Assembly: GCA_963726745.1 (NCBI GenBank) | Contig: CAVSDR010000003.1 | Coordinates: 640,001 to 704,000, forward strand | DNA: 64,000 nt | Source: an uncultured Verrucomicrobiae bacterium | Lineage (GTDB): Bacteria; Verrucomicrobiota; Verrucomicrobiia; Chthoniobacterales; UBA10450 | Direction: 5' to 3' | Shown: positions 1 through 64,000 of the stretch, one piece after another | How positions within the stretch are numbered: the first letter of the stretch is position 1 | How the letters are laid out: each line of letters starts with the position of its first letter | Program-made: the position numbers and the translations under genes | Notes under the pieces: generated by a model | The model's database searches: none | What the model saw: the letters and a program-made list of their open reading frames with translations, nothing else | What the model was told of the DNA's origin: nothing

Positions 1-153
1 TTTGTGCGCGTGATTCGGCTGCTCAATCGCGACATCGCAGCGGTTGATGTGATCGCAGAATTTGTCGAGCCTTCCGGCCATCTCCAGGACCATGGTCTCG
101 ATCTCGGCTGATTTTTCGACGCCGCGATAGGTAATTTCGACAGGCAATTGCAT
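1..153 (-). CDS. HPF/RaiA-family ribosome-associated (hibernation) protein, N-terminal part, runs off the window start
   Basis: Manual translation from ATG at 153: MQLPVEITYRGVEKSAEIETMVLEMAGRLDKFCDHINRCDVAIEQPNHAHK. This matches the MQxPxxITFR...RLxKFxxxIxxCxV pattern of the sigma54-modulation/S30AE (HPF/RaiA) family. Not in the ORF track. Confidence 0.8.
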   Translation of the reverse strand, partial: MQLPVEITYRGVEKSAEIETMVLEMAGRLDKFCDHINRCDVAIEQPNHAHK

Positions 154-215
154 ACGTTTGCACTCCGGTTGCTGACCGAATGTGTCAAGGCGCGGCCAGT
201 CCGCCGAGGGACGGG

Positions 216-677
216 CTAGAGCGCCTGGAGCGAACGAAAATGCCCGGGCAAGGCCGCCTGCTCGATCTTCACCAGGTCGGATTTCACATGCTCCACGATG
301 CGCGACTTCACGTCATTCGAGAGCTGTTCGACCACCGCCGCATGGATCGCCGCCGGGGCCGCAAGCGACCAGCCATTCTTGCTCTCGCGCTTGACCACTT
401 CCGAGATGCTGTCGGCTAATTGCCGAAGGATGCGGCGCTCGTTTTCGGTTTCAAGGCCCTGGCGTTCGGCGACGGAGTTGGCGTGCCGGCCGTTGCCGTC
501 ACTGACCGGGAAACGTCCGGCCTGGTCAGTCACGCGGTCCTGGATGCGCGTGTGCGCGTCGGTGATGTCGAAGGATTGCACCAGCTCGAGGCTCGGGCCG
601 CGGTTCGGCGTTTCGTTCACTTTGTAGGCCTTCATGCTTCCGCGATCGGCCACGACGATGAGTGATGTTGGTGTCAT
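216..677 (-). CDS. Host attachment protein family / baeRF-like small protein
   Basis: Likely start MTPTSLIVVADRG at 677. The LIVVAD...D..GRF...E..R....LA..I...W.LAAP...V...L pattern is typical of Host_attach/baeRF12-like proteins. Confidence 0.65.
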   Translation of the reverse strand: MTPTSLIVVADRGSMKAYKVNETPNRGPSLELVQSFDITDAHTRIQDRVTDQAGRFPVSDGNGRHANSVAERQGLETENERRILRQLADSISEVVKRESKNGWSLAAPAAIHAAVVEQLSNDVKSRIVEHVKSDLVKIEQAALPGHFRSLQAL

Positions 678-760
678 GCAATAAACAGTGTTCGGCGACA
701 AGGTATCGGATGCGAGCGCTAAATCGCGCGGCCGCGGTCCCCTTCGCAGATGTAATCGGT

Positions 761-3082
<2,322 letters not shown>

Positions 3083-3226
3083 ATTGTTCCTATCCCTACG
3101 GGACTGAGTGCGAAATTGGTTGCAGGAGCTTTCAGAAACTTCCGGCACTTTTGACTTCCGTCGCGCGCGACGACTCGTTAGTCTGCCGCTTCCCGGCGGC
3201 CCTATCCCCGCCCGGCCTTCCCCCCC

Positions 3227-4508
3227 ATGAAGAAAAAACCTTGGACCGTCCTGGTCTACCTCGCGGGCGACAACAACCTCGACTCCGCCGGCGTGACCGA
3301 TCTCGCGGAGATGAAACGCGTCGGCTCGACCGACCAGCTCAACCTCGTGGCGCAATTCGACCGCGCCGCCGGCGAGGCGCAAACCCACCGCTACTTCCTC
3401 CGGAAAGGCGGCACCCTCGACGCCGATGCCGTGGGCAATCTCGGCGAGACCAACACTGGCGATCCGAAAGTGCTGTCTGATTTCATCCGCTGGAGCGTGC
3501 GCAATTATCCCGCGGAGCATTACCTCCTGGTCGTCTGGAATCACGGCGCCGGCTGGGACGATACCGATGTCTATCGCCTTGCCCGCTCCGGAGGCGCCAG
3601 CATCACCCGGCGCGGCCAGACCATCCGCGGTGCCGGCGGCAGCGCAGAGGACACAGCCATTTCCCTGCGCCGCATCCGCACCATCGGCGGCGGCAAATTC
3701 CGCCGCGCCCTCTTCCGCACCTCCGTGGCCGCGGCCATCCACACCCGCGGCATCGCCTACGACGATAACGCGCAGGATTTCCTCGATAATCTGGAGCTCA
3801 AGCGCGTCCTCCTCGCGGCCAAGAAAACCATCGGCCGGAAGATCGACCTCCTCGGGCTCGACGCCTGCCTCATGAGCATGGCCGAGGTCGGCTACGAGAA
3901 TCGCGACGCCGCCGATTTTACCATCGGCTCCGAGCAAACCGAGCCGGGCGACGGCTGGCCTTACCACACCATCCTGGCCGAGCTGGCGAAGAAACCAACG
4001 ATGGCTCCGCGTGAATTAGCCAGCGTGATCGTGAAACGTTATCTCGCCTCCTACCCGGCCAATTCCGGCGTCACCCAGTCGGCCTGCGACCTCGGGCAAA
4101 GCGAGGCGTTGCGCGCCGCGATCGACCAATTAGGCAGCGCTTTGAGCGCTGCGCTTGCCAGCGAAAGCACCCGCGCCGGCATCCTCCAGGCCCGCACTCA
4201 GGTGCAAAGCTACGAGACGCGCGATTACGTCGACCTGCAGGACTTGTGCGATCTTCTGCAAGCCAACTGCGCCACGCAAAAAGCGATCGTGGCCGCGGCG
4301 AAGACCGTCGGCCAGTGCGATCAAAAATTACGTCGTCGCCCAGGGCGCGAAGGGTTCCGCGGTGGCGCATTCCCACGGCGTCTCGATCCATTTCCCAAAC
4401 GACCCGCGCCAGCCGCTCTCGCCGCTCTACGCCAGGCTGGACTTCGCAAAGAAGGGCCGATGGGACGAATTCCTCCAGGCCTGGCTGCAGGCCTTGCAGC
4501 GGCGCTGA
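3227..4508 (+). CDS. Clostripain-related cysteine peptidase (family C11), 1-bp frameshift near 4310
   Basis: WTVLVYLAGDNNL, ETNTGDP, LVVWNHGAGW (catalytic His), GLDACLMSMAEV (catalytic Cys), GSEQTEPGDGW. The C-terminus (SHGVSIHFP...YARLDFA..GRWDEFL) continues in the 4155..4508 frame. Confidence 0.85.
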
Positions 4509-4517
4509 AGTCGCTGT

Positions 4518-5546
4518 CTAAAATCGCCGGAACCACCCGTAAGGAAACGCATCCCCCGGGCAATCCGTGGCCCAGCGCGGCGGATTCATCTCGCGATGCG
4601 GCCGCACGGGCATGCTCCCGCCGCAGCGTTCGCGCAGGTAGCGGATCAACTCTTCGCTGGAGGCAAGCTGCGCGCGCGTCGGCTGCTGCTTGTTAAAATC
4701 GCCCACCAGGCAGATGCCTAACGAGATGTTGTTCAGGTAATCGCTGTGCACGTGGCCGCCGTTGATCTGCCGGCGCCAGCGATCGCCCACCTCCACCTGC
4801 CCGTCGCCCGAGGAGGTGCCGTTGCCGACCACGAAATGGTAGGCCATGCCGTTCTGCATCCGCCGGACTTTGCGGTGGTAATAATCGAAGGCGCGCGCGT
4901 TCCCCTGCCGCGTCCCGCTGTTGTGCACGATGATGAATTTCCAGCGCGAGCGCTGGACCGGCGCGCGGCGGATGGCGTCGATCACGCTCCGGCTCAGGTA
5001 GCGGTAGCGCGTCTCCTCGCGACCGCCGAAAATCCGCGCCCAAAAACTGCGCTTCGGCGGCGGAGGAGGCGGCGGCTCGAACCCGCGTTCCTCCTCGATG
5101 CCAGATTTTTGGATTGTGATGTCGGAGGGCAAAGAGGCCGAAATGCGCGGCGTATTAGCCGGCGGGCTGGTCGGCGCGGGCTGGGCGCGGGCGGGCGTTT
5201 CCCGCGGTTCGGCCGCGCTCGCGCGCGGAATGGGCGTGGCCTTTTCTTCGTCGTCCTCGTCGGAGGTGGCGCTGCGCTTCGGCGCGGGCGTCGCTTTCCC
5301 GCTGGCGCTCTTTTTTTTCTTCTTCGAGGTCGCCTTGGGTTTGCCGCTCGACTTCTTTGCCGGCGTCGGCTTGGCGATCGTGTGCATCTCTTCGCGCGCC
5401 TTCAAAAAAGCGTCGCGCTTCTTCTTGTCGGCTTCGGAGATTTCCGCGCGCAAAGCTCCGCCCACGAGCGCCAGCAACACCGCTGCGATTGCGAGCCAGG
5501 AGCCGCGCGCAAAACGCCCGCGCGAAAAAACAGCGCGCAACTTCAA
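4518..5546 (-). CDS. N-acetylmuramoyl-L-alanine amidase (Amidase_2 / PGRP-like) with signal peptide and K/P-rich linker
   Basis: IIVHNS, AYHFVVGNG, GICLVGDF, PHRE...TDCPG zinc-amidase motifs in the C-terminal half. Confidence 0.85.
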   Translation of the reverse strand: MKLRAVFSRGRFARGSWLAIAAVLLALVGGALRAEISEADKKKRDAFLKAREEMHTIAKPTPAKKSSGKPKATSKKKKKSASGKATPAPKRSATSDEDDEEKATPIPRASAAEPRETPARAQPAPTSPPANTPRISASLPSDITIQKSGIEEERGFEPPPPPPPKRSFWARIFGGREETRYRYLSRSVIDAIRRAPVQRSRWKFIIVHNSGTRQGNARAFDYYHRKVRRMQNGMAYHFVVGNGTSSGDGQVEVGDRWRRQINGGHVHSDYLNNISLGICLVGDFNKQQPTRAQLASSEELIRYLRERCGGSMPVRPHREMNPPRWATDCPGDAFPYGWFRRF

Positions 5547-6472
5547 GCGGCCTGGGGTTGCAGTTCGTCCGCTCTCCGGCGCGCGGCCCGTTCGCGCTCG
5601 CGCGTGAGAATGGCGTTTAATTTCCCGCCCAACAGGAGGAAGAGGCAGGTGAGATACATCCAGGTCAGGAGCATGATGATGGAGGCGAGCGCCAGGTAAG
5701 TCGGGTTATAGCGATCGTAAGCGCCTACATAATACTGGAAGAGCTTCGTCACCGTGATCCAGCCGAGCGCGAACAGGAGCGCGCCCGGGAGCGCTTGTTT
5801 TACCGTGAGATAATTCTCCGGCGTGAGCAGGTAGAGCGCGAGCGCCAGCACCGTTAGCGCCACCGCAGTCAACGGCAAGCTCAAGGCCGCGACCCATTGC
5901 TGGAGCGGAATCGAGAGCTGGAAATTCACCTCGGCCACGCCGGCCAGGGTTTCGCCAAAGACCATCGCGTTGAAAGAGAACAGGATCGTGATCCCGAACC
6001 AAAACAGGAGGAAAAAGGAGATGATGTATTTCGACCACCAATTGCGATCCTCCGCGATCCCATGCGTGCGGCTGAGCGCGTGCGAGATCGTCGAGATGAA
6101 AAGCGTCCCGAGGTAAATCCCCAGCGCAATTCCGACGTTGCCGAGCACGCCGGTGGCCCCGCTCGTGACCACGTTGGCCACGGCCGCGTCCAGGATGTCG
6201 CCTACTTTCGCGTCCGGCGGCAGGAAGCTTTTCAGAATCAAAAACATCTGGTGCAATTTCGCCGGGTCCGTCCCGAAGAGCCCGAGCAAATGCCAGAGAA
6301 AGAGCAAGCCCGGCGCGAGGGTAAAGAGGAACTGGTAGGCCATCTGCGCGGCCAGCCCGGTGGTGTTGTCCATCGCGGTTTCCCAAACCAAACGGCGCAG
6401 GACCCGGCCGATGAATTTGAGATATCTCATCTGGCGGCTGAGTCTACTTTGCCGATGGTAAACGTCCATCAA
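5543..6472 (-). CDS. YihY/virulence factor BrkB family membrane protein
   Basis: AAQMAYQFLFTLAPGLL, LPGALL...Y..YNPTY..LASIIMLLTWMYL...LLGGKLN pattern with several TM helices. The true start could be at 6430. Confidence 0.85.
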   Translation of the reverse strand: MMDVYHRQSRLSRQMRYLKFIGRVLRRLVWETAMDNTTGLAAQMAYQFLFTLAPGLLFLWHLLGLFGTDPAKLHQMFLILKSFLPPDAKVGDILDAAVANVVTSGATGVLGNVGIALGIYLGTLFISTISHALSRTHGIAEDRNWWSKYIISFFLLFWFGITILFSFNAMVFGETLAGVAEVNFQLSIPLQQWVAALSLPLTAVALTVLALALYLLTPENYLTVKQALPGALLFALGWITVTKLFQYYVGAYDRYNPTYLALASIIMLLTWMYLTCLFLLLGGKLNAILTRERERAARRRADELQPQAA

Positions 6473-6512
6473 AGTCTCGGCCGCACCGGCCGGCGGCGCA
6501 GCCTAACGAGTC

Positions 6513-7613
6513 TTGAAACGCATCCTCATCCTCACCGCCGGCTTCGGCGAGGGGCATAACAGCGCCGCCCGCGGCCTCCGCGCCGGCCTCGCCCTGGCCA
6601 GCGGCGGCACCGCCCGGGTGGAGGTGCACGATCTCTTCTCCGACACTTACGGGATGGCGAACGACTGGGCCCGCGAGGCCTACCTTGCCTTGATCAACCA
6701 ATGGCCGCGCGCCTGGGCCGGAGTGTATCGCCGGCTTGACCGACAGGAGAAATTTGCCGGCAACTTCCGCGTCTTCTTTTCGCTCAAGAAAGAACTCCGC
6801 CGCCTCCTCGGCCGCTTCGAGCCGGACGTGATCGTCTCGGTCTACCCGGCCTACCCGCACATGCTCGACGAGATGCTCGGGCCCGTCGGCCACTCCGGCG
6901 GGAAACGCGTGGTCGTCATCACCGATTCGCTCACGGTCAACGCCATCTGGTATCGCTGCAGTGCGGACTATTTCCTCCTGCCTAACGAACGCAGCGCCGA
7001 GGTCCTGCGCGCCGCCGGGATCTTGCCGGCTAAACTTCGCACCTTCGGATTCCCGGTCAGCCCGGAGTTTGCCGAGCCGGGCCACTTCCGCGCGCCGCCC
7101 TCGGCTGCGGAAGGGCGGCGCGCGTTGTATCTGATCAATGCCCGCCGCGGGCATGCGCCCGAGCTGGTCCTGCGGCTGGCCGCGCTTCGCGGGATCGAGC
7201 TCACGGTCGCGGTCGGGCGCGACCGCCGCCTGCGCAAAGCGATCGAGCGCATCCAGGGCGTGAGCGCGCGGCCCTTCCAGCTCGTCGGCTGGAGCGAAGA
7301 ACTACCGCGCCTGCTTCGCCGCAGTCATCTGCTCATCAGCAAAGCCGGCGGGGCCACCGTGCAGGAAGCTTTCGCCGCCGGCTGCCCGATGATCGTGAAC
7401 CACGTCATTCCCGGGCAGGAGGAAGGAAACGCCCGCCTCCTCCTGGAGACAAACACCGGCACCGTCGCCACCAGCGACGAGGCGCTCCTCGACGCGCTCG
7501 AGCGCGTCTTCGCCCACGACGCCGCGCAATGGCACGAGTGGTCGGCTAATATCGCGCAACACAGCCGCCCCGAGGCTGCGATCGAAAGTGCGCGCTTCCT
7601 CCTTTCGCTCTAG
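6513..7613 (+). CDS. MGDG-synthase / UgtP-like diacylglycerol glycosyltransferase (GT28)
   Basis: ILTAGFGEGHNSAA, FGFPV, ISKAGGATVQE, IPGQEEGNA motifs. Confidence 0.85.
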   Translation: MKRILILTAGFGEGHNSAARGLRAGLALASGGTARVEVHDLFSDTYGMANDWAREAYLALINQWPRAWAGVYRRLDRQEKFAGNFRVFFSLKKELRRLLGRFEPDVIVSVYPAYPHMLDEMLGPVGHSGGKRVVVITDSLTVNAIWYRCSADYFLLPNERSAEVLRAAGILPAKLRTFGFPVSPEFAEPGHFRAPPSAAEGRRALYLINARRGHAPELVLRLAALRGIELTVAVGRDRRLRKAIERIQGVSARPFQLVGWSEELPRLLRRSHLLISKAGGATVQEAFAAGCPMIVNHVIPGQEEGNARLLLETNTGTVATSDEALLDALERVFAHDAAQWHEWSANIAQHSRPEAAIESARFLLSL

Positions 7614-7626
7614 CGCGAGCGGCGCT

Positions 7627-8755
7627 TCAGAAGATCCGCTCTCCAGCGACCCAGGTCTGCCGGACCTCAAGGTCTGCGGAGAGCACCACCAAATCAGCGT
7701 CCGCGCCGACACGTAGTTCGCCTTTGTTCGTTAGGCCAAGCGCGCGCGCGGGATTGCGGCTGGCCATCGCCACGGCCTCGGCCAACGGCACACCGACCGC
7801 CTGCACCATCGTGCGCACGAGCTCGTTCATCCGCGCGATGCTGCCGGCTAATTTCTCCGAGCCGGCGAGCCGGCCCGCGCCGCCGCGGACCTCGCAACGA
7901 TTTCCAGCAAGATCAAACTCCGCGCCTTCCTCCAGCCCCGCGCCCGCAGTCGCATCCGTCACCAAGGCGATGCCACCCGCGCCTTTCGCGCGGTAAAGCA
8001 TCCGCAGAAGCATGGGCGAAACGTGATGCCCATCGGCGATCGCCTCGCACAGGATTCCCGGCTCGCTGAGCGCAAACTCGAGCAATCCCGCGACCCGCTC
8101 CGCGCCCCGTCGGCGCATGGAGGACATGCAGTTAAACGAGTGCGTCACCTGCGTCATCCCGCGCGCAAACGCGGCCTGCGCTTCTTCGTCCCAGGCATCG
8201 CTATGCCCGCCGCTGACCGCGATCCCGCACGCGCGAAAACGCTCGATCGCCGCCAGCGCCCCCGGCAATTCCGGCGCAAGCGTGACCTGACGCACGATCG
8301 AGTGCGAACTCGAGCAAACGGCCCACGCTGGCCGCGTCTGGCTCGCGGAGAAACTCCGCGCGCTGCGCGCCTGGCCGCTCCGGCGAAAGGAATGGCCCCT
8401 CGAGATGAAAGCCGGCCACCTGCGGATGGCCGCGAAAATTAGCCAGCACTTTCACCACCTCGTCGAGCGGCGCGGTTGCGGTCGTTAGGCAAAGCGTGGT
8501 CGTGCCGCCGGTGGCGTGGAAGTCGCAGATCTCCGCGATCGCTTCCGCGCTTCCCTCCATCGTGTCGCGCCCGCGCGCGCCGTGGACATGGAGATCGATG
8601 AAGCCGGGCGCAAGAAAATTGCCGTCCAGGTCGATGCCCTCGCCGGCGATCCCCCGCTCGATCCGCACGATCCGCCCCTCGGCGAGCGATAGGTCGAGCC
8701 CCTCCGCCACCCCTTCGGGCAGCAGGAGGCGCGCGTTCCGCAAGACCGTGGGCAT
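7627..8755 (-). CDS. nagA: N-acetylglucosamine-6-phosphate deacetylase, frameshift near 8296
   Basis: APGFIDLHVHG, GFHLEGPFL in ORF 8201..8791; VTLAPE, GHSDA, THSFNCMS, IADGHHV, LVTDA, LAGS in ORF 7627..8295. Confidence 0.9.
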
Positions 8756-8817
8756 GGCCGGGAGTCTACCCCGGCGCATTGCGTTCGCCACGCGCCAAGT
8801 CCATCATCTCCGCGGCA

Positions 8818-10354
8818 ATGGATTTCGATTACGATGCGGTCGTGCTCGGCGGCGCTTTCTCCGGCGCGGCGACCGCTTTGCTCCTGAAGCGCAAGCACCC
8901 CGCGGCGCGCATCCTCCTGGTCGAGAAGACGGAGGAATTCGACCGCAAAGTCGGCGAATCGACCACGGAAGTAAGCAGCGCTTTCATGACCCGAATGCTT
9001 GGCCTAACGAGCTATCTCGGGCATCACCAGTTGAGCAAGCAGGGGCTGCGGATGTGGTTCGCGAAAGATTCCGCGCAGGCCTTCGACAATTGCGTGGAAG
9101 TGGGCGCGCGCTACCAGGCGCGCCTGCCCACTTTCCAGGTCGATCGCGCGACGCTCGACGAACATCTGCTCTCGCTCGCGGTCGCGGCGGGCTGCGAACT
9201 GCGCCGGCCGGCGAAGGTCACCGGGATCGAGCTGGACTGGCGCCGCCGGGCAGACAGTCACGCTCGCCGACGGCGAAACGGTGCGCACCCGCTGGCTGCT
9301 CGACGCCAGCGGCCGCGCGGCCACGCTCGCGCGCAAGCTCGGCCATTTCCGCGCGAACACCGAGCACCCGATCAACGCCGTCTGGGCGCGCTTCGAGGGC
9401 GTGAAAGATTGGGACAGCTACGAGTGGCGCGAGCGTTTCCCGGAGTACGCGAACGCCTGCCGCACCGGGCGCGGCTGGGCCACCAATCACCTCATGGGCG
9501 AAGGCTGGTGGTGCTGGATTATTCCGCTCAAGGGCGGCGACGTCAGCGCGGGCTTGGTCTACGATTCGCGGCTCTTCCAGTTTCCCAAAGAAGGCCGCCT
9601 GAGCGAGCGATTGCATCAGCACCTGCTCGGGCATCCGGTGGGGCGCGAGATCTTCGCGGACGCGCGCCCGATCGAGGGGGACGCGCACGCTTTCTCGCAG
9701 CTCCCATATGTCAGCGCGCAAGTCTGCGGCGAGGGCTGGGCCTGCGTGGGGGATGCCGCGGGCTTCATCGATCCGCTTTACAGCCCGGGCTTGGATTTTT
9801 GCTCCTACACCAGTTCCTACGTCGCGGACTTGGTGGCCGATGAACTCAGCGGGCGCGACGTCTCCGCGCGCCTCGATTATTATAACGAGCAATATGCCGT
9901 GACCTACCGCGCGTGGTTCGAGACGCTCTACCGGGACAAGTATTTTTACATGGGCGACGCCGAGCTCATGTCGGCTGCGCTCCTGCTCGATGTGGGCGCC
10001 TATTTCGTCGGTCTGGTCACGCCGGTCTATCGCGATCCCGAGCGCGAGTTCCTCCGCCTGCCCTTCGAGGGCGTGCCCGGACGTGTCGTTAGCCGGATGA
10101 TGCGCTTCTACAACCGGCGCCTCGCGCGGCTGGGCCAGCGTCGCCAGCAACACGGCGTCTTCGGCGCAAACAACGCCGGCTGGCGCGAACTTTACGATGG
10201 CTTCGTCCCCGACGCGCGCGTGCGCAAATTGATCCAGAAAGGATTGTTCCGATGGTGGAAAGCGGAACTGACCAACTTGCGGCTGCTCCTCTCGTCGAAA
10301 GGCGCGCAGCAGCGCCTGCCCGCGAGCGCGGCGACCGCAACGGTCAACGCCTGA
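8818..10354 (+). CDS. Flavin-dependent halogenase-like oxidoreductase, frameshift near 9240
   Basis: FAD loop VVLGGAFSG, KVGEST, K-x-GLR (KQGLRMWF), FQVDRATLD, LDASGR, WCWIIP (WxWxIP) and GDAAGFIDPLYSPG. Split over ORFs 8779..9843 and 9281..10354. Confidence 0.8.
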
Positions 10355-11256
10355 GCTTTTTCCGGCGCTTTCACGTCCACGGAGTTCTTTGGCGGAACTA
10401 CCTCGACTGGGCGGTGGAAAACGTCCCCTTCCAGTTGCAGCCGGTGCTGCTCTCCATCTGGACGGCTATTTTTTTCCTCTTCGCCCGCCCGGCACGGCGC
10501 GCGGTGGTGCAGAATCTCGCGGTCGTGCTCCCGGGTTCGTCGCGCTGGATGAACCACCTGCGCGCCTTCCGCACGCTCCTGCATTACGCGCAGACGATCG
10601 CCGATGGCGCGAGCTACCGGGTGAAGCGCGCGGAGTTCGACTACGAGATCGAAGGGGCGGAATTTCTCGAGCAGCTTCGCGTGGTCCAGGGCGGGATCGT
10701 GCTCACCGCGCACATGGGAAATTACGATCTCGGCGCGGCCCTCTTCGCGCAGAAATTCCAGCGCGAACTCTTCATGGTCCGCGCGCCGGAACGCGACGCA
10801 GAGGCGGGCGCGCATCTCTCCAGTTTCGTGCAGGAGACCGGGCGCGGCGCGGTCAAGATCGCCTACAACCAGGACGGGGCGCACATCGCCTTTGACCTGC
10901 TGAACGCGCTCCGCCGCGGCGAGGTGATCTCGATCCAGGGAGACCGCGGCATTCCCGGACTGAGCCTCGTCGCGGGCGAAATGTTTGGCGCGCCGGTCGA
11001 TTTTCCGGCGGGCCCGTTCACCCTCGCGCAGGTCACGGGTGTGCCGATTTTCCCGCTCTTCATCGTCCGCCGCGGTTACCATCGCTACCGCATCATCGTG
11101 CGGCCGCCGCTGCGGGTGGAGCGCGCTGGGCGTAGCCGCGACGCGGCGCTCGCGGCCGCGGCGGCCGACTGGAGCCGCGTGCTCGAGGAAGTGATTGCGC
11201 AGCATTGGGCGCACTGGTTTGCCTTCACTCCGGTCTTCAAAAAAGGAGGCGCGTGA
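10252..11256 (+). CDS. LpxL-like lysophospholipid/lipid acyltransferase
   Basis: LTAHMGNYD (HX4D), LRRGEVISIQGDR, FG..VDFPAGPFTLA, and terminal HWAHWFAF. Start codon uncertain. Confidence 0.85.
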   Translation: MVESGTDQLAAAPLVERRAAAPARERGDRNGQRLSFFRRFHVHGVLWRNYLDWAVENVPFQLQPVLLSIWTAIFFLFARPARRAVVQNLAVVLPGSSRWMNHLRAFRTLLHYAQTIADGASYRVKRAEFDYEIEGAEFLEQLRVVQGGIVLTAHMGNYDLGAALFAQKFQRELFMVRAPERDAEAGAHLSSFVQETGRGAVKIAYNQDGAHIAFDLLNALRRGEVISIQGDRGIPGLSLVAGEMFGAPVDFPAGPFTLAQVTGVPIFPLFIVRRGYHRYRIIVRPPLRVERAGRSRDAALAAAAADWSRVLEEVIAQHWAHWFAFTPVFKKGGA

Positions 11257-11684
11257 GCGAGTTTTACTTCTCGTTGCCGCGGCTGCTGCTCCGGAGCGGC
11301 GCACCGAGCGAGCGGAATGTTTTCGAGGCGCACTTCGTGGGCACGCTCGAGCATCTCGTCGTCTATTTTTGTGCGTGGGAGCTTTGCCTAACGAGTCTTC
11401 CGGGGTGGGCGCAACTCATCCTTAGCCTGCCGCTGGCGGTGCTGGTCTTTCTTGGCTGGTTGCTCCTTTTTTACCTGAACAGTCGGCTGTTGCGCCTCGG
11501 CCTTTTCGCGGGGCTGCCGCGCAGCCGCGCGCAAAATAATCTCGTCGGCCTCGTCGCCACCGCGGCCGCCTTCTCTCTTCTTTGGGCCGGCCATTGGCAT
11601 GCCTGGATCGGCGCGCTCTGGCTTGCGCTCACGGTGCTCAACCTCTTCGCCGCGGCCGTGCTCGCGCTCGACCGCATCCGCTGA
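11253..11684 (+). CDS. Small four-helix membrane protein of unknown function
   Basis: GTG start overlaps the acyltransferase stop (GTGA). The sequence is hydrophobic and sits inside the operon. Confidence 0.65.
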   Translation: MSEFYFSLPRLLLRSGAPSERNVFEAHFVGTLEHLVVYFCAWELCLTSLPGWAQLILSLPLAVLVFLGWLLLFYLNSRLLRLGLFAGLPRSRAQNNLVGLVATAAAFSLLWAGHWHAWIGALWLALTVLNLFAAAVLALDRIR

Positions 11685-11688
11685 TCTC

Positions 11689-12478
11689 ATGCTCCGCGGC
11701 TTTCTCCTTGGCTTTGCTTTCGCCGCGCCGTTGCTCTCGTTAGGCAGCGCTTTCCTGGGGCTCTCCTGGCTGCTCGCGCTCGCGCCCGTTGCTCGTTTCC
11801 CATGCGCTCCTGCTCTACGCCACGCTCACGCCCAACTGCGCCTGGTGGGGCCCGGTGCGCACCGAATTTCGCACCCGCGAAAAGGAAGTCTGGCTGACGC
11901 TCGACGATGGCCCCACGCCGGCGCACACGCTCGTCTTTCTGGAACTCCTGAAGCGCTACGACGCGCGCGCGACTTTCTTTGTCGTCGGCGAACGGGCGGA
12001 GGCGCATCCGCATTTGATTACCGAGATCCTGGCGCACGGCCACGCACTCGCGAACCACACGCAAACGCACCCGCGCGCGAGCTTTTGGTGCGCCGGTCCG
12101 GGCCGCATCGCGGGGGAAATCGACGCCTGCGCGGAGACGTTGCGGAGCGCACCCGACCGGCCGGCGCGCTACTTCCGTTCACCCGTCGGGATGACGAATC
12201 CCTTCGTCCATCCCGCGCTGGCGCGCCGCGGCCTGGCGCTCATCGGCTGGAGCGTGCGCGGGTTGGACACGATCGCGCGCGACCCGGTGAAAGTCGCCGA
12301 CCGGATCGACCGCGCGCTTCGCCCGGGCGCGATCCTTTTGTTGCATGAAGGCCAGCGGGTCGAGCGCGACCCGGAGTTCAATCCCCGCTGTCTTGAACTC
12401 GTGCTCCAGCGGCTGGCCACGCGCGGTTACCGCTGTGTGATCCCGCGGCCGGAACAACTGCGGCCGGCCGGCGTTTAA
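11689..12478 (+). CDS. Polysaccharide deacetylase (NodB homology) with N-terminal TM, frameshift near 11790
   Basis: LTLDDGP, ATFFVVG, NHTQTH, FRSPVG, ILLLHEG. The N-terminal MLRGFLLG.. segment is in another frame. Confidence 0.85.
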
Positions 12479-13130
12479 AAATAAACAGCCGATTGTTAAA
12501 CGGCCCCTGCCCCCACATCGGATACTCCGCGGTCTCGAAGGCCGCGGAAGTGAACGGCGCGCAAATCGACTCGCGCGTCGCGAAGTGCAGCGGCACGGTC
12601 ACGTTCCAGGAAACGCCCTGCGCGAAGCGCTCCATCACATGCGTGGCCCAGTAGCGCAGCGAGCCATCGCGCGGGCAGTCTCGCAGGAAGACCAAACCGT
12701 TTTCCGAGACCTGCGCCGCCGCCATCCGCAGGAGCTCGGCCTGCGCCGTGGGCTCGAGGTAATGGAGCACGTCGAGGAGGGTCAAATGCCCGCGCACCGG
12801 CGGGAGCGCGCGGTGGGCGCATTGCTTGAGAAAAGTGATGTCGCCGTAGTTTTCCGCAGCGATCGCGGCCGCGCGATCGACTTTCCGCTCGTCGATGTCG
12901 AGGCCAGTGATCGCAGGAGCAAAGCCGCGCTCGCGCAGGTAAAACGGGAGCAAACCGACGCCACAGCCGATGTCGAGCAGCGGCTCCGGATGGGCGTGCA
13001 AGCGCTCGTAAACCGCGGCGAAAACGCCGTCGCCCCGCAGCTTGCTCAGGGCGTAGGAGCGCAGCCAGCGCTCCGAATAATGGCCGGCCACGCGGCGGCA
13101 GGCCTCGTCGTGGGAACAGGGCCGGCTCAC
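12378..13130 (-). CDS. Class I SAM-dependent methyltransferase
   Basis: LLDIGCGVG, GLDID, LLDVLHYL motifs. Confidence 0.85.
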   Translation of the reverse strand: MSRPCSHDEACRRVAGHYSERWLRSYALSKLRGDGVFAAVYERLHAHPEPLLDIGCGVGLLPFYLRERGFAPAITGLDIDERKVDRAAAIAAENYGDITFLKQCAHRALPPVRGHLTLLDVLHYLEPTAQAELLRMAAAQVSENGLVFLRDCPRDGSLRYWATHVMERFAQGVSWNVTVPLHFATRESICAPFTSAAFETAEYPMWGQGPFNNRLFIFKRRPAAVVPAAGSHSGNRAWPAAGARVQDSGD

Positions 13131-14230
13131 GGCAGCGCGGGGTTGAGCAAGCCGAGATACCAGCGGAGCAACTGCGGGCCAAAGAACATCCAGATGAGCG
13201 CGCCGCCCGCGAGATAAGGACCGAAGGGCAACTTAGCCGACCAGACGCGTTTCCCGATCACGAGCGTGCCCAGGCCGACGATGGAGCCGAGGAGCGACCC
13301 GGCGAAGATGCTGAATAAAACTGCGCGCCAGCCGAGAAACGCGCCGATTGCGGCGAGGAATTTCAAGTCGCCGCGCCCCATCGCTTCGCGCGGAATTTGC
13401 AGCTCGCGGACCACGCCGGTGATGCTGCCGAGCTGATCAAGCTGCAACTCTTCCGCGCCCACTTGGACGCGGTTGTAATGGAAGCGCAGGTCGAGCGCGC
13501 CCAACGCGCGGCCATCGATCGCGGCCTCGTTGCATTGGAGGATGAGCTGGTCTTTTTCGCGCGCGAAATTCTCACTCCAGAGCCCGCGCTCGTCGCCCAC
13601 GACGAAGTCTGCGTCATCGCCCTGGCGCGTCCAACTGAAGGCCACCGGCGCGTCGAGCCGGATGCGTTTCTTGCCGAAGACGAGCTTGCCGCCTTCCAGC
13701 ACCAGCCAGAGGAGCGCATAGCCCAGCGCGGCCGAGCCTAACGAGTAGAGCAACGCCTGCCAGCGGACCGCGGTGAGCATTAACTCCGGCACCAGCAGGC
13801 TGGCCACCACCCCCGCGCCCACGCCACCGAGCGTAATCTCGTCCGGGATGATGTAATGCTCGAAGTCGATGAAAGTCGCAGCGATCAAGAGCGAGACCAG
13901 GACGAGATAAGCCAGCGCCATGTCCCAGGGAAAAGTGCGCCAGACCGCCAGGAAGAGCAGGGCCGTGAGCAGTTCGACCGCGAAATAACGGAAAGCGATC
14001 CGCGCCCCGCAATTCGCGCAGCGCCCGCGGAGCGTGAGCCAGCTGACGAGCGGCAAATTCTGGTGCCACGGGATCTGGTGCTTGCAGACGGGGCAGAAGG
14101 AACGCTTCGGTTCATTCACCGAAAGATCGAGCGGCAGCCGATAGATGCAGACGTTCAGGAACGAGCCCACGCAGGCCCCGAGAACGAAGGCAAAAACGTT
14201 AAAGAGAATTTCGTAGGCGAGCGGTTCCAT
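13127..14230 (-). CDS. pilD: Prepilin peptidase / N-methyltransferase (A24) with an internal insertion
   Basis: GSFLNVCIYRLP, RSFCPVC, GRCANC, IDFEHYIIPD, AMGRGD, LPFGPYLA. Confidence 0.9.
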   Translation of the reverse strand: MEPLAYEILFNVFAFVLGACVGSFLNVCIYRLPLDLSVNEPKRSFCPVCKHQIPWHQNLPLVSWLTLRGRCANCGARIAFRYFAVELLTALLFLAVWRTFPWDMALAYLVLVSLLIAATFIDFEHYIIPDEITLGGVGAGVVASLLVPELMLTAVRWQALLYSLGSAALGYALLWLVLEGGKLVFGKKRIRLDAPVAFSWTRQGDDADFVVGDERGLWSENFAREKDQLILQCNEAAIDGRALGALDLRFHYNRVQVGAEELQLDQLGSITGVVRELQIPREAMGRGDLKFLAAIGAFLGWRAVLFSIFAGSLLGSIVGLGTLVIGKRVWSAKLPFGPYLAGGALIWMFFGPQLLRWYLGLLNPALP

Positions 14231-14233
14231 TCG

Positions 14234-15016
14234 TTAGCCATTCCGGAGCCGCTCCGCGCGCCGTTGCATGAACCAGGCGATCCAGATGCAGCTTTCGTAG
14301 AGACCATACATCGGCAACGCCATCGCCAGGAGGCTGAGCACATCCGGCGTGGGCGTGATGAAAGCCGCGAGCACGAAGATGAGCACTACTGCGTAGGGCC
14401 GCGTTCGCGCCATCAGCGCATAAGTGACAAACCCGAGCCGCACGAGCGCGAGCACCACCACCGGCAATTCGAAGGCGAGCCCAAAGCCGATGGTGAAGCG
14501 GGTCACGAAGGAATAATATTCCTGCACCGTCCAGGCTGGCTGCCAGCCGAGCGACTGCGTGTCCTTGAAGAAAAACGCGATCGTGTTCGGCAACAAAAAG
14601 TAATAGCAGGCGAGCACGCCGGTGAGGAAAAGCGCGAAGCTTACAAAAATAGCCGGCAACATCAGCCGCTTCTCCACCGCGGTCAGCGCCGGGAGGATGA
14701 ACTCCGCGAGGAAGTAAAGCAGGAGCGGAAACGAGAGCACGATCCCGGCATAGAATGCGAGCGAGAAGGAGATCGTAATCGAGTCGGTGATCCCGAGCGC
14801 GCGCAGCGCCCCGATCTCCGGCGAAACCTTGTGCAGCGGGCGCTGCAGCAGATTTACCAGCTCCTCGCGAAAAGCGAACGCGAGGATCATGGTCACGAAA
14901 AGCGTGATCGCCATCTTCACGATCGTCCAGCGCAGGTCCTCGAGGTGTTCGAGGAACGGCTTGGCCGATTCGGTTTCCGGGATTTCCCGAAACTTGAAAA
15001 AATTCCGCAGCGCCAT
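14234..15016 (-). CDS. tatC: Twin-arginine translocase subunit TatC
   Basis: PFLEHLEDLR, FILPALTAVEKR, FGLAFELPV, AAFITPTPD, LYESCI. Confidence 0.92.
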   Translation of the reverse strand: MALRNFFKFREIPETESAKPFLEHLEDLRWTIVKMAITLFVTMILAFAFREELVNLLQRPLHKVSPEIGALRALGITDSITISFSLAFYAGIVLSFPLLLYFLAEFILPALTAVEKRLMLPAIFVSFALFLTGVLACYYFLLPNTIAFFFKDTQSLGWQPAWTVQEYYSFVTRFTIGFGLAFELPVVVLALVRLGFVTYALMARTRPYAVVLIFVLAAFITPTPDVLSLLAMALPMYGLYESCIWIAWFMQRRAERLRNG

Positions 15017-15024
15017 CTCGTCGG

Positions 15025-15630
15025 CTAATTCGGGCGCGCGAGGATCCCGCGCGCGAGCAGTTGCGCGCAAATGCTGAGCGTGTTCGCGTCGCGGATTTCG
15101 TTGGCCGCGATCATCGCCAGGAGCTCCGCGGGCGCAAACGCGCGGCAATCGAGGATGGATTCGGATTCATCGTGCGCCGGACCTTTTGCGCTCGGGACCA
15201 CCGGCCGGGCGAGAAAAAAATAGCCGCGCTCATCGGTAAATCCGGGCGAGGAAAAGAAATGTCCCAACGGAAGGAGCTCGCCCCCGGGGGCGAGTTCGTA
15301 GCCGGTCTCTTCGCGCAGTTCCCGCCGGGCCACCTCCGCGCTCGCCTCCGGCTCGGAAGCGCGGGCGTCATCGATTTGTCCCGCGGGCACTTCCCAAATC
15401 GCCGCCTCGATCGGCACCCGCTCCTGGCGAATCAGCACCAGCTCGCCGGCGGCCGTCATCGGCGCGATCACCACCGCGGCTTTGCGGTGGACCACCGTCC
15501 AGCGATGCGTTTGCGGCCGCGCCGGGCTGCGCACTTCCACGTTCGCGACGGAGAGGTGCGCATTGCTGAACACGGATTCCGCCGAGAGCATCTCCCACCC
15601 GGCTTCGGGCGCGCGGCTTTGGAACTTCAC
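15025..15630 (-). CDS. NUDIX hydrolase (ADP-ribose pyrophosphatase-like)
   Basis: WEVPAGQID...[11 protein letters not shown]udix box; SSPGFTDE. Confidence 0.9.
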
Positions 15631-15770
15631 CGCGGAAGATTAGGAGGCGGCGGGCGAAAAGCGAATACTTGTGGCGCGGCTGCGCCTGTCGCGTGGCGTT
15701 GACACTCCGGGGTGGTCCGATAGGGTTGCCGCTCTTTCAAAAGAAACCGCTCTTCTCCATCTTTTCCGCC

Positions 15771-18578
<2,808 letters not shown>

Positions 18579-18579
18579 A

Positions 18580-20904
18580 CTACAACTTCGGATCGAACTT
18601 CCGCCACGCCGTCCAGGCGCGTTCCCAATTTTCCTGCGCGGCCCAGGCCTGGGCTTCGAGGAAATGGAAATACGCCGGAGCAGCCGGCTGGTCGGTGAAG
18701 CGGCGCACGGTGATGAGCGCGTCGGCTATTTTCCCGGCGCGCATCTGCTCCTGGTAAAGCGCGAGGCCGCCGAGGTAATCGTTCGGCGCGAAGCCTTGCG
18801 CCGGCGCGACGTTCGCGGTCTCGGGTAATTTTGGCGGCAGGCTAAAGCGCTGCGCAAGTTCCACGGCCGCGCGAAAGTCCCCCCGCTCCGCCTGCGCCTG
18901 CGCCACCGCCCGCCACGCCTGCGGCAGGAGCGACGGGTTTTCCTCCACGAGCACGAGCAGTCGCGCGCGCTCGCCCCGCTCGCGCCAAAGCGCGAATAGC
19001 TCCCGCTGTTGCCCCGCGCTCAAGCTTGCCAGCGCCGGATCGTGCGCCAGCAAACGCTCCAGTGCCGCCTCGAAATCCGCGCCCGTCGCGCGCGCGAGAA
19101 AAGTGAGCGCGAGGTCCGGCTGCACGCTCCCAAATTCGAGCAGCCGCCGCCGCACCGCGGGGTTGAGCTGGGTCGCGCTCGAGAGCATGCGCGCGTAGAG
19201 CGTGGCGCGCTCGGTTCCGGCGCGGCGCAAAGCCTCGCGCCATGCGGTCAACGTGAGTAATGGATCGCGCGTGACCCAGGCGAGCCCTTCCTGATACGGC
19301 ACCTCGAAAGAGGTCGACTCGAAGAAGCGCGCGCGGCGAAAATCCGCCAACGCCTCGTTAGGCCGGCCGGCGCCGACCTCGCCGAGCGCGCGCACGAAGT
19401 AGAGTTGCCAATCGAGCGGCGCCCACTGCAATCCGCGCGTAGCCTGCGCGATCACCGCCGGGTAATCGCCTTCCGCATTCGCTTTCGTGGCCAGGCGCCG
19501 GGCCGTATCCGCACCGATTCCGCCGGGAAGCGAAGAACTCCAGGCCCAGGTCCCACCGAGCACGATAAGCATCGCGCCCAGCCCGCGAAAAATAACCGGC
19601 AAGCTGCGGCTGCTCGTGGCCGGCCGATGGAGCGCGAGGGCAAACAAGAAGAGCCCCGCATAGGCCGAGCCGACCCGATGCCCGGAGACATCGACCAGGC
19701 CGTGCAGCGCGAAGAGCGAGGCCGCGAGCAGCGCGGCCAGGCGCAAGCGCACATTGGTTCCTTCGCCGAGCGGCGGGAAGCGCCGGAGAAGCAAGGCCGC
19801 GCCCAGCAGAAGCAAGACGACCGCAGGCCAGCCAAGCTCCGCCGCGGTCCACAGCCAATCACTTTCCGGATGGAGCACGCGATTCTGCCCGCTGGAGGCG
19901 TCGCGGAAAATCGAGAAGACCGGCGAGAAATTTCCCAAGCCAATGCCGGTCCAGGGCGAAGTCCGGATCAACTCCAGCGTGTCGCGAAAGATCAGCCAGC
20001 GAAAATCAGCCGACACATTGGCGCCCTCGCCGCCGCGCAAATGGAAGCGCTCAAGTGTAGCGCCGCCGAAAAGCAGCACCGCAGTCAACAGGACGAGCAA
20101 CGCCGAAAAACCGAGCGCAATCCGTGCCGGCGATCCGCTGCGCAGGACCAGCAAGCCGAGCCAGAACGCGCTCCCGACGACAAAAATCGCCAGGCCCGCG
20201 CGCGAGAAATTCAGGACCAACGCCACCGCGATCACGGCCACGCCGAGCAACCAAAAGACCCAGCGCTTCCTCCCTTTCCGCAGCTCCTCCTGCCCGCAAG
20301 CCAGCAGGATGACCGCGCTGATTCCAAGCAAGTCGGCGGTTTGATTGCGATTTGGGAATGGCCCAAAGCCGCGCTGGTTATGCCAGAACGGCAGCGCAGT
20401 TTTCGCGAGATAGAGGCCGATCATGAGCGCCGCCAGCAGGGCGACGCCGCCCGCAAAGACGCGCAATTGCCGGCGGAGCGCGTGGCCATCGAGCTCCTGC
20501 GCGCTCGCGTAGTAGAGCCACCCCAGCCCCGCGACCAGGCTGCCGAAGCCACCGGCGCTGATCCACGGTTGGGGCGACAAAGTAGCCGGCAGGATGAGAT
20601 TGAAATCGTTCCGCAAAACCTCCCGCCAGGCCGGCTGCGGAAACCAGCTCGCGGGCAAAAACGCCAGCGCGGCGCAGCTCACGAGCAGGAGCGCGACAAG
20701 GTGGAACCAAAGGCCCTGCGAGCGTCGCGGCGGATTAGCCAGCCAGATCACCCCAAGGAGCGCGACCACGATCCCCTCGGCCCATTTCTCGGTCGCGCCG
20801 CCGAGAAAGCAGGCCACCAGCGGCAGCGCCGGGACGGCAAAGTCGCGCCAATGCAGCGGCGCGCGATCCCCTCGGCGGAGGCGTTGGCGGCGGGGCTCTC
20901 CCAT
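18580..20904 (-). CDS. O-antigen ligase (Wzy_C) family membrane protein with C-terminal TPR-like region
   Basis: GPFPNRN, NFSRAG, RWLIFRD, GIGLGNF, HPESDWL..AELG, LHGLVD, followed by a helical Ala-rich C-terminal half. Confidence 0.8.
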   Translation of the reverse strand: MGEPRRQRLRRGDRAPLHWRDFAVPALPLVACFLGGATEKWAEGIVVALLGVIWLANPPRRSQGLWFHLVALLLVSCAALAFLPASWFPQPAWREVLRNDFNLILPATLSPQPWISAGGFGSLVAGLGWLYYASAQELDGHALRRQLRVFAGGVALLAALMIGLYLAKTALPFWHNQRGFGPFPNRNQTADLLGISAVILLACGQEELRKGRKRWVFWLLGVAVIAVALVLNFSRAGLAIFVVGSAFWLGLLVLRSGSPARIALGFSALLVLLTAVLLFGGATLERFHLRGGEGANVSADFRWLIFRDTLELIRTSPWTGIGLGNFSPVFSIFRDASSGQNRVLHPESDWLWTAAELGWPAVVLLLLGAALLLRRFPPLGEGTNVRLRLAALLAASLFALHGLVDVSGHRVGSAYAGLFLFALALHRPATSSRSLPVIFRGLGAMLIVLGGTWAWSSSLPGGIGADTARRLATKANAEGDYPAVIAQATRGLQWAPLDWQLYFVRALGEVGAGRPNEALADFRRARFFESTSFEVPYQEGLAWVTRDPLLTLTAWREALRRAGTERATLYARMLSSATQLNPAVRRRLLEFGSVQPDLALTFLARATGADFEAALERLLAHDPALASLSAGQQRELFALWRERGERARLLVLVEENPSLLPQAWRAVAQAQAERGDFRAAVELAQRFSLPPKLPETANVAPAQGFAPNDYLGGLALYQEQMRAGKIADALITVRRFTDQPAAPAYFHFLEAQAWAAQENWERAWTAWRKFDPKL

Positions 20905-21060
20905 CAGCTAAACTGGCACATCAGGTATGGGATTAGCTAAAAGAGAGCAAGGCCGCGAGACTGCGGCGAGGTCAAAGATGTCGTTCCCCCTGATTTTTCC
21001 CCGAGTTGAAGGCCGCGGAGCTTCACGTACGCTCCGCCTGGCGCCCGCCGCTTTCGTACT

Positions 21061-22468
21061 ATGGTGACCCAACGCACCGAAGGGCTCTACCGGGTTTTCC
21101 TGCTCTGCCAGATCCTGCTGGTGACGCTCCTCTTTTGGTTCGGCGTCTGGATCATGGTCACGTTCTACTCGGACGGGAACGAGCTCACCTGGCGCCGCTA
21201 CAGCATCTACTGCGTGCTCCTGGTCTTCGGTTTGCTCGCCGAATCGCTCGCGCGCGACGGCTCGAAAAATTACTTCCTGCAGAACGAGCTCCTGCGCCAG
21301 CACCGGCTCGCCTTCCGGCAAACGCTCGCCAGCACCGCGACCCTCGTCGCCTACCTGATCGCGATGCACGACACCTTCATCTCGCGCGTCTTCTTCTTCA
21401 ATTTCGTCCCCTGGCTCTACGTCGTCCTGCTTTTCTCGCATCACTGGCTGCCCTCGTTTCTCTCGCGCGGTATTTTCAAAAACGAGCGCGTGGAGAAAAC
21501 CCTCCTCGTCGGCTCGGCGGAAAAAGCCCGGGAACTTCGCGGCTGGCTCCGCCGCAAGGCCGATATCGGCCTGCGCACCATCGGTCGTCTTTCCGAGACC
21601 GCCGATGGCCAGCCGGACGACGTCCTCCCGGTGCTCGGGACGACTGATGACATCGAACGCGTCGTCCGCGAGCGCGGAGTCACGCAGGTGATCATGCTCG
21701 AGTTCCCGCTCTTCACCGAGCTGAACTACAAGATCATCCAGGTCTGCGATCAACTCGGCGTGCGCCTCCTGATTGTCAGCGACCTCGAGGAAAAGCTGCG
21801 CCACCCGGTGACGCACTTCGAGGACGATGGCTTCCGCTTCATCGGCCTGCGCGAGGAACCGCTGGAGAATCCGCTCAACCGTTTCTTCAAGCGCGCGATC
21901 GACATTGCGATTTCGCTGCCGGTGATGTTCGTCGTTTTTCCGGTGCTCGCGGCGATCGTTGCGCTCGCGCAGCGTCTGCAATCGCCCGGGCCGCTCTTCC
22001 ACGTGCAGACGCGCGCCGGCTTGCAGAATCGGCGCTTCCCCATCCTCAAGTTCCGCACGATGCACGCGGACCACGGCGAGCTCGCGCGCCAGGCGAGCGA
22101 TCGGCGACGAGCGCGTCTACCCGCTCGGGAAATGGTTTCGCAAACTGAGCGTCGATGAGGTCCCGCAATTCTGGAACGTCCTGCGCGGCGAGATGAGCAT
22201 TGTCGGCCCGCGGCCGCACTTGATCGAGCATAACGACGAGTTCTCCCAGCTCATGTCGAACTATCACGTGCGCACCTTCGTCAAACCGGGCATCACCGGC
22301 CTGGCCCAGGTGCGCGGCTTCCGCGGCGAAGCTCGCAGCAGCGCCGATATCGAGCGCCGCGTCGCCTGCGACATCGAGTATCTGGAAAATTGGAACCTCT
22401 CGCTGGAATGCGGCATCATTTTGCGCACTTGCGCGCAGATGCTCATCCCGCCCCCGAGCGCCTACTGA
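21061..22468 (+). CDS. Priming polyprenyl glycosylphosphotransferase (WcaJ-like), frameshift near 22100
   Basis: N-terminal TMs, KRAIDI, LKFRTM, RKLSVDEVPQFWNVLRGEMSIVGPRP, VKPGITGLAQV, DIEYLENW. Confidence 0.9.
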
Positions 22469-22473
22469 GCGGT

Positions 22474-23688
22474 TTAGGCCAGCGCTTTCAGCTCTTCGAG
22501 GAAGCCTTCGAAGACGGCCGTCTTCTCAAACTGTTGCACGTAAACCCGTCCGGCCGCGCCATACGCCACCAGCCGCGCCTCGTCCTGCGCCAGCGCGCGC
22601 AAGACGTCGGCTAACTCCTCGGGCCGTCCTGGCGGAATGTTCAGTCCGAAGCCGCCCTCGACCGTCGCCTCCGCGAGTTCGCTCTCCGGATCGGCCACGG
22701 TGATGACCGCTTTCGATTGCGCCAGCAAACCCAGCAGCTTGCTTGGGAAAAACGAGTTTCCGGAACCCGATTGCTGCGTGATGAAACAGACATCCGCCTC
22801 CGCTAGCAGTGCGGTGTAATCCGCGCCCTGCTGGAGTGGGAGCATGGAAATATTAGGCAGCGCCTCGGCGCGGATTTGCTCGCGCAAAACTTCGCGCTGC
22901 GCGCCATCGCCGCAGATCAAGAGATGCATCGGCACGTCGCGCAACCGGCGCGCCGCTTCCACGAGCACATCGAGCCCCTGCTTCACCCCGAGATTGCCCG
23001 CGTAAACCGCGAGGAATTTTCCCTCCGGCAGCCCGTTCTTCCGACGGAACTCGCCGCGCACATGCTCCGGCGTTTTAGCCAGCGAGATGGCGTTTGGGAA
23101 AAAGACCAGCTTCCGCTCCGGCACGCCTTTGCGGCGAAATTTCACCAGCATCCCGTGCGTGATTCCGGAGACCTTGGCCGCGTGCCGATAGGCGAACGCT
23201 TCCAGCCCGTAGAGCGCGCGGATAAACCAGCCCTCCTTCAGCATTCCCAGCCCCACCGCCGCATCCGGCTGCATGTCCTGCACATGGAAGACGTAGGGCG
23301 CGCGCTTGAGTTTGCCGACAAACCACGCAGCCGCGCCCAGCAGCAACGGCGGCGAAATCGCCACGTAAACGTCCGCCCGCGGCAAGCTCAGGCAGCGCAT
23401 CGTCGAAGTGAAAATAAACGTCGCCTCGTGCAGGATGCGCTTCAGCGCCGAGACGCGTTCCGGGACAAAATGCCAGCAGCGATGCACCGGCACGCCGTGG
23501 ATCACATCGGTGCGATAAAGTTTTCCCCGATCCTCCGGCAGCTTCCGCCACGTGGGGTAATACGAGAAAGTGCTCACCATCTCGACCTCGTGCCCGCGCT
23601 CATGGAGGAACTCGCAGAGCGCGACGCTATGCGGCGCGATCCCGGTGAACTCCGGCGCGTAATTGATTCCCCAAACAACGATCCTCAC
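22474..23688 (-). CDS. WcaI-like glycosyltransferase (GT4)
   Basis: GINYAPEFTGIA, HVQDMQPDAA, YAGNLGVKQGL, FPSKL. Confidence 0.88.
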   Translation of the reverse strand: MRIVVWGINYAPEFTGIAPHSVALCEFLHERGHEVEMVSTFSYYPTWRKLPEDRGKLYRTDVIHGVPVHRCWHFVPERVSALKRILHEATFIFTSTMRCLSLPRADVYVAISPPLLLGAAAWFVGKLKRAPYVFHVQDMQPDAAVGLGMLKEGWFIRALYGLEAFAYRHAAKVSGITHGMLVKFRRKGVPERKLVFFPNAISLAKTPEHVRGEFRRKNGLPEGKFLAVYAGNLGVKQGLDVLVEAARRLRDVPMHLLICGDGAQREVLREQIRAEALPNISMLPLQQGADYTALLAEADVCFITQQSGSGNSFFPSKLLGLLAQSKAVITVADPESELAEATVEGGFGLNIPPGRPEELADVLRALAQDEARLVAYGAAGRVYVQQFEKTAVFEGFLEELKALA

Positions 23689-24542
23689 GCCCCGGAATCC
23701 TCCCGCTTCTTCTGCAATTCAAAAGTCTTCGCGACCGAGAGGAACTCATAAAAGCCATGCAGCCGCGCGAAGTAATACCCTTCGCGCCCATCGAGAAAAC
23801 CCCGCTGCCAGACGTAAACGTAAAGGAACCGCAGCAGCCCGCGGAACGGCAGCCGATGCGAGAGCTGCTTCAACTTCCGCCGCCGATGGACCCGCTCGTG
23901 TTCCAATCCCGCCGAGCTGCCGGCTAGTTTCCGCTCCGTCGCCACCCGCGCTTCCCAGTTCGAGTAGCGATTGTGTTTCTCCACAAAAACTTCCACTGAA
24001 GGGAACGCGTAGTGATCCATCTCGCAGCGCAGTCGCCCGGTTGGTCCCTGCACGATCACGTGCTCGTGCACTTCGTTGTCGCCGCTCTGCGTGGCCGCTT
24101 CGGTCAACTTCTCGTAGCGCCCTAACGAGTGCTTGAAGAGGCGCAGGTTCCAGTTCGGGTAATAGGCGTGCTTCAGCCAGCGACCGAGAAAAAGGAAGCG
24201 CCGGTTGATCCAATAGCCAGCAACTTCACCGGGCGCGGTCACCGCCGCGCGAAACTCCGCCTCTGCCTCCGGCGGCAGGGTTTCGTCAGCGTCGAGAATG
24301 AAAATCCAGTCGTTCCGGAACGGCAGGTTCTCCAGCGACCAATTCTTTTTCTTCGGCCAGGTGCCGTTAAACGGGAACTGCACCACCTGCGCGCCGAACT
24401 TTTCCGCGAGCGCAATCGAGCCGTCGGTGCTGCCGGAATCGACCACGAAAATTTCATCAGCCCACGGAATCGAGCCGAGGCAACGCGGCAGATTTTCCGC
24501 CTCGTTCCGGATCGGGATGATGAAAGAAACCGGGACCTTCAT
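23685..24542 (-). CDS. Glycosyltransferase family 2
   Basis: IPIRNEAENL, VDSGSTDG, ILDADE, VHEH, KHNRYS, GFLDGREG. Confidence 0.9.
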   Translation of the reverse strand: MKVPVSFIIPIRNEAENLPRCLGSIPWADEIFVVDSGSTDGSIALAEKFGAQVVQFPFNGTWPKKKNWSLENLPFRNDWIFILDADETLPPEAEAEFRAAVTAPGEVAGYWINRRFLFLGRWLKHAYYPNWNLRLFKHSLGRYEKLTEAATQSGDNEVHEHVIVQGPTGRLRCEMDHYAFPSVEVFVEKHNRYSNWEARVATERKLAGSSAGLEHERVHRRRKLKQLSHRLPFRGLLRFLYVYVWQRGFLDGREGYYFARLHGFYEFLSVAKTFELQKKREDSGA

Positions 24543-25345
24543 GACGAGAGACGGGACTGGTGCACCGCCAGGAGCGAAAACGCCGGCACGCTCTCCCGGC
24601 ATGGCACGAGCGTGCGCCCATCGAAGAGCTCAAAGCCCCGCGCGCGCAAAAAATCCGGGATCGCTTTGCTTCCGTAGCCGTCGAGGTAAACCACCTTCAC
24701 CCGCCCCGCCTCGAAGAGCCGCGCCGCCCCCTCGAGCACCGGCAACTCGTGATCTTCCACATCGATCTTGAGCACCAGCGCGCCCGCCGGAAGCGAAAGG
24801 GCATCAAGTCGTTCACAAGGAATCTTCGCCATCTTGCCGTCTATTTCGGTGGTCACCTTGAAGACGCCGGAGGTCACGCCCGTGGCAAAGGAAAGCTCCG
24901 CGGCGCGGTCGGACGCGCCGATATTCAAGATCTCCACCGGCGTCCCCGCGAGCGATTGCCGCAAGCGCCCGGCCGTTCCGGGATTCGCCTCGATCGCGAC
25001 GAACCGATCCGCTGGGAACAAGTGCCGCGCGCGCGCCAGCACTGAGCTGTAGAGACCGACATTCGCGCCCACATCAACGAAGACGTCGCCCGGTTGCAGA
25101 AGCAGCGCGAGATTGATCAACGACGCCGCTTCATCGCGAAAGATCACGTTCTCCTCCGCGATCCGCGCGGCGCGGCAAAGCCCGATCTCGGCCCGCGTGT
25201 GCAGATGCAGGGGCGCGCCGAAAATCTCCACATCGATCTCGCGCTCCGGCACCAGGAGGCGGGTGAGCTGCACCCGCAGCTTTGGGTAGCGGAACATCAG
25301 CAGCCAAAACCAATGCCGCAGATGCTTCTTGCCCGGCAAACTCAT
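24539..25345 (-). CDS. FkbM-family methyltransferase
   Basis: Start MSLPGKKH at 25345; VDVGANVG, IEAN, LKIDVEDHELPVLEGA. The ORF track joins it to the upstream GT only because of a frameshift. Confidence 0.85.
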   Translation of the reverse strand: MSLPGKKHLRHWFWLLMFRYPKLRVQLTRLLVPEREIDVEIFGAPLHLHTRAEIGLCRAARIAEENVIFRDEAASLINLALLLQPGDVFVDVGANVGLYSSVLARARHLFPADRFVAIEANPGTAGRLRQSLAGTPVEILNIGASDRAAELSFATGVTSGVFKVTTEIDGKMAKIPCERLDALSLPAGALVLKIDVEDHELPVLEGAARLFEAGRVKVVYLDGYGSKAIPDFLRARGFELFDGRTLVPCRESVPAFSLLAVHQSRLSS

Positions 25346-25905
25346 GCTTCCAGGTTGCGCGGCTTGAGCACGCGGCAAGGATTGCCCGCCGCAATCGAAT
25401 CCGGCGGCACATCCTGCGTCACCACCGAGCAGGCACCGATGACGCTGCGCGCGCCAATCGTCAGGCCCGGCATGATGAAAGCGCGCGCGCCGATGAACGC
25501 GTCTTCGCCGATGGTGATCTTGCCGGTAACCAGCGGGATGCTTCGGCGGGTGAAATCGTGCGTTCCCGTGCTCAGGTAAACTTCCTGCGCCACCGTGGCC
25601 CGCGCGCCCACCTCGATCTCGCCTAACGAGTAGACGTTCGTCCGGTCGCCGAGGCACGAGCGGTCGTGCAAAGTTAGGTGCCACGGGATTTCGATCCGCG
25701 CGCGCTGGTGGACGAAGGGCTGGCCGTGAATGGTGGCCCCAAAGGCGCGCAGCCAAACGAGCCGCCAGGCGTTCAGCGGCTTCGGCGTCCAGGCGCAAAA
25801 GACCGCCCAGCAGAAATCCCAGAGCACCCGCCAGAGACGTTCCCCGGCTGACCAGGGCGAGCCGTAGAGTTCCTGGTCGGGCTTGACCGTTTGCAGCTCC
25901 GGCAT
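25342..25905 (-). CDS. WcaF-like hexapeptide acetyltransferase
   Basis: WTPKPLNAWRL, PWHLTL, YLSTGTHD, IAAGNP and left-handed beta-helix repeats. Confidence 0.88.
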   Translation of the reverse strand: MPELQTVKPDQELYGSPWSAGERLWRVLWDFCWAVFCAWTPKPLNAWRLVWLRAFGATIHGQPFVHQRARIEIPWHLTLHDRSCLGDRTNVYSLGEIEVGARATVAQEVYLSTGTHDFTRRSIPLVTGKITIGEDAFIGARAFIMPGLTIGARSVIGACSVVTQDVPPDSIAAGNPCRVLKPRNLEA

Positions 25906-25911
25906 GGCTCG

Positions 25912-27040
25912 TTAGGCCGCCGCGCGGATGAGCGCGCGAAAGTCCTCCAGGTATTCGTCCGCGATCTGCTCCACCGAGAAGGAGGCCTTCGCTTTCGCGA
26001 AGGAAGCCGCGCCCATCGCGGGGATGCGCTGCGCGCTCCCGCGAAAAATAGCCGACACCTTCAGCCCACGCGGCGGCGTCGCCGGCGCGCGCGATGTAGC
26101 CGTTTCCTTCGTGGTCGACCATTTCGCGCATCGGCCCGAAATCGGAAACCAGGAGCGGCTTGGCGCACGACATCGCCTCGAGCGCGGCCATGCTGAAGGT
26201 CTCGCCAGTCAGCGAGGGCAGGCAAAAAACCGCCGCCCGCCCGAGCTCGCTGAATAATCTCTCGCGCTCGAAAATTGGCGGCTCGATCGAGACCTGTGCA
26301 CCGCACGGATCGCCCGCAAGCACCCCGCGCATCTCCTCGAGAAAGGGCACATCCGTCCCCTCCTCCGTCGTCTGCGGGCCGATAATTCGCAGCCGAATCG
26401 AGTCGTCCCGCGCGGCCGCAGCGAGAAATCCGCGAATGAGCGAGTCGAGCCCTTTGTCGCGCACAAAGCGACCGACATAGAGAAAAGTAAGCGGCTCGTC
26501 GAACCCGGCGGCCGGCATTTCCGCCGGGAGCTCGATGCAATTGTGCACCGCTTTCAACTTCGGGCGCAGCCGGGGCGAAATCGCGAGCGCCTGCTCCACG
26601 ACCGCGTGGCTCCCGCCATAGATGCGATCAAGGTTGCCGTAGAGATGCGCGATCCATTTCGGCGTGCGGTGCATCGTGTGCGTGCAGACGCCGAGCCCGC
26701 GTTTGTGGCGCAGGAGAAAGGAAAAAGGCGTGTGCATCGAAGTCACGTCGGCCGGTTTCAAGAGCGGCCAGACGCGCAAGCTATACGGAAGCGCCTGCAA
26801 GTTATCGATCCAAACATTTGCATGCCCCGGCGCGCCGCCGACGCGGAAATGCTCGATCCCGTGGGCGTCGGTCTCGTGCTCGGCCAACCCGGAGGCCGCG
26901 GGCGAGTAGGCGGTCACGCGATGACCGCGCGCGGCAAATTGCTTCGCCAGCATCCAGACGAGATTGTTCACCCCGCCCCCGCGCGTGGGCGGAAACGGCA
27001 CCTGGTGGCCGACGACGAGATTGATCCGGAGCGGTGACAT
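25912..27040 (-). CDS. Glycosyltransferase family 4, frameshift near 26040
   Basis: PPTRGGGV, YVGRFVRDKG, ETFSMAALEAM. The corrected C-terminus ends ...IRAAA* at 25912. Confidence 0.85.
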
Positions 27041-28154
27041 CACGATTCGGCCAGAATCTTTAGCAGCAATGCTGCCGCCCGCTCGATTTCGAAGCGGTTT
27101 CGGAAACAATCTGCCGCCCGCTCTCCCATCGTGACGCGTTCTGCGGGCGGCAGGGCCAGCCAGCGGCGCAGGAGGCGCTCGGTCCCGGCAAGGTCATCCG
27201 TTTCCACCAGGCCGGCGCCATCGGCTCTCGACCTCGCGGCAGATGTTGATCCGGTCGGAGATCAGGACCGGGCGCGCGCAGGCCAGCGCCTCAACCACCG
27301 AGAGGGCGAAGTTCTCCTGGTGCGACGGGAGGATGAAGACCTCCGCCGCCCGCAGCGCGCTCCACTTGAGCGAGCCCTCGAGCATGCCGGTGAAGAGCAC
27401 ATTCGCCCCGGCGCGGCGCTGGAGCTCGCCGTCCCATTGGTCGGGGCCGGCCATCACGAGCGTGAGCGACGAGTCGTTAGCCGACACTTTGGCAAACGCT
27501 TCAAGCAGGAGGTCGCAGCCTTTTTTGGGGTGCAATCGCCCAAGAAAGAGGATCAACCTGCGCCCGCGCGTTTCCGGGAAAGCGCTGGCAAAATTCCTCC
27601 GCGGAACCGACCGGCGGCGCGGGCACGCCCAACGGGAGAATCTTTTCGCGGCAGCGATAAAGCCAGAACGATTCCCGCGCTTCATCGCGCTCCGCCGCAG
27701 CGGTGAAGAGAACCGCGCGCGCGTCACGCAGGACGCGGTATTCGGCCCACGGCCAGTAGAACCATTTCTTCAGGTGCTTCAGCGGATAGGTGCGCTTGAA
27801 CCACGGATCGAGCATTCCGTGCGGGAAAACGAAGTAGGGCGTCGCGGTGCCGGCGAGCGCGCGATGCACCGCCAGGCCGGGATATTGCCAAAGACCGTTC
27901 ACGATCACGGCATCAAAGCGCTGCCTATTTTCACGGAGCCACGGGACCAGCCGAGGCGAGCGCCCGTAGCCTTCAGGGCCCGGCCCGAGGAGATGAGTCG
28001 TTAGGCCGGTGCCAATGCTGGCGCCCGGCGCATCGAGGCTCGCGATTTCCACCGCGTGTCCCTGCCGCGCCATCTCTTCGCTCAAGGAAACGACCGCGCT
28101 GGCGACGCCGCCGGAGTGCGCGGCCAGCGTTCGCACCACCTGCAGCACCCTCAT
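27040..28154 (-). CDS. Glycosyltransferase family 4, frameshifts near 27577 and 27225
   Basis: MRVLQVV..SGGV, PHGMLDPWF, FLGRLHPKKG, PSHQENFALSVVEALA. The corrected tail ends ...KILAES* at 27040. Confidence 0.85.
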
Positions 28155-28816
28155 GTGACGAAGCCGGTGGTGCGCTGGAAGTAGGCGTAGTCGGCCGGCA
28201 AAGTCTGCAGCGCTTTCGCGGGCACGCCGCCATAGAGCGTGTGCGTTTCCGCGAGCGCCTTGTTCAGGAGCGACTTCGCGCCCAGCACGCAGTAATCCGG
28301 GAGCACGCTCCCGCCTAACAAGACGCTGTTGGTCCCGACAAAACAGTAATCGCCCACGCGGATCGGCTGAGAACGCTGCCTGTTTTCCGCGAGGTCAATC
28401 GAGTGCGTGAGCATTTGCGATTGGAACCCGGCGAAGGTGGTGAAGCGCCCGATCGTGATCCGATTGGTGCAATCGATGAAATGCCGATGCGTGATCGCGG
28501 AGTGTGCGCCGAGGATAAGTTCCGGCCGGCGCTCGGTTTCCTCGGCAAAGTGCGGCGACGGCCCGAGCGGAAAGCCGGTGATCCAGTTGCCATTCCCCAG
28601 CAGCGCGTGCTCGCCGAGGTGGAGCAGCGCGATGTTCTTGCAGATCGTGAGGTGGCCGATGCGGCTCCCGGCTTCCATCACCAAGGCATCGGGTAAGATG
28701 AAGGAAAGCCCAATGCGCGCGGTCGGATGAAGGCGATAGCCGAACTGTTTTTCGAGAAAGCTGCGGCGCAACTTCCAAGGCAGAAACAAGCTGACCAGCG
28801 CGAGCAGCTTTCTCAT
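28151..28816 (-). CDS. Hexapeptide-repeat acyltransferase
   Basis: LbH repeats, LTHSID, VGDYCFVG, YGGVPA. Confidence 0.8.
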   Translation of the reverse strand: MRKLLALVSLFLPWKLRRSFLEKQFGYRLHPTARIGLSFILPDALVMEAGSRIGHLTICKNIALLHLGEHALLGNGNWITGFPLGPSPHFAEETERRPELILGAHSAITHRHFIDCTNRITIGRFTTFAGFQSQMLTHSIDLAENRQRSQPIRVGDYCFVGTNSVLLGGSVLPDYCVLGAKSLLNKALAETHTLYGGVPAKALQTLPADYAYFQRTTGFVT

Positions 28817-29922
28817 GCCGCCTCCAGTGCGCGATACATTTCCTGGTATTCGGCAATCATTCGCTCGGCGGAAAATTGCCGCGCGTTCTCCAGGCTGCGG
28901 GCGCTCCAGCGGGCGCGCTCCGCGGGATCGCTCAGCCGGAGGATCTCGTCGGCAAAACCTTGCTCGTCCTCGACCGCGTGAATCAAACCAGCTTCGCCCG
29001 CCACTTCCGGCATCGGCGGAGTTGCGCTGCAGATCACCGGGCAGCCGCAGGCCTGCGCTTCCGCGATGGGCCAGCCGAAGCCTTCGAAACGCGACGGGTA
29101 AAGCAGCGCGGTCGCGCGCTGGTAAAGCGCCTCGAGGAGGGAATTCTCCGGATGCACCGCTTCCACAACTCGCTGTCTAATCCCCATCTCGTCGGCTAAC
29201 GAGCGCAATTCCGCAGGGAGCGGTTCGCCCGCAAAGACGAGTTGTCCATGCCAATGGGGCGCCGTCCGGGCAAAAATGCGGAGTGCGCCGTCGCGATTTT
29301 TTCGGCGCAGGTTCGAGCCGACGTGGAGGACGAACGGACGGGCGAGATCGAGGCCAGCGATGCTGGGTTCCATCGCGGGCGTGGGGCCGTAGGGATGGCT
29401 CAAGCCGAGTGTGATCACGCGCAGCGCGGGGCGCTTTCCTGCCGGCAAAAGCCGATCAGCATCCTCTAAGGTCGCGCGCGAATCGCACGCGATCGCATCG
29501 GCCGCAGCCAATCCGCGCAGGATCCAGCGTTGCAAAAAATTCCCCGCAGCCGAGGCCGGGCAATCCGTTTCCTCGCCGAGCGCGCCACGCACCGCCAGCA
29601 GATCGTGACAGGTCACGAGCACCGCAGTCGGGCGAGCGGCGCGGACGTAAACCGCGTTTGAATGATCGCAAATGTGGACCAACGAGACGTCGCCGCGCGC
29701 GAGGCGTCGCCGCAGTTGCCGCGGGAACAGGAGATACTTGTCGAGGTAGGCCAGCCATTTGCCGGCAAATTCACCCGCGGCGCGCCAGCGTCCGAAGAAG
29801 GGCCGGGGTTGCAGCAGCTCCGCCGGTTGCCCCGCAGCCCTCAGGCCTTCGAGCATCATCTGGCCAAAGCGAAGCATGCTTTGCTGCCGGTCCGGCGCGT
29901 AGTTACCGATCAGCAGAACCAT
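28813..29922 (-). CDS. Glycosyltransferase family 4
   Basis: TCHDLLAV, LHVGSN..RKN, PSRFEGFGWPIAEAQACG. Confidence 0.88.
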   Translation of the reverse strand: MVLLIGNYAPDRQQSMLRFGQMMLEGLRAAGQPAELLQPRPFFGRWRAAGEFAGKWLAYLDKYLLFPRQLRRRLARGDVSLVHICDHSNAVYVRAARPTAVLVTCHDLLAVRGALGEETDCPASAAGNFLQRWILRGLAAADAIACDSRATLEDADRLLPAGKRPALRVITLGLSHPYGPTPAMEPSIAGLDLARPFVLHVGSNLRRKNRDGALRIFARTAPHWHGQLVFAGEPLPAELRSLADEMGIRQRVVEAVHPENSLLEALYQRATALLYPSRFEGFGWPIAEAQACGCPVICSATPPMPEVAGEAGLIHAVEDEQGFADEILRLSDPAERARWSARSLENARQFSAERMIAEYQEMYRALEAA

Positions 29923-31360
29923 TGCGGGGCGTGGGCGGCGAAGGCGGCGCGACCGGTTCCGTCGGTGGACCGTGCAGGCGGGCGGCATAAGCCGAGCGGC
30001 CGGGCATCCGCAGCCGCGCGCCCGGCTTTCCTGCGAATACTTCGCCTAACGAGTTGTCGTCCGCGGCTTCTTCCTCGTGCCGCGCGCCCAGGACCAGGCC
30101 CATGGTGAAGACGGAAAATCCCAGCACGGTCGGCTGGCCAAACTGGCCATTGATCATCGGCAGAAAGGAAGCGCTGTAGAGCAGGAGTGGCAGCACGTTT
30201 CCCTGCTGCACGGACCGCAGGCAAAGCCAGCCGATGGCCACAACCAAACCAAACCGCCAGAGAACGAAGGCCAGCCCGAGGACAGGTCCGCTTTCCAGAA
30301 ACAGGCGCGACCATTCCCCTTCCGCGAGCAGAAACATGCTTTTGCCGGTGAGGAATCTCGCCCCCGCATTAGTCCCGATGCCGAGGCCATAGCCGAGGAA
30401 AGGCGCTTTCGTCAGGACGTGGAAGCCGTCGGCAAAATCGCTCACGACGCGCTCGACCAACCCGGCGCCGACGGAAGTTTCGGTAGCTTCCGCGACCTCC
30501 GCAAAGCGAGTCGTGAGCACGTTCAAGCCTTCCTTGAAGATCGGCGTGCGGGAAAGGATCAGGCCGAGGATTACCGTGACCACGAGCGTCTGGCCAAAGC
30601 GATTGACCGCCGAGGGACGGAGAAACAAAACCACCGCGAGCGAAGCCACCACGACCGCGCAGGCGCCCACGACCGAGCGGCTCCCGGAGACGACGATGCC
30701 AATAACCAAGGCGCTGCCGGCGGCAAAGAGCAGCCAGTTCTTGTAGACGTCGCGCCGCAACGCGGCCCAGATAAGAAAACCGGTCGAGAGGGCGAAGTAT
30801 GCCACCACCCCGATGACAAACGAGAACGGCCCCGCGGTCCGGACTTTGCCGAGCGCACTCTGCATCATCTCGCCTTCGCCGCCGGTGGTGCGATTCAGAA
30901 AAGCATCGGGCGAAGCGCGGAATTGCGCCACCATGAGCACGGTCATGGGCACGAGGATGAGGAGCGTGGCCCAGCCGATGCGCTTCACGTCTTCGCGCCG
31001 GAGGACGCGTTCCATCACAAAGATGAGCGGGAGATGAAGGAAATTGCAGCGGAAGCCGTAGCCAGTCACGAGCGCGATCCTCTGCGCATCGATGTAGGGC
31101 GCGAGCTGCACAATGCTCACCAGGACCGTGAGCAGACCGATGACGCCAAGGCCAACGACCCAACGATTCCAGGGGAAAATCTGCGCCCGAAAGGCCAGCA
31201 GGTAGATGGCCACGACCACCGGATCGCGCACCAGCAAGAGCGGATTCGAAAGGCCGGGGACGACCCATTTCCGGAGCGCGCCTTCGATGATCAGGAGCAC
31301 GAAGTAGAGCCAGATGAGCCACCGGATGTGGGCGATGGTTTTCTCGGGGGCGTGGTTCAT
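29903..31360 (-). CDS. Multi-TM membrane protein, probable Wzy-like polysaccharide polymerase
   Basis: About 11 hydrophobic segments, EGALRKW, SGSRS, GYGLGIGTNAG. It sits among the GTs of a Wzx/Wzc locus. Confidence 0.6.
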   Translation of the reverse strand: MNHAPEKTIAHIRWLIWLYFVLLIIEGALRKWVVPGLSNPLLLVRDPVVVAIYLLAFRAQIFPWNRWVVGLGVIGLLTVLVSIVQLAPYIDAQRIALVTGYGFRCNFLHLPLIFVMERVLRREDVKRIGWATLLILVPMTVLMVAQFRASPDAFLNRTTGGEGEMMQSALGKVRTAGPFSFVIGVVAYFALSTGFLIWAALRRDVYKNWLLFAAGSALVIGIVVSGSRSVVGACAVVVASLAVVLFLRPSAVNRFGQTLVVTVILGLILSRTPIFKEGLNVLTTRFAEVAEATETSVGAGLVERVVSDFADGFHVLTKAPFLGYGLGIGTNAGARFLTGKSMFLLAEGEWSRLFLESGPVLGLAFVLWRFGLVVAIGWLCLRSVQQGNVLPLLLYSASFLPMINGQFGQPTVLGFSVFTMGLVLGARHEEEAADDNSLGEVFAGKPGARLRMPGRSAYAARLHGPPTEPVAPPSPPTPRNGSADR

Positions 31361-32544
31361 CGGGCGGTCAAAGTCTCGATCGCGGCCAGGATCGTTTCGC
31401 CATATCCGCGCCACGTAAACTCCGCTGCGCGTCGTTGCGCTGCAATCCCCATGCCAGCGATCTCTCCGGGATGCTCCGCGCACCAGCTAATTTTCTCCGC
31501 CAGCGCCTCGGGCGCACGGATCGGCACCAGGAAACCGGTCTCGCCCTCGACGATCAAGTCCTCGCCGCCGGCGTTGCGCGTTGCGATCAAAGGCAGCCCG
31601 CAGGCCATCGCCTCCTGCTGCACGAGCGCGCGCCCTTCGACGATCGAGGGCAGGACGAGAACGTCGCAGCTTTGCATCAAGCGCAGGACCGCGGCGTGCG
31701 GCCGGGGCGGCTCGTAGGTGAACTGGCCGCGAGCGTGATACCACTCCAGCGGCTGAAGCGGCGAACCCATGACCACCAATTCCGCGGCCCCGGGCTTGAG
31801 CAATTTCATGGCCGCGAAAACGTCGGCTAATCCTTTGCGCTGGGTCATCGAGCCGGCAAAAAGCACGCGCAAACGATCGTTCTGCCGACGCGCCGCATGG
31901 ACGATTGCCGGGGACCCGAAGGGCGCGACGACCGAACGCGTGCCGGTCGGGAGCGAGTCGCGCACGAAGTCACTCGGGCAAACCACCAGCTCGGCGAGCT
32001 CCAGCTCGCGGGTTTTGCGCGCGAGCTTTTCCGCAGAATCGCGCGTCGCGCCGAGCGTTGGTTCCCAGTCGGGATAACGCTCCGCTTCCTCGCGCAGGAG
32101 CCGCTGCGCGGTCTCCCAATAAGCGATCGGCAACTCGTAGACCCGGCGCTTTCCGAGAGCGCGCGCGGCCTCGAAGAGCTGGAGCGCGCAATCCTCGTAG
32201 CCGTAAACCGCCGCTGTGTCCCCGGCGTGCGCCCGCAGCCAGCGCGCGGCCTCCGCGTCCACGCCCTGCCATACGCGATCGATGCTGGCCCAGCCGCGTT
32301 CATGCTCGATCAAGCGGCGCGCGCCCGCCCGGGCCGCGAGCAGGCGCACAAGTTCGCGCAACGGCGCCGCGTGAATTTTCTCGCCCGGCAAATCGTAGCC
32401 GCGCCGCGGCAAACGGGCCGCGAGCGACGACTCGCCAGACCAGCCCAGGCTGGTGACGAATTTAGCCAGCGCCTTCTCGCGCTCGAGCGCCGCCAGGAGC
32501 GCGCGCACGTTCGCGTTGCCGAAGGGATGGGCCAGCAGGATCAT
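31357..32544 (-). CDS. Glycosyltransferase family 4
   Basis: FAGSMTQRKG, PSIVEGRALVQQEAMACG. Confidence 0.88.
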   Translation of the reverse strand: MILLAHPFGNANVRALLAALEREKALAKFVTSLGWSGESSLAARLPRRGYDLPGEKIHAAPLRELVRLLAARAGARRLIEHERGWASIDRVWQGVDAEAARWLRAHAGDTAAVYGYEDCALQLFEAARALGKRRVYELPIAYWETAQRLLREEAERYPDWEPTLGATRDSAEKLARKTRELELAELVVCPSDFVRDSLPTGTRSVVAPFGSPAIVHAARRQNDRLRVLFAGSMTQRKGLADVFAAMKLLKPGAAELVVMGSPLQPLEWYHARGQFTYEPPRPHAAVLRLMQSCDVLVLPSIVEGRALVQQEAMACGLPLIATRNAGGEDLIVEGETGFLVPIRAPEALAEKISWCAEHPGEIAGMGIAAQRRAAEFTWRGYGETILAAIETLTAR

Positions 32545-33581
32545 CGGCCCGCGAGCCGCCGGTAAGCCTGCGGATAAAATTCCAGCGGCTCCAATTCGTC
32601 GGCTAATTCCGCGCGCGTCCGGTGCGCGCGGTCGGCATATTCCGCCTCGCTCATCCCCGCCGCCTGTTCGAGCAAACGCGCCAGCGCCGCGGGATCGTTT
32701 GGTTCGCAAATGAGCGCCTGCTTGCCGCCCGCCTCCGGCAAGCCGCCATCGCGCGTGATGATGCAGGGCACGCCCAGATGCCGCGCCTCAATCGCGGTCA
32801 GGCCAAAATCCTCCCGCGTATTTGGCGGCACCACCATCCAGCGCGCATCGCGAATCCGCGCGGTCTTGGTCGCCTCGTCGACGAACCCGAGCACTTCCAC
32901 GCCGGTGATCCCGCGCTTCTGCACCGCATAAGCGATCAACTCGCGCAGCGGCCCATCGCCCATGAGCACGAGCGGCCACTGCGCGTGCTCGATCTGCGCG
33001 AGCGCGTAGGCGTCGATCAAGGTGTCGACCCCTTTGTTCGCGATCCAGCGGCCGATGAAGGCAAAACCCTTGCGCTCGTTAGGCGCGGTCCAGCCTTCAG
33101 GCAATTTCGAGACCGTTGGGACCTTGCGGCTGCCCGGGCGTTTCCGCAGCGGCTCCCAGGTGTCCCAGACAAACTGCGAGTTGTACCAGCGCTCGTCCGC
33201 CAGCGCCGCGGCCGCGCGCCAGAGTAACCGATGCGGCGTGCGCTCGCGCGTCATGTAGTTGTGGATCGTCATCGCCAGCGGCTTCCGGAAAAGTTTCGCG
33301 AGCAAGGTCACGTCCGGCGGCGCGTTTTGCAGATGAACCACATCGGCCCAGCGGATCACCTCGATCAAATCCCGGTCGGCCCCGCGGTCGGCGTAAATCA
33401 CTTCCTCGCCCTTGAGCATCGCCTTCAGTCCCGGCTGCAGCGCGAAGCCGGCGACGCGCTTGAAGCAAAGCCGCACCTCGAGGTCGGGCGCGCGCCGTGC
33501 GGCTTCCAAAACCGCGAGCACAAAGGCCTCGATCCCGCCATACGCGCCCATGCACGGGCTCACGATCACGACCTTGGTCAC
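32541..33581 (-). CDS. Glycosyltransferase family 4
   Basis: GTG start, YGGIEAFV, FIGRWIANKG, EDFGLTAIEA. Confidence 0.85.
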   Translation of the reverse strand: MTKVVIVSPCMGAYGGIEAFVLAVLEAARRAPDLEVRLCFKRVAGFALQPGLKAMLKGEEVIYADRGADRDLIEVIRWADVVHLQNAPPDVTLLAKLFRKPLAMTIHNYMTRERTPHRLLWRAAAALADERWYNSQFVWDTWEPLRKRPGSRKVPTVSKLPEGWTAPNERKGFAFIGRWIANKGVDTLIDAYALAQIEHAQWPLVLMGDGPLRELIAYAVQKRGITGVEVLGFVDEATKTARIRDARWMVVPPNTREDFGLTAIEARHLGVPCIITRDGGLPEAGGKQALICEPNDPAALARLLEQAAGMSEAEYADRAHRTRAELADELEPLEFYPQAYRRLAGR

Positions 33582-34579
33582 GCGGCTTCCTCCAGCTTGA
33601 GCGCGCCGGCAAAACGCGCCGCGATCCGCGGCCAGGAAGCGGTCGCCTCCTGCCAGGCGCGCAACTTCTCCGCGCGGGCGCGCTGTTCCTCGTCCGCGAT
33701 TCCGGCGAGCCATTCCTCCGGATGCGTCAGCCAGCAGAGCGGCGCCGGACCCGTGGGCTGCGCGGCGAGAGACAGCACATTGAGGCCGTGCGCGGCGTAA
33801 GCCATGAACGTGCCCGACTTCGTGAGGCTGAGCGCATCCAATCCGAGCACGCCAAAGCTGGCCCCGGCCAGCTCGCGCGAAACCTCCACCTCGGGCAACG
33901 CGCCGCGTTGCGCAAAGCCGTCGGCTAATGGCAGCGCGCGCAAGAGCCGCGTCTCTTCGGGATCCAGGCCCGCGCCACAAGTCGTTAGGCGCGCAAGCCG
34001 TCCGGCGGCCGCAAGCGCGTGCAGGTCCTGGTGCATCGTTCGCAATGCCCGCAGACGCGACCCTTGTAAACCAAAGAGCACCGCCGCGCCCGGCGCGCGC
34101 GACCCTTCCGCGCCGGGGTGCACGCCGATCGTGGTCCCCACGGGGAGAAATTCCGCGCTGCTTCCGAGACGCCGCGCCTGGTCAGTTGTGGTCGTGAAGG
34201 TGGCATCGGCCGCGGCCACCAAGCGCAGGAGCGCGCGCCGGTGCAGCTGTTGCCGGAGGAAGTTTCGGTTCCACGGGGCGCAGAGGCTCCAGATTTCATG
34301 CACCATGACCACCAGGCAGCCGCCGGTGCGCTTCCGCCAATCGAGCAGCTCGCGCAGCAGCCGGCGCGGATAACCGCGGCGGTCGAACCCGTAGGCGCTG
34401 TATTGCACGAGCACGCGTCCGCCGCTTTCCGGCAAAGACAAAGCGCTGTCTCTTTTTGGGACGAGCACGCGCACGGGAAAACGCCCGCCCCATTCCTCGA
34501 GCAGGCGCAGGGTGTAATCGGCCACGCCGCCGGCGCCGCGCTCGATTTCCGGCGTCACGATGATCGTCTCTGCGCTCAT
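33578..34579 (-). CDS. Divergent GT-B-like protein (putative glycosyltransferase)
   Basis: GGVADYT, LVQYSAYGF, MVHE, KSGTFMAYAAHG. Paralogous to the next gene. Confidence 0.55.
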   Translation of the reverse strand: MSAETIIVTPEIERGAGGVADYTLRLLEEWGGRFPVRVLVPKRDSALSLPESGGRVLVQYSAYGFDRRGYPRRLLRELLDWRKRTGGCLVVMVHEIWSLCAPWNRNFLRQQLHRRALLRLVAAADATFTTTTDQARRLGSSAEFLPVGTTIGVHPGAEGSRAPGAAVLFGLQGSRLRALRTMHQDLHALAAAGRLARLTTCGAGLDPEETRLLRALPLADGFAQRGALPEVEVSRELAGASFGVLGLDALSLTKSGTFMAYAAHGLNVLSLAAQPTGPAPLCWLTHPEEWLAGIADEEQRARAEKLRAWQEATASWPRIAARFAGALKLEEAA

Positions 34580-35586
34580 AGCGCCGCCAGTTTCTGCGCG
34601 ACCACGGCCCAGGAAGCGTTCGCCTCATACCACGCGCGCAAAGCCTCCGCGCGTGCCTGCGCTTCGGCGGGTGCGATCGTGGCCACCTCCGCCGCCTGAA
34701 CGGTGTGCCGCAGCGGGACGCTCGCGATTACCGGACAAGCGTGCGCCGCCGCGGCCATGAAGGTGGTCGATTTCTGCCAGGTCTCCGCGGTGGCATTCGT
34801 TAGGCAAAACGCGGCATGCCGCAGAAGCCGGGAGACTTCTTCGGGCGGGAGCACCCCATGGCGGATGAGAGTCTCCTTCGGCAAACCGGCAAGCGCGTCG
34901 TCGCCTTCCGGGCCGATGAGATGCAACCGCCGAAGCCGGCCGGCGGCGTGCCAGCGGCGGAGGAAAGGCGCGAAAAGCTCCAGTGTTTGCCTGCGGCCAA
35001 AGGGCAGGCCGAAGAGGACGAAGTCGCCGGCAATTCGCTCCGCGGGTGCGGCGACCGGCTCGATATTCGAACTCACCGGGACAAGCAGCGCATCAATCCC
35101 GGCGAGCGTGTGCAACCGGGCGCGATGATGCTCGGTGTTGGTCACGACCACGTCGGCCATGGCCAGAAGTCGTTTCGTCACGCGGTCGGCCAGCCGGGAG
35201 AGCCAATAGTGTCGCGACGTCCACGGGAAAGCGCCCGGAAGCTCATGCACGAAAAGGAGGAGACGCGCGCCAGGGAAGCGCTGCTTCCATTTCGCGAGCA
35301 TGCGCGGCAGCCAGAAAGGAAAACCGAGCGGGTGATACGCGCGGCCGGCGTAGTGCAGCCAAACATCGGCCGCGCCCAGGCGTGCGAGCGCGCGGGCGAG
35401 CGCTGCGGGATCGCCGCCGAAAGCGGTAACTTTGGACTCGTTAGGCGCGGAGTGCTCGAGCACGAGGAACTCGCTCGGGCGCGCGCTTTCTGGCCAATGT
35501 TGCGCCAGCAACCAGCTGTAGGTGCCGATTCCGCAAACCGCAGGCGGCAGGCGGGTGGTGATCACGGCCAGCGGTTTCGCGTTCAT
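34576..35586 (-). CDS. Divergent GT-B-like protein (putative glycosyltransferase)
   Basis: CGIGTYS, LHYAGRAY, FVHE, PVSSNI, KSTTFMAAAAHA. Confidence 0.55.
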   Translation of the reverse strand: MNAKPLAVITTRLPPAVCGIGTYSWLLAQHWPESARPSEFLVLEHSAPNESKVTAFGGDPAALARALARLGAADVWLHYAGRAYHPLGFPFWLPRMLAKWKQRFPGARLLLFVHELPGAFPWTSRHYWLSRLADRVTKRLLAMADVVVTNTEHHRARLHTLAGIDALLVPVSSNIEPVAAPAERIAGDFVLFGLPFGRRQTLELFAPFLRRWHAAGRLRRLHLIGPEGDDALAGLPKETLIRHGVLPPEEVSRLLRHAAFCLTNATAETWQKSTTFMAAAAHACPVIASVPLRHTVQAAEVATIAPAEAQARAEALRAWYEANASWAVVAQKLAAL

Positions 35587-37880
35587 CGGGCTTCGAGCGC
35601 GGCGGCGATTGCGCCGGCAAAACGTTCCACTTGTCGCTCGAGCAAAAACTCGCGCTGCGCCAGCGCGCGGGCGTGCTCGGCGACGGCGCGGCGACGCTCC
35701 GGGGTGGCGGCCAGCGCGGCCGCGATCTCCCCCGCGGCCAACGTGGGCACGAGCAGCGCGGCGTCGTTGCGGCCTAACAAGTCAGCGGCCGCGGAGTCGG
35801 ATGGGCCGTGATAAAGGATGGGCAGGCCGCTGCCGAGGTAGGTGACCATTTTAGTCGACAAACTGTAGCGCCCAAAGTTCGCGTGTTCCGCGCCAAAAGG
35901 GAGCGGGAGGTAAAGCAGATCGGCCTCGGCAAAGTCGCGCTCCACCTCCGCCTCGGGCGCAAACGGGAGCACACGCACGCGCGCGCGACCGGCAAACACC
36001 TGCGGGCGCACATACTCGCAGCGCAGCGTGAGGCTGACACGCGTCTCCGGGTGCGCGCTTTCAAACAGCGCGATGCCCTCGAGGAGGGCGCGCAGGTTTT
36101 CCTCGTAGGGCATATGGAAGAGGCCCATGAAATAAATCCGCAGCACGCCCGGGACGCTCTGCTCGCGTGGCGGGGAAATCTGCGCAAGCCCATCGGTCAC
36201 GACGAGAAATTCGCGCGCGCCATAACGCTGGCAATATTCCCGGCCGAGCTCTTCGGAAATGACGAAGCGCGCGGCGGCGCCGAGCCAGGCGTCGCGCAAG
36301 GCGCGTTCCCGCGCCGCGGGGCGCTCGCGCATGGTGTAGCCAAGGTCATCGTGCAGGCTGACAAAAAAAGGAATCCCGAGGTCGCGCGCGACTGCTTGGG
36401 CCACGGCGAAATCGAGGCCGCTATGCGGAACCGCATGGATCGCCCGTGCGTTGAGCGCACGGCAACGCGCACGCAAACGACGACGGAACCGTCCGGCGAA
36501 CAACGGGCTGGAGAGCTTCGGCCAGGATGCCAGCCGGGAGTGTTCTACCCGCCCCCACGAGGGGCGCGAAGGGAGGTGTTCCTCTTGTGGCCACGGCGGC
36601 GGCGCCTTGGGCGAGGAGGCGATGCTGCGCCAGGCAAAGGGCACTTGCTCGAGCAACGCACGCAGAATGCGCGGACCGCCCCCTGGCGAACCAAGGCCAA
36701 ACGGCTGCACGCAGACGACAGGATTCTCCTTGGCGGAGAGCTCGGCGCGATAGGTCGCAAGCGTGGCCTCGGCGATCTCTTGCCAGGAAAAAGTCTCCGC
36801 CTGGCGAAGACTTGCCTCGGAGAGTTCGCCGTAGGTTTCCTCGCCGGCTCGAAGCAGCCGGATGATCTCGTCGGCAAAAGCGGCAACGTCTCCCAACGGA
36901 ACGAGGCCGTGCGGCAAAATCTCGCGCGGCCCGGGCGTATCGTAGGCGACCACGGGAAGCCCGGCGGCGATTTGCTCGAGGACCGCAAGCCCGAAACCTT
37001 CGACGTAGCTTGGGAAGGCGCCCACGGTGGCATCGGCCAGGAGTCGCGGAAGATCGTCCGGTTGGTAATCGGAGATCAACTCGATCCCTTCGGCCGCAGC
37101 CCCAAGGTCGTGCTCGATCACGGCGGGCGCGACCATGGTGCCGAGAAAACGGAAGCGCACCGCGGGCACAGCCGCGCGGATGCGGGCGATGATCGCAGCC
37201 CAATCGTGCGACCCTTTTCGCGGACTCCACATGCCGACGAAGCACACCCGCGCCTGCACAAGCCGCGTGGCCGGCGGGAGCGCGGCGGCGCGAAACTGCG
37301 CGCGGCGTTCGCTCGTTAGGCCATAGGGCTGGACCATGATCTTGCCGGCTATTTTAAGCTCGTGGCGCAGGCAGACGGCTTCGGTCTCGTTCGGCACGTT
37401 CACCAGGTCGGCGCGCTGCACGCTTTTCTCCGAAGCCTGCTCGAGCCGACGCCGGGTGAAGTTGTAGATCACGCGCCCGGCCAGTTTCCCGCGCGGCGGC
37501 TGGGGCCAGCGCTGCGCGATCGTGCGGTCGAAGCGATCGTAAAGCCGGTAAAGCCCGACCGAGCGCGCGACCAAAAGACCGCGGAACCCGAGCGATTCGG
37601 CGGTTTCGGGAAGCGTGCCGACGAGCGCGTCGATGACATCAAAGCGCTGCGCGTTTTGCCGAACGAACGCCCTGGCTTTGCGCAAAAAAAGGAGCTGACG
37701 CAGCGCGTAAGTGACGCCGGTTGCGGGCCCGCCGGGGAAGGCATCGGAAAAGCTAAATTTCTCGAACGTGTGCCCGCCGGCACGCCACTGCTCGGCCAGC
37801 TCCATCCAAACCCGTGGTGCGCCGAGGCGCTCGTCCCAGGGCGAATTGACGATCGCGAGGATGCGCAGCGGTCGGCTCAT
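35583..37880 (-). CDS. Two-domain (fused) glycosyltransferase
   Basis: Domain 1 has FVGMWSPRKG and PSYVEGFGLAVLE. Domain 2 has PFGLGSPGGG, SLHDDL and YSLSTKMVTYLGSGLP. One open frame of about 765 aa from ATG 37880. Confidence 0.8.
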   Translation of the reverse strand: MSRPLRILAIVNSPWDERLGAPRVWMELAEQWRAGGHTFEKFSFSDAFPGGPATGVTYALRQLLFLRKARAFVRQNAQRFDVIDALVGTLPETAESLGFRGLLVARSVGLYRLYDRFDRTIAQRWPQPPRGKLAGRVIYNFTRRRLEQASEKSVQRADLVNVPNETEAVCLRHELKIAGKIMVQPYGLTSERRAQFRAAALPPATRLVQARVCFVGMWSPRKGSHDWAAIIARIRAAVPAVRFRFLGTMVAPAVIEHDLGAAAEGIELISDYQPDDLPRLLADATVGAFPSYVEGFGLAVLEQIAAGLPVVAYDTPGPREILPHGLVPLGDVAAFADEIIRLLRAGEETYGELSEASLRQAETFSWQEIAEATLATYRAELSAKENPVVCVQPFGLGSPGGGPRILRALLEQVPFAWRSIASSPKAPPPWPQEEHLPSRPSWGRVEHSRLASWPKLSSPLFAGRFRRRLRARCRALNARAIHAVPHSGLDFAVAQAVARDLGIPFFVSLHDDLGYTMRERPAARERALRDAWLGAAARFVISEELGREYCQRYGAREFLVVTDGLAQISPPREQSVPGVLRIYFMGLFHMPYEENLRALLEGIALFESAHPETRVSLTLRCEYVRPQVFAGRARVRVLPFAPEAEVERDFAEADLLYLPLPFGAEHANFGRYSLSTKMVTYLGSGLPILYHGPSDSAAADLLGRNDAALLVPTLAAGEIAAALAATPERRRAVAEHARALAQREFLLERQVERFAGAIAAALEAR

Positions 37881-38710
37881 CGACGATGACAAAGGGCGTT
37901 CCAAAACTTGTGGCGCACGGGATTGACGTAATGCCGCAAAACAAGCGCCGGGGAGGAGTGCCGATCGGGGAAGACAAATTGGTCGTCGAGTTGGAGAACC
38001 CAGCGCCGCGGGTCGAGCGGCTGCGCGCCGTTCGCGTGCATCACCAAGTGGGTGAGGGTTTGATTCGTAAAGAACGTCGGCTCGCCTTCGAGCGCGAGGA
38101 AACGCTCGATGGCTAACGACCAGTCGAGCGGCGCGCGGAGGAAAAGGACGCCGGTGTTGACCGGTTTTACCTGCTCTCGCTCGCTGCGGAACAGGCGCTG
38201 GTCGGCGGAGAGGCCGCAATCGGCGAGATAAAAGGCGGGCGCGTCCTCCGGCAGGTGGAGCGCGGCCGCGCCAGCGAAGAAGAGGACATCGGCATCGAGA
38301 TACAGCGCCGGGCCGGAAACAGGCAGCGACATCACGAGCGCGAGTTGTTTCCCGGTAGGATGCTCGCGCAGGTAACGCTCCATCGGCGCGGGCACCTCGG
38401 GCACCCAATCGCGCACCTGGTCGACCGCCACCACCGGGTCAATCGCGCGCAGCAGCTCGAGGCTGCGGAGCGAATGCGTCCCGTCGGAGACGACGGTGAA
38501 CCGCCGCGGCCGACCGGCGTGGCGCAGGAAGGAGCGGATCGACGCGACCTGCTCCGGAAGCATGGCTTCGCCGGAATAGGCGTAGACATCAAAAGGCAAT
38601 GTGCGCGATGCCTTCACCGGACGCCGCACGATCCAGCGCAAGGCGGCCTGGTAAATTCGCCGGCAGGCCTGCGCCTCCGCACGCGCGAAGTGGTAGCCAA
38701 AATTCGGCAT
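37877..38710 (-). CDS. GT-A fold (GT8-like) nucleotide-diphospho-sugar transferase
   Basis: LYLDADVLFF (DxD), VNTGVLFL, FTNQT, RHY. Confidence 0.6.
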   Translation of the reverse strand: MPNFGYHFARAEAQACRRIYQAALRWIVRRPVKASRTLPFDVYAYSGEAMLPEQVASIRSFLRHAGRPRRFTVVSDGTHSLRSLELLRAIDPVVAVDQVRDWVPEVPAPMERYLREHPTGKQLALVMSLPVSGPALYLDADVLFFAGAAALHLPEDAPAFYLADCGLSADQRLFRSEREQVKPVNTGVLFLRAPLDWSLAIERFLALEGEPTFFTNQTLTHLVMHANGAQPLDPRRWVLQLDDQFVFPDRHSSPALVLRHYVNPVRHKFWNALCHRR

Positions 38711-38714
38711 GCGC

Positions 38715-40034
38715 TCAGGCAGCCGCGAGGCGCACGCTGCGGAAGCCGCGCAGGCTCAAGACGACGTTGAGGAGGAGATTTGGGAGCGCGGAGATGAGAT
38801 TGAAAAGGAGCACGCCGCGAACGCTGGTGAAATCGGTGAAAGGAATAAGCGCAGCCTGCGTGGCAAGGGTAAGCGGGATGTAAAGCCACGAGCCTTTGAT
38901 CCAGGCCTTGGAGGAATTGAGCGCCCAGAGCGTGCCGACAAAGGCGCTCGCAACCGCCCCTGCGACCATGAGCACGAGCTCGCGCTCGAGATGAAGATAT
39001 TTGCTCCCGAGAACGAGGAGAAAGATGTGCGGCGCGAGCGCAGCGACGAGCAGGATCCCGAGGCTGAACAACGCCACCGCGCCGACGATCCCAGCATATT
39101 GCCAGCGGAGGCGGCGCGGGCTTTGGCAGCGGGCGAAAGCGGGCGCAAAAACATTCGCGAGGAGATTGCTGAGGACGGAGAAGATCATTGCCAAACGCCC
39201 GAGCGCGCCGACCTCGGCCACGGCGCTGACGTGATTACCGAAGAAGCTGATCAGGAAGACGGTGATCTGACCCTGGAGGCAGAAGAAGATGGAATTTGCC
39301 GCCTGGTTGCGGATGAAGCCGCGCATCGCCAGGCGGTCTTCGTCGTTCGGCAAGGCGTGCAGGTCGATCATGCCGGCGACGTAGCGGCGGAGCATCCAGT
39401 ATTGCAGGAAGATGGCGCCGAGGCTGACGACGACCGCGACGCCGGCGTTGAGGAAGACGAACATCAGACCGCCAAGAACGAGCAGGCGTGCGATCGCGCC
39501 GGTGAGATCGATCGTGCGGATGCGGTCGATGTCGGAATGCAGCCGCGGGACCACGCTGAGCACGCCAACCGCGAGCTGGACTAGGAGACCGAGCAGAATG
39601 ACGCCGATGAGCAAGGCGGTGTAAGCCGGCGAGGCGCCGTTCTTGACCAGCATGAAGGCGAGAATGGGCGTGACCACGGCCATCGCGAGCAGGCCGAGTT
39701 TGCGGCGCAGATGCAACGCGGTCACAACCAGCTGGCTAAAACGCGCGCGGTCGCGCCAGACGCGGCCGCCAATGGCGACGAGGGCAATGCTGATGCCGAC
39801 ATCCGCGAGCACGTTGATCGTGCCCTGCATGGTGTTGGCGATGGTGAAAAAGGCGTATTCGCGCTGAGACAATTGCCTAACGAGTAGAATGCCGCTGGCA
39901 AAACCAAGCAACTGCACTGCGGCCTGGGCGAAAGCAAAAGTGCCGACGACGCGGGCGCGCTGCATCGCGCGACGGATCATGGGCGCGCTCGTTTCCGCGA
40001 GCGCAGGCGACGAGATGGAACCGAAAAAGCTCAT
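38715..40034 (-). CDS. Wzx-like oligosaccharide flippase
   Basis: About 12 TM segments starting MSFFGSIS; LADVGI, VAEVGALGRL. Confidence 0.7.
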   Translation of the reverse strand: MSFFGSISSPALAETSAPMIRRAMQRARVVGTFAFAQAAVQLLGFASGILLVRQLSQREYAFFTIANTMQGTINVLADVGISIALVAIGGRVWRDRARFSQLVVTALHLRRKLGLLAMAVVTPILAFMLVKNGASPAYTALLIGVILLGLLVQLAVGVLSVVPRLHSDIDRIRTIDLTGAIARLLVLGGLMFVFLNAGVAVVVSLGAIFLQYWMLRRYVAGMIDLHALPNDEDRLAMRGFIRNQAANSIFFCLQGQITVFLISFFGNHVSAVAEVGALGRLAMIFSVLSNLLANVFAPAFARCQSPRRLRWQYAGIVGAVALFSLGILLVAALAPHIFLLVLGSKYLHLERELVLMVAGAVASAFVGTLWALNSSKAWIKGSWLYIPLTLATQAALIPFTDFTSVRGVLLFNLISALPNLLLNVVLSLRGFRSVRLAAA

Positions 40035-40092
40035 CGCACGATCGGGCCGGCGGGCGCTTCCGCCGCGGCCGCCGGTTTCGCCATGAATGCGG

Positions 40093-42236
40093 CTAGGAAG
40101 ACTGCGTGCCGTGACCCTGCGCGTGCGCGGGGAGCTTGCGCGGCTCTTCCGCCACCGGCGTGTTGTAGTACTCGGAGTACCTGGTAGTAGTAGGTACTCG
40201 GGCAGCGAGGTATCGACGTAATTCAAGATCACGCCGGGGACATTGACCTGCCGATTGTAGAGCAACTCGAGCGACTTCTTGGTCAGGCGCGCAGAGGTGT
40301 AGGAAAGGCGGACGACGAAGAGGGTGGCGTCAATCTTCGGCGCGAGGCTGGTGGTATCGTCCGCCGCCAAGACCGGCGAGCTGTCGATGATGATGTAATC
40401 GTACTGGTGGTAGATTTCCTGGAGGAAGCGATCGGTCGATTCGCGCAGGAGATGTTCGCTCGGCTGCGAGAGCGTGCTGCCGCGCGGGAGGAGGAAGAGA
40501 TTTTGGTAGGCCGTGGGCACCACCACTTCCTGCCAATTGACCTCGCCCTTGAGGACCTCGGAGAAACCGACCCGCGACGAGATATCGAAGGCTTCGCGCT
40601 GCGCGCCGCGGCGGAGATCGCCATCGATCAGGAGCGTCTTCGCCCCGGAAAGCGCGAAGGTAATCGCGAGGTTGGCAGAGACGGTCGATTTGCCTTCGTT
40701 AGGCACCGCGCTGGTGACGAGAAGCGTCTTTGGGCGCGGCCCTTCGTAAGGCATGAAGAAAATAGACGACCGGATGTTCCGATAGCTCTCGGCGAAGATG
40801 TGGCGGGCGTCGTCCGGCTGGAGCAGGGAGACGCGGCCCTTGGCTTTTTCGCGCGGGATCTGGCCGAGGACGTTCTCGGAGAAGTGGCCCTGGAATTCGC
40901 CAAAGGAAGCCATGCGGTCGTCGATCCGGTCGAGCAGGAGAAGAATCGCGAGACCGGCAAGCGCGCCGCCGCCGAAGCCAATGAGCAAGCCCTTAAGCAG
41001 GCCCGGGCGCACGGAAGTCGGCACGGTGGCCTGCTCCATGATCGAGACCTGATCGCCGCCGTCGACGACTTGGGAAACGCCGACTTCCTTGAGGTTGTTC
41101 GTGAGGCGATCGTAGAGCGTCTTGAGGCGATCGACCTTGCCCTTGAGGCGATTGAAGACCGCGAGGCGCTGGCTAAGGTCGAGCGCCTTGGCTTCCCATT
41201 CCTTCACATTCGACTGGAGGTTTTCCATCTGCTTGCCGATGGAATTGCGACGAGTGGCCAGCTTCTCCACGGCATCGGAACGGAAGAGTTGGATGAGGTT
41301 TTCCTGCTTCGCGATCTCGTCGTTTAATTTCAGGATTTTCGGGTGCTTCGGGCGCAGGTCTTTCGAGAGCGTGTCGCGCTCGGCCTTGAGCAATTGCACC
41401 GCTTGCTTGGCCTTGAGGTAATCGGCCTCCGGACCGACATCGGAGAACGGCATAACCTGCTGCGAGGCCTGATCGGGGGCATCGCTTTCACCCTTATTTC
41501 CCGAGGGCGAACGGTCGAGATTCTGGTCGAGGTCGAGTTTTTCGAGAAGCTCGTACTCCGTCTTCAGCGCAGCGTATTGCTGGTTCAGTTTTACCAGGTA
41601 GGCCGCGGCGCTGTTTCCTTCTTCCTGGATGAAGCCGATGTTGTTCTGCTTCTGGAAGTCGAGCATTTCGTCCTCGCCATTGCGCAGATCTTTCTCCACC
41701 TGGATGAGCTGCTCGGTGATGGCGGTGGTGACGTTATGCCCCTGGTCCTCGCGCATGCCTTTTTTGAAGTCGAGATACTTCTGCATGACCGCATTCAGGT
41801 AGGCCTGGGTGTACTCCGGCGAACTGCCGATGGCCTGGAGGTCGAAGATCGAGGTGCGCGGCTTTTGCACCACGTTGATGTCGACTAAAACCGGCTGGAG
41901 CTCGGGATGCGTCGAGCGCACGAGCGCCTCCGCGCTGCGGCGGACTTCCGCGCTCTGCATGAGTTGAATCTGGGTGCCGTAGAAATTGACGCTGTCCTCA
42001 CTGTAGACGGCGTTTTGGGCGAGGTTGAGCTTGCCCGCGAGCATCATCTTGCTCGTGGAAAGAAACGAGGGCGGCGTCTGGTAAATCAGCCAGGCCTGAA
42101 TGAAAACGCCGAGGCAGATGGTGAGCAGAGGAATCCACCAACGGCGCAGGAGCAGCGCTTTGTAGCGATGCACCCGGGTGATGAAGGAGTTACTCCAGGA
42201 CGAGGCGGAAGAACGATCGGGAACGGGCGCGGCCAT
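40093..42236 (-). CDS. wzc: Wzc-like polysaccharide co-polymerase / BY-kinase, two indels in the C-terminal Tyr cluster
   Basis: N-terminal TM, coiled-coil periplasmic region, ESYRNIRS, Walker A SAVPNEGKST, LIDGDLRR, IIIDSSP. The corrected tail reads EYYYYQYSEYYN...SS*. Confidence 0.85.
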
Positions 42237-42239
42237 ACA

Positions 42240-42924
42240 TTACATGTTGATCAAGCGCTGCGGGACGAAGATCTGGTCGCCGGGATGGACGACCGCATCT
42301 TCCTCGGAGTGACCTTCCTCGATCACGCGCTTGAGATCGACGATTACATCCTGGCCGCCCTTGCGGGTGAGTTTCACTTTGCGCTTGTTCGCGAAATCGC
42401 CGAAGCCGCCGGCGCGGATGACCGCTTTGCTGACGGTGTATTCTTCGTCGGCCGGGATTTCCTGTGGGCCCGGGCCCTTGACCGAACCGATGACGTAGAC
42501 TTTGCCGCGCGACTTTTCGCTGACGTGATCGACCGCAATGATCACGGTGGCGTGATAGTAGTATTCCTTTTCGAGCGCGGCCTTGACCGAGTAAGCCAGC
42601 TCCTTCGAGGTGCGGCCGGCCGCCTGGACGAGGCCCACATAGGGCACTTCGAGCTGGCCGTTATCGTTCACGCGCAGGCGCTGCGATTCGTTATCGCGAT
42701 CCTCGACCACACGGAAGCTAACGAAGTCGTTAGGGCCCAGCCGGGTGCGATCATCGAGCACATTCATCGAGTTCGTGCGCATGACCGTGCTCGTGGTCGG
42801 AGGCTCAGCCGCCGGGGCGGCGCGGGGGATCGACTGCGGCGGCGTGGAGACACTCTCCTGGGCCAGGAGTGAGGTGTTCGCCAGAGGCGGCGAGCACGAG
42901 GAAACGATAAGCCCAGTCTTTCAT
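42240..42924 (-). CDS. Short OPX/Wza-like polysaccharide export protein (Poly_export + SLBB), frameshift near 42885
   Basis: LGPNDFVSFRV, VPYVGLVQAAG, VYVIGSVKGPG, AGGFGDFAN, PGDQIFVP. The signal-peptide start MKDWAYRFLVLAA at 42924 is one base out of frame. Confidence 0.8.
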
Positions 42925-42942
42925 GCTCCGTTAAGGTCCAGC

Positions 42943-44256
42943 CTAGAAACTGTAGGTGCCGTCGAGGGAAATGCGATTCTGCTGGTAATCGCGGAAGGGC
43001 ACGTCCGAATCCTTGCGCGTGTATTGGTAGCGCGCGCCCAAGGTCACGTGGCGGGTGAGCTGATAGCCGATCGACAGGGCGCCGCCGTAACGGTGGAGAT
43101 GTTCGTCGATGAAGCCGCCGGAATCCTCCGCGTCCTCGTAGAAGAACTCGGTCGAAAGAAGCGTGCGATTGACCAGGTTCCAGGTCGCAGTGTGGCGGAC
43201 GTAGTTGAGCTTGATGTAGTTCGAGTTTACGCCGAGCTGCGCTTCGTGGCCGAGCGCGAGGCGCTGGGTGATCGCGGAGTTCACCCGGTGGGAGAGGAGG
43301 ACGTTAATGTAGTAGTCCGAGAGATCGCGCGAGTCGTTGTAGAGCAGGAAGCTGCCATCGGGGAATGGCCCGAGCGCGACCACGCTGCTGTCGAAGTTAA
43401 TCATCTGGTAGCCGCCGGCGACGCGCAGCTTCATGTAATTGGTTAGCTGCGTCTCGACGAAGCCGCCAACGCTGAAGGTATCGGAATCATTCAGCAGGCT
43501 CTTGTCGTAGTTGTTGAAGACGTAGCTCGACTCCACGCCGACGCCGGTGGTGGTCGTGGCCGCGAAGCTGAGCGAACCGGAGAACTGCTCCGCGTTGCGA
43601 TCGAGGTAATCGAAATCGTCGTTCGTCGCGATGAAGGTGTAATGGTCGTAGCCCAGGGTCAGGACCGCTTTGTTCAAGTCCCACAAGAGCGAGACGCCGG
43701 CGGTGTTTTGGAAGCGGCCGTAATCGGCCACGCCGCTCAAGCCGGGCTCGCCGATCGGATCCTGCTCGAGCGAGAAGCGATCGTGGAAGTTCAGGCGGAA
43801 GTCGCCGACAAAGATGTCGAAGGAAAGCTGCGAGCCAGGCGCCAGGAGGATGCCGTTGGTGTTATACTCCGAATGAGTGGCATAGAAGGCGTAGCCCACT
43901 CCGATATCAAAGCGCAGCGTGTTCAGCTGCGTGATCGGCCAGAGGATGTTGAAGTTTACCTGTGGGCGGAAAATGAAATCATCCTGCGTATCGACATCGG
44001 CGATGTTGATATTGTCGTTATACTCGACCCCCGCGGTGGCGCTCAGGCGGAAACGAGCCGGGCCGATGAGCAGGTTATAAGGGATTTGGTCGAACGACTG
44101 CCGGCGCGCCTCGGCCGAGGCTTCCCCCGCGAGTGAGGGGCGCACGGCGTCCTGGGCACGGGCGGGCGAGACGGCCACAAGAAGCGGCAGGAGGAAGCTT
44201 AAGCCAATCCGCCTGGCGGATAAGCTCGGGCAGCGAAAGATGGAGAGACTGCTCAT
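42943..44256 (-). CDS. Outer-membrane beta-barrel protein associated with the EPS locus
   Basis: Signal peptide, EYNDNI motif, alternating Y/hydrophobic beta strands and a C-terminal YSF. Confidence 0.8.
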   Translation of the reverse strand: MSSLSIFRCPSLSARRIGLSFLLPLLVAVSPARAQDAVRPSLAGEASAEARRQSFDQIPYNLLIGPARFRLSATAGVEYNDNINIADVDTQDDFIFRPQVNFNILWPITQLNTLRFDIGVGYAFYATHSEYNTNGILLAPGSQLSFDIFVGDFRLNFHDRFSLEQDPIGEPGLSGVADYGRFQNTAGVSLLWDLNKAVLTLGYDHYTFIATNDDFDYLDRNAEQFSGSLSFAATTTTGVGVESSYVFNNYDKSLLNDSDTFSVGGFVETQLTNYMKLRVAGGYQMINFDSSVVALGPFPDGSFLLYNDSRDLSDYYINVLLSHRVNSAITQRLALGHEAQLGVNSNYIKLNYVRHTATWNLVNRTLLSTEFFYEDAEDSGGFIDEHLHRYGGALSIGYQLTRHVTLGARYQYTRKDSDVPFRDYQQNRISLDGTYSF

Positions 44257-44589
44257 AGGTCAGGCGATTACTGGTGTTCGAAGTTAGCAGGAGCGGTACC
44301 ACGGCCGCCAATATTCCAGATTGTGGCCGTGGTTCGTAACGGGAATTTCCCTTTCCCGGGGATCTCGTTAGACAAAATTTTGTTCTCCAGCTGGGCGTTG
44401 TTTCGGGGAAGTTTTACTGGGGGGCCGCGAGACGGCGCAAGACAAATCGCCCGGGGTAACCGGGTGCTTCTGCCCTCAGGGATGCTTCACTGGATGGCCC
44501 CACGCGCGCTTCCTTTGCTTGAAGAGACCGCCTCCCGCAATGGAAAATTTTTCGCCGTTGGCAAGCTCCAAGCTTTTTAGGAAAGCGAA

Positions 44590-45804
44590 ATGAACCGCTT
44601 CCGTCTCCTTCCCTGCCTTCTCCTGCCGCTCGCGGCGGCCGTCGTCTCCTTCGGCGCCCTCACGCCCAGTCGCGCGGCCGATGTGGTCGACTCCGCCGAA
44701 GAAAGTAACACCGCCAAGAACCTCGCCCGGATGAATTGCGGGGCGCAAATCGAGTGCATCACGCCCGATGGCCGCAGCGTCCAGGTGGCCGACATGCGCG
44801 ACCGCGAACAAGCGCCGGCGGCCTTGATCCTCGACAACACGCTCAGCTGCCCGCTGCAGGAAGGGCGCACCACCTTCATTATTAAATTAGCCAGCGTCTC
44901 GCAGCTCGATCGCTTTAACTTCGTGAACGAAAACGCCGCGGCCGCTGGCCAGCTGAAGATTGCGGTCTCGAATTACCAGCTCCCTGCGGCGAGCAATAAA
45001 TGGGTCGAGGTCGCCGGCGAAGTCTCCTTCGCGCACAAGCGCTTCTTTAATCTCTCGCTCCTCGGCGTGGAAGCGCGTTATGTGAGGCTTTCCTTCGAGG
45101 TGGCGAAACCCGGCCAGATCGCCGCCCTTGGCCTCTACGGCGGCCAGTCGCTCGAGGCTTTCTCGAAAAATAACCGGCATCTTCTGCGCGACGGGAATGG
45201 CGGAAGCCATCTCCTCCAGGTGGGCCACAAAAAAGGAAATCGCCCGCTCGAGGAAGCGATCAATTTCGACTTCGCCAACCTCTACGCGCACGGCCACGTG
45301 GTCTACGTCAGCTCCGGTATGGCCCAGGGCGCCCCGCGCATGATCGACGACGACACCAGCACGAGCTTCCGTTTTGCCGCGACCGATCTGCATCCCACCA
45401 CCGTGGTCGAACTCGAGCAACGCCCGGAAATTCACCGCATCACCGCCGTCTACCAGATGGAGCCCGGCCGTCTCGACGTTTATCTCTTGAACGAACTCCA
45501 GGCCAACCCCGGGGACCTGAGCAAGGCGAAGCGCGTCGCCTCCGTGGAAGATCGCGACGAGCAGGGCAAAGCGTCGGTTAATTTCGACCCGCAAGACGCC
45601 CGCTACGTCGCCCTGCGTTGGACCCCGGCGGGCGAGCGCCATGATGGCAAGGCCTTCGAAATCGCCGAGATCAACGCCTACGGCGAAGTCGCGCTCTCGA
45701 TGTTGAACTTCAGCGCCTTCCCGGAAATCGCGAGCATCGCTCCTTCGCTGGAGCCGCCGGCCGCTTCCATCGGCATCCCCTTTGTGCCGGAAGTCAGTCC
45801 GTAG
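44590..45804 (+). CDS. Secreted protein with two discoidin/F5-8-like beta-sandwich repeats
   Basis: Signal peptide plus two similar halves (NLARMNCG...LILDNT...EARYVRLSF and FANLYAHG...MIDDDT...DARYVALRW...EIAEINAYG). Confidence 0.6.
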   Translation: MNRFRLLPCLLLPLAAAVVSFGALTPSRAADVVDSAEESNTAKNLARMNCGAQIECITPDGRSVQVADMRDREQAPAALILDNTLSCPLQEGRTTFIIKLASVSQLDRFNFVNENAAAAGQLKIAVSNYQLPAASNKWVEVAGEVSFAHKRFFNLSLLGVEARYVRLSFEVAKPGQIAALGLYGGQSLEAFSKNNRHLLRDGNGGSHLLQVGHKKGNRPLEEAINFDFANLYAHGHVVYVSSGMAQGAPRMIDDDTSTSFRFAATDLHPTTVVELEQRPEIHRITAVYQMEPGRLDVYLLNELQANPGDLSKAKRVASVEDRDEQGKASVNFDPQDARYVALRWTPAGERHDGKAFEIAEINAYGEVALSMLNFSAFPEIASIAPSLEPPAASIGIPFVPEVSP

Positions 45805-45999
45805 GCGTCGCGGCTTCTGCTTCTGTCATCCGGTTTGAGGCTGGCGCAGGCCAGGAAGCCAACAGCGCGCACCGCCTGCCGCTCGAAAGCGCCACGTGCT
45901 CATGATCATCCACCGGCTCTTGGTTTCTCTCGGCTGCTTCTGTTGCACCGCGCACTCGGCGGTCGCGACTTTACTCTGGATGCTCCTGCGCGTGCGCTC

Positions 46000-47773
46000 A
46001 TGAACGAGGGCAACGCCAGCGTGCGCGACCTGGAGCGCCGGGAATGGTTGCGCCGATGCGGACGGTGGGCCGGCGTGGCCACCGCAGTCGCGCTGCTCGG
46101 TTTCGCCGGCTGGCACGGCTACGGACAGCTCCGGCAGCGTCAGCTTAGCCGGCAAGTTCAGCAATTCGCCGGGCAGAACGATCTCGCCCGTGCGGCCGTG
46201 GCTGCGCGACAGCTGCTCCTGCTCGATCCCGATCACTTCGAGGCTCTCACCGTGATCGCGCAGCTGGCTGACGCAAACGGGCGCGAGGAAGCGCTCGCTG
46301 CCTGGCGCGAGGTGGCCGCGCGACGGCCGGGTGATCCTGCCGGCGCGTTGCCCTACGCCCGCGCGGCGCTCCGCCTCGGGCATGCCGATTTGGCCGAGTC
46401 GATTCTCGCGGCCCTCCCCGCGACCGCACGCGACGCTGGCTATTTTCAAGTGGCCGGAGAGGTGGCCACGGAGAAAAAAGATTTCGCCGCCGCCCTGGTC
46501 CACTTCCGGCACGCACAGTCCCTCGCGCCCGGCGACGAAGCGCTCGCGCTTCGCCTTGCCAATCTTGAGCTCACCATCGGCGACCCCGCCGACGCCGAGG
46601 CCGCGCATGTTCGCCTAACGAGTTTAGCCGATCAGGGTGCAGTTCGCTTTCCGGCCGCCCGGGCCCTCGCGCTGGACGCGCTCAGGCGACGTGACCAACC
46701 AGCGGCGCTCCGCTGGGCCGCTCTCCTGCAGGTCCAACCGCACCCACCGGTGGCCGACGATCTTCTGCTACTCGAAGCCGCCGGCGAGAGCGGTTTTGCA
46801 CTGGACTTCCTCCACCGCCTCGAAAACCGAGTCGCCGCAGAACCTGCAGCAGTCGCCGCGGTCGTGACCTGGCTGAATGACCACAGGCAAGCTGCGCGCG
46901 CGGTGCAATGGCGCGAGTCGCTCTCTGCGGCCACGCTCGCCGTGCACCCGGTGCCGCTCGCATTCGCGGAATCGTTTAGCCTGCTCGAGGATTGGACCGC
47001 GCTGCAGGCGTGGGTCGCGGGGAAAGAACTGGGGCGAATTCGAGAGCTTGCGCCTGGCGGTGCAAAGCCATGCGCTCCGCCGCTTGCATCCCGCCGTCGA
47101 AACGCCCCTCGCCGCGCAGATCGCCTGGCGCGCCGCGCTCAAGGCCGCGCCGCCGGCGCAATTGCTCACGATCGCGCAGCTCGCCGAGGGCTGGGGCTAC
47201 GCCGGCGAAGCCGAGGAAGCCTGGTGGCTCCTGGCCAATCAGACCGGCGAGGCACGCGCCAGCCTCTCGGCCCTGCAGCGGATCTACCAGGCGAAGCGCG
47301 ACACTCGCGGCCTCCTCCGCGTGGCCCGGCGCGCGCTGGAGTTGGACCCGGGCGATCTCGTGGCCGCGAACAACTGTGCCAGCCTCGGCCTGCTGCTCGA
47401 TCCGGGCGACCGCGCCGGCTTCCGTCTCGCGGAAAAGTTGCACGCTGACCATCCTCAGAATCGCGCTTTCACCGCCACTTTTGCCTACGCTTTGCATGCG
47501 CACGGCCGCACCGCCGAGGCCTCGCGCGTGCTCGAAACGCTCGACGAAAAAACGCTCCGCGATCCGGCGATCGCAGCCTACTACGTTTGCCTGCTGGCCG
47601 CAGAGGGACGCATCGAGCGCGCGCGCAATTTTCTCCTGGAAGCGAAACGCGCCGCGCTCCTGCCGGAAGAAGAGAAGCTCCTGGCCGCGGCCAGCCGCAA
47701 GATTTTAGCCGACAACTCGAGGCCGTTCGCCCCGCGGCTTGCGAGCGAGAACACCGCGCTGGCTGCGCCCTAA
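46000..47773 (+). CDS. Membrane-anchored tetratricopeptide-repeat protein, frameshift near 47025
   Basis: N-terminal TM and TPR-like units (ARQLLLLDPDHFEAL, AQSLAPGD, RALELDPGDLVAANN). Confidence 0.7.
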
Positions 47774-47909
47774 ACTGCGTCGCATTTTTGCAAAGCGATC
47801 GCCGCGCAGATGCCCGCGGGGCCTATGATTTTTCAGCCGCGTTATGGGTTGCACGCTCCGGCCTCAAGCGATCAACCGGCGCAATTCCCCGCGCCGGAAA
47901 AGCCGCTAG

Positions 47910-47925
47910 GGGCACGGCACTAGCT
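47910..47925 (+). promoter_or_regulatory. Possible sigma-54 (-24/-12) promoter upstream of the hybrid kinase
   Basis: GGGCACGGCACTAGCT gives GG-N10-GC, close to TGGCACG-N4-TTGC, about 37 nt before ATG 47962. Confidence 0.3.
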
Positions 47926-47961
47926 AAAGAAGAATGCGGCCTCACCAACCACCAAAACAAC

Positions 47962-49617
47962 ATGCGCCATGCAACGAACCTGCCGGAGTCCGCAACTTTG
48001 AAACGCACTCCAGTGGCGCGCAGAAACGGAAAGAACCCATCTCATGAAAACCCTCGCCCAGAGAGCCCAGGCGGCCCGGATGAAAGCGCGCAATATTTTG
48101 CGCTGGCCGCGCGGGCCACGAATGACGCGCTTCGGCATTGGCATGTAAAAAGCGGCCGCCTCAGCTGGCCCCAGGGACTCACCAGCCTGCTCGGCTACGA
48201 GCCCTCGGCGATCACCGATGAAATCGGATTTTGGCAGCGACATCTGCACACCGAGGATCGCGCCGGGACCGCCGCCAGCATCCGCGACGCGCTGGCGCAC
48301 AGCGACCATTGGAGCGGCGAATACCGTTTCCGCCGCGCCGATGGGCGCTACCTGCTCATCCTCGAGCGGGCCACGATCGAGCGCGACGCCAGCGGGGCCG
48401 CGGTCGGTTTTGTCGGCTCGCTCATGGACATCACCGCGCGCAAGCAACTGCAGGATCAGCTCTGCCGTTCGCAGCGGATGGAAGCCTTCGGCCAGCTCGC
48501 CGGCGGCGTGGCGCACGACTTCAATAACTTCCTCACCACCATCCTCGGCTACAGCGACCTCTTGTTAGGCGACACGCAGGTGAAGGGCGCGGTCGCGAGC
48601 CACGTCACCGAGATCCGCAGCGCGGCCAAGCGCGCCGCCGCCCTGACCGCGCAACTGCTCGCCTTTAGCCGGCGACATCCGCTGGAGCCGCGCGTGCTCG
48701 AGGTGAACACACTTATCACCAATCTGGAGCACTCCTTCCTCCGCCTCCTGGGCGAAAACATCCAGGTGCAATGCGAGCTCCATCGCGCCCGCGAAGGCGC
48801 CCAGATCAAGGTCGACCCCAATCAATTTACCCAGATCATTCTTAACCTGGTGATCAACGCCCGCGACGCCATGCCCAAGGGCGGTCGCCTCCACCTCAGC
48901 ACCGGCACCCTCCGAATCCACGATCACACCCCGGGCGCCCCTGCAAGCGACGACGAACTCGCCCCCGGCGATTATGTTTCCATCACCGTGCGCGACAACG
49001 GCGTCGGCATGACCCCGGCAGTCAAGGCGCGCCTCTTCGAGCCCTTCTTCACCACCAAGGAAGCGCGCGAACGCAGCGGCCTCGGCCTGGCCACGAGCTA
49101 CGGGATCATTCGCCAAAGCGGCGGCCGCATCCGCGTGCAGAGCGAGCCGGATTGCGGCACCACGGTCACGATTTACCTCCCGAAAGCGCCTGCGGCGAGC
49201 AAGCCGACCTACCAGAAACCGCGCGCTGAAAAATGGCCTACGGGGACGGAAACCATCCTCGTGGTTGAAGACGACATCAGCGTGCGCCACATCGCCGTGC
49301 GCGTGCTCCGCAGCCTGGGCTATCAGGTGATCGAGGCGGCCAACGGCGACGACGCGCAGTTGCTCCTGGCCGACGACCAGGCGCGGACGATCGACCTCCT
49401 GCTCACAGATGTCGTCATGCCGCACATGAGCGGGAATCATTTTGCCGACTGGCTGCGGGCCGAACGTCCCGCGACCAGCGTGATCTTCATCTCCGGCTAC
49501 CTCGAGGATTCACTCGAGGAGAGTCTCGGCTGCAGCGCCACGACTTTCCTCCCGAAGCCCTTCGAGCCCGCGCAACTCGCGCTCAAAGTCCGCGAAATGC
49601 TCGATGCGCGGAGTTGA
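47962..49617 (+). CDS. PAS-domain hybrid sensor histidine kinase / response regulator
   Basis: PAS/PAC (LHTEDR, EYRFRRADG, DITARK), H-box GGVAHDFNN, NLVINARDAM, DNGVGM, FEPFFTTK, GLGLA, and receiver VVEDD...TDVVMP...KPF. Confidence 0.92.
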   Translation: MRHATNLPESATLKRTPVARRNGKNPSHENPRPESPGGPDESAQYFALAARATNDALRHWHVKSGRLSWPQGLTSLLGYEPSAITDEIGFWQRHLHTEDRAGTAASIRDALAHSDHWSGEYRFRRADGRYLLILERATIERDASGAAVGFVGSLMDITARKQLQDQLCRSQRMEAFGQLAGGVAHDFNNFLTTILGYSDLLLGDTQVKGAVASHVTEIRSAAKRAAALTAQLLAFSRRHPLEPRVLEVNTLITNLEHSFLRLLGENIQVQCELHRAREGAQIKVDPNQFTQIILNLVINARDAMPKGGRLHLSTGTLRIHDHTPGAPASDDELAPGDYVSITVRDNGVGMTPAVKARLFEPFFTTKEARERSGLGLATSYGIIRQSGGRIRVQSEPDCGTTVTIYLPKAPAASKPTYQKPRAEKWPTGTETILVVEDDISVRHIAVRVLRSLGYQVIEAANGDDAQLLLADDQARTIDLLLTDVVMPHMSGNHFADWLRAERPATSVIFISGYLEDSLEESLGCSATTFLPKPFEPAQLALKVREMLDARS

Positions 49618-49648
49618 TGGCTAACGATTGATGGTTGATAGGAGCAGC

Positions 49649-50891
49649 GTGGCGCACGTTGCTTCCTCCTCGGCCAAGCCGGTCACCTTCGACGACATCA
49701 AGGCCGCGCGCACCCGCATCAAAGGCGCGGTTTATTACTCGCCCTGCCCGGTTTCGATTCCGCTGAGCGAGCTCACGGGCATGCAGATTTACTGCAAACT
49801 CGACAACCTCCAGCGCACCGGAAGTTTCAAGGAACGCGGCGCGCGCAACGCCCTGGCGCAGTTGCCTAACCGAGCAGCAAAAGCGCGGCGTCATCGCCGC
49901 TTCCGCGGGGAATCACGCGCAGGCGCTGGCCTACCAGGGGCGTTTGCTCGGCATCCCCGCGACCGTCGTCATGCCGCAGTTCGCGCCGCTGATTAAGGTG
50001 AGCAATTGCCAGAAGCTCGGCGCGACCGTGGTCATGCACGGGAAGGATTTCGGCGAAGCCAAGGCGCACGCGCATGAGCTGGCGAAGGAACGCGGCCTGG
50101 CCTACATCGACGGCTACGACGATCCCGCGATCATCGCCGGCCAGGGCACGATGGGTTTTGAGATTGTCGATCAGGTGCCGGACCTCGATGCGGTCATTTG
50201 CCCGGTCGGCGGCGGCGGCTTGCTCGCGGGCGTCGCGCTCGCAGTGAAAACCTTGCGCCCGAAAGCGCAGGTCATCGCGGTCGAAGCGGAAAACACCGCC
50301 AGCTTTTCCGCCGCGCTCAAAGCCGGGGGCCCCTGCCGCTTCGACACGCACCCGACATTGGCCGACGGCCTCGCCATTCCCACCGTGGGCACGAACGCCT
50401 ACAACGTGGCGCATGACCTGATCGATCGCTGCCTGACCGTGTCCGAAGAACAAATCGCGGTCGCTATCCTGCGCATCGTCGAATTGGAGAAAGGCGTGGT
50501 CGAAGGCGCCGCCGCCACTCCCCTCGCCGCCTGTTTGTCCGGACAGCTTCCGGAATTAGCTGGCAAAAAAGTCGTCCTCCTGCTCTGCGGCGGGAACATC
50601 GACCCGAACGTCCTCAGCCGCGTGATCGAGCGCGGCCTCGTGGCCGACGGCCGGCTCGGGCGCTTCGTCGCCGTGATCAGCGACCGTCCCGGCGGCCTGG
50701 CCGACCTGACCGCGAAAATCGCCGCCACCGGCGCGAGCATCAAACAAGTGGTGCACGACCGCGCCTTTGCCGGCAGCGATGTCAGCGCGGTCCATGTCCT
50801 CTGCACGATCGAGACGCGCAACCACGAGCACCTCGCCGAAGTGCGCGCCAAGCTCCAGGCCGACGGCGTGCGCACAATCGACGCGCGTTAG
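49649..50891 (+). CDS. ilvA: Threonine/serine ammonia-lyase with C-terminal ACT domain, frameshift near 49870
   Basis: [16 protein letters not shown] (PLP Lys), ASAGNH after correction, IIAGQGT, PVGGGGL, CGGNID, DRPGGL. AGGAG precedes the GTG start. Confidence 0.88.
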
Positions 50892-50949
50892 CAGCCGGGT
50901 GCCGCGGGGGCGGTTCTTGAATCTGCACCCGCCTTTCGTAGCTTCATTG

Positions 50950-53883
50950 ATGCATCAAGCGAACACGGGCGTTCTCGAAAAGAAACCTTCCACACGCGGC
51001 GAAAAATCCGCCGAAATCCCCGTGCTCGAACGCCAGGATGCCTTTGCCCGGCGTCACATTGGGCCGACGCCGGCGGAGATCGCGGCCATGGTGGAAACGA
51101 CCGGCGCCGGGAGCCTTGATGCGCTGATTGACTCGACCGTGCCGAAGGACATCCGGCTGAAAGGCGCGCTCCATTTGCCCGCGGCCAAGAGCGAAGGCGA
51201 AGCGCTCAATGAGCTCCGCGCGATCGCGCAGAAAAACAAAGTGCTGCGTAATTTCATCGGCGCCGGTTACTCCGATACGATCACGCCGCCGGTGATCCAG
51301 CGGAACATCCTCGAGAATCCCGGCTGGTATACCGCCTACACGCCTTACCAGGCGGAGATCGCGCAAGGCCGGCTCGAGGCGCTGGTGAACTTCCAGACGA
51401 TGATCACCGACCTGACCGCGCTCGACATTGCCAATGCCTCGATGCTTGACGAGGCGACGGCGGCCGCGGAAGCGATGGCGCTTTGCCGCGCGGTCGTGAG
51501 CGGGCGCGATGCCTTCTTTGTCTCCGAGCTCTGCCATCCGCAGACGATCGAGGTCGTGCGCACGCGCGCGCAGCCGCTCGGGGTGCAAGTGATCGTGGGC
51601 GATCACACGGCGTTCGATTTTAAGCAGTCGGTCTTCGGCGTGCTCCTGCAATATCCGGCGACCGACGGCGCGATCCACGATTACGAAGCGTTCGTTAGCC
51701 AGGCACACGCGGCTGGCGCGCTCGCGATCGTCGCGGCGGACTTGCTCAGCCTCACGCTCCTGCGCGCGCCCGGCGAGTTCGGCGCCGACGTGGCCGTGGG
51801 AAATAGCCAGCGCTTTGGCGTCCCGCTCGGCTTCGGTGGGCCGCACGCGGCTTACATGGCCACGCGCGATGCCCACAAGCGTTACCTCCCCGGCCGCCTC
51901 GTCGGCGTCTCGCACGATGCCGAAGGCCGGCCCGGTTACCGTCTCGCGCTGCAAACGCGCGAGCAACACATCCGGCGCGACAAAGCCACGAGCAACATCT
52001 GCACGGCGCAGGTGCTCCTCGCGGTCATGGCCTCAATGTATGCGGTCTATCACGGGCCGCGCGGCTTGCGCGCGATCGCCGGGCGAGTGCATGACTATGC
52101 GGCCAGGCTCGCGCAGGGCCTGGAGCAGCTCGGCTTCGAGATCGCACACGAGCACTTCTTCGACACCGTGCGCGTGGAATTAGGCGACGCCATGTCGGCC
52201 GACATCCTGCAACGGGCCGAGCGCGCCGGCTGCAATCTCCGCTCGTTAGGCCAACACGCCGTCGGCATTGCCCTCGACGAAACCACCACCGATGCCGACC
52301 TCGAGCTCCTGATGTCGATCTTCCGCGGCACTTCCGTGCGCGATTATGAGGACGACGCGCTCGACGGCTCCGCCTTTGGCATTCCGGAAAGCGCGCAGCG
52401 CACGAGCGAATACCTGACGCATCCGATCTTCAACACTCACGAGACTGAGACGGAGATGCTGCGTTACCTGCGCCGGCTCGAATCGCGCGACCTCTCGCTC
52501 TGCCACTCGATGATCCCGCTCGGCTCCTGCACGATGAAGCTGAACGCGACCGCGGAGATGTTCCCGGTTTCCTGGCCGGAATTTTCGAAGCTCCACCCGT
52601 TTGCGCCTGAGTCCCAGACCGCCGGCTATCGCGAGATGTGCGAGCAGCTCGGCATCTGGCTGGCGGAGATCACCGGCTTTGCGGCGGTCTCCCTGCAGCC
52701 GAATGCCGGTTCGCAGGGCGAATACGCCGGCCTGCTCGCAATTCGCGGTTACCACCAGGCGCGCGGCGAAGCGCATCGCAACGTTTGCCTCATTCCGCAA
52801 TCGGCCCACGGAACCAATCCCGCGAGCGCGGTCATGGCGGGCTTCAAGGTGGTGCCGGTGGCGACTTCGAAAGATGGCGACATCGACCTCGCCGATCTGC
52901 GCGCGAAAGCCGACCAGCACGCGAACGATCTCGCCGCGCTCATGGTCACCTATCCCTCGACGCACGGCGTTTTCGAGACCGCGATCCGCGAAGTCTGCGA
53001 GATCGTGCACTCGCATGGCGGCCAGGTTTACATGGATGGCGCGAACATGAATGCGCAGGTCGGGCTTTGCCGCCCGGGCGATTTCGGGCCGGACGTTTGC
53101 CATCTGAATCTGCACAAAACTTTCTGCATTCCGCACGGCGGCGGCGGCCCCGGCATGGGACCGATCGGCGTGGCCGGGCATCTCGTGCCCTTCCTTCCGG
53201 CGCATCCAAAAATTAGCCAGCCAGATGGCGCCACCGCCTCGCCTACCGGCCCGGTTTCCGCGGCGCCTTTCGGCAGCGCGAGCATCCTCACGATCTCCTG
53301 GATGTATATCCGCATGATGGGCGCGGACGGCCTGGCCGAAGCGACCAAGGTGGCGATCCTGAACGCGAACTACATCGCCAGGCGGCTCGACCAATATTTC
53401 CCGGTGCTCTACCGCGGCGCGCACGGCACGGTGGCGCACGAGTGCATCGTCGACCTCCGGCAATTCAAAAGCGCGGGCGTCGAGGTGGAAGATGTGGCCA
53501 AGCGGTTGATGGATTACGGCTTTCACGCACCGACGGTTTCGTTCCCGGTCGCGGGCACGATGATGATCGAGCCGACCGAAAGCGAGGCGAAGGAGGAGCT
53601 GGATCGTTTCTGTGAAGCGATGATCCTGATCCACGGCGAGATCCAGGAAGTGGTCGACGGCAAAGCGGACCGGAAAGACAACGTCTTGAAACACGCACCG
53701 CACACCGCCAGCAAAGTCACCGCCGATGAGTGGACCCGGCCCTACTCGCGCCAGCGCGCCGCTTACCCGGCGCCGTGGACGCGCGACTTCAAGTTCTGGC
53801 CCGCGGTCGCGCGGATCGACAACGTCTACGGCGATCGCAATCTCTTCTGCTCCTGCGTGCCGATGGACGGCTTGCCGGAATAG
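50950..53883 (+). CDS. gcvP: Glycine dehydrogenase (decarboxylating), glycine cleavage system P protein
   Basis: [79 protein letters not shown]. Confidence 0.96.
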
Positions 53884-53892
53884 CCGACGACT

Positions 53893-55014
53893 TCACGGCT
53901 TCGGCGGCAACGCCGCCTGCGCCAGCTCGTCGGCAAAATCCTTCAGCGACCGATCAACCCGCGATTCGTCGCTGGTGTTGAGCTGCACTGCGACCGCGAC
54001 GCCCGCCTCCGGATACCAGCGCGCCTGCGTGAAGTAGCCCGGGAAAAAACCGCCATGCCCGTGCGCTTCGCCGAGCGGCGTCGGTTCCACTTCCACGCCC
54101 AAAGCTGACTTCGCACCCTCGCCCAACTCGGAGGCGTCGACTGTCTGGAAAACTTCCGGGAGAAGCTTTGCGTCAAAGGCGCGGCCGGTGGAGAACGCCG
54201 CCATCCAGCGCGCGAGGTCGAGCGGATTGGTCACGAAGCCGCCACCGCCCCACTCGAAACGCGGGTCCATTACCAGCACGCCGTCGCGCACCATCTTGTC
54301 GCCGCCGAAAGGATTTTTCGCGCCGGCGTAACCGGGGACGAGTCCCGGGATTTTCGGACGATCGGCCGGGACAATGCCGGTGAGTTTCAACGGCTCGAGC
54401 AGGCGACGACGGATTTCTGCGTAGGCGGTTTGACCGGTCACCTTCTCGATGATGAAAGCGAGCAATTGGTAGTTCACGTCCGAGTAGCTGAACTTCGCGC
54501 CCGCGGGATGAAGCGCTTTCGTGACCGACTGCACCGTCTCCAGCGGCGGGCGTTCCTTGGCGGGATCCTCGACCAGCGCGCGCATGAAGTCGTCGCCAAA
54601 ACCGGGGAGCCCGGTGGTGTGATTGAGCAGCATCCGCACGGTGATGGCGTCGCCGTTAGGCAGCTTCGCGAACCACGGCTCCGCGCCGAGATACTTTGAG
54701 ATCTGGTCGTCTAACTGGAGCTTCCCTTCCGCGACCAACTGCAGCGCGACCGCGGCGAAGAAGGTCTTCCCGATGCTCCCGCCGTGCATCAAATCGGTCG
54801 GCCGCATGGGCGTTTTCGCCTCGCGATCCGAAACGCCCGTGGCGACGGCAAACGAGCGACCATCGCGGTAGAACACGCCAGCGACCGCGCCGGGAAAACC
54901 GCTCGACTCGTGGAAGGCGTCGAGCTTTTTCTGCACGCGCGCCTTGGCGGCCTCATCCGGCGCGGCAATCGCGAGGCGGGTAATGAGAACAAGGCCGACG
55001 AGGAGCATGCGCAT
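53893..55014 (-). CDS. Secreted serine hydrolase (beta-lactamase / AmpC-like family)
   Basis: SIGK (SxxK), LLNHTTGL, FSYSDVNY, HGHGG; signal peptide. Confidence 0.85.
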   Translation of the reverse strand: MRMLLVGLVLITRLAIAAPDEAAKARVQKKLDAFHESSGFPGAVAGVFYRDGRSFAVATGVSDREAKTPMRPTDLMHGGSIGKTFFAAVALQLVAEGKLQLDDQISKYLGAEPWFAKLPNGDAITVRMLLNHTTGLPGFGDDFMRALVEDPAKERPPLETVQSVTKALHPAGAKFSYSDVNYQLLAFIIEKVTGQTAYAEIRRRLLEPLKLTGIVPADRPKIPGLVPGYAGAKNPFGGDKMVRDGVLVMDPRFEWGGGGFVTNPLDLARWMAAFSTGRAFDAKLLPEVFQTVDASELGEGAKSALGVEVEPTPLGEAHGHGGFFPGYFTQARWYPEAGVAVAVQLNTSDESRVDRSLKDFADELAQAALPPKP

Positions 55015-55045
55015 GCCAGAGCGTAGGCAATGCTCTTCGAGCGAG

Positions 55046-55081
55046 AAACAAAAAAGGCCGCGCATTGCTGCACGGCCTTTT
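55046..55081 (-). terminator. Rho-independent terminator after the oxidoreductase gene
   Basis: Minus strand reads AAAAGGCCGTGCA-GCAA-TGCGCGGCC-TTTTTTG: a GC stem, GNRA loop and U-tract, 20 nt after the stop at 55102. Confidence 0.8.
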
Positions 55082-55101
55082 CGAAATTAGTCAGCGACTC
55101 G

Positions 55102-56625
55102 CTAGGTATTTTCCGGCGCGAGTTCCGGCGCGCTGGCCACACGCGTAGGCACCAAACGCAGCGCCGTCCCCGTGGTCTGCTCGACCGCGGCTTCGCCACC
55201 TTCGTGATACTCGGCGTCGCCATTCACCGCCCAAAGATCATAAAGCTTGGTGTCGGCGAGAATGTTTTCCGCACAGAGCATCGCAGTCATCATCGCGTGA
55301 TCCTGGTTGTTGTATTTGTGCATCCCGTTGCGGCCAACAAGGTGGAGGTTCGGGTAACGAGTTTCGAGCTCTTCGCGAATCGTGAGGACGTTCTGCGCGT
55401 AGTGATCGTCGTAAACCGGATAGGCTTTCTTCTGCCGGACGACGGTGCCGTCCATCAGGTCGCCTTCCTTCGCGAGGCCGATCTGCATGAGCTCGCGCTT
55501 CGCCAGCTGGATCAACTCTTCGTCGCTCGAATCCCAAAGGCCGTCGTGTTCGAAGCAGAAATATTCCAGGCCGTAGCAAGCGAGCTCGGGATCCGGGACC
55601 ATCTCGGGCGACCAGGAACGGAAGTTCTGGATGCGGCCGACCTTCACCTTCGGGTCGTGGATGTAGATCCAGTTATCGGCGAAAGCGTCGCGGTTTTTCA
55701 GGATCAACATGACCGTGAGGAAGTCGCGATACTTCAAGCCCTCGGCCGCGCGCAGGGTGCGCTCGGTGACCGCGGGGTTGAGGCCGCGGATGAGCTCGCG
55801 CATCGGCGCGGAGGAAATGACATGTTCAGCCTCGAGCGTCTGCACGTCGCCGTTGGCGTCGGTGTATTGCACTGTCCAGGTCGCCGTCTCGCTGTCGTAG
55901 CCGAGGCCAGTGACCTTGCTGCCCATGCGGATCTGGCCGCCGAGCGCGATCGTCTTCTCCGCGCAGGCTTCCCACATCATGCCCGGGCCTTTGCGCGGAT
56001 ATTTGAAGGAATTAATCAGCGTCTTGATGACGTTGTTGGGATCTTTCGACTGCTTCGCCGGCAGAAGCGCGTTCTTGATCGCGCTGCCTAACGAGAGGCC
56101 TTTGATCCGCTGCGCAGCCCAGTCAGCCGAGATTTCCTTGCAGGGAATGCCCCAGACCTTCTCGGTGTAGCTCTTAAAGAAGGTGTTGAAGAGACGCTTG
56201 CCGAATTGATTGCTCACCCAGTCCTCGAAGTTGGTCGGGTTCGGCACCGGGAAGAGGCGCGCTTTTGCGTAGGAAAGGACGCACAGGGTCGAGCGGAAGA
56301 CGCCGAGTTTCATCAGCGCTTCGAAGGCCTTCAACGGATAGGCGAAGAATTTGCCGCCGTAGAAAATGCGCGAGGATCGCGGGCGATCGAGCATGTCGTC
56401 CGGCAGGATTTCCTGCCAAAATTCGTTCACCTCTTTTGACTTCGAGAAGAAGCGATGGCCGCCGATGTCGAAGTGAAAACCTTTATAGCTCGCGGTGCGC
56501 GAAATCCCGCCGACGTAGACCGGATCGGCCTCCAGGACGGTCACCGGGGTGTTGTTTTTGGAAAGGAGGTAGGCCGCGGTCAGCCCCGCCGGTCCGGCAC
56601 CAATGATTGCTACGTTTGTTTTCAT
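55102..56625 (-). CDS. FAD-dependent oxidoreductase (HemY / UDP-galactopyranose-mutase-like family)
   Basis: IIGAGPAGLTAA, DIGGHRFFSK, YTEKVWG, WAAQRI, AYPVYD, GRNGMHKYNNQDH. Confidence 0.8.
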   Translation of the reverse strand: MKTNVAIIGAGPAGLTAAYLLSKNNTPVTVLEADPVYVGGISRTASYKGFHFDIGGHRFFSKSKEVNEFWQEILPDDMLDRPRSSRIFYGGKFFAYPLKAFEALMKLGVFRSTLCVLSYAKARLFPVPNPTNFEDWVSNQFGKRLFNTFFKSYTEKVWGIPCKEISADWAAQRIKGLSLGSAIKNALLPAKQSKDPNNVIKTLINSFKYPRKGPGMMWEACAEKTIALGGQIRMGSKVTGLGYDSETATWTVQYTDANGDVQTLEAEHVISSAPMRELIRGLNPAVTERTLRAAEGLKYRDFLTVMLILKNRDAFADNWIYIHDPKVKVGRIQNFRSWSPEMVPDPELACYGLEYFCFEHDGLWDSSDEELIQLAKRELMQIGLAKEGDLMDGTVVRQKKAYPVYDDHYAQNVLTIREELETRYPNLHLVGRNGMHKYNNQDHAMMTAMLCAENILADTKLYDLWAVNGDAEYHEGGEAAVEQTTGTALRLVPTRVASAPELAPENT

Positions 56626-56631
56626 GTTTGT

Positions 56632-57849
56632 TTAAGCGACCCAGTTTCCCCGGGTAAAATTCCAGACCCACCAGCCTTGCAGGCCGAGGCCGGCCACACA
56701 GAGCAGTGCGATCGTGGCCATCCCCAAGGCGCGTATCGGGAGCGACGGGCGGGGAAGTTGGGCCAAAAAGTGCGAGAACGCCAGCACGATCAGCGCATAG
56801 GCGCAAAACTGATAGCGCATCATGCTTTCCATCTGCACCGAGGCCACGCCACTGACGGCGATGTAATAAGTGACGAAGGCGAGGAAATAGAGCCCGATAC
56901 GCAAGCGCCAGGCCGTCTGCCGGCGCCACGCCGGGAGCAATTCACAGAGCGCGACCACCAGGAAAAGCGCCGCGCCCGCGGTCATCGTAACCTGGCTCCA
57001 TTGCGTTGGATCTCTCAACGGCGGGAGCATCCAGTGGTAGCTTTCCGGCTTGAAGATGGCGAGGTAATCGGGCCGCACATCCCAGCCGGCCCGCTGCGTG
57101 AGCATGTAAAGATCCCAGCGCCCCCAGCGGAAGAGGCAGTAGACGAAAAAGCTGAGCCCGCCGAGCGTGGCCACGCCCATGAGCACGACCGCGGCGAGAT
57201 ATTCCCGCAGCCAGCCGCCGACCGCGCGGAAGCGCGTCCAGCCGCCGGCGAAAACCCGCTGCACCACCGGGTAGGCCGCGCACGGCAGACCGACGATGCG
57301 CGTGGCCGACATGACGAGACCGTGCAGCGCCGCGAGCACCCAGGCCGCCCGCCCCTCGGCGCCGCTCCAATAGACAAAACCAAGCAGCGCCATCATGAAG
57401 AGCGACTCGGAATAAGCCGCCACGAGGAAGAACGCCGCGGGATGCGCCACGATCGCCAGCGCGCCGAAGAACTGCAGCAGCGGCGAGATTTTCCAGCGCG
57501 CCGCGAGCAGGAAAAAGTAGGTCCAGAATCCGCAGGCGGCCGCCTGTGCAGTGAGCAACAAAGCGTCGCCTGTTTCCAGGCGAGTGAGCTTCTGGAGCGC
57601 CGCCGCGATCATCGGATACGCCGGGAAGAAAGCCACGTTCGAGACTTCCATCAGCTTATGCTGGATCGGCGGCAGGATGGTGTTGTAGCCGCGGTCGATG
57701 ATGTTTTGGAACCAATAGCTATCGTGCTGCACGAGCGTGCGGTAGCGCTCGAGAAGCGGCCCTTCGGGCGCGAGGAAAACCACCGCGACCAGCAGTTGCA
57801 CGAGCAGGACGCCGAGACCGAGGAGGAAAGCGCGCAGGACGGGATTCAT
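56632..57849 (-). CDS. GT-C fold membrane glycosyltransferase (PIG-V/mannosyltransferase-like)
   Basis: QHDSYWF..I..GY, AFFPAYP, AAYSESLF, ATRIVG, SMMRY, with many TMs. Confidence 0.75.
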   Translation of the reverse strand: MNPVLRAFLLGLGVLLVQLLVAVVFLAPEGPLLERYRTLVQHDSYWFQNIIDRGYNTILPPIQHKLMEVSNVAFFPAYPMIAAALQKLTRLETGDALLLTAQAAACGFWTYFFLLAARWKISPLLQFFGALAIVAHPAAFFLVAAYSESLFMMALLGFVYWSGAEGRAAWVLAALHGLVMSATRIVGLPCAAYPVVQRVFAGGWTRFRAVGGWLREYLAAVVLMGVATLGGLSFFVYCLFRWGRWDLYMLTQRAGWDVRPDYLAIFKPESYHWMLPPLRDPTQWSQVTMTAGAALFLVVALCELLPAWRRQTAWRLRIGLYFLAFVTYYIAVSGVASVQMESMMRYQFCAYALIVLAFSHFLAQLPRPSLPIRALGMATIALLCVAGLGLQGWWVWNFTRGNWVA

Positions 57850-58042
57850 GGAGTGCGGTTGGGTGGAAGACACCGCAGCCGCGCGCTCGATCGAAGGGGA
57901 AACTCCCGGACGCCGCTCTGCCTGTGCAGAGGCAAATCGCACCCTCGGGGGGCTCTGGACGCCGGATTCCATCGAGCAGTCTTGGACGAGGACACCGGGG
58001 GTTTATTCGCCGCGAAGGGAGCAATTTCCCGCGCGGCCGCGC

Positions 58043-58372
58043 TCAATGCCCGCCGGTGACGGTGTAACCCTCGCGCCGCAGGTCTTCCGCGAGGTCCATT
58101 TCCATCTGCAGAGCGGCGTCGTAGGGCATCGGGTTGAGGTGCTCGTAGAGCTCCGGGAGGAGGCGCACCCCGTATTTTTCCACCACCCACGCGGCTTTGT
58201 AGCCGTGCTTGTGATTCTCGAAGCGATGCTCCGGCGGCAAGCCGCTCATCCCCACGTAGACACACGGCCGCGCCGGGTCGCGCCCGGGATTAGCCGACAA
58301 GATGGAGCGGTGCTTCGCCGCCTGGGAATCGAGCAGGATGACGTAGACGTGGTGGTGAAACTTCGCCGACAC
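58043..58372 (-). CDS. Small GIY-YIG-like protein
   Basis: VYVI...VYVGMS...RFENHKHG...A..ME..LA pattern. Confidence 0.55.
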   Translation of the reverse strand: MSAKFHHHVYVILLDSQAAKHRSILSANPGRDPARPCVYVGMSGLPPEHRFENHKHGYKAAWVVEKYGVRLLPELYEHLNPMPYDAALQMEMDLAEDLRREGYTVTGGH

Positions 58373-58392
58373 GCGGGCCGAGGGCGCGAGGG

Positions 58393-61300
58393 CTAGGGAA
58401 GCCCGCTGCCGGATTGCGTCCGCGTCACTGAGGTGTCGCCAATGTTCACGACGCCATCGTGGTTGAAATCTGACCGGAAATTAGTGCTGTCGGCTTCCGC
58501 GCCGGAACGGCTCCGCGTTTGCAGGGCATCGCCGCCGTTGACCACGCGGTCGCCGTTGCTGTCGCCCAGGAGGGTGCTCAGGGGAACGTTCACGCAGCCG
58601 ACATTCGCGCCTGTGCTGGCGCCATTGATCGTGACCGTAGTGGTGCTGGCATTGGCCACGCCGGTGAGATCGATCGTCGCTTCCGCGCCGTTGATATTGA
58701 ACGCGGAGACGCCGCCGGCGCCGCTCGTGACGGTGGCATCCGTGGCGCTGAGCGCGCTGGCAAAAGTGACGACCACGCGGTGGTCGCCGGTGGCGCCGCC
58801 CGCGCGCGGTTCCACGCCCGAGGTGCCGCTGAGCGGGAGCGGAACGTCGAAGTCGCCCGCGCTCCCATGCGTCTTGCGCGAGACCGCGCTTACCGGCAGC
58901 GGCGAGCAGGTAAATCCATCCTGGAAGGTGATCGTATCGACGCGCCAGCCCACGGCGGCCACACTCGAATCCGAACCCATGCGGAAACGCAACTTCACGG
59001 TCTGGCCAGCGAGGTTCGGACCCAGGTCCACCACGGTGGTGAGGTAGCCGCCGGAGTTTCCACTCCAGCCTGCCCGGCCGCCGATGGGATTGCTATAGGA
59101 AGCGCTGATGGTCGAGTTGTAGCCGTTGCTGAGGAAAGTTCCGCCGACGGCGACATTGGTCACGTCGGTGAAGGCGCCCGCGTTGATGTTGGGCGCGGAA
59201 ACTTCGAGCACGCCGCCATCAAAGCCGGATTCCAAATCGTAATTCTGGCGGAAGCTCAGGCGCGGCGAGGTCGAGCTGACCGCGAGACCGGGGCTTTCGA
59301 GGCGCTTGTCGCTGATCGCGCTCGGGTCGTCGACAAAGGCGGCATTGGGCGCGCTCGCGGGGGTGGTCGTGGTGGTGACCCAAAGCGGCGTCGCTCCCAC
59401 GGCGTTTGTGGCTGTCCAACCCGCGGGCAATGCCGGCGCGGTCACGCCATCAAAATTTTCCACCGTGACCGTGGGCCGGGCGGATCCAGTGGTGAAGCTG
59501 AAGGTCGCCGGCGGCCGGGCACCGACGGAGTCCTGCAATTGCAAGGTCGCGGTGACGTTGCTGCCACACGCGACCGAAGGCGTAAAGGTGAAGAGCCGGC
59601 AGGTGGCCGCACCGCCGGTCGGGAGCGAGCCGTAGCTCTGCGGGCCGCTGGGATTCGTCACCCCGCCGGTGGCCTGGAGCGTGCCGACGACGTTGTTCGC
59701 GCCGAGATCGCCGGTGTTGTTGACGCAGAGGAAAACCGAGGCCGTCTGGCCGGGGTTTACGTTCGTGGGCGGGAGATTGCTGCAGCTCCCAGCCGCGACT
59801 TGCGCACCGGCGGGGCTGAGGAGTGCGGCCGGCTCCGGCGGCGTGAAGTTGTCGACTATTTTAGCCGACCAGATCTCTTCCTTCGCGCCGCTGCGGCGAT
59901 CGGTCCACGAGGGGAAGAAGGTGGTCGCGTAGCCGGAGAGTCCATTGTAATCGCCGTATTGATTGCCCGAATCCGCGCCGGTGATGGTCTCGTCGGTCGT
60001 GCCGCTGGTCACTTTCAAAGCCGCCGACCAGGTGGCGCCGCCATCGGAGGAGGACTGATACCAGACGTCGGTCTTCTTGCGCGCGCTGTCGCCCACGGTG
60101 TCGTAGTAGGTAATCGCGATCCCGCCGCTGGTTTCGTCGACCGCAAGCCACTGGTTAAACTGGTCGTTCAAGCTCGATTGGTTGTTGATCTTTACCGGGG
60201 TCGACCAGGTGGCACCGCCATCGGTTGAGCGGGCAAACCAAATGCGCGTCTTGCAGGTGGAAGCGGCGTTCGAGCCGGGCTCGTTTGCCGCGGCGGTGCA
60301 GCCGGTTTGGCCGGAGAGATCGGTCCAGGTGGCGTAGACATTATTGACTCCGCCCGCGGTGCGATAAGTCCCGAGGGTGACGTAAATCAGAATGCGCCGG
60401 CCGTTGAACGCCGGCACGCCGATGTCGTAGCTGTCGTAGGTGGTCGCGACCTGGATCGGCGCGCTGTAGCTCGCGCCGCCGTTGGTTGACTTGACCACAA
60501 AAATCTTGCGGCTCGTGGTCGCAGGCCAGGCGCCGAAGACATCGCCCTGGCGGTTCGTCTTCACGTCCGCGCCGATGCAGGTGCCGCTGCTTTCCGCGCC
60601 GCTCACCTGCGTGGGCGTGCCCCAGGTGCCGCCAGCGCCGGCGGTGCGGCGGTTCATAAACGCCGGGTTGCCGTTGTGCCAGATGGCATACATCTGGTTG
60701 AAGAACGGCGAGGTGCTGCTGTGGTCGACCCAGACCATCTGCTTGTCGACGTTCGTCTGCGTGCCCGAGACGGTCGCCTCGTAGGTCCAGGTGAGGCCGT
60801 TATCGGTCGAGAAATAATTCTGCAACTTCAAGACCGTGGCCGCCGCATTGATCCCGAGAGTCGAGGACCAGGCGCGACCATCGGAGGTCCACTCCGCCGT
60901 CGGGTCGGAGTGGAAAGCGTCCCCGGTGACCAGCGGGAGGAGCGATTGGCTCCAACTCGAGCCGCTGTTGATCGAGAAATAAATCCCCTGCTGGCCAGTG
61001 CCGCTGATGTTGTTGGAGGCTGCGAGGATCTTCGAGGGATCGAAGAAGTTCACCCGGATGTCCGATTCGCTCCGCGCGGCCGTTTGCGTCCCGGAGATGC
61101 GGAAGTCGCCGTTGTTCGTGGCGTCGGGGTCACTGCTTTTGGCGCCCACCGACTCGCCCGGCCCCGCCTTGAGGTCCTGGTGCGTCATCATCCATTCGAG
61201 CACTTCCTTGAGCACGTGCGGATAGCCGCCCGTCGGGTCGTTCCCATCGAAGGTGGCGTCTGGCCGCGCCTGACGCCACCAGACGCGCAGCCACGCCGGC

Positions 61301-61563
61301 AAGCCGCGTTTGTCGTTCGCTTCCTCGGCGCGCAGGATCGAGAAATCCTGGTGCTCGCGGATCAACGTCTCGAGCGCGCTCCCGGATTCCACCCGCCGGC
61401 CGTCATACTCCTGCGCGAGTTGCGTCTCGACCGAGGGCCAACGCGCCGCGCCTTTCACCGCGCTCCCATTTTTCGCCGGGGTCTGCGCCAGCGCGGAGAG
61501 AGAAAGGCAAAGGCTCGCGACGGCCGAAATGGAGAGGGAGAACCGACGCGGACAGAGGAGCAT
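58393..61563 (-). CDS. Large secreted BNR/Asp-box (sialidase-like beta-propeller) protein with C-terminal dockerin-like domain
   Basis: Signal peptide; Asp-boxes STDNGLTW, STNGGASY, STDGGATW, SSDGGATW; GDYNGL; C-terminal SAVSRKTHG...GDSNGDRVVNGGD...DFNHDGVVNIGD. Confidence 0.8.
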   Translation of the reverse strand: MLLCPRRFSLSISAVASLCLSLSALAQTPAKNGSAVKGAARWPSVETQLAQEYDGRRVESGSALETLIREHQDFSILRAEEANDKRGLPAWLRVWWRQARPDATFDGNDPTGGYPHVLKEVLEWMMTHQDLKAGPGESVGAKSSDPDATNNGDFRISGTQTAARSESDIRVNFFDPSKILAASNNISGTGQQGIYFSINSGSSWSQSLLPLVTGDAFHSDPTAEWTSDGRAWSSTLGINAAATVLKLQNYFSTDNGLTWTYEATVSGTQTNVDKQMVWVDHSSTSPFFNQMYAIWHNGNPAFMNRRTAGAGGTWGTPTQVSGAESSGTCIGADVKTNRQGDVFGAWPATTSRKIFVVKSTNGGASYSAPIQVATTYDSYDIGVPAFNGRRILIYVTLGTYRTAGGVNNVYATWTDLSGQTGCTAAANEPGSNAASTCKTRIWFARSTDGGATWSTPVKINNQSSLNDQFNQWLAVDETSGGIAITYYDTVGDSARKKTDVWYQSSSDGGATWSAALKVTSGTTDETITGADSGNQYGDYNGLSGYATTFFPSWTDRRSGAKEEIWSAKIVDNFTPPEPAALLSPAGAQVAAGSCSNLPPTNVNPGQTASVFLCVNNTGDLGANNVVGTLQATGGVTNPSGPQSYGSLPTGGAATCRLFTFTPSVACGSNVTATLQLQDSVGARPPATFSFTTGSARPTVTVENFDGVTAPALPAGWTATNAVGATPLWVTTTTTPASAPNAAFVDDPSAISDKRLESPGLAVSSTSPRLSFRQNYDLESGFDGGVLEVSAPNINAGAFTDVTNVAVGGTFLSNGYNSTISASYSNPIGGRAGWSGNSGGYLTTVVDLGPNLAGQTVKLRFRMGSDSSVAAVGWRVDTITFQDGFTCSPLPVSAVSRKTHGSAGDFDVPLPLSGTSGVEPRAGGATGDHRVVVTFASALSATDATVTSGAGGVSAFNINGAEATIDLTGVANASTTTVTINGASTGANVGCVNVPLSTLLGDSNGDRVVNGGDALQTRSRSGAEADSTNFRSDFNHDGVVNIGDTSVTRTQSGSGLP

Positions 61564-61727
61564 ATTCATCGGGAGAGGGCGAAAGGGTCGACATGCTGAG
61601 CCCAGCCACCACCGGTGTCACGCTCCAAAATGCGACCACTTTCCCGGGCAAAGTTGCTGGCTATTTCTCCCGGTAAATCTCATACCCGCGGAAGTTTATT
61701 CAGCTCCGCAAAATGCGGAGAAGGCGC

Positions 61728-64000
61728 TTACCGCAAGTCGTAGACTTCCACCAGCGCCACCCCGGTCGAGCCGTTCTTCCCGCGCACAATCGCGGTGTAC
61801 GCGCCGGGCACGAGCGTGGCCACGATCGCTGCTTCCCGCGCGTCGGAGGGCGGCACTGTCGTGGCGATGATCTCGCTCTCCTGCGTCGCCCGCCAGTCGT
61901 CGTTCGTGATCGCGCTGCCGTTGGAGTTGAAGAGCGAAAGCTCCGGGTCCTCCAGCCGGCCCGCGACCGGCAGCGACGGCCCGACCGCCCGCACCAAAAC
62001 GCTGGCTGGTTGCGGTCCGCCGATGATGAAGCCGCCGATCATCACGTTGTCGCCCGTGAGCACGCGGCCGCGGGTGGAAATATTAGCCAGCAACTCGGGG
62101 TTGGCCGGTTCCAGGTCGTAGATCTCGATCACGGCCACGCCCGTGGCCGAGCCCTGGCCACGCACGATCGCCGTGTGCGCTCCGGGTGAGAGCGTGGCCA
62201 CGATGGCCGACTCGAGGTCGTTCGACGGCGGCACGGTCGAGGCAATGATCTCGGCCTCCTGGGTCGAGCGCCAATTGTCGTTGAAAACACGGGAGCCATC
62301 CGGCTTGAACAACTCCAGCGTGGTGTCGCCGAGGCGATCGGCCAGCGGGAGCGATGGGCCGATCGCGCGGAGGATGACCTTCTTGGGCGCGCTTCCGGTG
62401 ATGATGAAGCCACCGATCAAGACGTTGTCGCCTGTCTCCACGCGCATCCGGCTGGAGATGTTTCGCAAGGTCGGCAGAACAGGATTTGCCCCCGAGACGG
62501 TGAGGCTCGCGCCCGTGCTGCGAAGCGCGACCTGGAGATTGCCGCTGGTGCTGGCAAAGGCGCCGCTGGCCGATCCGTAACTCAGCGGGACCAGGGGCGC
62601 GTGCGGATCCGGCGTGAAGCCAGCGATCGTCCGCAAGCTCAGCTGGCCGTCGAGGGTCGCCACCCCAGCGACTTTCAATTGATCGAATTGTGGCGCGTAA
62701 GCGTTCGTCCCGCCCACTTCGAGCAGGAGCGTTCCGCCCGCCGACTGGGTGAAGTTGCCGGAGACGCTGATCGCGCCCGCGGAATGCCCCGGCGCGAGGT
62801 AGCCGCCGTCGTTCGTCAGGTCGCCGGCAATCTGTCCCTGGCCATTGAGGATGCCGCCCTGCAGCAGCACCGGACCGATCAAGCGGATGCCGCTGAGGTC
62901 GGTGCTCCCGGCAGTTTGCCGGAAAATATTTGACTCGTTAGCCGCAGCGCGTGCCGGCTGGTGGCCCGGGATGAAATTACCGGCGCCCCCAGAAATGATG
63001 TTGCCGCCTCCGCCGGAGACAATGCCCGCGCCGTCCTGGCCGATCAGGGAAGCGCCATCGTTCGAGATGATCGAAGCGCCGTCGTTGGAAATGATGGAGG
63101 CGCCGTCATTTGAGATAATGCCCGCGCCATCCTGGCCGATGAGGGAAGCGCCGTCATTCGCGAGGATCGAGGCGCCGTCATTCGAAATGATGCGCCCCCC
63201 GTTGTTCTCGAAGGTCGCCACGAGCACGTTGCGCGGCGTCTCCGGCACCGGAGTTGATGATGGACGAGCTTCGCGTTTGCCGCCGGTGCGACGTCCCATG
63301 AGGAACTGGCCCGCGTTCCGGAAAAAGGCGGCCACGCCATCGAAGAATCCATTGCGTCCGACCGCCGCTTTCGACGCGACGCCGCCGGTGTTTCGGATGC
63401 CGGTAATGCCAGCGCGCCCGATCAAGTTGGTTGCGCCCTGGTTCTCGATCGTCCCGCTGAAGGCGACGTCTTCTTCATTCACCAGGAGCATCGAACCGCT
63501 GGGCGTGATCGTCAGGTTAGGCAGCGAGATGGTGCCGCGGGAAATCGTGAGGGTGCCCGTGATGGTCAGCGCGCCGGGCCCTTCTAGCGAACCGCCATGC
63601 AAGCCCACCGCGAGCGCCGTGACCTCCGCGGAAAGGGCCACGCGGAAGTCGCCGACAATCGCGAGATCGCCTGGGCCGGGCACGCCGCTGTTTCCCTGCG
63701 CGTCGAGCCAGCGCGCCGGATCGCTCCAGGCGCCATCGGCCAACCGTTGGAAAACCTTCCCGCCAGCCGGCGCGATGCGCACATGCACCGGGATGGCGTC
63801 GCCGGTCACGCCCAGTTCATCGACGGCGCTCGCTTCGACCACATGGTCACCGGGCGCCGGTGGGGTGAAACTCCGGCTGCCGCTCGAGGCGTTGAAACTC
63901 TCGATCGTCTGGCCGTCGTAGAGCAGGCGGAGGGTTTTGATCGCGGGACCGCCGTTGGCCATGGCATTCGCCGAGACCGTGAACGCGCCCGCAGGCAGCG
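61728..64000 (-). CDS. Large secreted protein (5' end beyond the window): Ig-like domain, beta-helix/autotransporter-passenger-like region, 8-aa repeats and two tandem NISTR domains
   Basis: The frame stays open to the window end. LAPGHSAG..VSGNFTQ..G.L..EVGG...DQL.V.G.ATLDG.L; C-terminal LRNISSRMRVETGDNVLIGGFII and LANISTRGRVLTGDNVMIGGFII. Confidence 0.8.
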   Translation of the reverse strand, partial: LPAGAFTVSANAMANGGPAIKTLRLLYDGQTIESFNASSGSRSFTPPAPGDHVVEASAVDELGVTGDAIPVHVRIAPAGGKVFQRLADGAWSDPARWLDAQGNSGVPGPGDLAIVGDFRVALSAEVTALAVGLHGGSLEGPGALTITGTLTISRGTISLPNLTITPSGSMLLVNEEDVAFSGTIENQGATNLIGRAGITGIRNTGGVASKAAVGRNGFFDGVAAFFRNAGQFLMGRRTGGKREARPSSTPVPETPRNVLVATFENNGGRIISNDGASILANDGASLIGQDGAGIISNDGASIISNDGASIISNDGASLIGQDGAGIVSGGGGNIISGGAGNFIPGHQPARAAANESNIFRQTAGSTDLSGIRLIGPVLLQGGILNGQGQIAGDLTNDGGYLAPGHSAGAISVSGNFTQSAGGTLLLEVGGTNAYAPQFDQLKVAGVATLDGQLSLRTIAGFTPDPHAPLVPLSYGSASGAFASTSGNLQVALRSTGASLTVSGANPVLPTLRNISSRMRVETGDNVLIGGFIITGSAPKKVILRAIGPSLPLADRLGDTTLELFKPDGSRVFNDNWRSTQEAEIIASTVPPSNDLESAIVATLSPGAHTAIVRGQGSATGVAVIEIYDLEPANPELLANISTRGRVLTGDNVMIGGFIIGGPQPASVLVRAVGPSLPVAGRLEDPELSLFNSNGSAITNDDWRATQESEIIATTVPPSDAREAAIVATLVPGAYTAIVRGKNGSTGVALVEVYDLR
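62976..63191 (-). repeat. Nine tandem 24-bp / 8-aa coding repeats (IISNDGAS / LIGQDGAG / IVSGGGGN)
   Basis: Translation: IISNDGAS ILANDGAS LIGQDGAG IISNDGAS IISNDGAS IISNDGAS LIGQDGAG IVSGGGGN IISGGAGN. The DNA copies differ at synonymous sites. Confidence 0.9.

What the first reader, a model, noticed from the sequence alone, without database searches (positions are those of the whole stretch)
4716..56095. Highly iterated 10-mer GCCTAACGAG written into coding sequence: candidate uptake-sequence-like or chromosome-organising signal
Seen: exact GCCTAACGAG at 4716, 6501, 9002, 11386, 13736, 25621, 30044, 39875, 46613 and 56086, and its reverse complement at 11736, 19354, 25908, 33075, 35437, 37312 and 52242 (17 by eye, a minimum). 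One-mismatch copies occur at e.g. 6980, 7727, 8481, 24120, 27997, 28313, 33981, 34796, 35772, 40695, 48561 and 62934. A rough zero-order estimate at 66% GC gives about 0.1-0.2 copies per 64 kb on both strands, so enrichment is of order 100-fold. The word sits in unrelated genes, in different frames and strands, using codons that are otherwise rare here (GGC CTA ACG, TCG TTA GGC, CCT AAC GAG). Its TAA serves as a stop only at real gene ends (25912, and a variant at 14234). At 49864 removing one base repairs the ilvA frame and also restores the motif. Established: Neisseria/Pasteurellaceae DNA uptake sequences and cyanobacterial HIP1 show this pattern of dense, orientation-independent, in-gene copies, whereas Chi and KOPS are strand-polarised. 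Inference: DNA-level selection or molecular drive for a protein-recognised word. I know of no such signal described for this lineage.
Basis: partly seen in the sequence, partly recalled or inferred. Interest (0 to 1): 0.9.

Follow-up and report, generated by a model that had tools for sequence, protein, structure and literature searches.

The report
Genome-wide self-tag DNA word, Verrucomicrobia
One ten-letter DNA word is written about 800 times through the genes of this soil bacterium against its own codon habits, much like the tags that Neisseria and Haemophilus use to recognise their own DNA, and its core is also the crossover site of integron gene cassettes; what reads it is still unknown.

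Summary
GCCTAACGAG occurs 17 times in the window at the stated places (0.08 expected). It occurs 820 times in the 3.4 Mb genome and is its commonest 10-mer.

Keeping proteins and codon usage fixed predicts about 9 copies in genes; 617 are seen. Half of all compatible peptides carry the word despite rare codons. Both orientations occur, density is equal in and between genes, and there is no replichore polarity. Copies avoid each other within about 0.5 kb. A polysaccharide island and integron cassettes lack the word.

The word marks one whole family of Chthoniobacterales: 18 to 4562 core copies in 91 genomes. In 179 genomes of 15 sister families it stays at baseline.

The same 8-letter core is hyper-abundant in Gemmatimonadaceae. 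This scan had already found it there.

The word also equals the right end of the local integron attC sites. However, neither IntI nor attC load tracks its density.

ComEC, DprA and PilT are present; no ComP was found.

The parts
4716..4725 (+). exact word GCCTAACGAG; complement read xxC-TCG-TTA-GGC (S-L-G) by my gene call
6501..6510 (+). exact word, between my gene calls
9002..9011 (+). exact word straddling a gene end (a stop codon lies inside the word)
11386..11395 (+). exact word, read xGC-CTA-ACG-AGx
11736..11745 (-). exact word, between my gene calls
13736..13745 (+). exact word, complement read S-L-G; core kept at the aligned place in G103 but not in G010, G013, G024 or G067
19354..19363 (-). 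exact word, read xxG-CCT-AAC-GAG (P-N-E)
25621..25630 (+). exact word, complement read CTC-GTT-AGG-Cxx (L-V-R)
30044..30053 (+). exact word, complement read S-L-G
33075..33084 (-). exact word, read P-N-E
35437..35446 (-). exact word, read P-N-E
37312..37321 (-). exact word, read xGC-CTA-ACG-AGx
39875..39884 (+). exact word, complement read L-V-R
46613..46622 (+). exact word, between my gene calls
52242..52251 (-). exact word, complement read S-L-G
56086..56095 (+). exact word, complement read S-L-G
49864..49874 (+). word with one extra C (GCCTAACCGAG) at the point where a threonine-dehydratase-like frame is split

Best explanation
GCCTAACGAG (complement CTCGTTAGGC) is a self tag of one family of Chthoniobacterales. 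Some protein reads it on DNA. It accumulates because DNA pieces that carry it are passed on more often than pieces that lack it.

The most likely route is biased DNA uptake or processing during natural transformation, followed by homologous recombination. This is molecular drive, as proposed for the USS of Pasteurellaceae and the DUS of Neisseriaceae.

Shown here:
- The word is imposed at the DNA level against codon usage, and partly against protein sequence.
- It occurs in both orientations, in and out of genes, and without replication polarity.
- One copy lowers the chance of a second copy nearby.
- It is missing from likely foreign DNA.
- It is specific to one family and has a related dialect in another phylum.
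- The type IV pilus retraction motor, ComEC and DprA are present.

Inferred, not shown: that DNA is taken up at all, that uptake or integration prefers the word, and which protein reads it.
For: 1. DNA-level imposition.
- 617 copies in genes against about 9 after synonymous shuffling.
- The word encodes 125 of 207 x-P-N-E, 104 of 232 [SCRG]-L-T-[SR], 57 of 211 L-V-R-[LPHQR] and 329 of 646 x-S-L-G peptides.
- The tripeptides PNE (2.41x) and SLG (1.59x) are themselves enriched. Enrichment of this kind is reported for uptake sequences in PMC2817400 (passages).
- Against orthologues in word-poor G002, 11 of 43 sites keep the peptide with other codons and 32 of 43 change it.

2. Uptake-like geography.
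- 445 forward and 375 reverse copies.
- 0.25 per kb between genes against 0.21 per kb in genes.
- Occupancy is similar on both gene strands.
- Bins with positive GC skew hold F117/R83; bins with negative skew hold F326/R289.

3. Fragment-level behaviour. When occupancy is shuffled among 1296 compatible peptide sites, occupied pairs are fewer than expected. Closer than 100 bp: 1 against 9.2. Closer than 200 bp: 7 against 21.9. Closer than 500 bp: 32 against 52.9. None of 500 shuffles went as low (raw spacing).

4. Graded motif. The core CTAAC and the A at position 9 hardly vary (0 to 28 variant copies each). The outer letters tolerate change (54 to 237 copies).

5. Foreign DNA lacks the word.
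- The longest word-free stretch, 40.7 kb at 59.5% GC, is a Wzz/Wzy/Wzt glycosyltransferase cluster.
- Cassette DNA outside attC holds 2 core words in a 17.1 kb array of G103 and 0 in a 19.7 kb array of G048.

6. Clade pattern.
- 91 of 91 family genomes hold 18 to 4562 core copies, structured by genus.
- 179 genomes of 15 other families hold 0 to 152, mostly under 40.

7. Machinery.
- ComEC is full length, 849 aa.
- DprA lies beside ssb.
- PilT-family ATPases are over the cut-off in 90 of 91 family genomes.
- ComEC is present in 88 of 91.
- At least 15 pilin-like genes are present.
Against: - No uptake or transformation has been shown for this family. I found no paper on it.
- No ComP-type receptor: ComP_DUS hits are below the cut-off and cover only the generic pilin helix.
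- ComEC and PilT are just as present in word-poor family members (G248, 18 copies; G232, 36), so they do not explain the differences in density.
- The exclusion range (about 0.2 to 0.5 kb) is shorter than typical uptake fragments. It would also fit a bound protein complex.
- Inverted pairs that could act as terminators, common for Neisseria DUS, are rare here: one 10-bp-stem pair at G000:C3:1052259.
- The same 8-letter core in a second phylum, and its identity with the integron core site, are not predicted by a lineage-private uptake tag.
Confidence: 0.45

Rival explanations
1. Binding site of an abundant chromosome-organising or nucleoid protein. Each copy is kept by direct selection because the protein docks there. 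This is the reading Xu, Lawrence and Durand gave for HIP1 in cyanobacteria.
For: - Copies avoid each other over about 0.2 to 0.5 kb, which could be a footprint or a spacing rule.
- 8 of 16 core words in the window lie at the aligned place in other species that are only 70 to 77% identical in DNA.
- HIP1 was argued to be selected and linked to nucleoid structure (PMC5861425, abstract).
Against: - Beyond 0.5 kb the spacing is close to exponential (CV 1.03; ratios 0.92 to 1.21). I ran no test for long-range periodicity.
- About half of the compatible peptides carry the word in any genome, so shared places can arise in parallel.
- No candidate protein was found.
- Density varies 250-fold within one family with similar genomes, which is odd for a core architectural factor.
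Confidence: 0.2
2. Half-site of a tyrosine recombinase of the integron-integrase or Xer kind. The word is the R box (GTTRRRY) plus three spacer letters, and recombinase activity or binding drives its spread.
For: - The word's core fits RYYYAAC / GTTRRRY, the inverse core and core sites of attC (PMC3053210, passages).
- In cassette arrays of this family, 65 of 67 attC sites end in CTC + GTTAGRY and 13 of 67 end in the full word.
- attI-like sites next to intI read CTCGTTAGGC in 3 of 4 loci that had a hit.
- The word's two tolerant end letters are the variable RY of attC.
- A specificity conserved across phyla would explain why two phyla share the core.
Against: - IntI over the cut-off occurs in only 15 of 34 genus genomes. 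It was not found in word-rich G000, G024 and G010, but is present in word-poor G005.
- G000 has only two tyrosine recombinases, both Xer-like.
- Those two proteins are inherited vertically: 72 to 79% identity to word-poor G248 and 41 to 47% to Gemmatimonadaceae.
- attC load does not track word count in 91 genomes (rho 0.16, p 0.13).
- The same attC family occurs in other families without the word, for example G191 (37 attC, 43 core words), G057 (27, 51) and G028 (20, 35).
- An Acidobacteriota genome with cassette-like arrays is not enriched.
- The Gemmatimonadaceae word lacks the CTC extension.
- 820 lone half-sites have no partner arm.
Confidence: 0.12
3. By-product of a sequence-specific repair or methylation system (very-short-patch-like correction towards a methyltransferase target) that acts on each site on its own.
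For: - HIP1 is tied to two methyltransferases (PMC4390886, search listing only; PMC13756078, abstract and section 13).
- One-mismatch variants at core positions are very rare, 0 to 28 copies.
Against: - Site-by-site repair does not predict that an occupied site lowers occupancy of neighbours up to 0.5 kb away.
- The word is 10 letters long, asymmetric and graded.
- Indel or error variants that would mark a modified base in a long-read assembly are not frequent.
- I did not search the genome for methyltransferases or Vsr, so this rival is under-tested.
Confidence: 0.08
4. A Chi-like or KOPS-like polar signal for recombinational repair or chromosome segregation.
For: The frequency, about one per 4.2 kb, is similar to my recalled figure for Chi in E. 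coli. There is a weak correlation of orientation with local GC skew (rho 0.28, p 0.02, 69 bins).
Against: - Orientation is 58% forward in bins of positive skew and 53% forward in bins of negative skew.
- Related genomes have near-equal forward and reverse counts, although contig orientation in draft assemblies is arbitrary.
- GC skew itself is weak in this genome, so replichores are poorly defined.
Confidence: 0.02

Closest known systems
DNA uptake sequence (DUS) of Neisseriaceae, 10 to 12 letters, read by the minor pilin ComP, with family dialects
   Same: A 10-letter asymmetric word of hundreds to thousands of copies, on both strands, in genes and spacers, with a strong core and weaker edges. 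It is clade-specific with dialects, and the tripeptides it encodes are enriched (PMC2817400 passages).
   Different: - No ComP homologue over the cut-off.
- Inverted terminator pairs are rare.
- Uptake is untested.
- The core is shared with another phylum.
Uptake signal sequence (USS) of Pasteurellaceae
   Same: Most copies lie inside genes: 65% for H. influenzae per PMC2817400 and PMC1939737 passages, and 75% here, 612 of 820. Reading-frame use is shaped by peptide tolerance. Even spacing was noted by Karlin et al., as cited in PMC1939737. The molecular-drive model applies.
   Different: The phylum differs and the genome is GC-rich, so the word needs very rare codons. Competence is not shown. 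The receptor is unknown; for USS that is also my recollection, not a call.
HIP1 (GCGATCGC) of cyanobacteria
   Same: It is 15 to 300-fold over-represented and conserved between genomes, and its function was long unknown. It is now linked to transformation and to type IV pilus genes by phylogenetic correlation (PMC5861425 abstract; PMC13756078 abstract and section 13; bioRxiv 10.1101/2024.09.10.611283, search listing only).
   Different: HIP1 is a palindrome and a methyltransferase target; this word is asymmetric. I tested no methyltransferase link. Here the pilus and competence genes are present in all family members regardless of density.
Integron recombination core: attC/attI core site GTTRRRY and inverse core RYYYAAC
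   Same: GCCTAAC / GTTAGGC fits both consensus strings (PMC3053210 passages). Local attC sites end in CTCGTTAGRY, which shares 8 to 10 of the 10 letters.
   Different: The 820 copies are lone words without the folded attC partner boxes. G000 holds only 13 attC sites. Neither IntI nor attC load tracks the word.
CGTTAGGC word of Gemmatimonadaceae
   Same: The 8-letter core is identical, with 2940 to 7821 copies in three genomes I counted myself. It is also written into genes.
   Different: The flanks differ. Gemmatimonadaceae favour CGCCTAACG, with no T two letters before GTTAGGC and a G after it. This family favours GCCTAACGAG. The phylum is different.
Chi and KOPS
   Same: Short over-represented chromosomal words read by DNA-processing machines.
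   Different: Those are strongly co-oriented with replication (recalled). This word is not.

Membership tests
DNA uptake sequences (DUS/USS) | One 9 to 12-letter word, hundreds to thousands of copies, far above expectation, on both strands, in genes and spacers | tested here: met
   820 copies against 4 to 6 expected; 445 forward and 375 reverse; 612 in genes, 82 at gene ends, 126 between genes
DNA uptake sequences (DUS/USS) | Competent cells take up DNA with the word in preference to DNA without it | not testable with these tools
   Needs an uptake or transformation assay
DNA uptake sequences (DUS/USS) | Transformation machinery present (type IV pilus with PilT, ComEC, DprA) | tested here: met
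   This is permissive only, because these genes are also present in word-poor relatives and in many non-competent bacteria (control genomes)
DNA uptake sequences (DUS type) | ComP-type minor pilin receptor | tested here: not met
   The best ComP_DUS hit is 21.9 bits against a cut-off of 27.3 and covers profile positions 1 to 47. The 390-aa pilin-like protein matches solved pilins only in the N-terminal helix region
DNA uptake sequences (DUS/USS) | Clade-restricted, with dialects | tested here: met
   Family-wide, baseline in 15 sister families, and a different flank preference in Gemmatimonadaceae
DNA uptake sequences (DUS/USS) | Word-encodable tripeptides enriched in the proteome | tested here: met
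   PNE 2.41x, SLG 1.59x, LTS 1.33x; LVR 1.03x is not enriched
HIP1-like iterated palindromes | Palindromic word that contains methyltransferase targets | tested here: not met
   The word is not its own reverse complement. Methyltransferases were not searched
Chi / KOPS polar signals | Strong co-orientation with replication | tested here: not met
   58% and 53% forward in bins of opposite GC skew. GC skew is weak, so the test is soft
Integron attC / attI sites | Core sequence GTTRRRY / RYYYAAC | tested here: met
   GTTAGGC / GCCTAAC; consensus from PMC3053210
Integron attC / attI sites | Imperfect palindrome with paired boxes, 57 to 141 bp, at cassette ends | tested here: not met
   Flanks of the 820 copies carry almost no information. 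Only 13 sites in G000 have the attC build
Integron attC / attI sites | Integron integrase present | tested here: not met
   No TIGR02249 hit over the cut-off in G000; the best was 80 bits against a cut-off of 265. Only two Xer-like recombinases are present

The most novel reading that the evidence does not exclude
Cells of two unrelated soil phyla would then preferentially harvest cassette-bearing DNA. The genome-wide word would be the footprint that this bias leaves on their own chromosomes through drive. This would couple natural transformation to integron cassette traffic. It would also explain why two phyla share one core without sharing a recent ancestor.
Probability: 0.1. Interest if true: 0.95.

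Novelty: new variant of a known kind. Interest (0 to 1): 0.8.

Why it matters
Uptake-type self tags are established in only two families of Proteobacteria, and HIP1 is now a candidate in cyanobacteria.

A tag of the same kind in soil Verrucomicrobia would point to sequence-biased DNA exchange in abundant, mostly uncultured soil bacteria. It is strong enough here to fill half of all compatible sites and to reshape the proteome.

The shared core with Gemmatimonadaceae and its identity with the integron crossover site give two concrete handles:
- oligonucleotide pull-downs;
- phylogenetic profiling over a family in which density varies 250-fold.

The word is also a practical marker for telling native from acquired DNA in these genomes. 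It might also help to make them transformable.

Tried and rejected
1. IntI as reader. Its presence does not track density. attC load does not either. attC-rich genomes of other families are not enriched.

2. Xer proteins acquired from, or shared with, Gemmatimonadaceae. Both are vertical.

3. A dif-like site whose right arm is the word (G000:C2:86268-86295). It is a junction of convergent genes in conserved synteny. It was found in only 4 of 41 genomes at up to 3 mismatches. The real dif was not found.

4. Sites of the form TAAC-CGCTC-GTTAGGC. These are back-to-back stop codons of convergent genes.

5. Two words upstream of pilT and two inside comEC as a regulatory hint. Exact words upstream of pilT occur in only 3 of 21 family genomes.

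6. An alternative dialect in word-poor G002. None was found in 400 kb, only a 6 to 8-fold residue of the same core.

7. ComEC or PilT presence as a predictor of density. Both are near-universal in the family.

8. Systematic long-read errors at the word. None were seen.

9. The collection scan for word pairs.

10. Sequencing runs. Only small shares from one soil study were found, as contigs of relatives. They give no evidence on habitat or on the strain itself.

11. Density by codon-usage quintile is nearly flat (0.18, 0.22, 0.26, 0.21, 0.18 per kb), so this crude proxy for native versus foreign genes shows little.

Not done: a search for methyltransferases or Vsr, tests of individual pilin candidates across the family, a test for enrichment in genome-maintenance genes, and a test for long-range periodicity.

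Full report
**Observation**

The window is G000:C3:640001-704000 of a 3,406,779-base genome in 7 contigs.

Dinucleotide-preserving shuffles expect 0.08.
- With one mismatch allowed there are 34 sites against 3.26 expected.
- Genome-wide there are 820 copies. It is the commonest 10-mer; the next has 519.
- Markov models of order 1 to 3 expect 4.4 to 6.1 copies. Orders 4 and 5 expect 23.8 and 253.5, but they already contain the word's own sub-words.

**Anatomy of the word**

- The flanks of the 820 copies carry almost no information, so this is a lone word and not part of a longer repeat.
- The letters CTAAC and the A at position 9 hardly vary: 0 to 28 copies for each single-letter variant.
- Positions 1, 2, 8 and 10 tolerate change, for example GCCTAACGAC 237, GCCTAACGAA 226 and GGCTAACGAG 166 copies.

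**Relation to genes**

I called genes myself with a simple codon-usage ORF picker. It gave 2787 genes and 85% coding. This is crude and misses or misplaces some genes.

- Of the 820 copies, 612 lie in genes, 82 straddle gene ends and 126 lie between genes. Density is 0.21 per kb in genes and 0.25 per kb outside.
- Only the four frames without a stop are used. In the other two frames the word supplies the stop codon of 51 genes (TAA) and 40 genes (TAG).
- Shuffling synonymous codons within each gene keeps protein and codon usage fixed. It leaves 5.6 sense and 3.5 antisense copies, against 231 and 386 observed.
- Among all peptides that could be written with the word, 60% of x-P-N-E, 45% of [SCRG]-L-T-[SR], 27% of L-V-R-[LPHQR] and 51% of x-S-L-G are so written. 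This is despite TTA, CTA and AGG each being 1.5 to 2.9% of their codon families.
- The excess of antisense copies therefore reflects how common S-L-G is, not a strand effect.
- The tripeptides PNE and SLG are 2.41 and 1.59 times their expectation.
- I compared 228 orthologue pairs with word-poor G002 (75% amino-acid identity). Of 43 G000 words, only 1 is identical in G002. In 11 the peptide is kept with other codons, and in 32 the peptide differs. The word thus overrides both codon choice and, where tolerated, the protein.

**Geography**

- Forward and reverse copies number 445 and 375.
- Orientation does not follow GC skew in any strong way. It is 58% forward in positive-skew bins and 53% forward in negative-skew bins (rho 0.28), and GC skew itself is weak.
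- Overall spacing is close to exponential (CV 1.03).
- Close pairs are missing: 4 against 19.6 expected below 100 bp, and 8 against 19.1 at 100 to 200 bp.
- To rule out coding constraints, I shuffled occupancy among the 1296 compatible peptide sites. Observed occupied pairs were 1 against 9.2 (under 100 bp), 7 against 21.9 (under 200 bp), 32 against 52.9 (under 500 bp) and 90 against 106.5 (under 1 kb). None of 500 shuffles was as low for the first three.
- One copy therefore makes a second nearby copy less likely. A process that acts on each site alone does not predict this.

**Foreign DNA**

- The longest word-free stretch (G000:C7:60029-100750, 40.7 kb, 59.5% GC) is a surface-polysaccharide cluster. 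It encodes Wzz, Wzy_C, Wzt_C/ABC, DegT aminotransferases and many glycosyltransferases.
- Integron cassette DNA outside the attC sites is nearly free of the core word: 2 in 17.1 kb of G103 and 0 in 19.7 kb of G048.
- A split by codon-usage quintile shows only a mild dip at both ends.

**Distribution**

- All 24 other species of the genus drawn hold 51 to 1549 copies of the 10-mer.
- Sixteen genomes of other families hold 0 to 6, apart from G028 with 14. Most of G028's copies lie about 100 bp from attC left ends.
- The 8-letter core GCCTAACG numbers 18 to 4562 in 91 family genomes of 28 genera. Values cluster by genus, and 56 of 91 have 300 or more.
- In 179 genomes of 15 other families of the order it numbers 0 to 152, mostly under 40. 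That is well below the reversed-word control of 100 to 400, so the true baseline for this TA-containing word is very low.
- Many of these genomes are assemblies of hundreds of contigs, so the signal does not depend on one sequencing method.
- These tallies include unpublished genomes G001, G008, G042, G196 and G211. No statement here rests on them alone.
- Word-poor G002 has no other dominant word in 400 kb, only a 6 to 8-fold residue of the same core.
- In 20 kb of the window aligned to five word-rich relatives (70 to 77% DNA identity), 8 of 16 core words sit at the aligned place. With G013 it is 5 of 8. With half of the compatible sites filled in each genome, parallel gain could give much of this.

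**A second phylum**

Earlier notes of this scan reported CGTTAGGC, the complement of the core, as hyper-abundant in Gemmatimonadaceae and equal to the integron crossover core. I tested both leads.

It returned many tandem (GCCTAAC)n arrays from unrelated phyla. The non-tandem pairs came mainly from records titled Chthoniobacterales and Gemmatimonadaceae.
- Three Gemmatimonadaceae genomes reached through those loci hold 3550, 7821 and 2940 cores, against 260 to 424 for the reversed control. A Lacipirellulaceae genome holds 73 and an Acidobacteriota genome 135, neither enriched.
- In 320 kb of G050 the preferred form is CGCCTAACG. It has no T two letters before GTTAGGC and a G after it, so the dialect differs from the CTC-GTTAGGC of this family.

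**The integron link**

- GCCTAAC / GTTAGGC fits the inverse core RYYYAAC and the core GTTRRRY of attC sites (PMC3053210, passages).
- Next to intI genes of this genus and of two other genera of the family lie classic cassette arrays. Their attC sites begin RYCTAAC-CAGGCGATGCAG and end GATCTTGNT-CTC-GTTAGRY.
- 65 of 67 attC sites have CTC before GTTAGRY, and 13 of 67 end in the full word.
- The word's invariant letters are thus those of the attC right end, and its two tolerant end letters are the attC's variable RY.
- G000 itself carries 12 such attC sites at C6:736573-744893 and one on C4, with an attI-like ATTCTCGTTAGGC 395 bp before the first.
- G000 has no integron integrase (best 80 bits against a cut-off of 265). 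It has only two tyrosine recombinases, both Xer-like.

The link is not causal in any simple way:
- IntI is over the cut-off in 15 of 34 genus genomes, without relation to density.
- attC load against core count gives rho 0.16, p 0.13 over 91 genomes.
- The same attC family occurs in other families that stay at baseline, for example G191 with 37 attC and 43 cores.
- The two Xer proteins are 72 to 79% identical to those of word-poor G248, 57 to 60% to another family, and 41 to 47% to Gemmatimonadaceae. That is plain vertical descent.

**Machinery**

- G000 has a full-length ComEC (Competence, DUF4131 and Lactamase_B domains).
- DprA lies beside ssb and topA.
- There are two PilB-like ATPases with MshEN domains, and PilC-like, PilM/N-like and GspK-like proteins.
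- A PilT-family ATPase lies at C6:646616-647635.
- There are at least 15 pilin-like genes.
- None of these is a ComP.
- ComEC is found in 88 of 91 family genomes and PilT-family proteins over the cut-off in 90 of 91, whatever the density.
- The machinery therefore permits the uptake reading but does not single it out.

**Reading**

The pattern matches what is described for USS and DUS and explained there by molecular drive from biased uptake (PMC2817400 and PMC1939737, passages).

- The short-range exclusion argues for an effect per DNA piece, and against site-by-site repair.
- The missing polarity argues against Chi or KOPS.
- I cannot separate an uptake tag from a directly selected docking site of a chromosomal protein.
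- The integron identity and the second phylum remain unexplained by either reading.
- For HIP1, a 2026 paper reached an uptake reading by phylogenetic correlation with pilus and competence genes (PMC13756078, abstract and section 13). The same analysis is the obvious next step here, and the 250-fold range of density within one family makes it feasible.

**Novelty**

- Searches for the word and its complement found only primers and unrelated uses.
- 'DNA uptake sequence' with 'Verrucomicrobia' gave three unrelated papers.
- 'uptake sequence' with 'Gemmatimon' gave none.
- A broader search returned only HIP1 work.
- The library lacks most subscription journals, so this is absence in the papers searched, not proof of absence.
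- This scan has met the core before in Gemmatimonadaceae.
- New here: the Verrucomicrobial family, its 10-letter dialect, the occupancy and exclusion figures, and the tests of IntI, attC load, Xer, ComEC and PilT.

Noticed in passing
G000:C6:736573-744893 (outside the window): A cassette array of 12 attC sites with an attI-like site 395 bp before the first. The genome has no integron integrase, so this is an attC cluster lacking its integrase. One more attC lies on C4 near 150942.
   Followed up: partly
window 49628-50891: A threonine-dehydratase-like gene is split into two ORFs by one extra C inside a copy of the word. One short soil contig of a relative lacks that base. It is either an assembly error or a real frameshift.
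   Followed up: partly
G000:C7:60029-100750: A 40.7 kb surface-polysaccharide gene cluster at 59.5% GC has no copy of the word. It is probably acquired DNA.
   Followed up: partly
G000:C6:646560-646600 and loci L216-L235: A sigma-54-type element, TGGCAY-N5-TTAGCT (Y = C or T), sits about 35 bases before the pilT start in 21 of 21 family genomes looked at. The gene upstream ends like a response regulator.
   Followed up: no
G000:C3:1052248-1052280: Three core words lie within 33 bases between convergent genes, just after the stop of a purN-like gene. Two of them form a 10-bp-stem inverted pair.
   Followed up: partly
G000, whole genome: The commonest 12 to 16-mers are a tandem hexamer (GCCAAC)n of about 140 copies. 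A second repeat (CCGACT)n has about 50 copies.
   Followed up: no
G000, whole genome: By my gene calls the three stop codons are used almost equally (TAG 971, TGA 931, TAA 885). This is unusual for a 64% GC genome. Part of it is due to the word, and the gene calls are crude.
   Followed up: no
L033, L040, L075, L080, L083, L107 and others: Tandem heptamer arrays (GCCTAAC)n occur in many unrelated phyla. They swamp any search for paired words.
   Followed up: no
G054:C4:995350-1383579: An Acidobacteriota genome holds dozens of GCCTAACG pairs exactly 25 bases apart in cassette-like arrays, but has no genome-wide enrichment.
   Followed up: no
G080:C9:459447-460251: ComEC of this family member is in two pieces with an in-frame TGA. 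The genome holds 352 core words.
   Followed up: no
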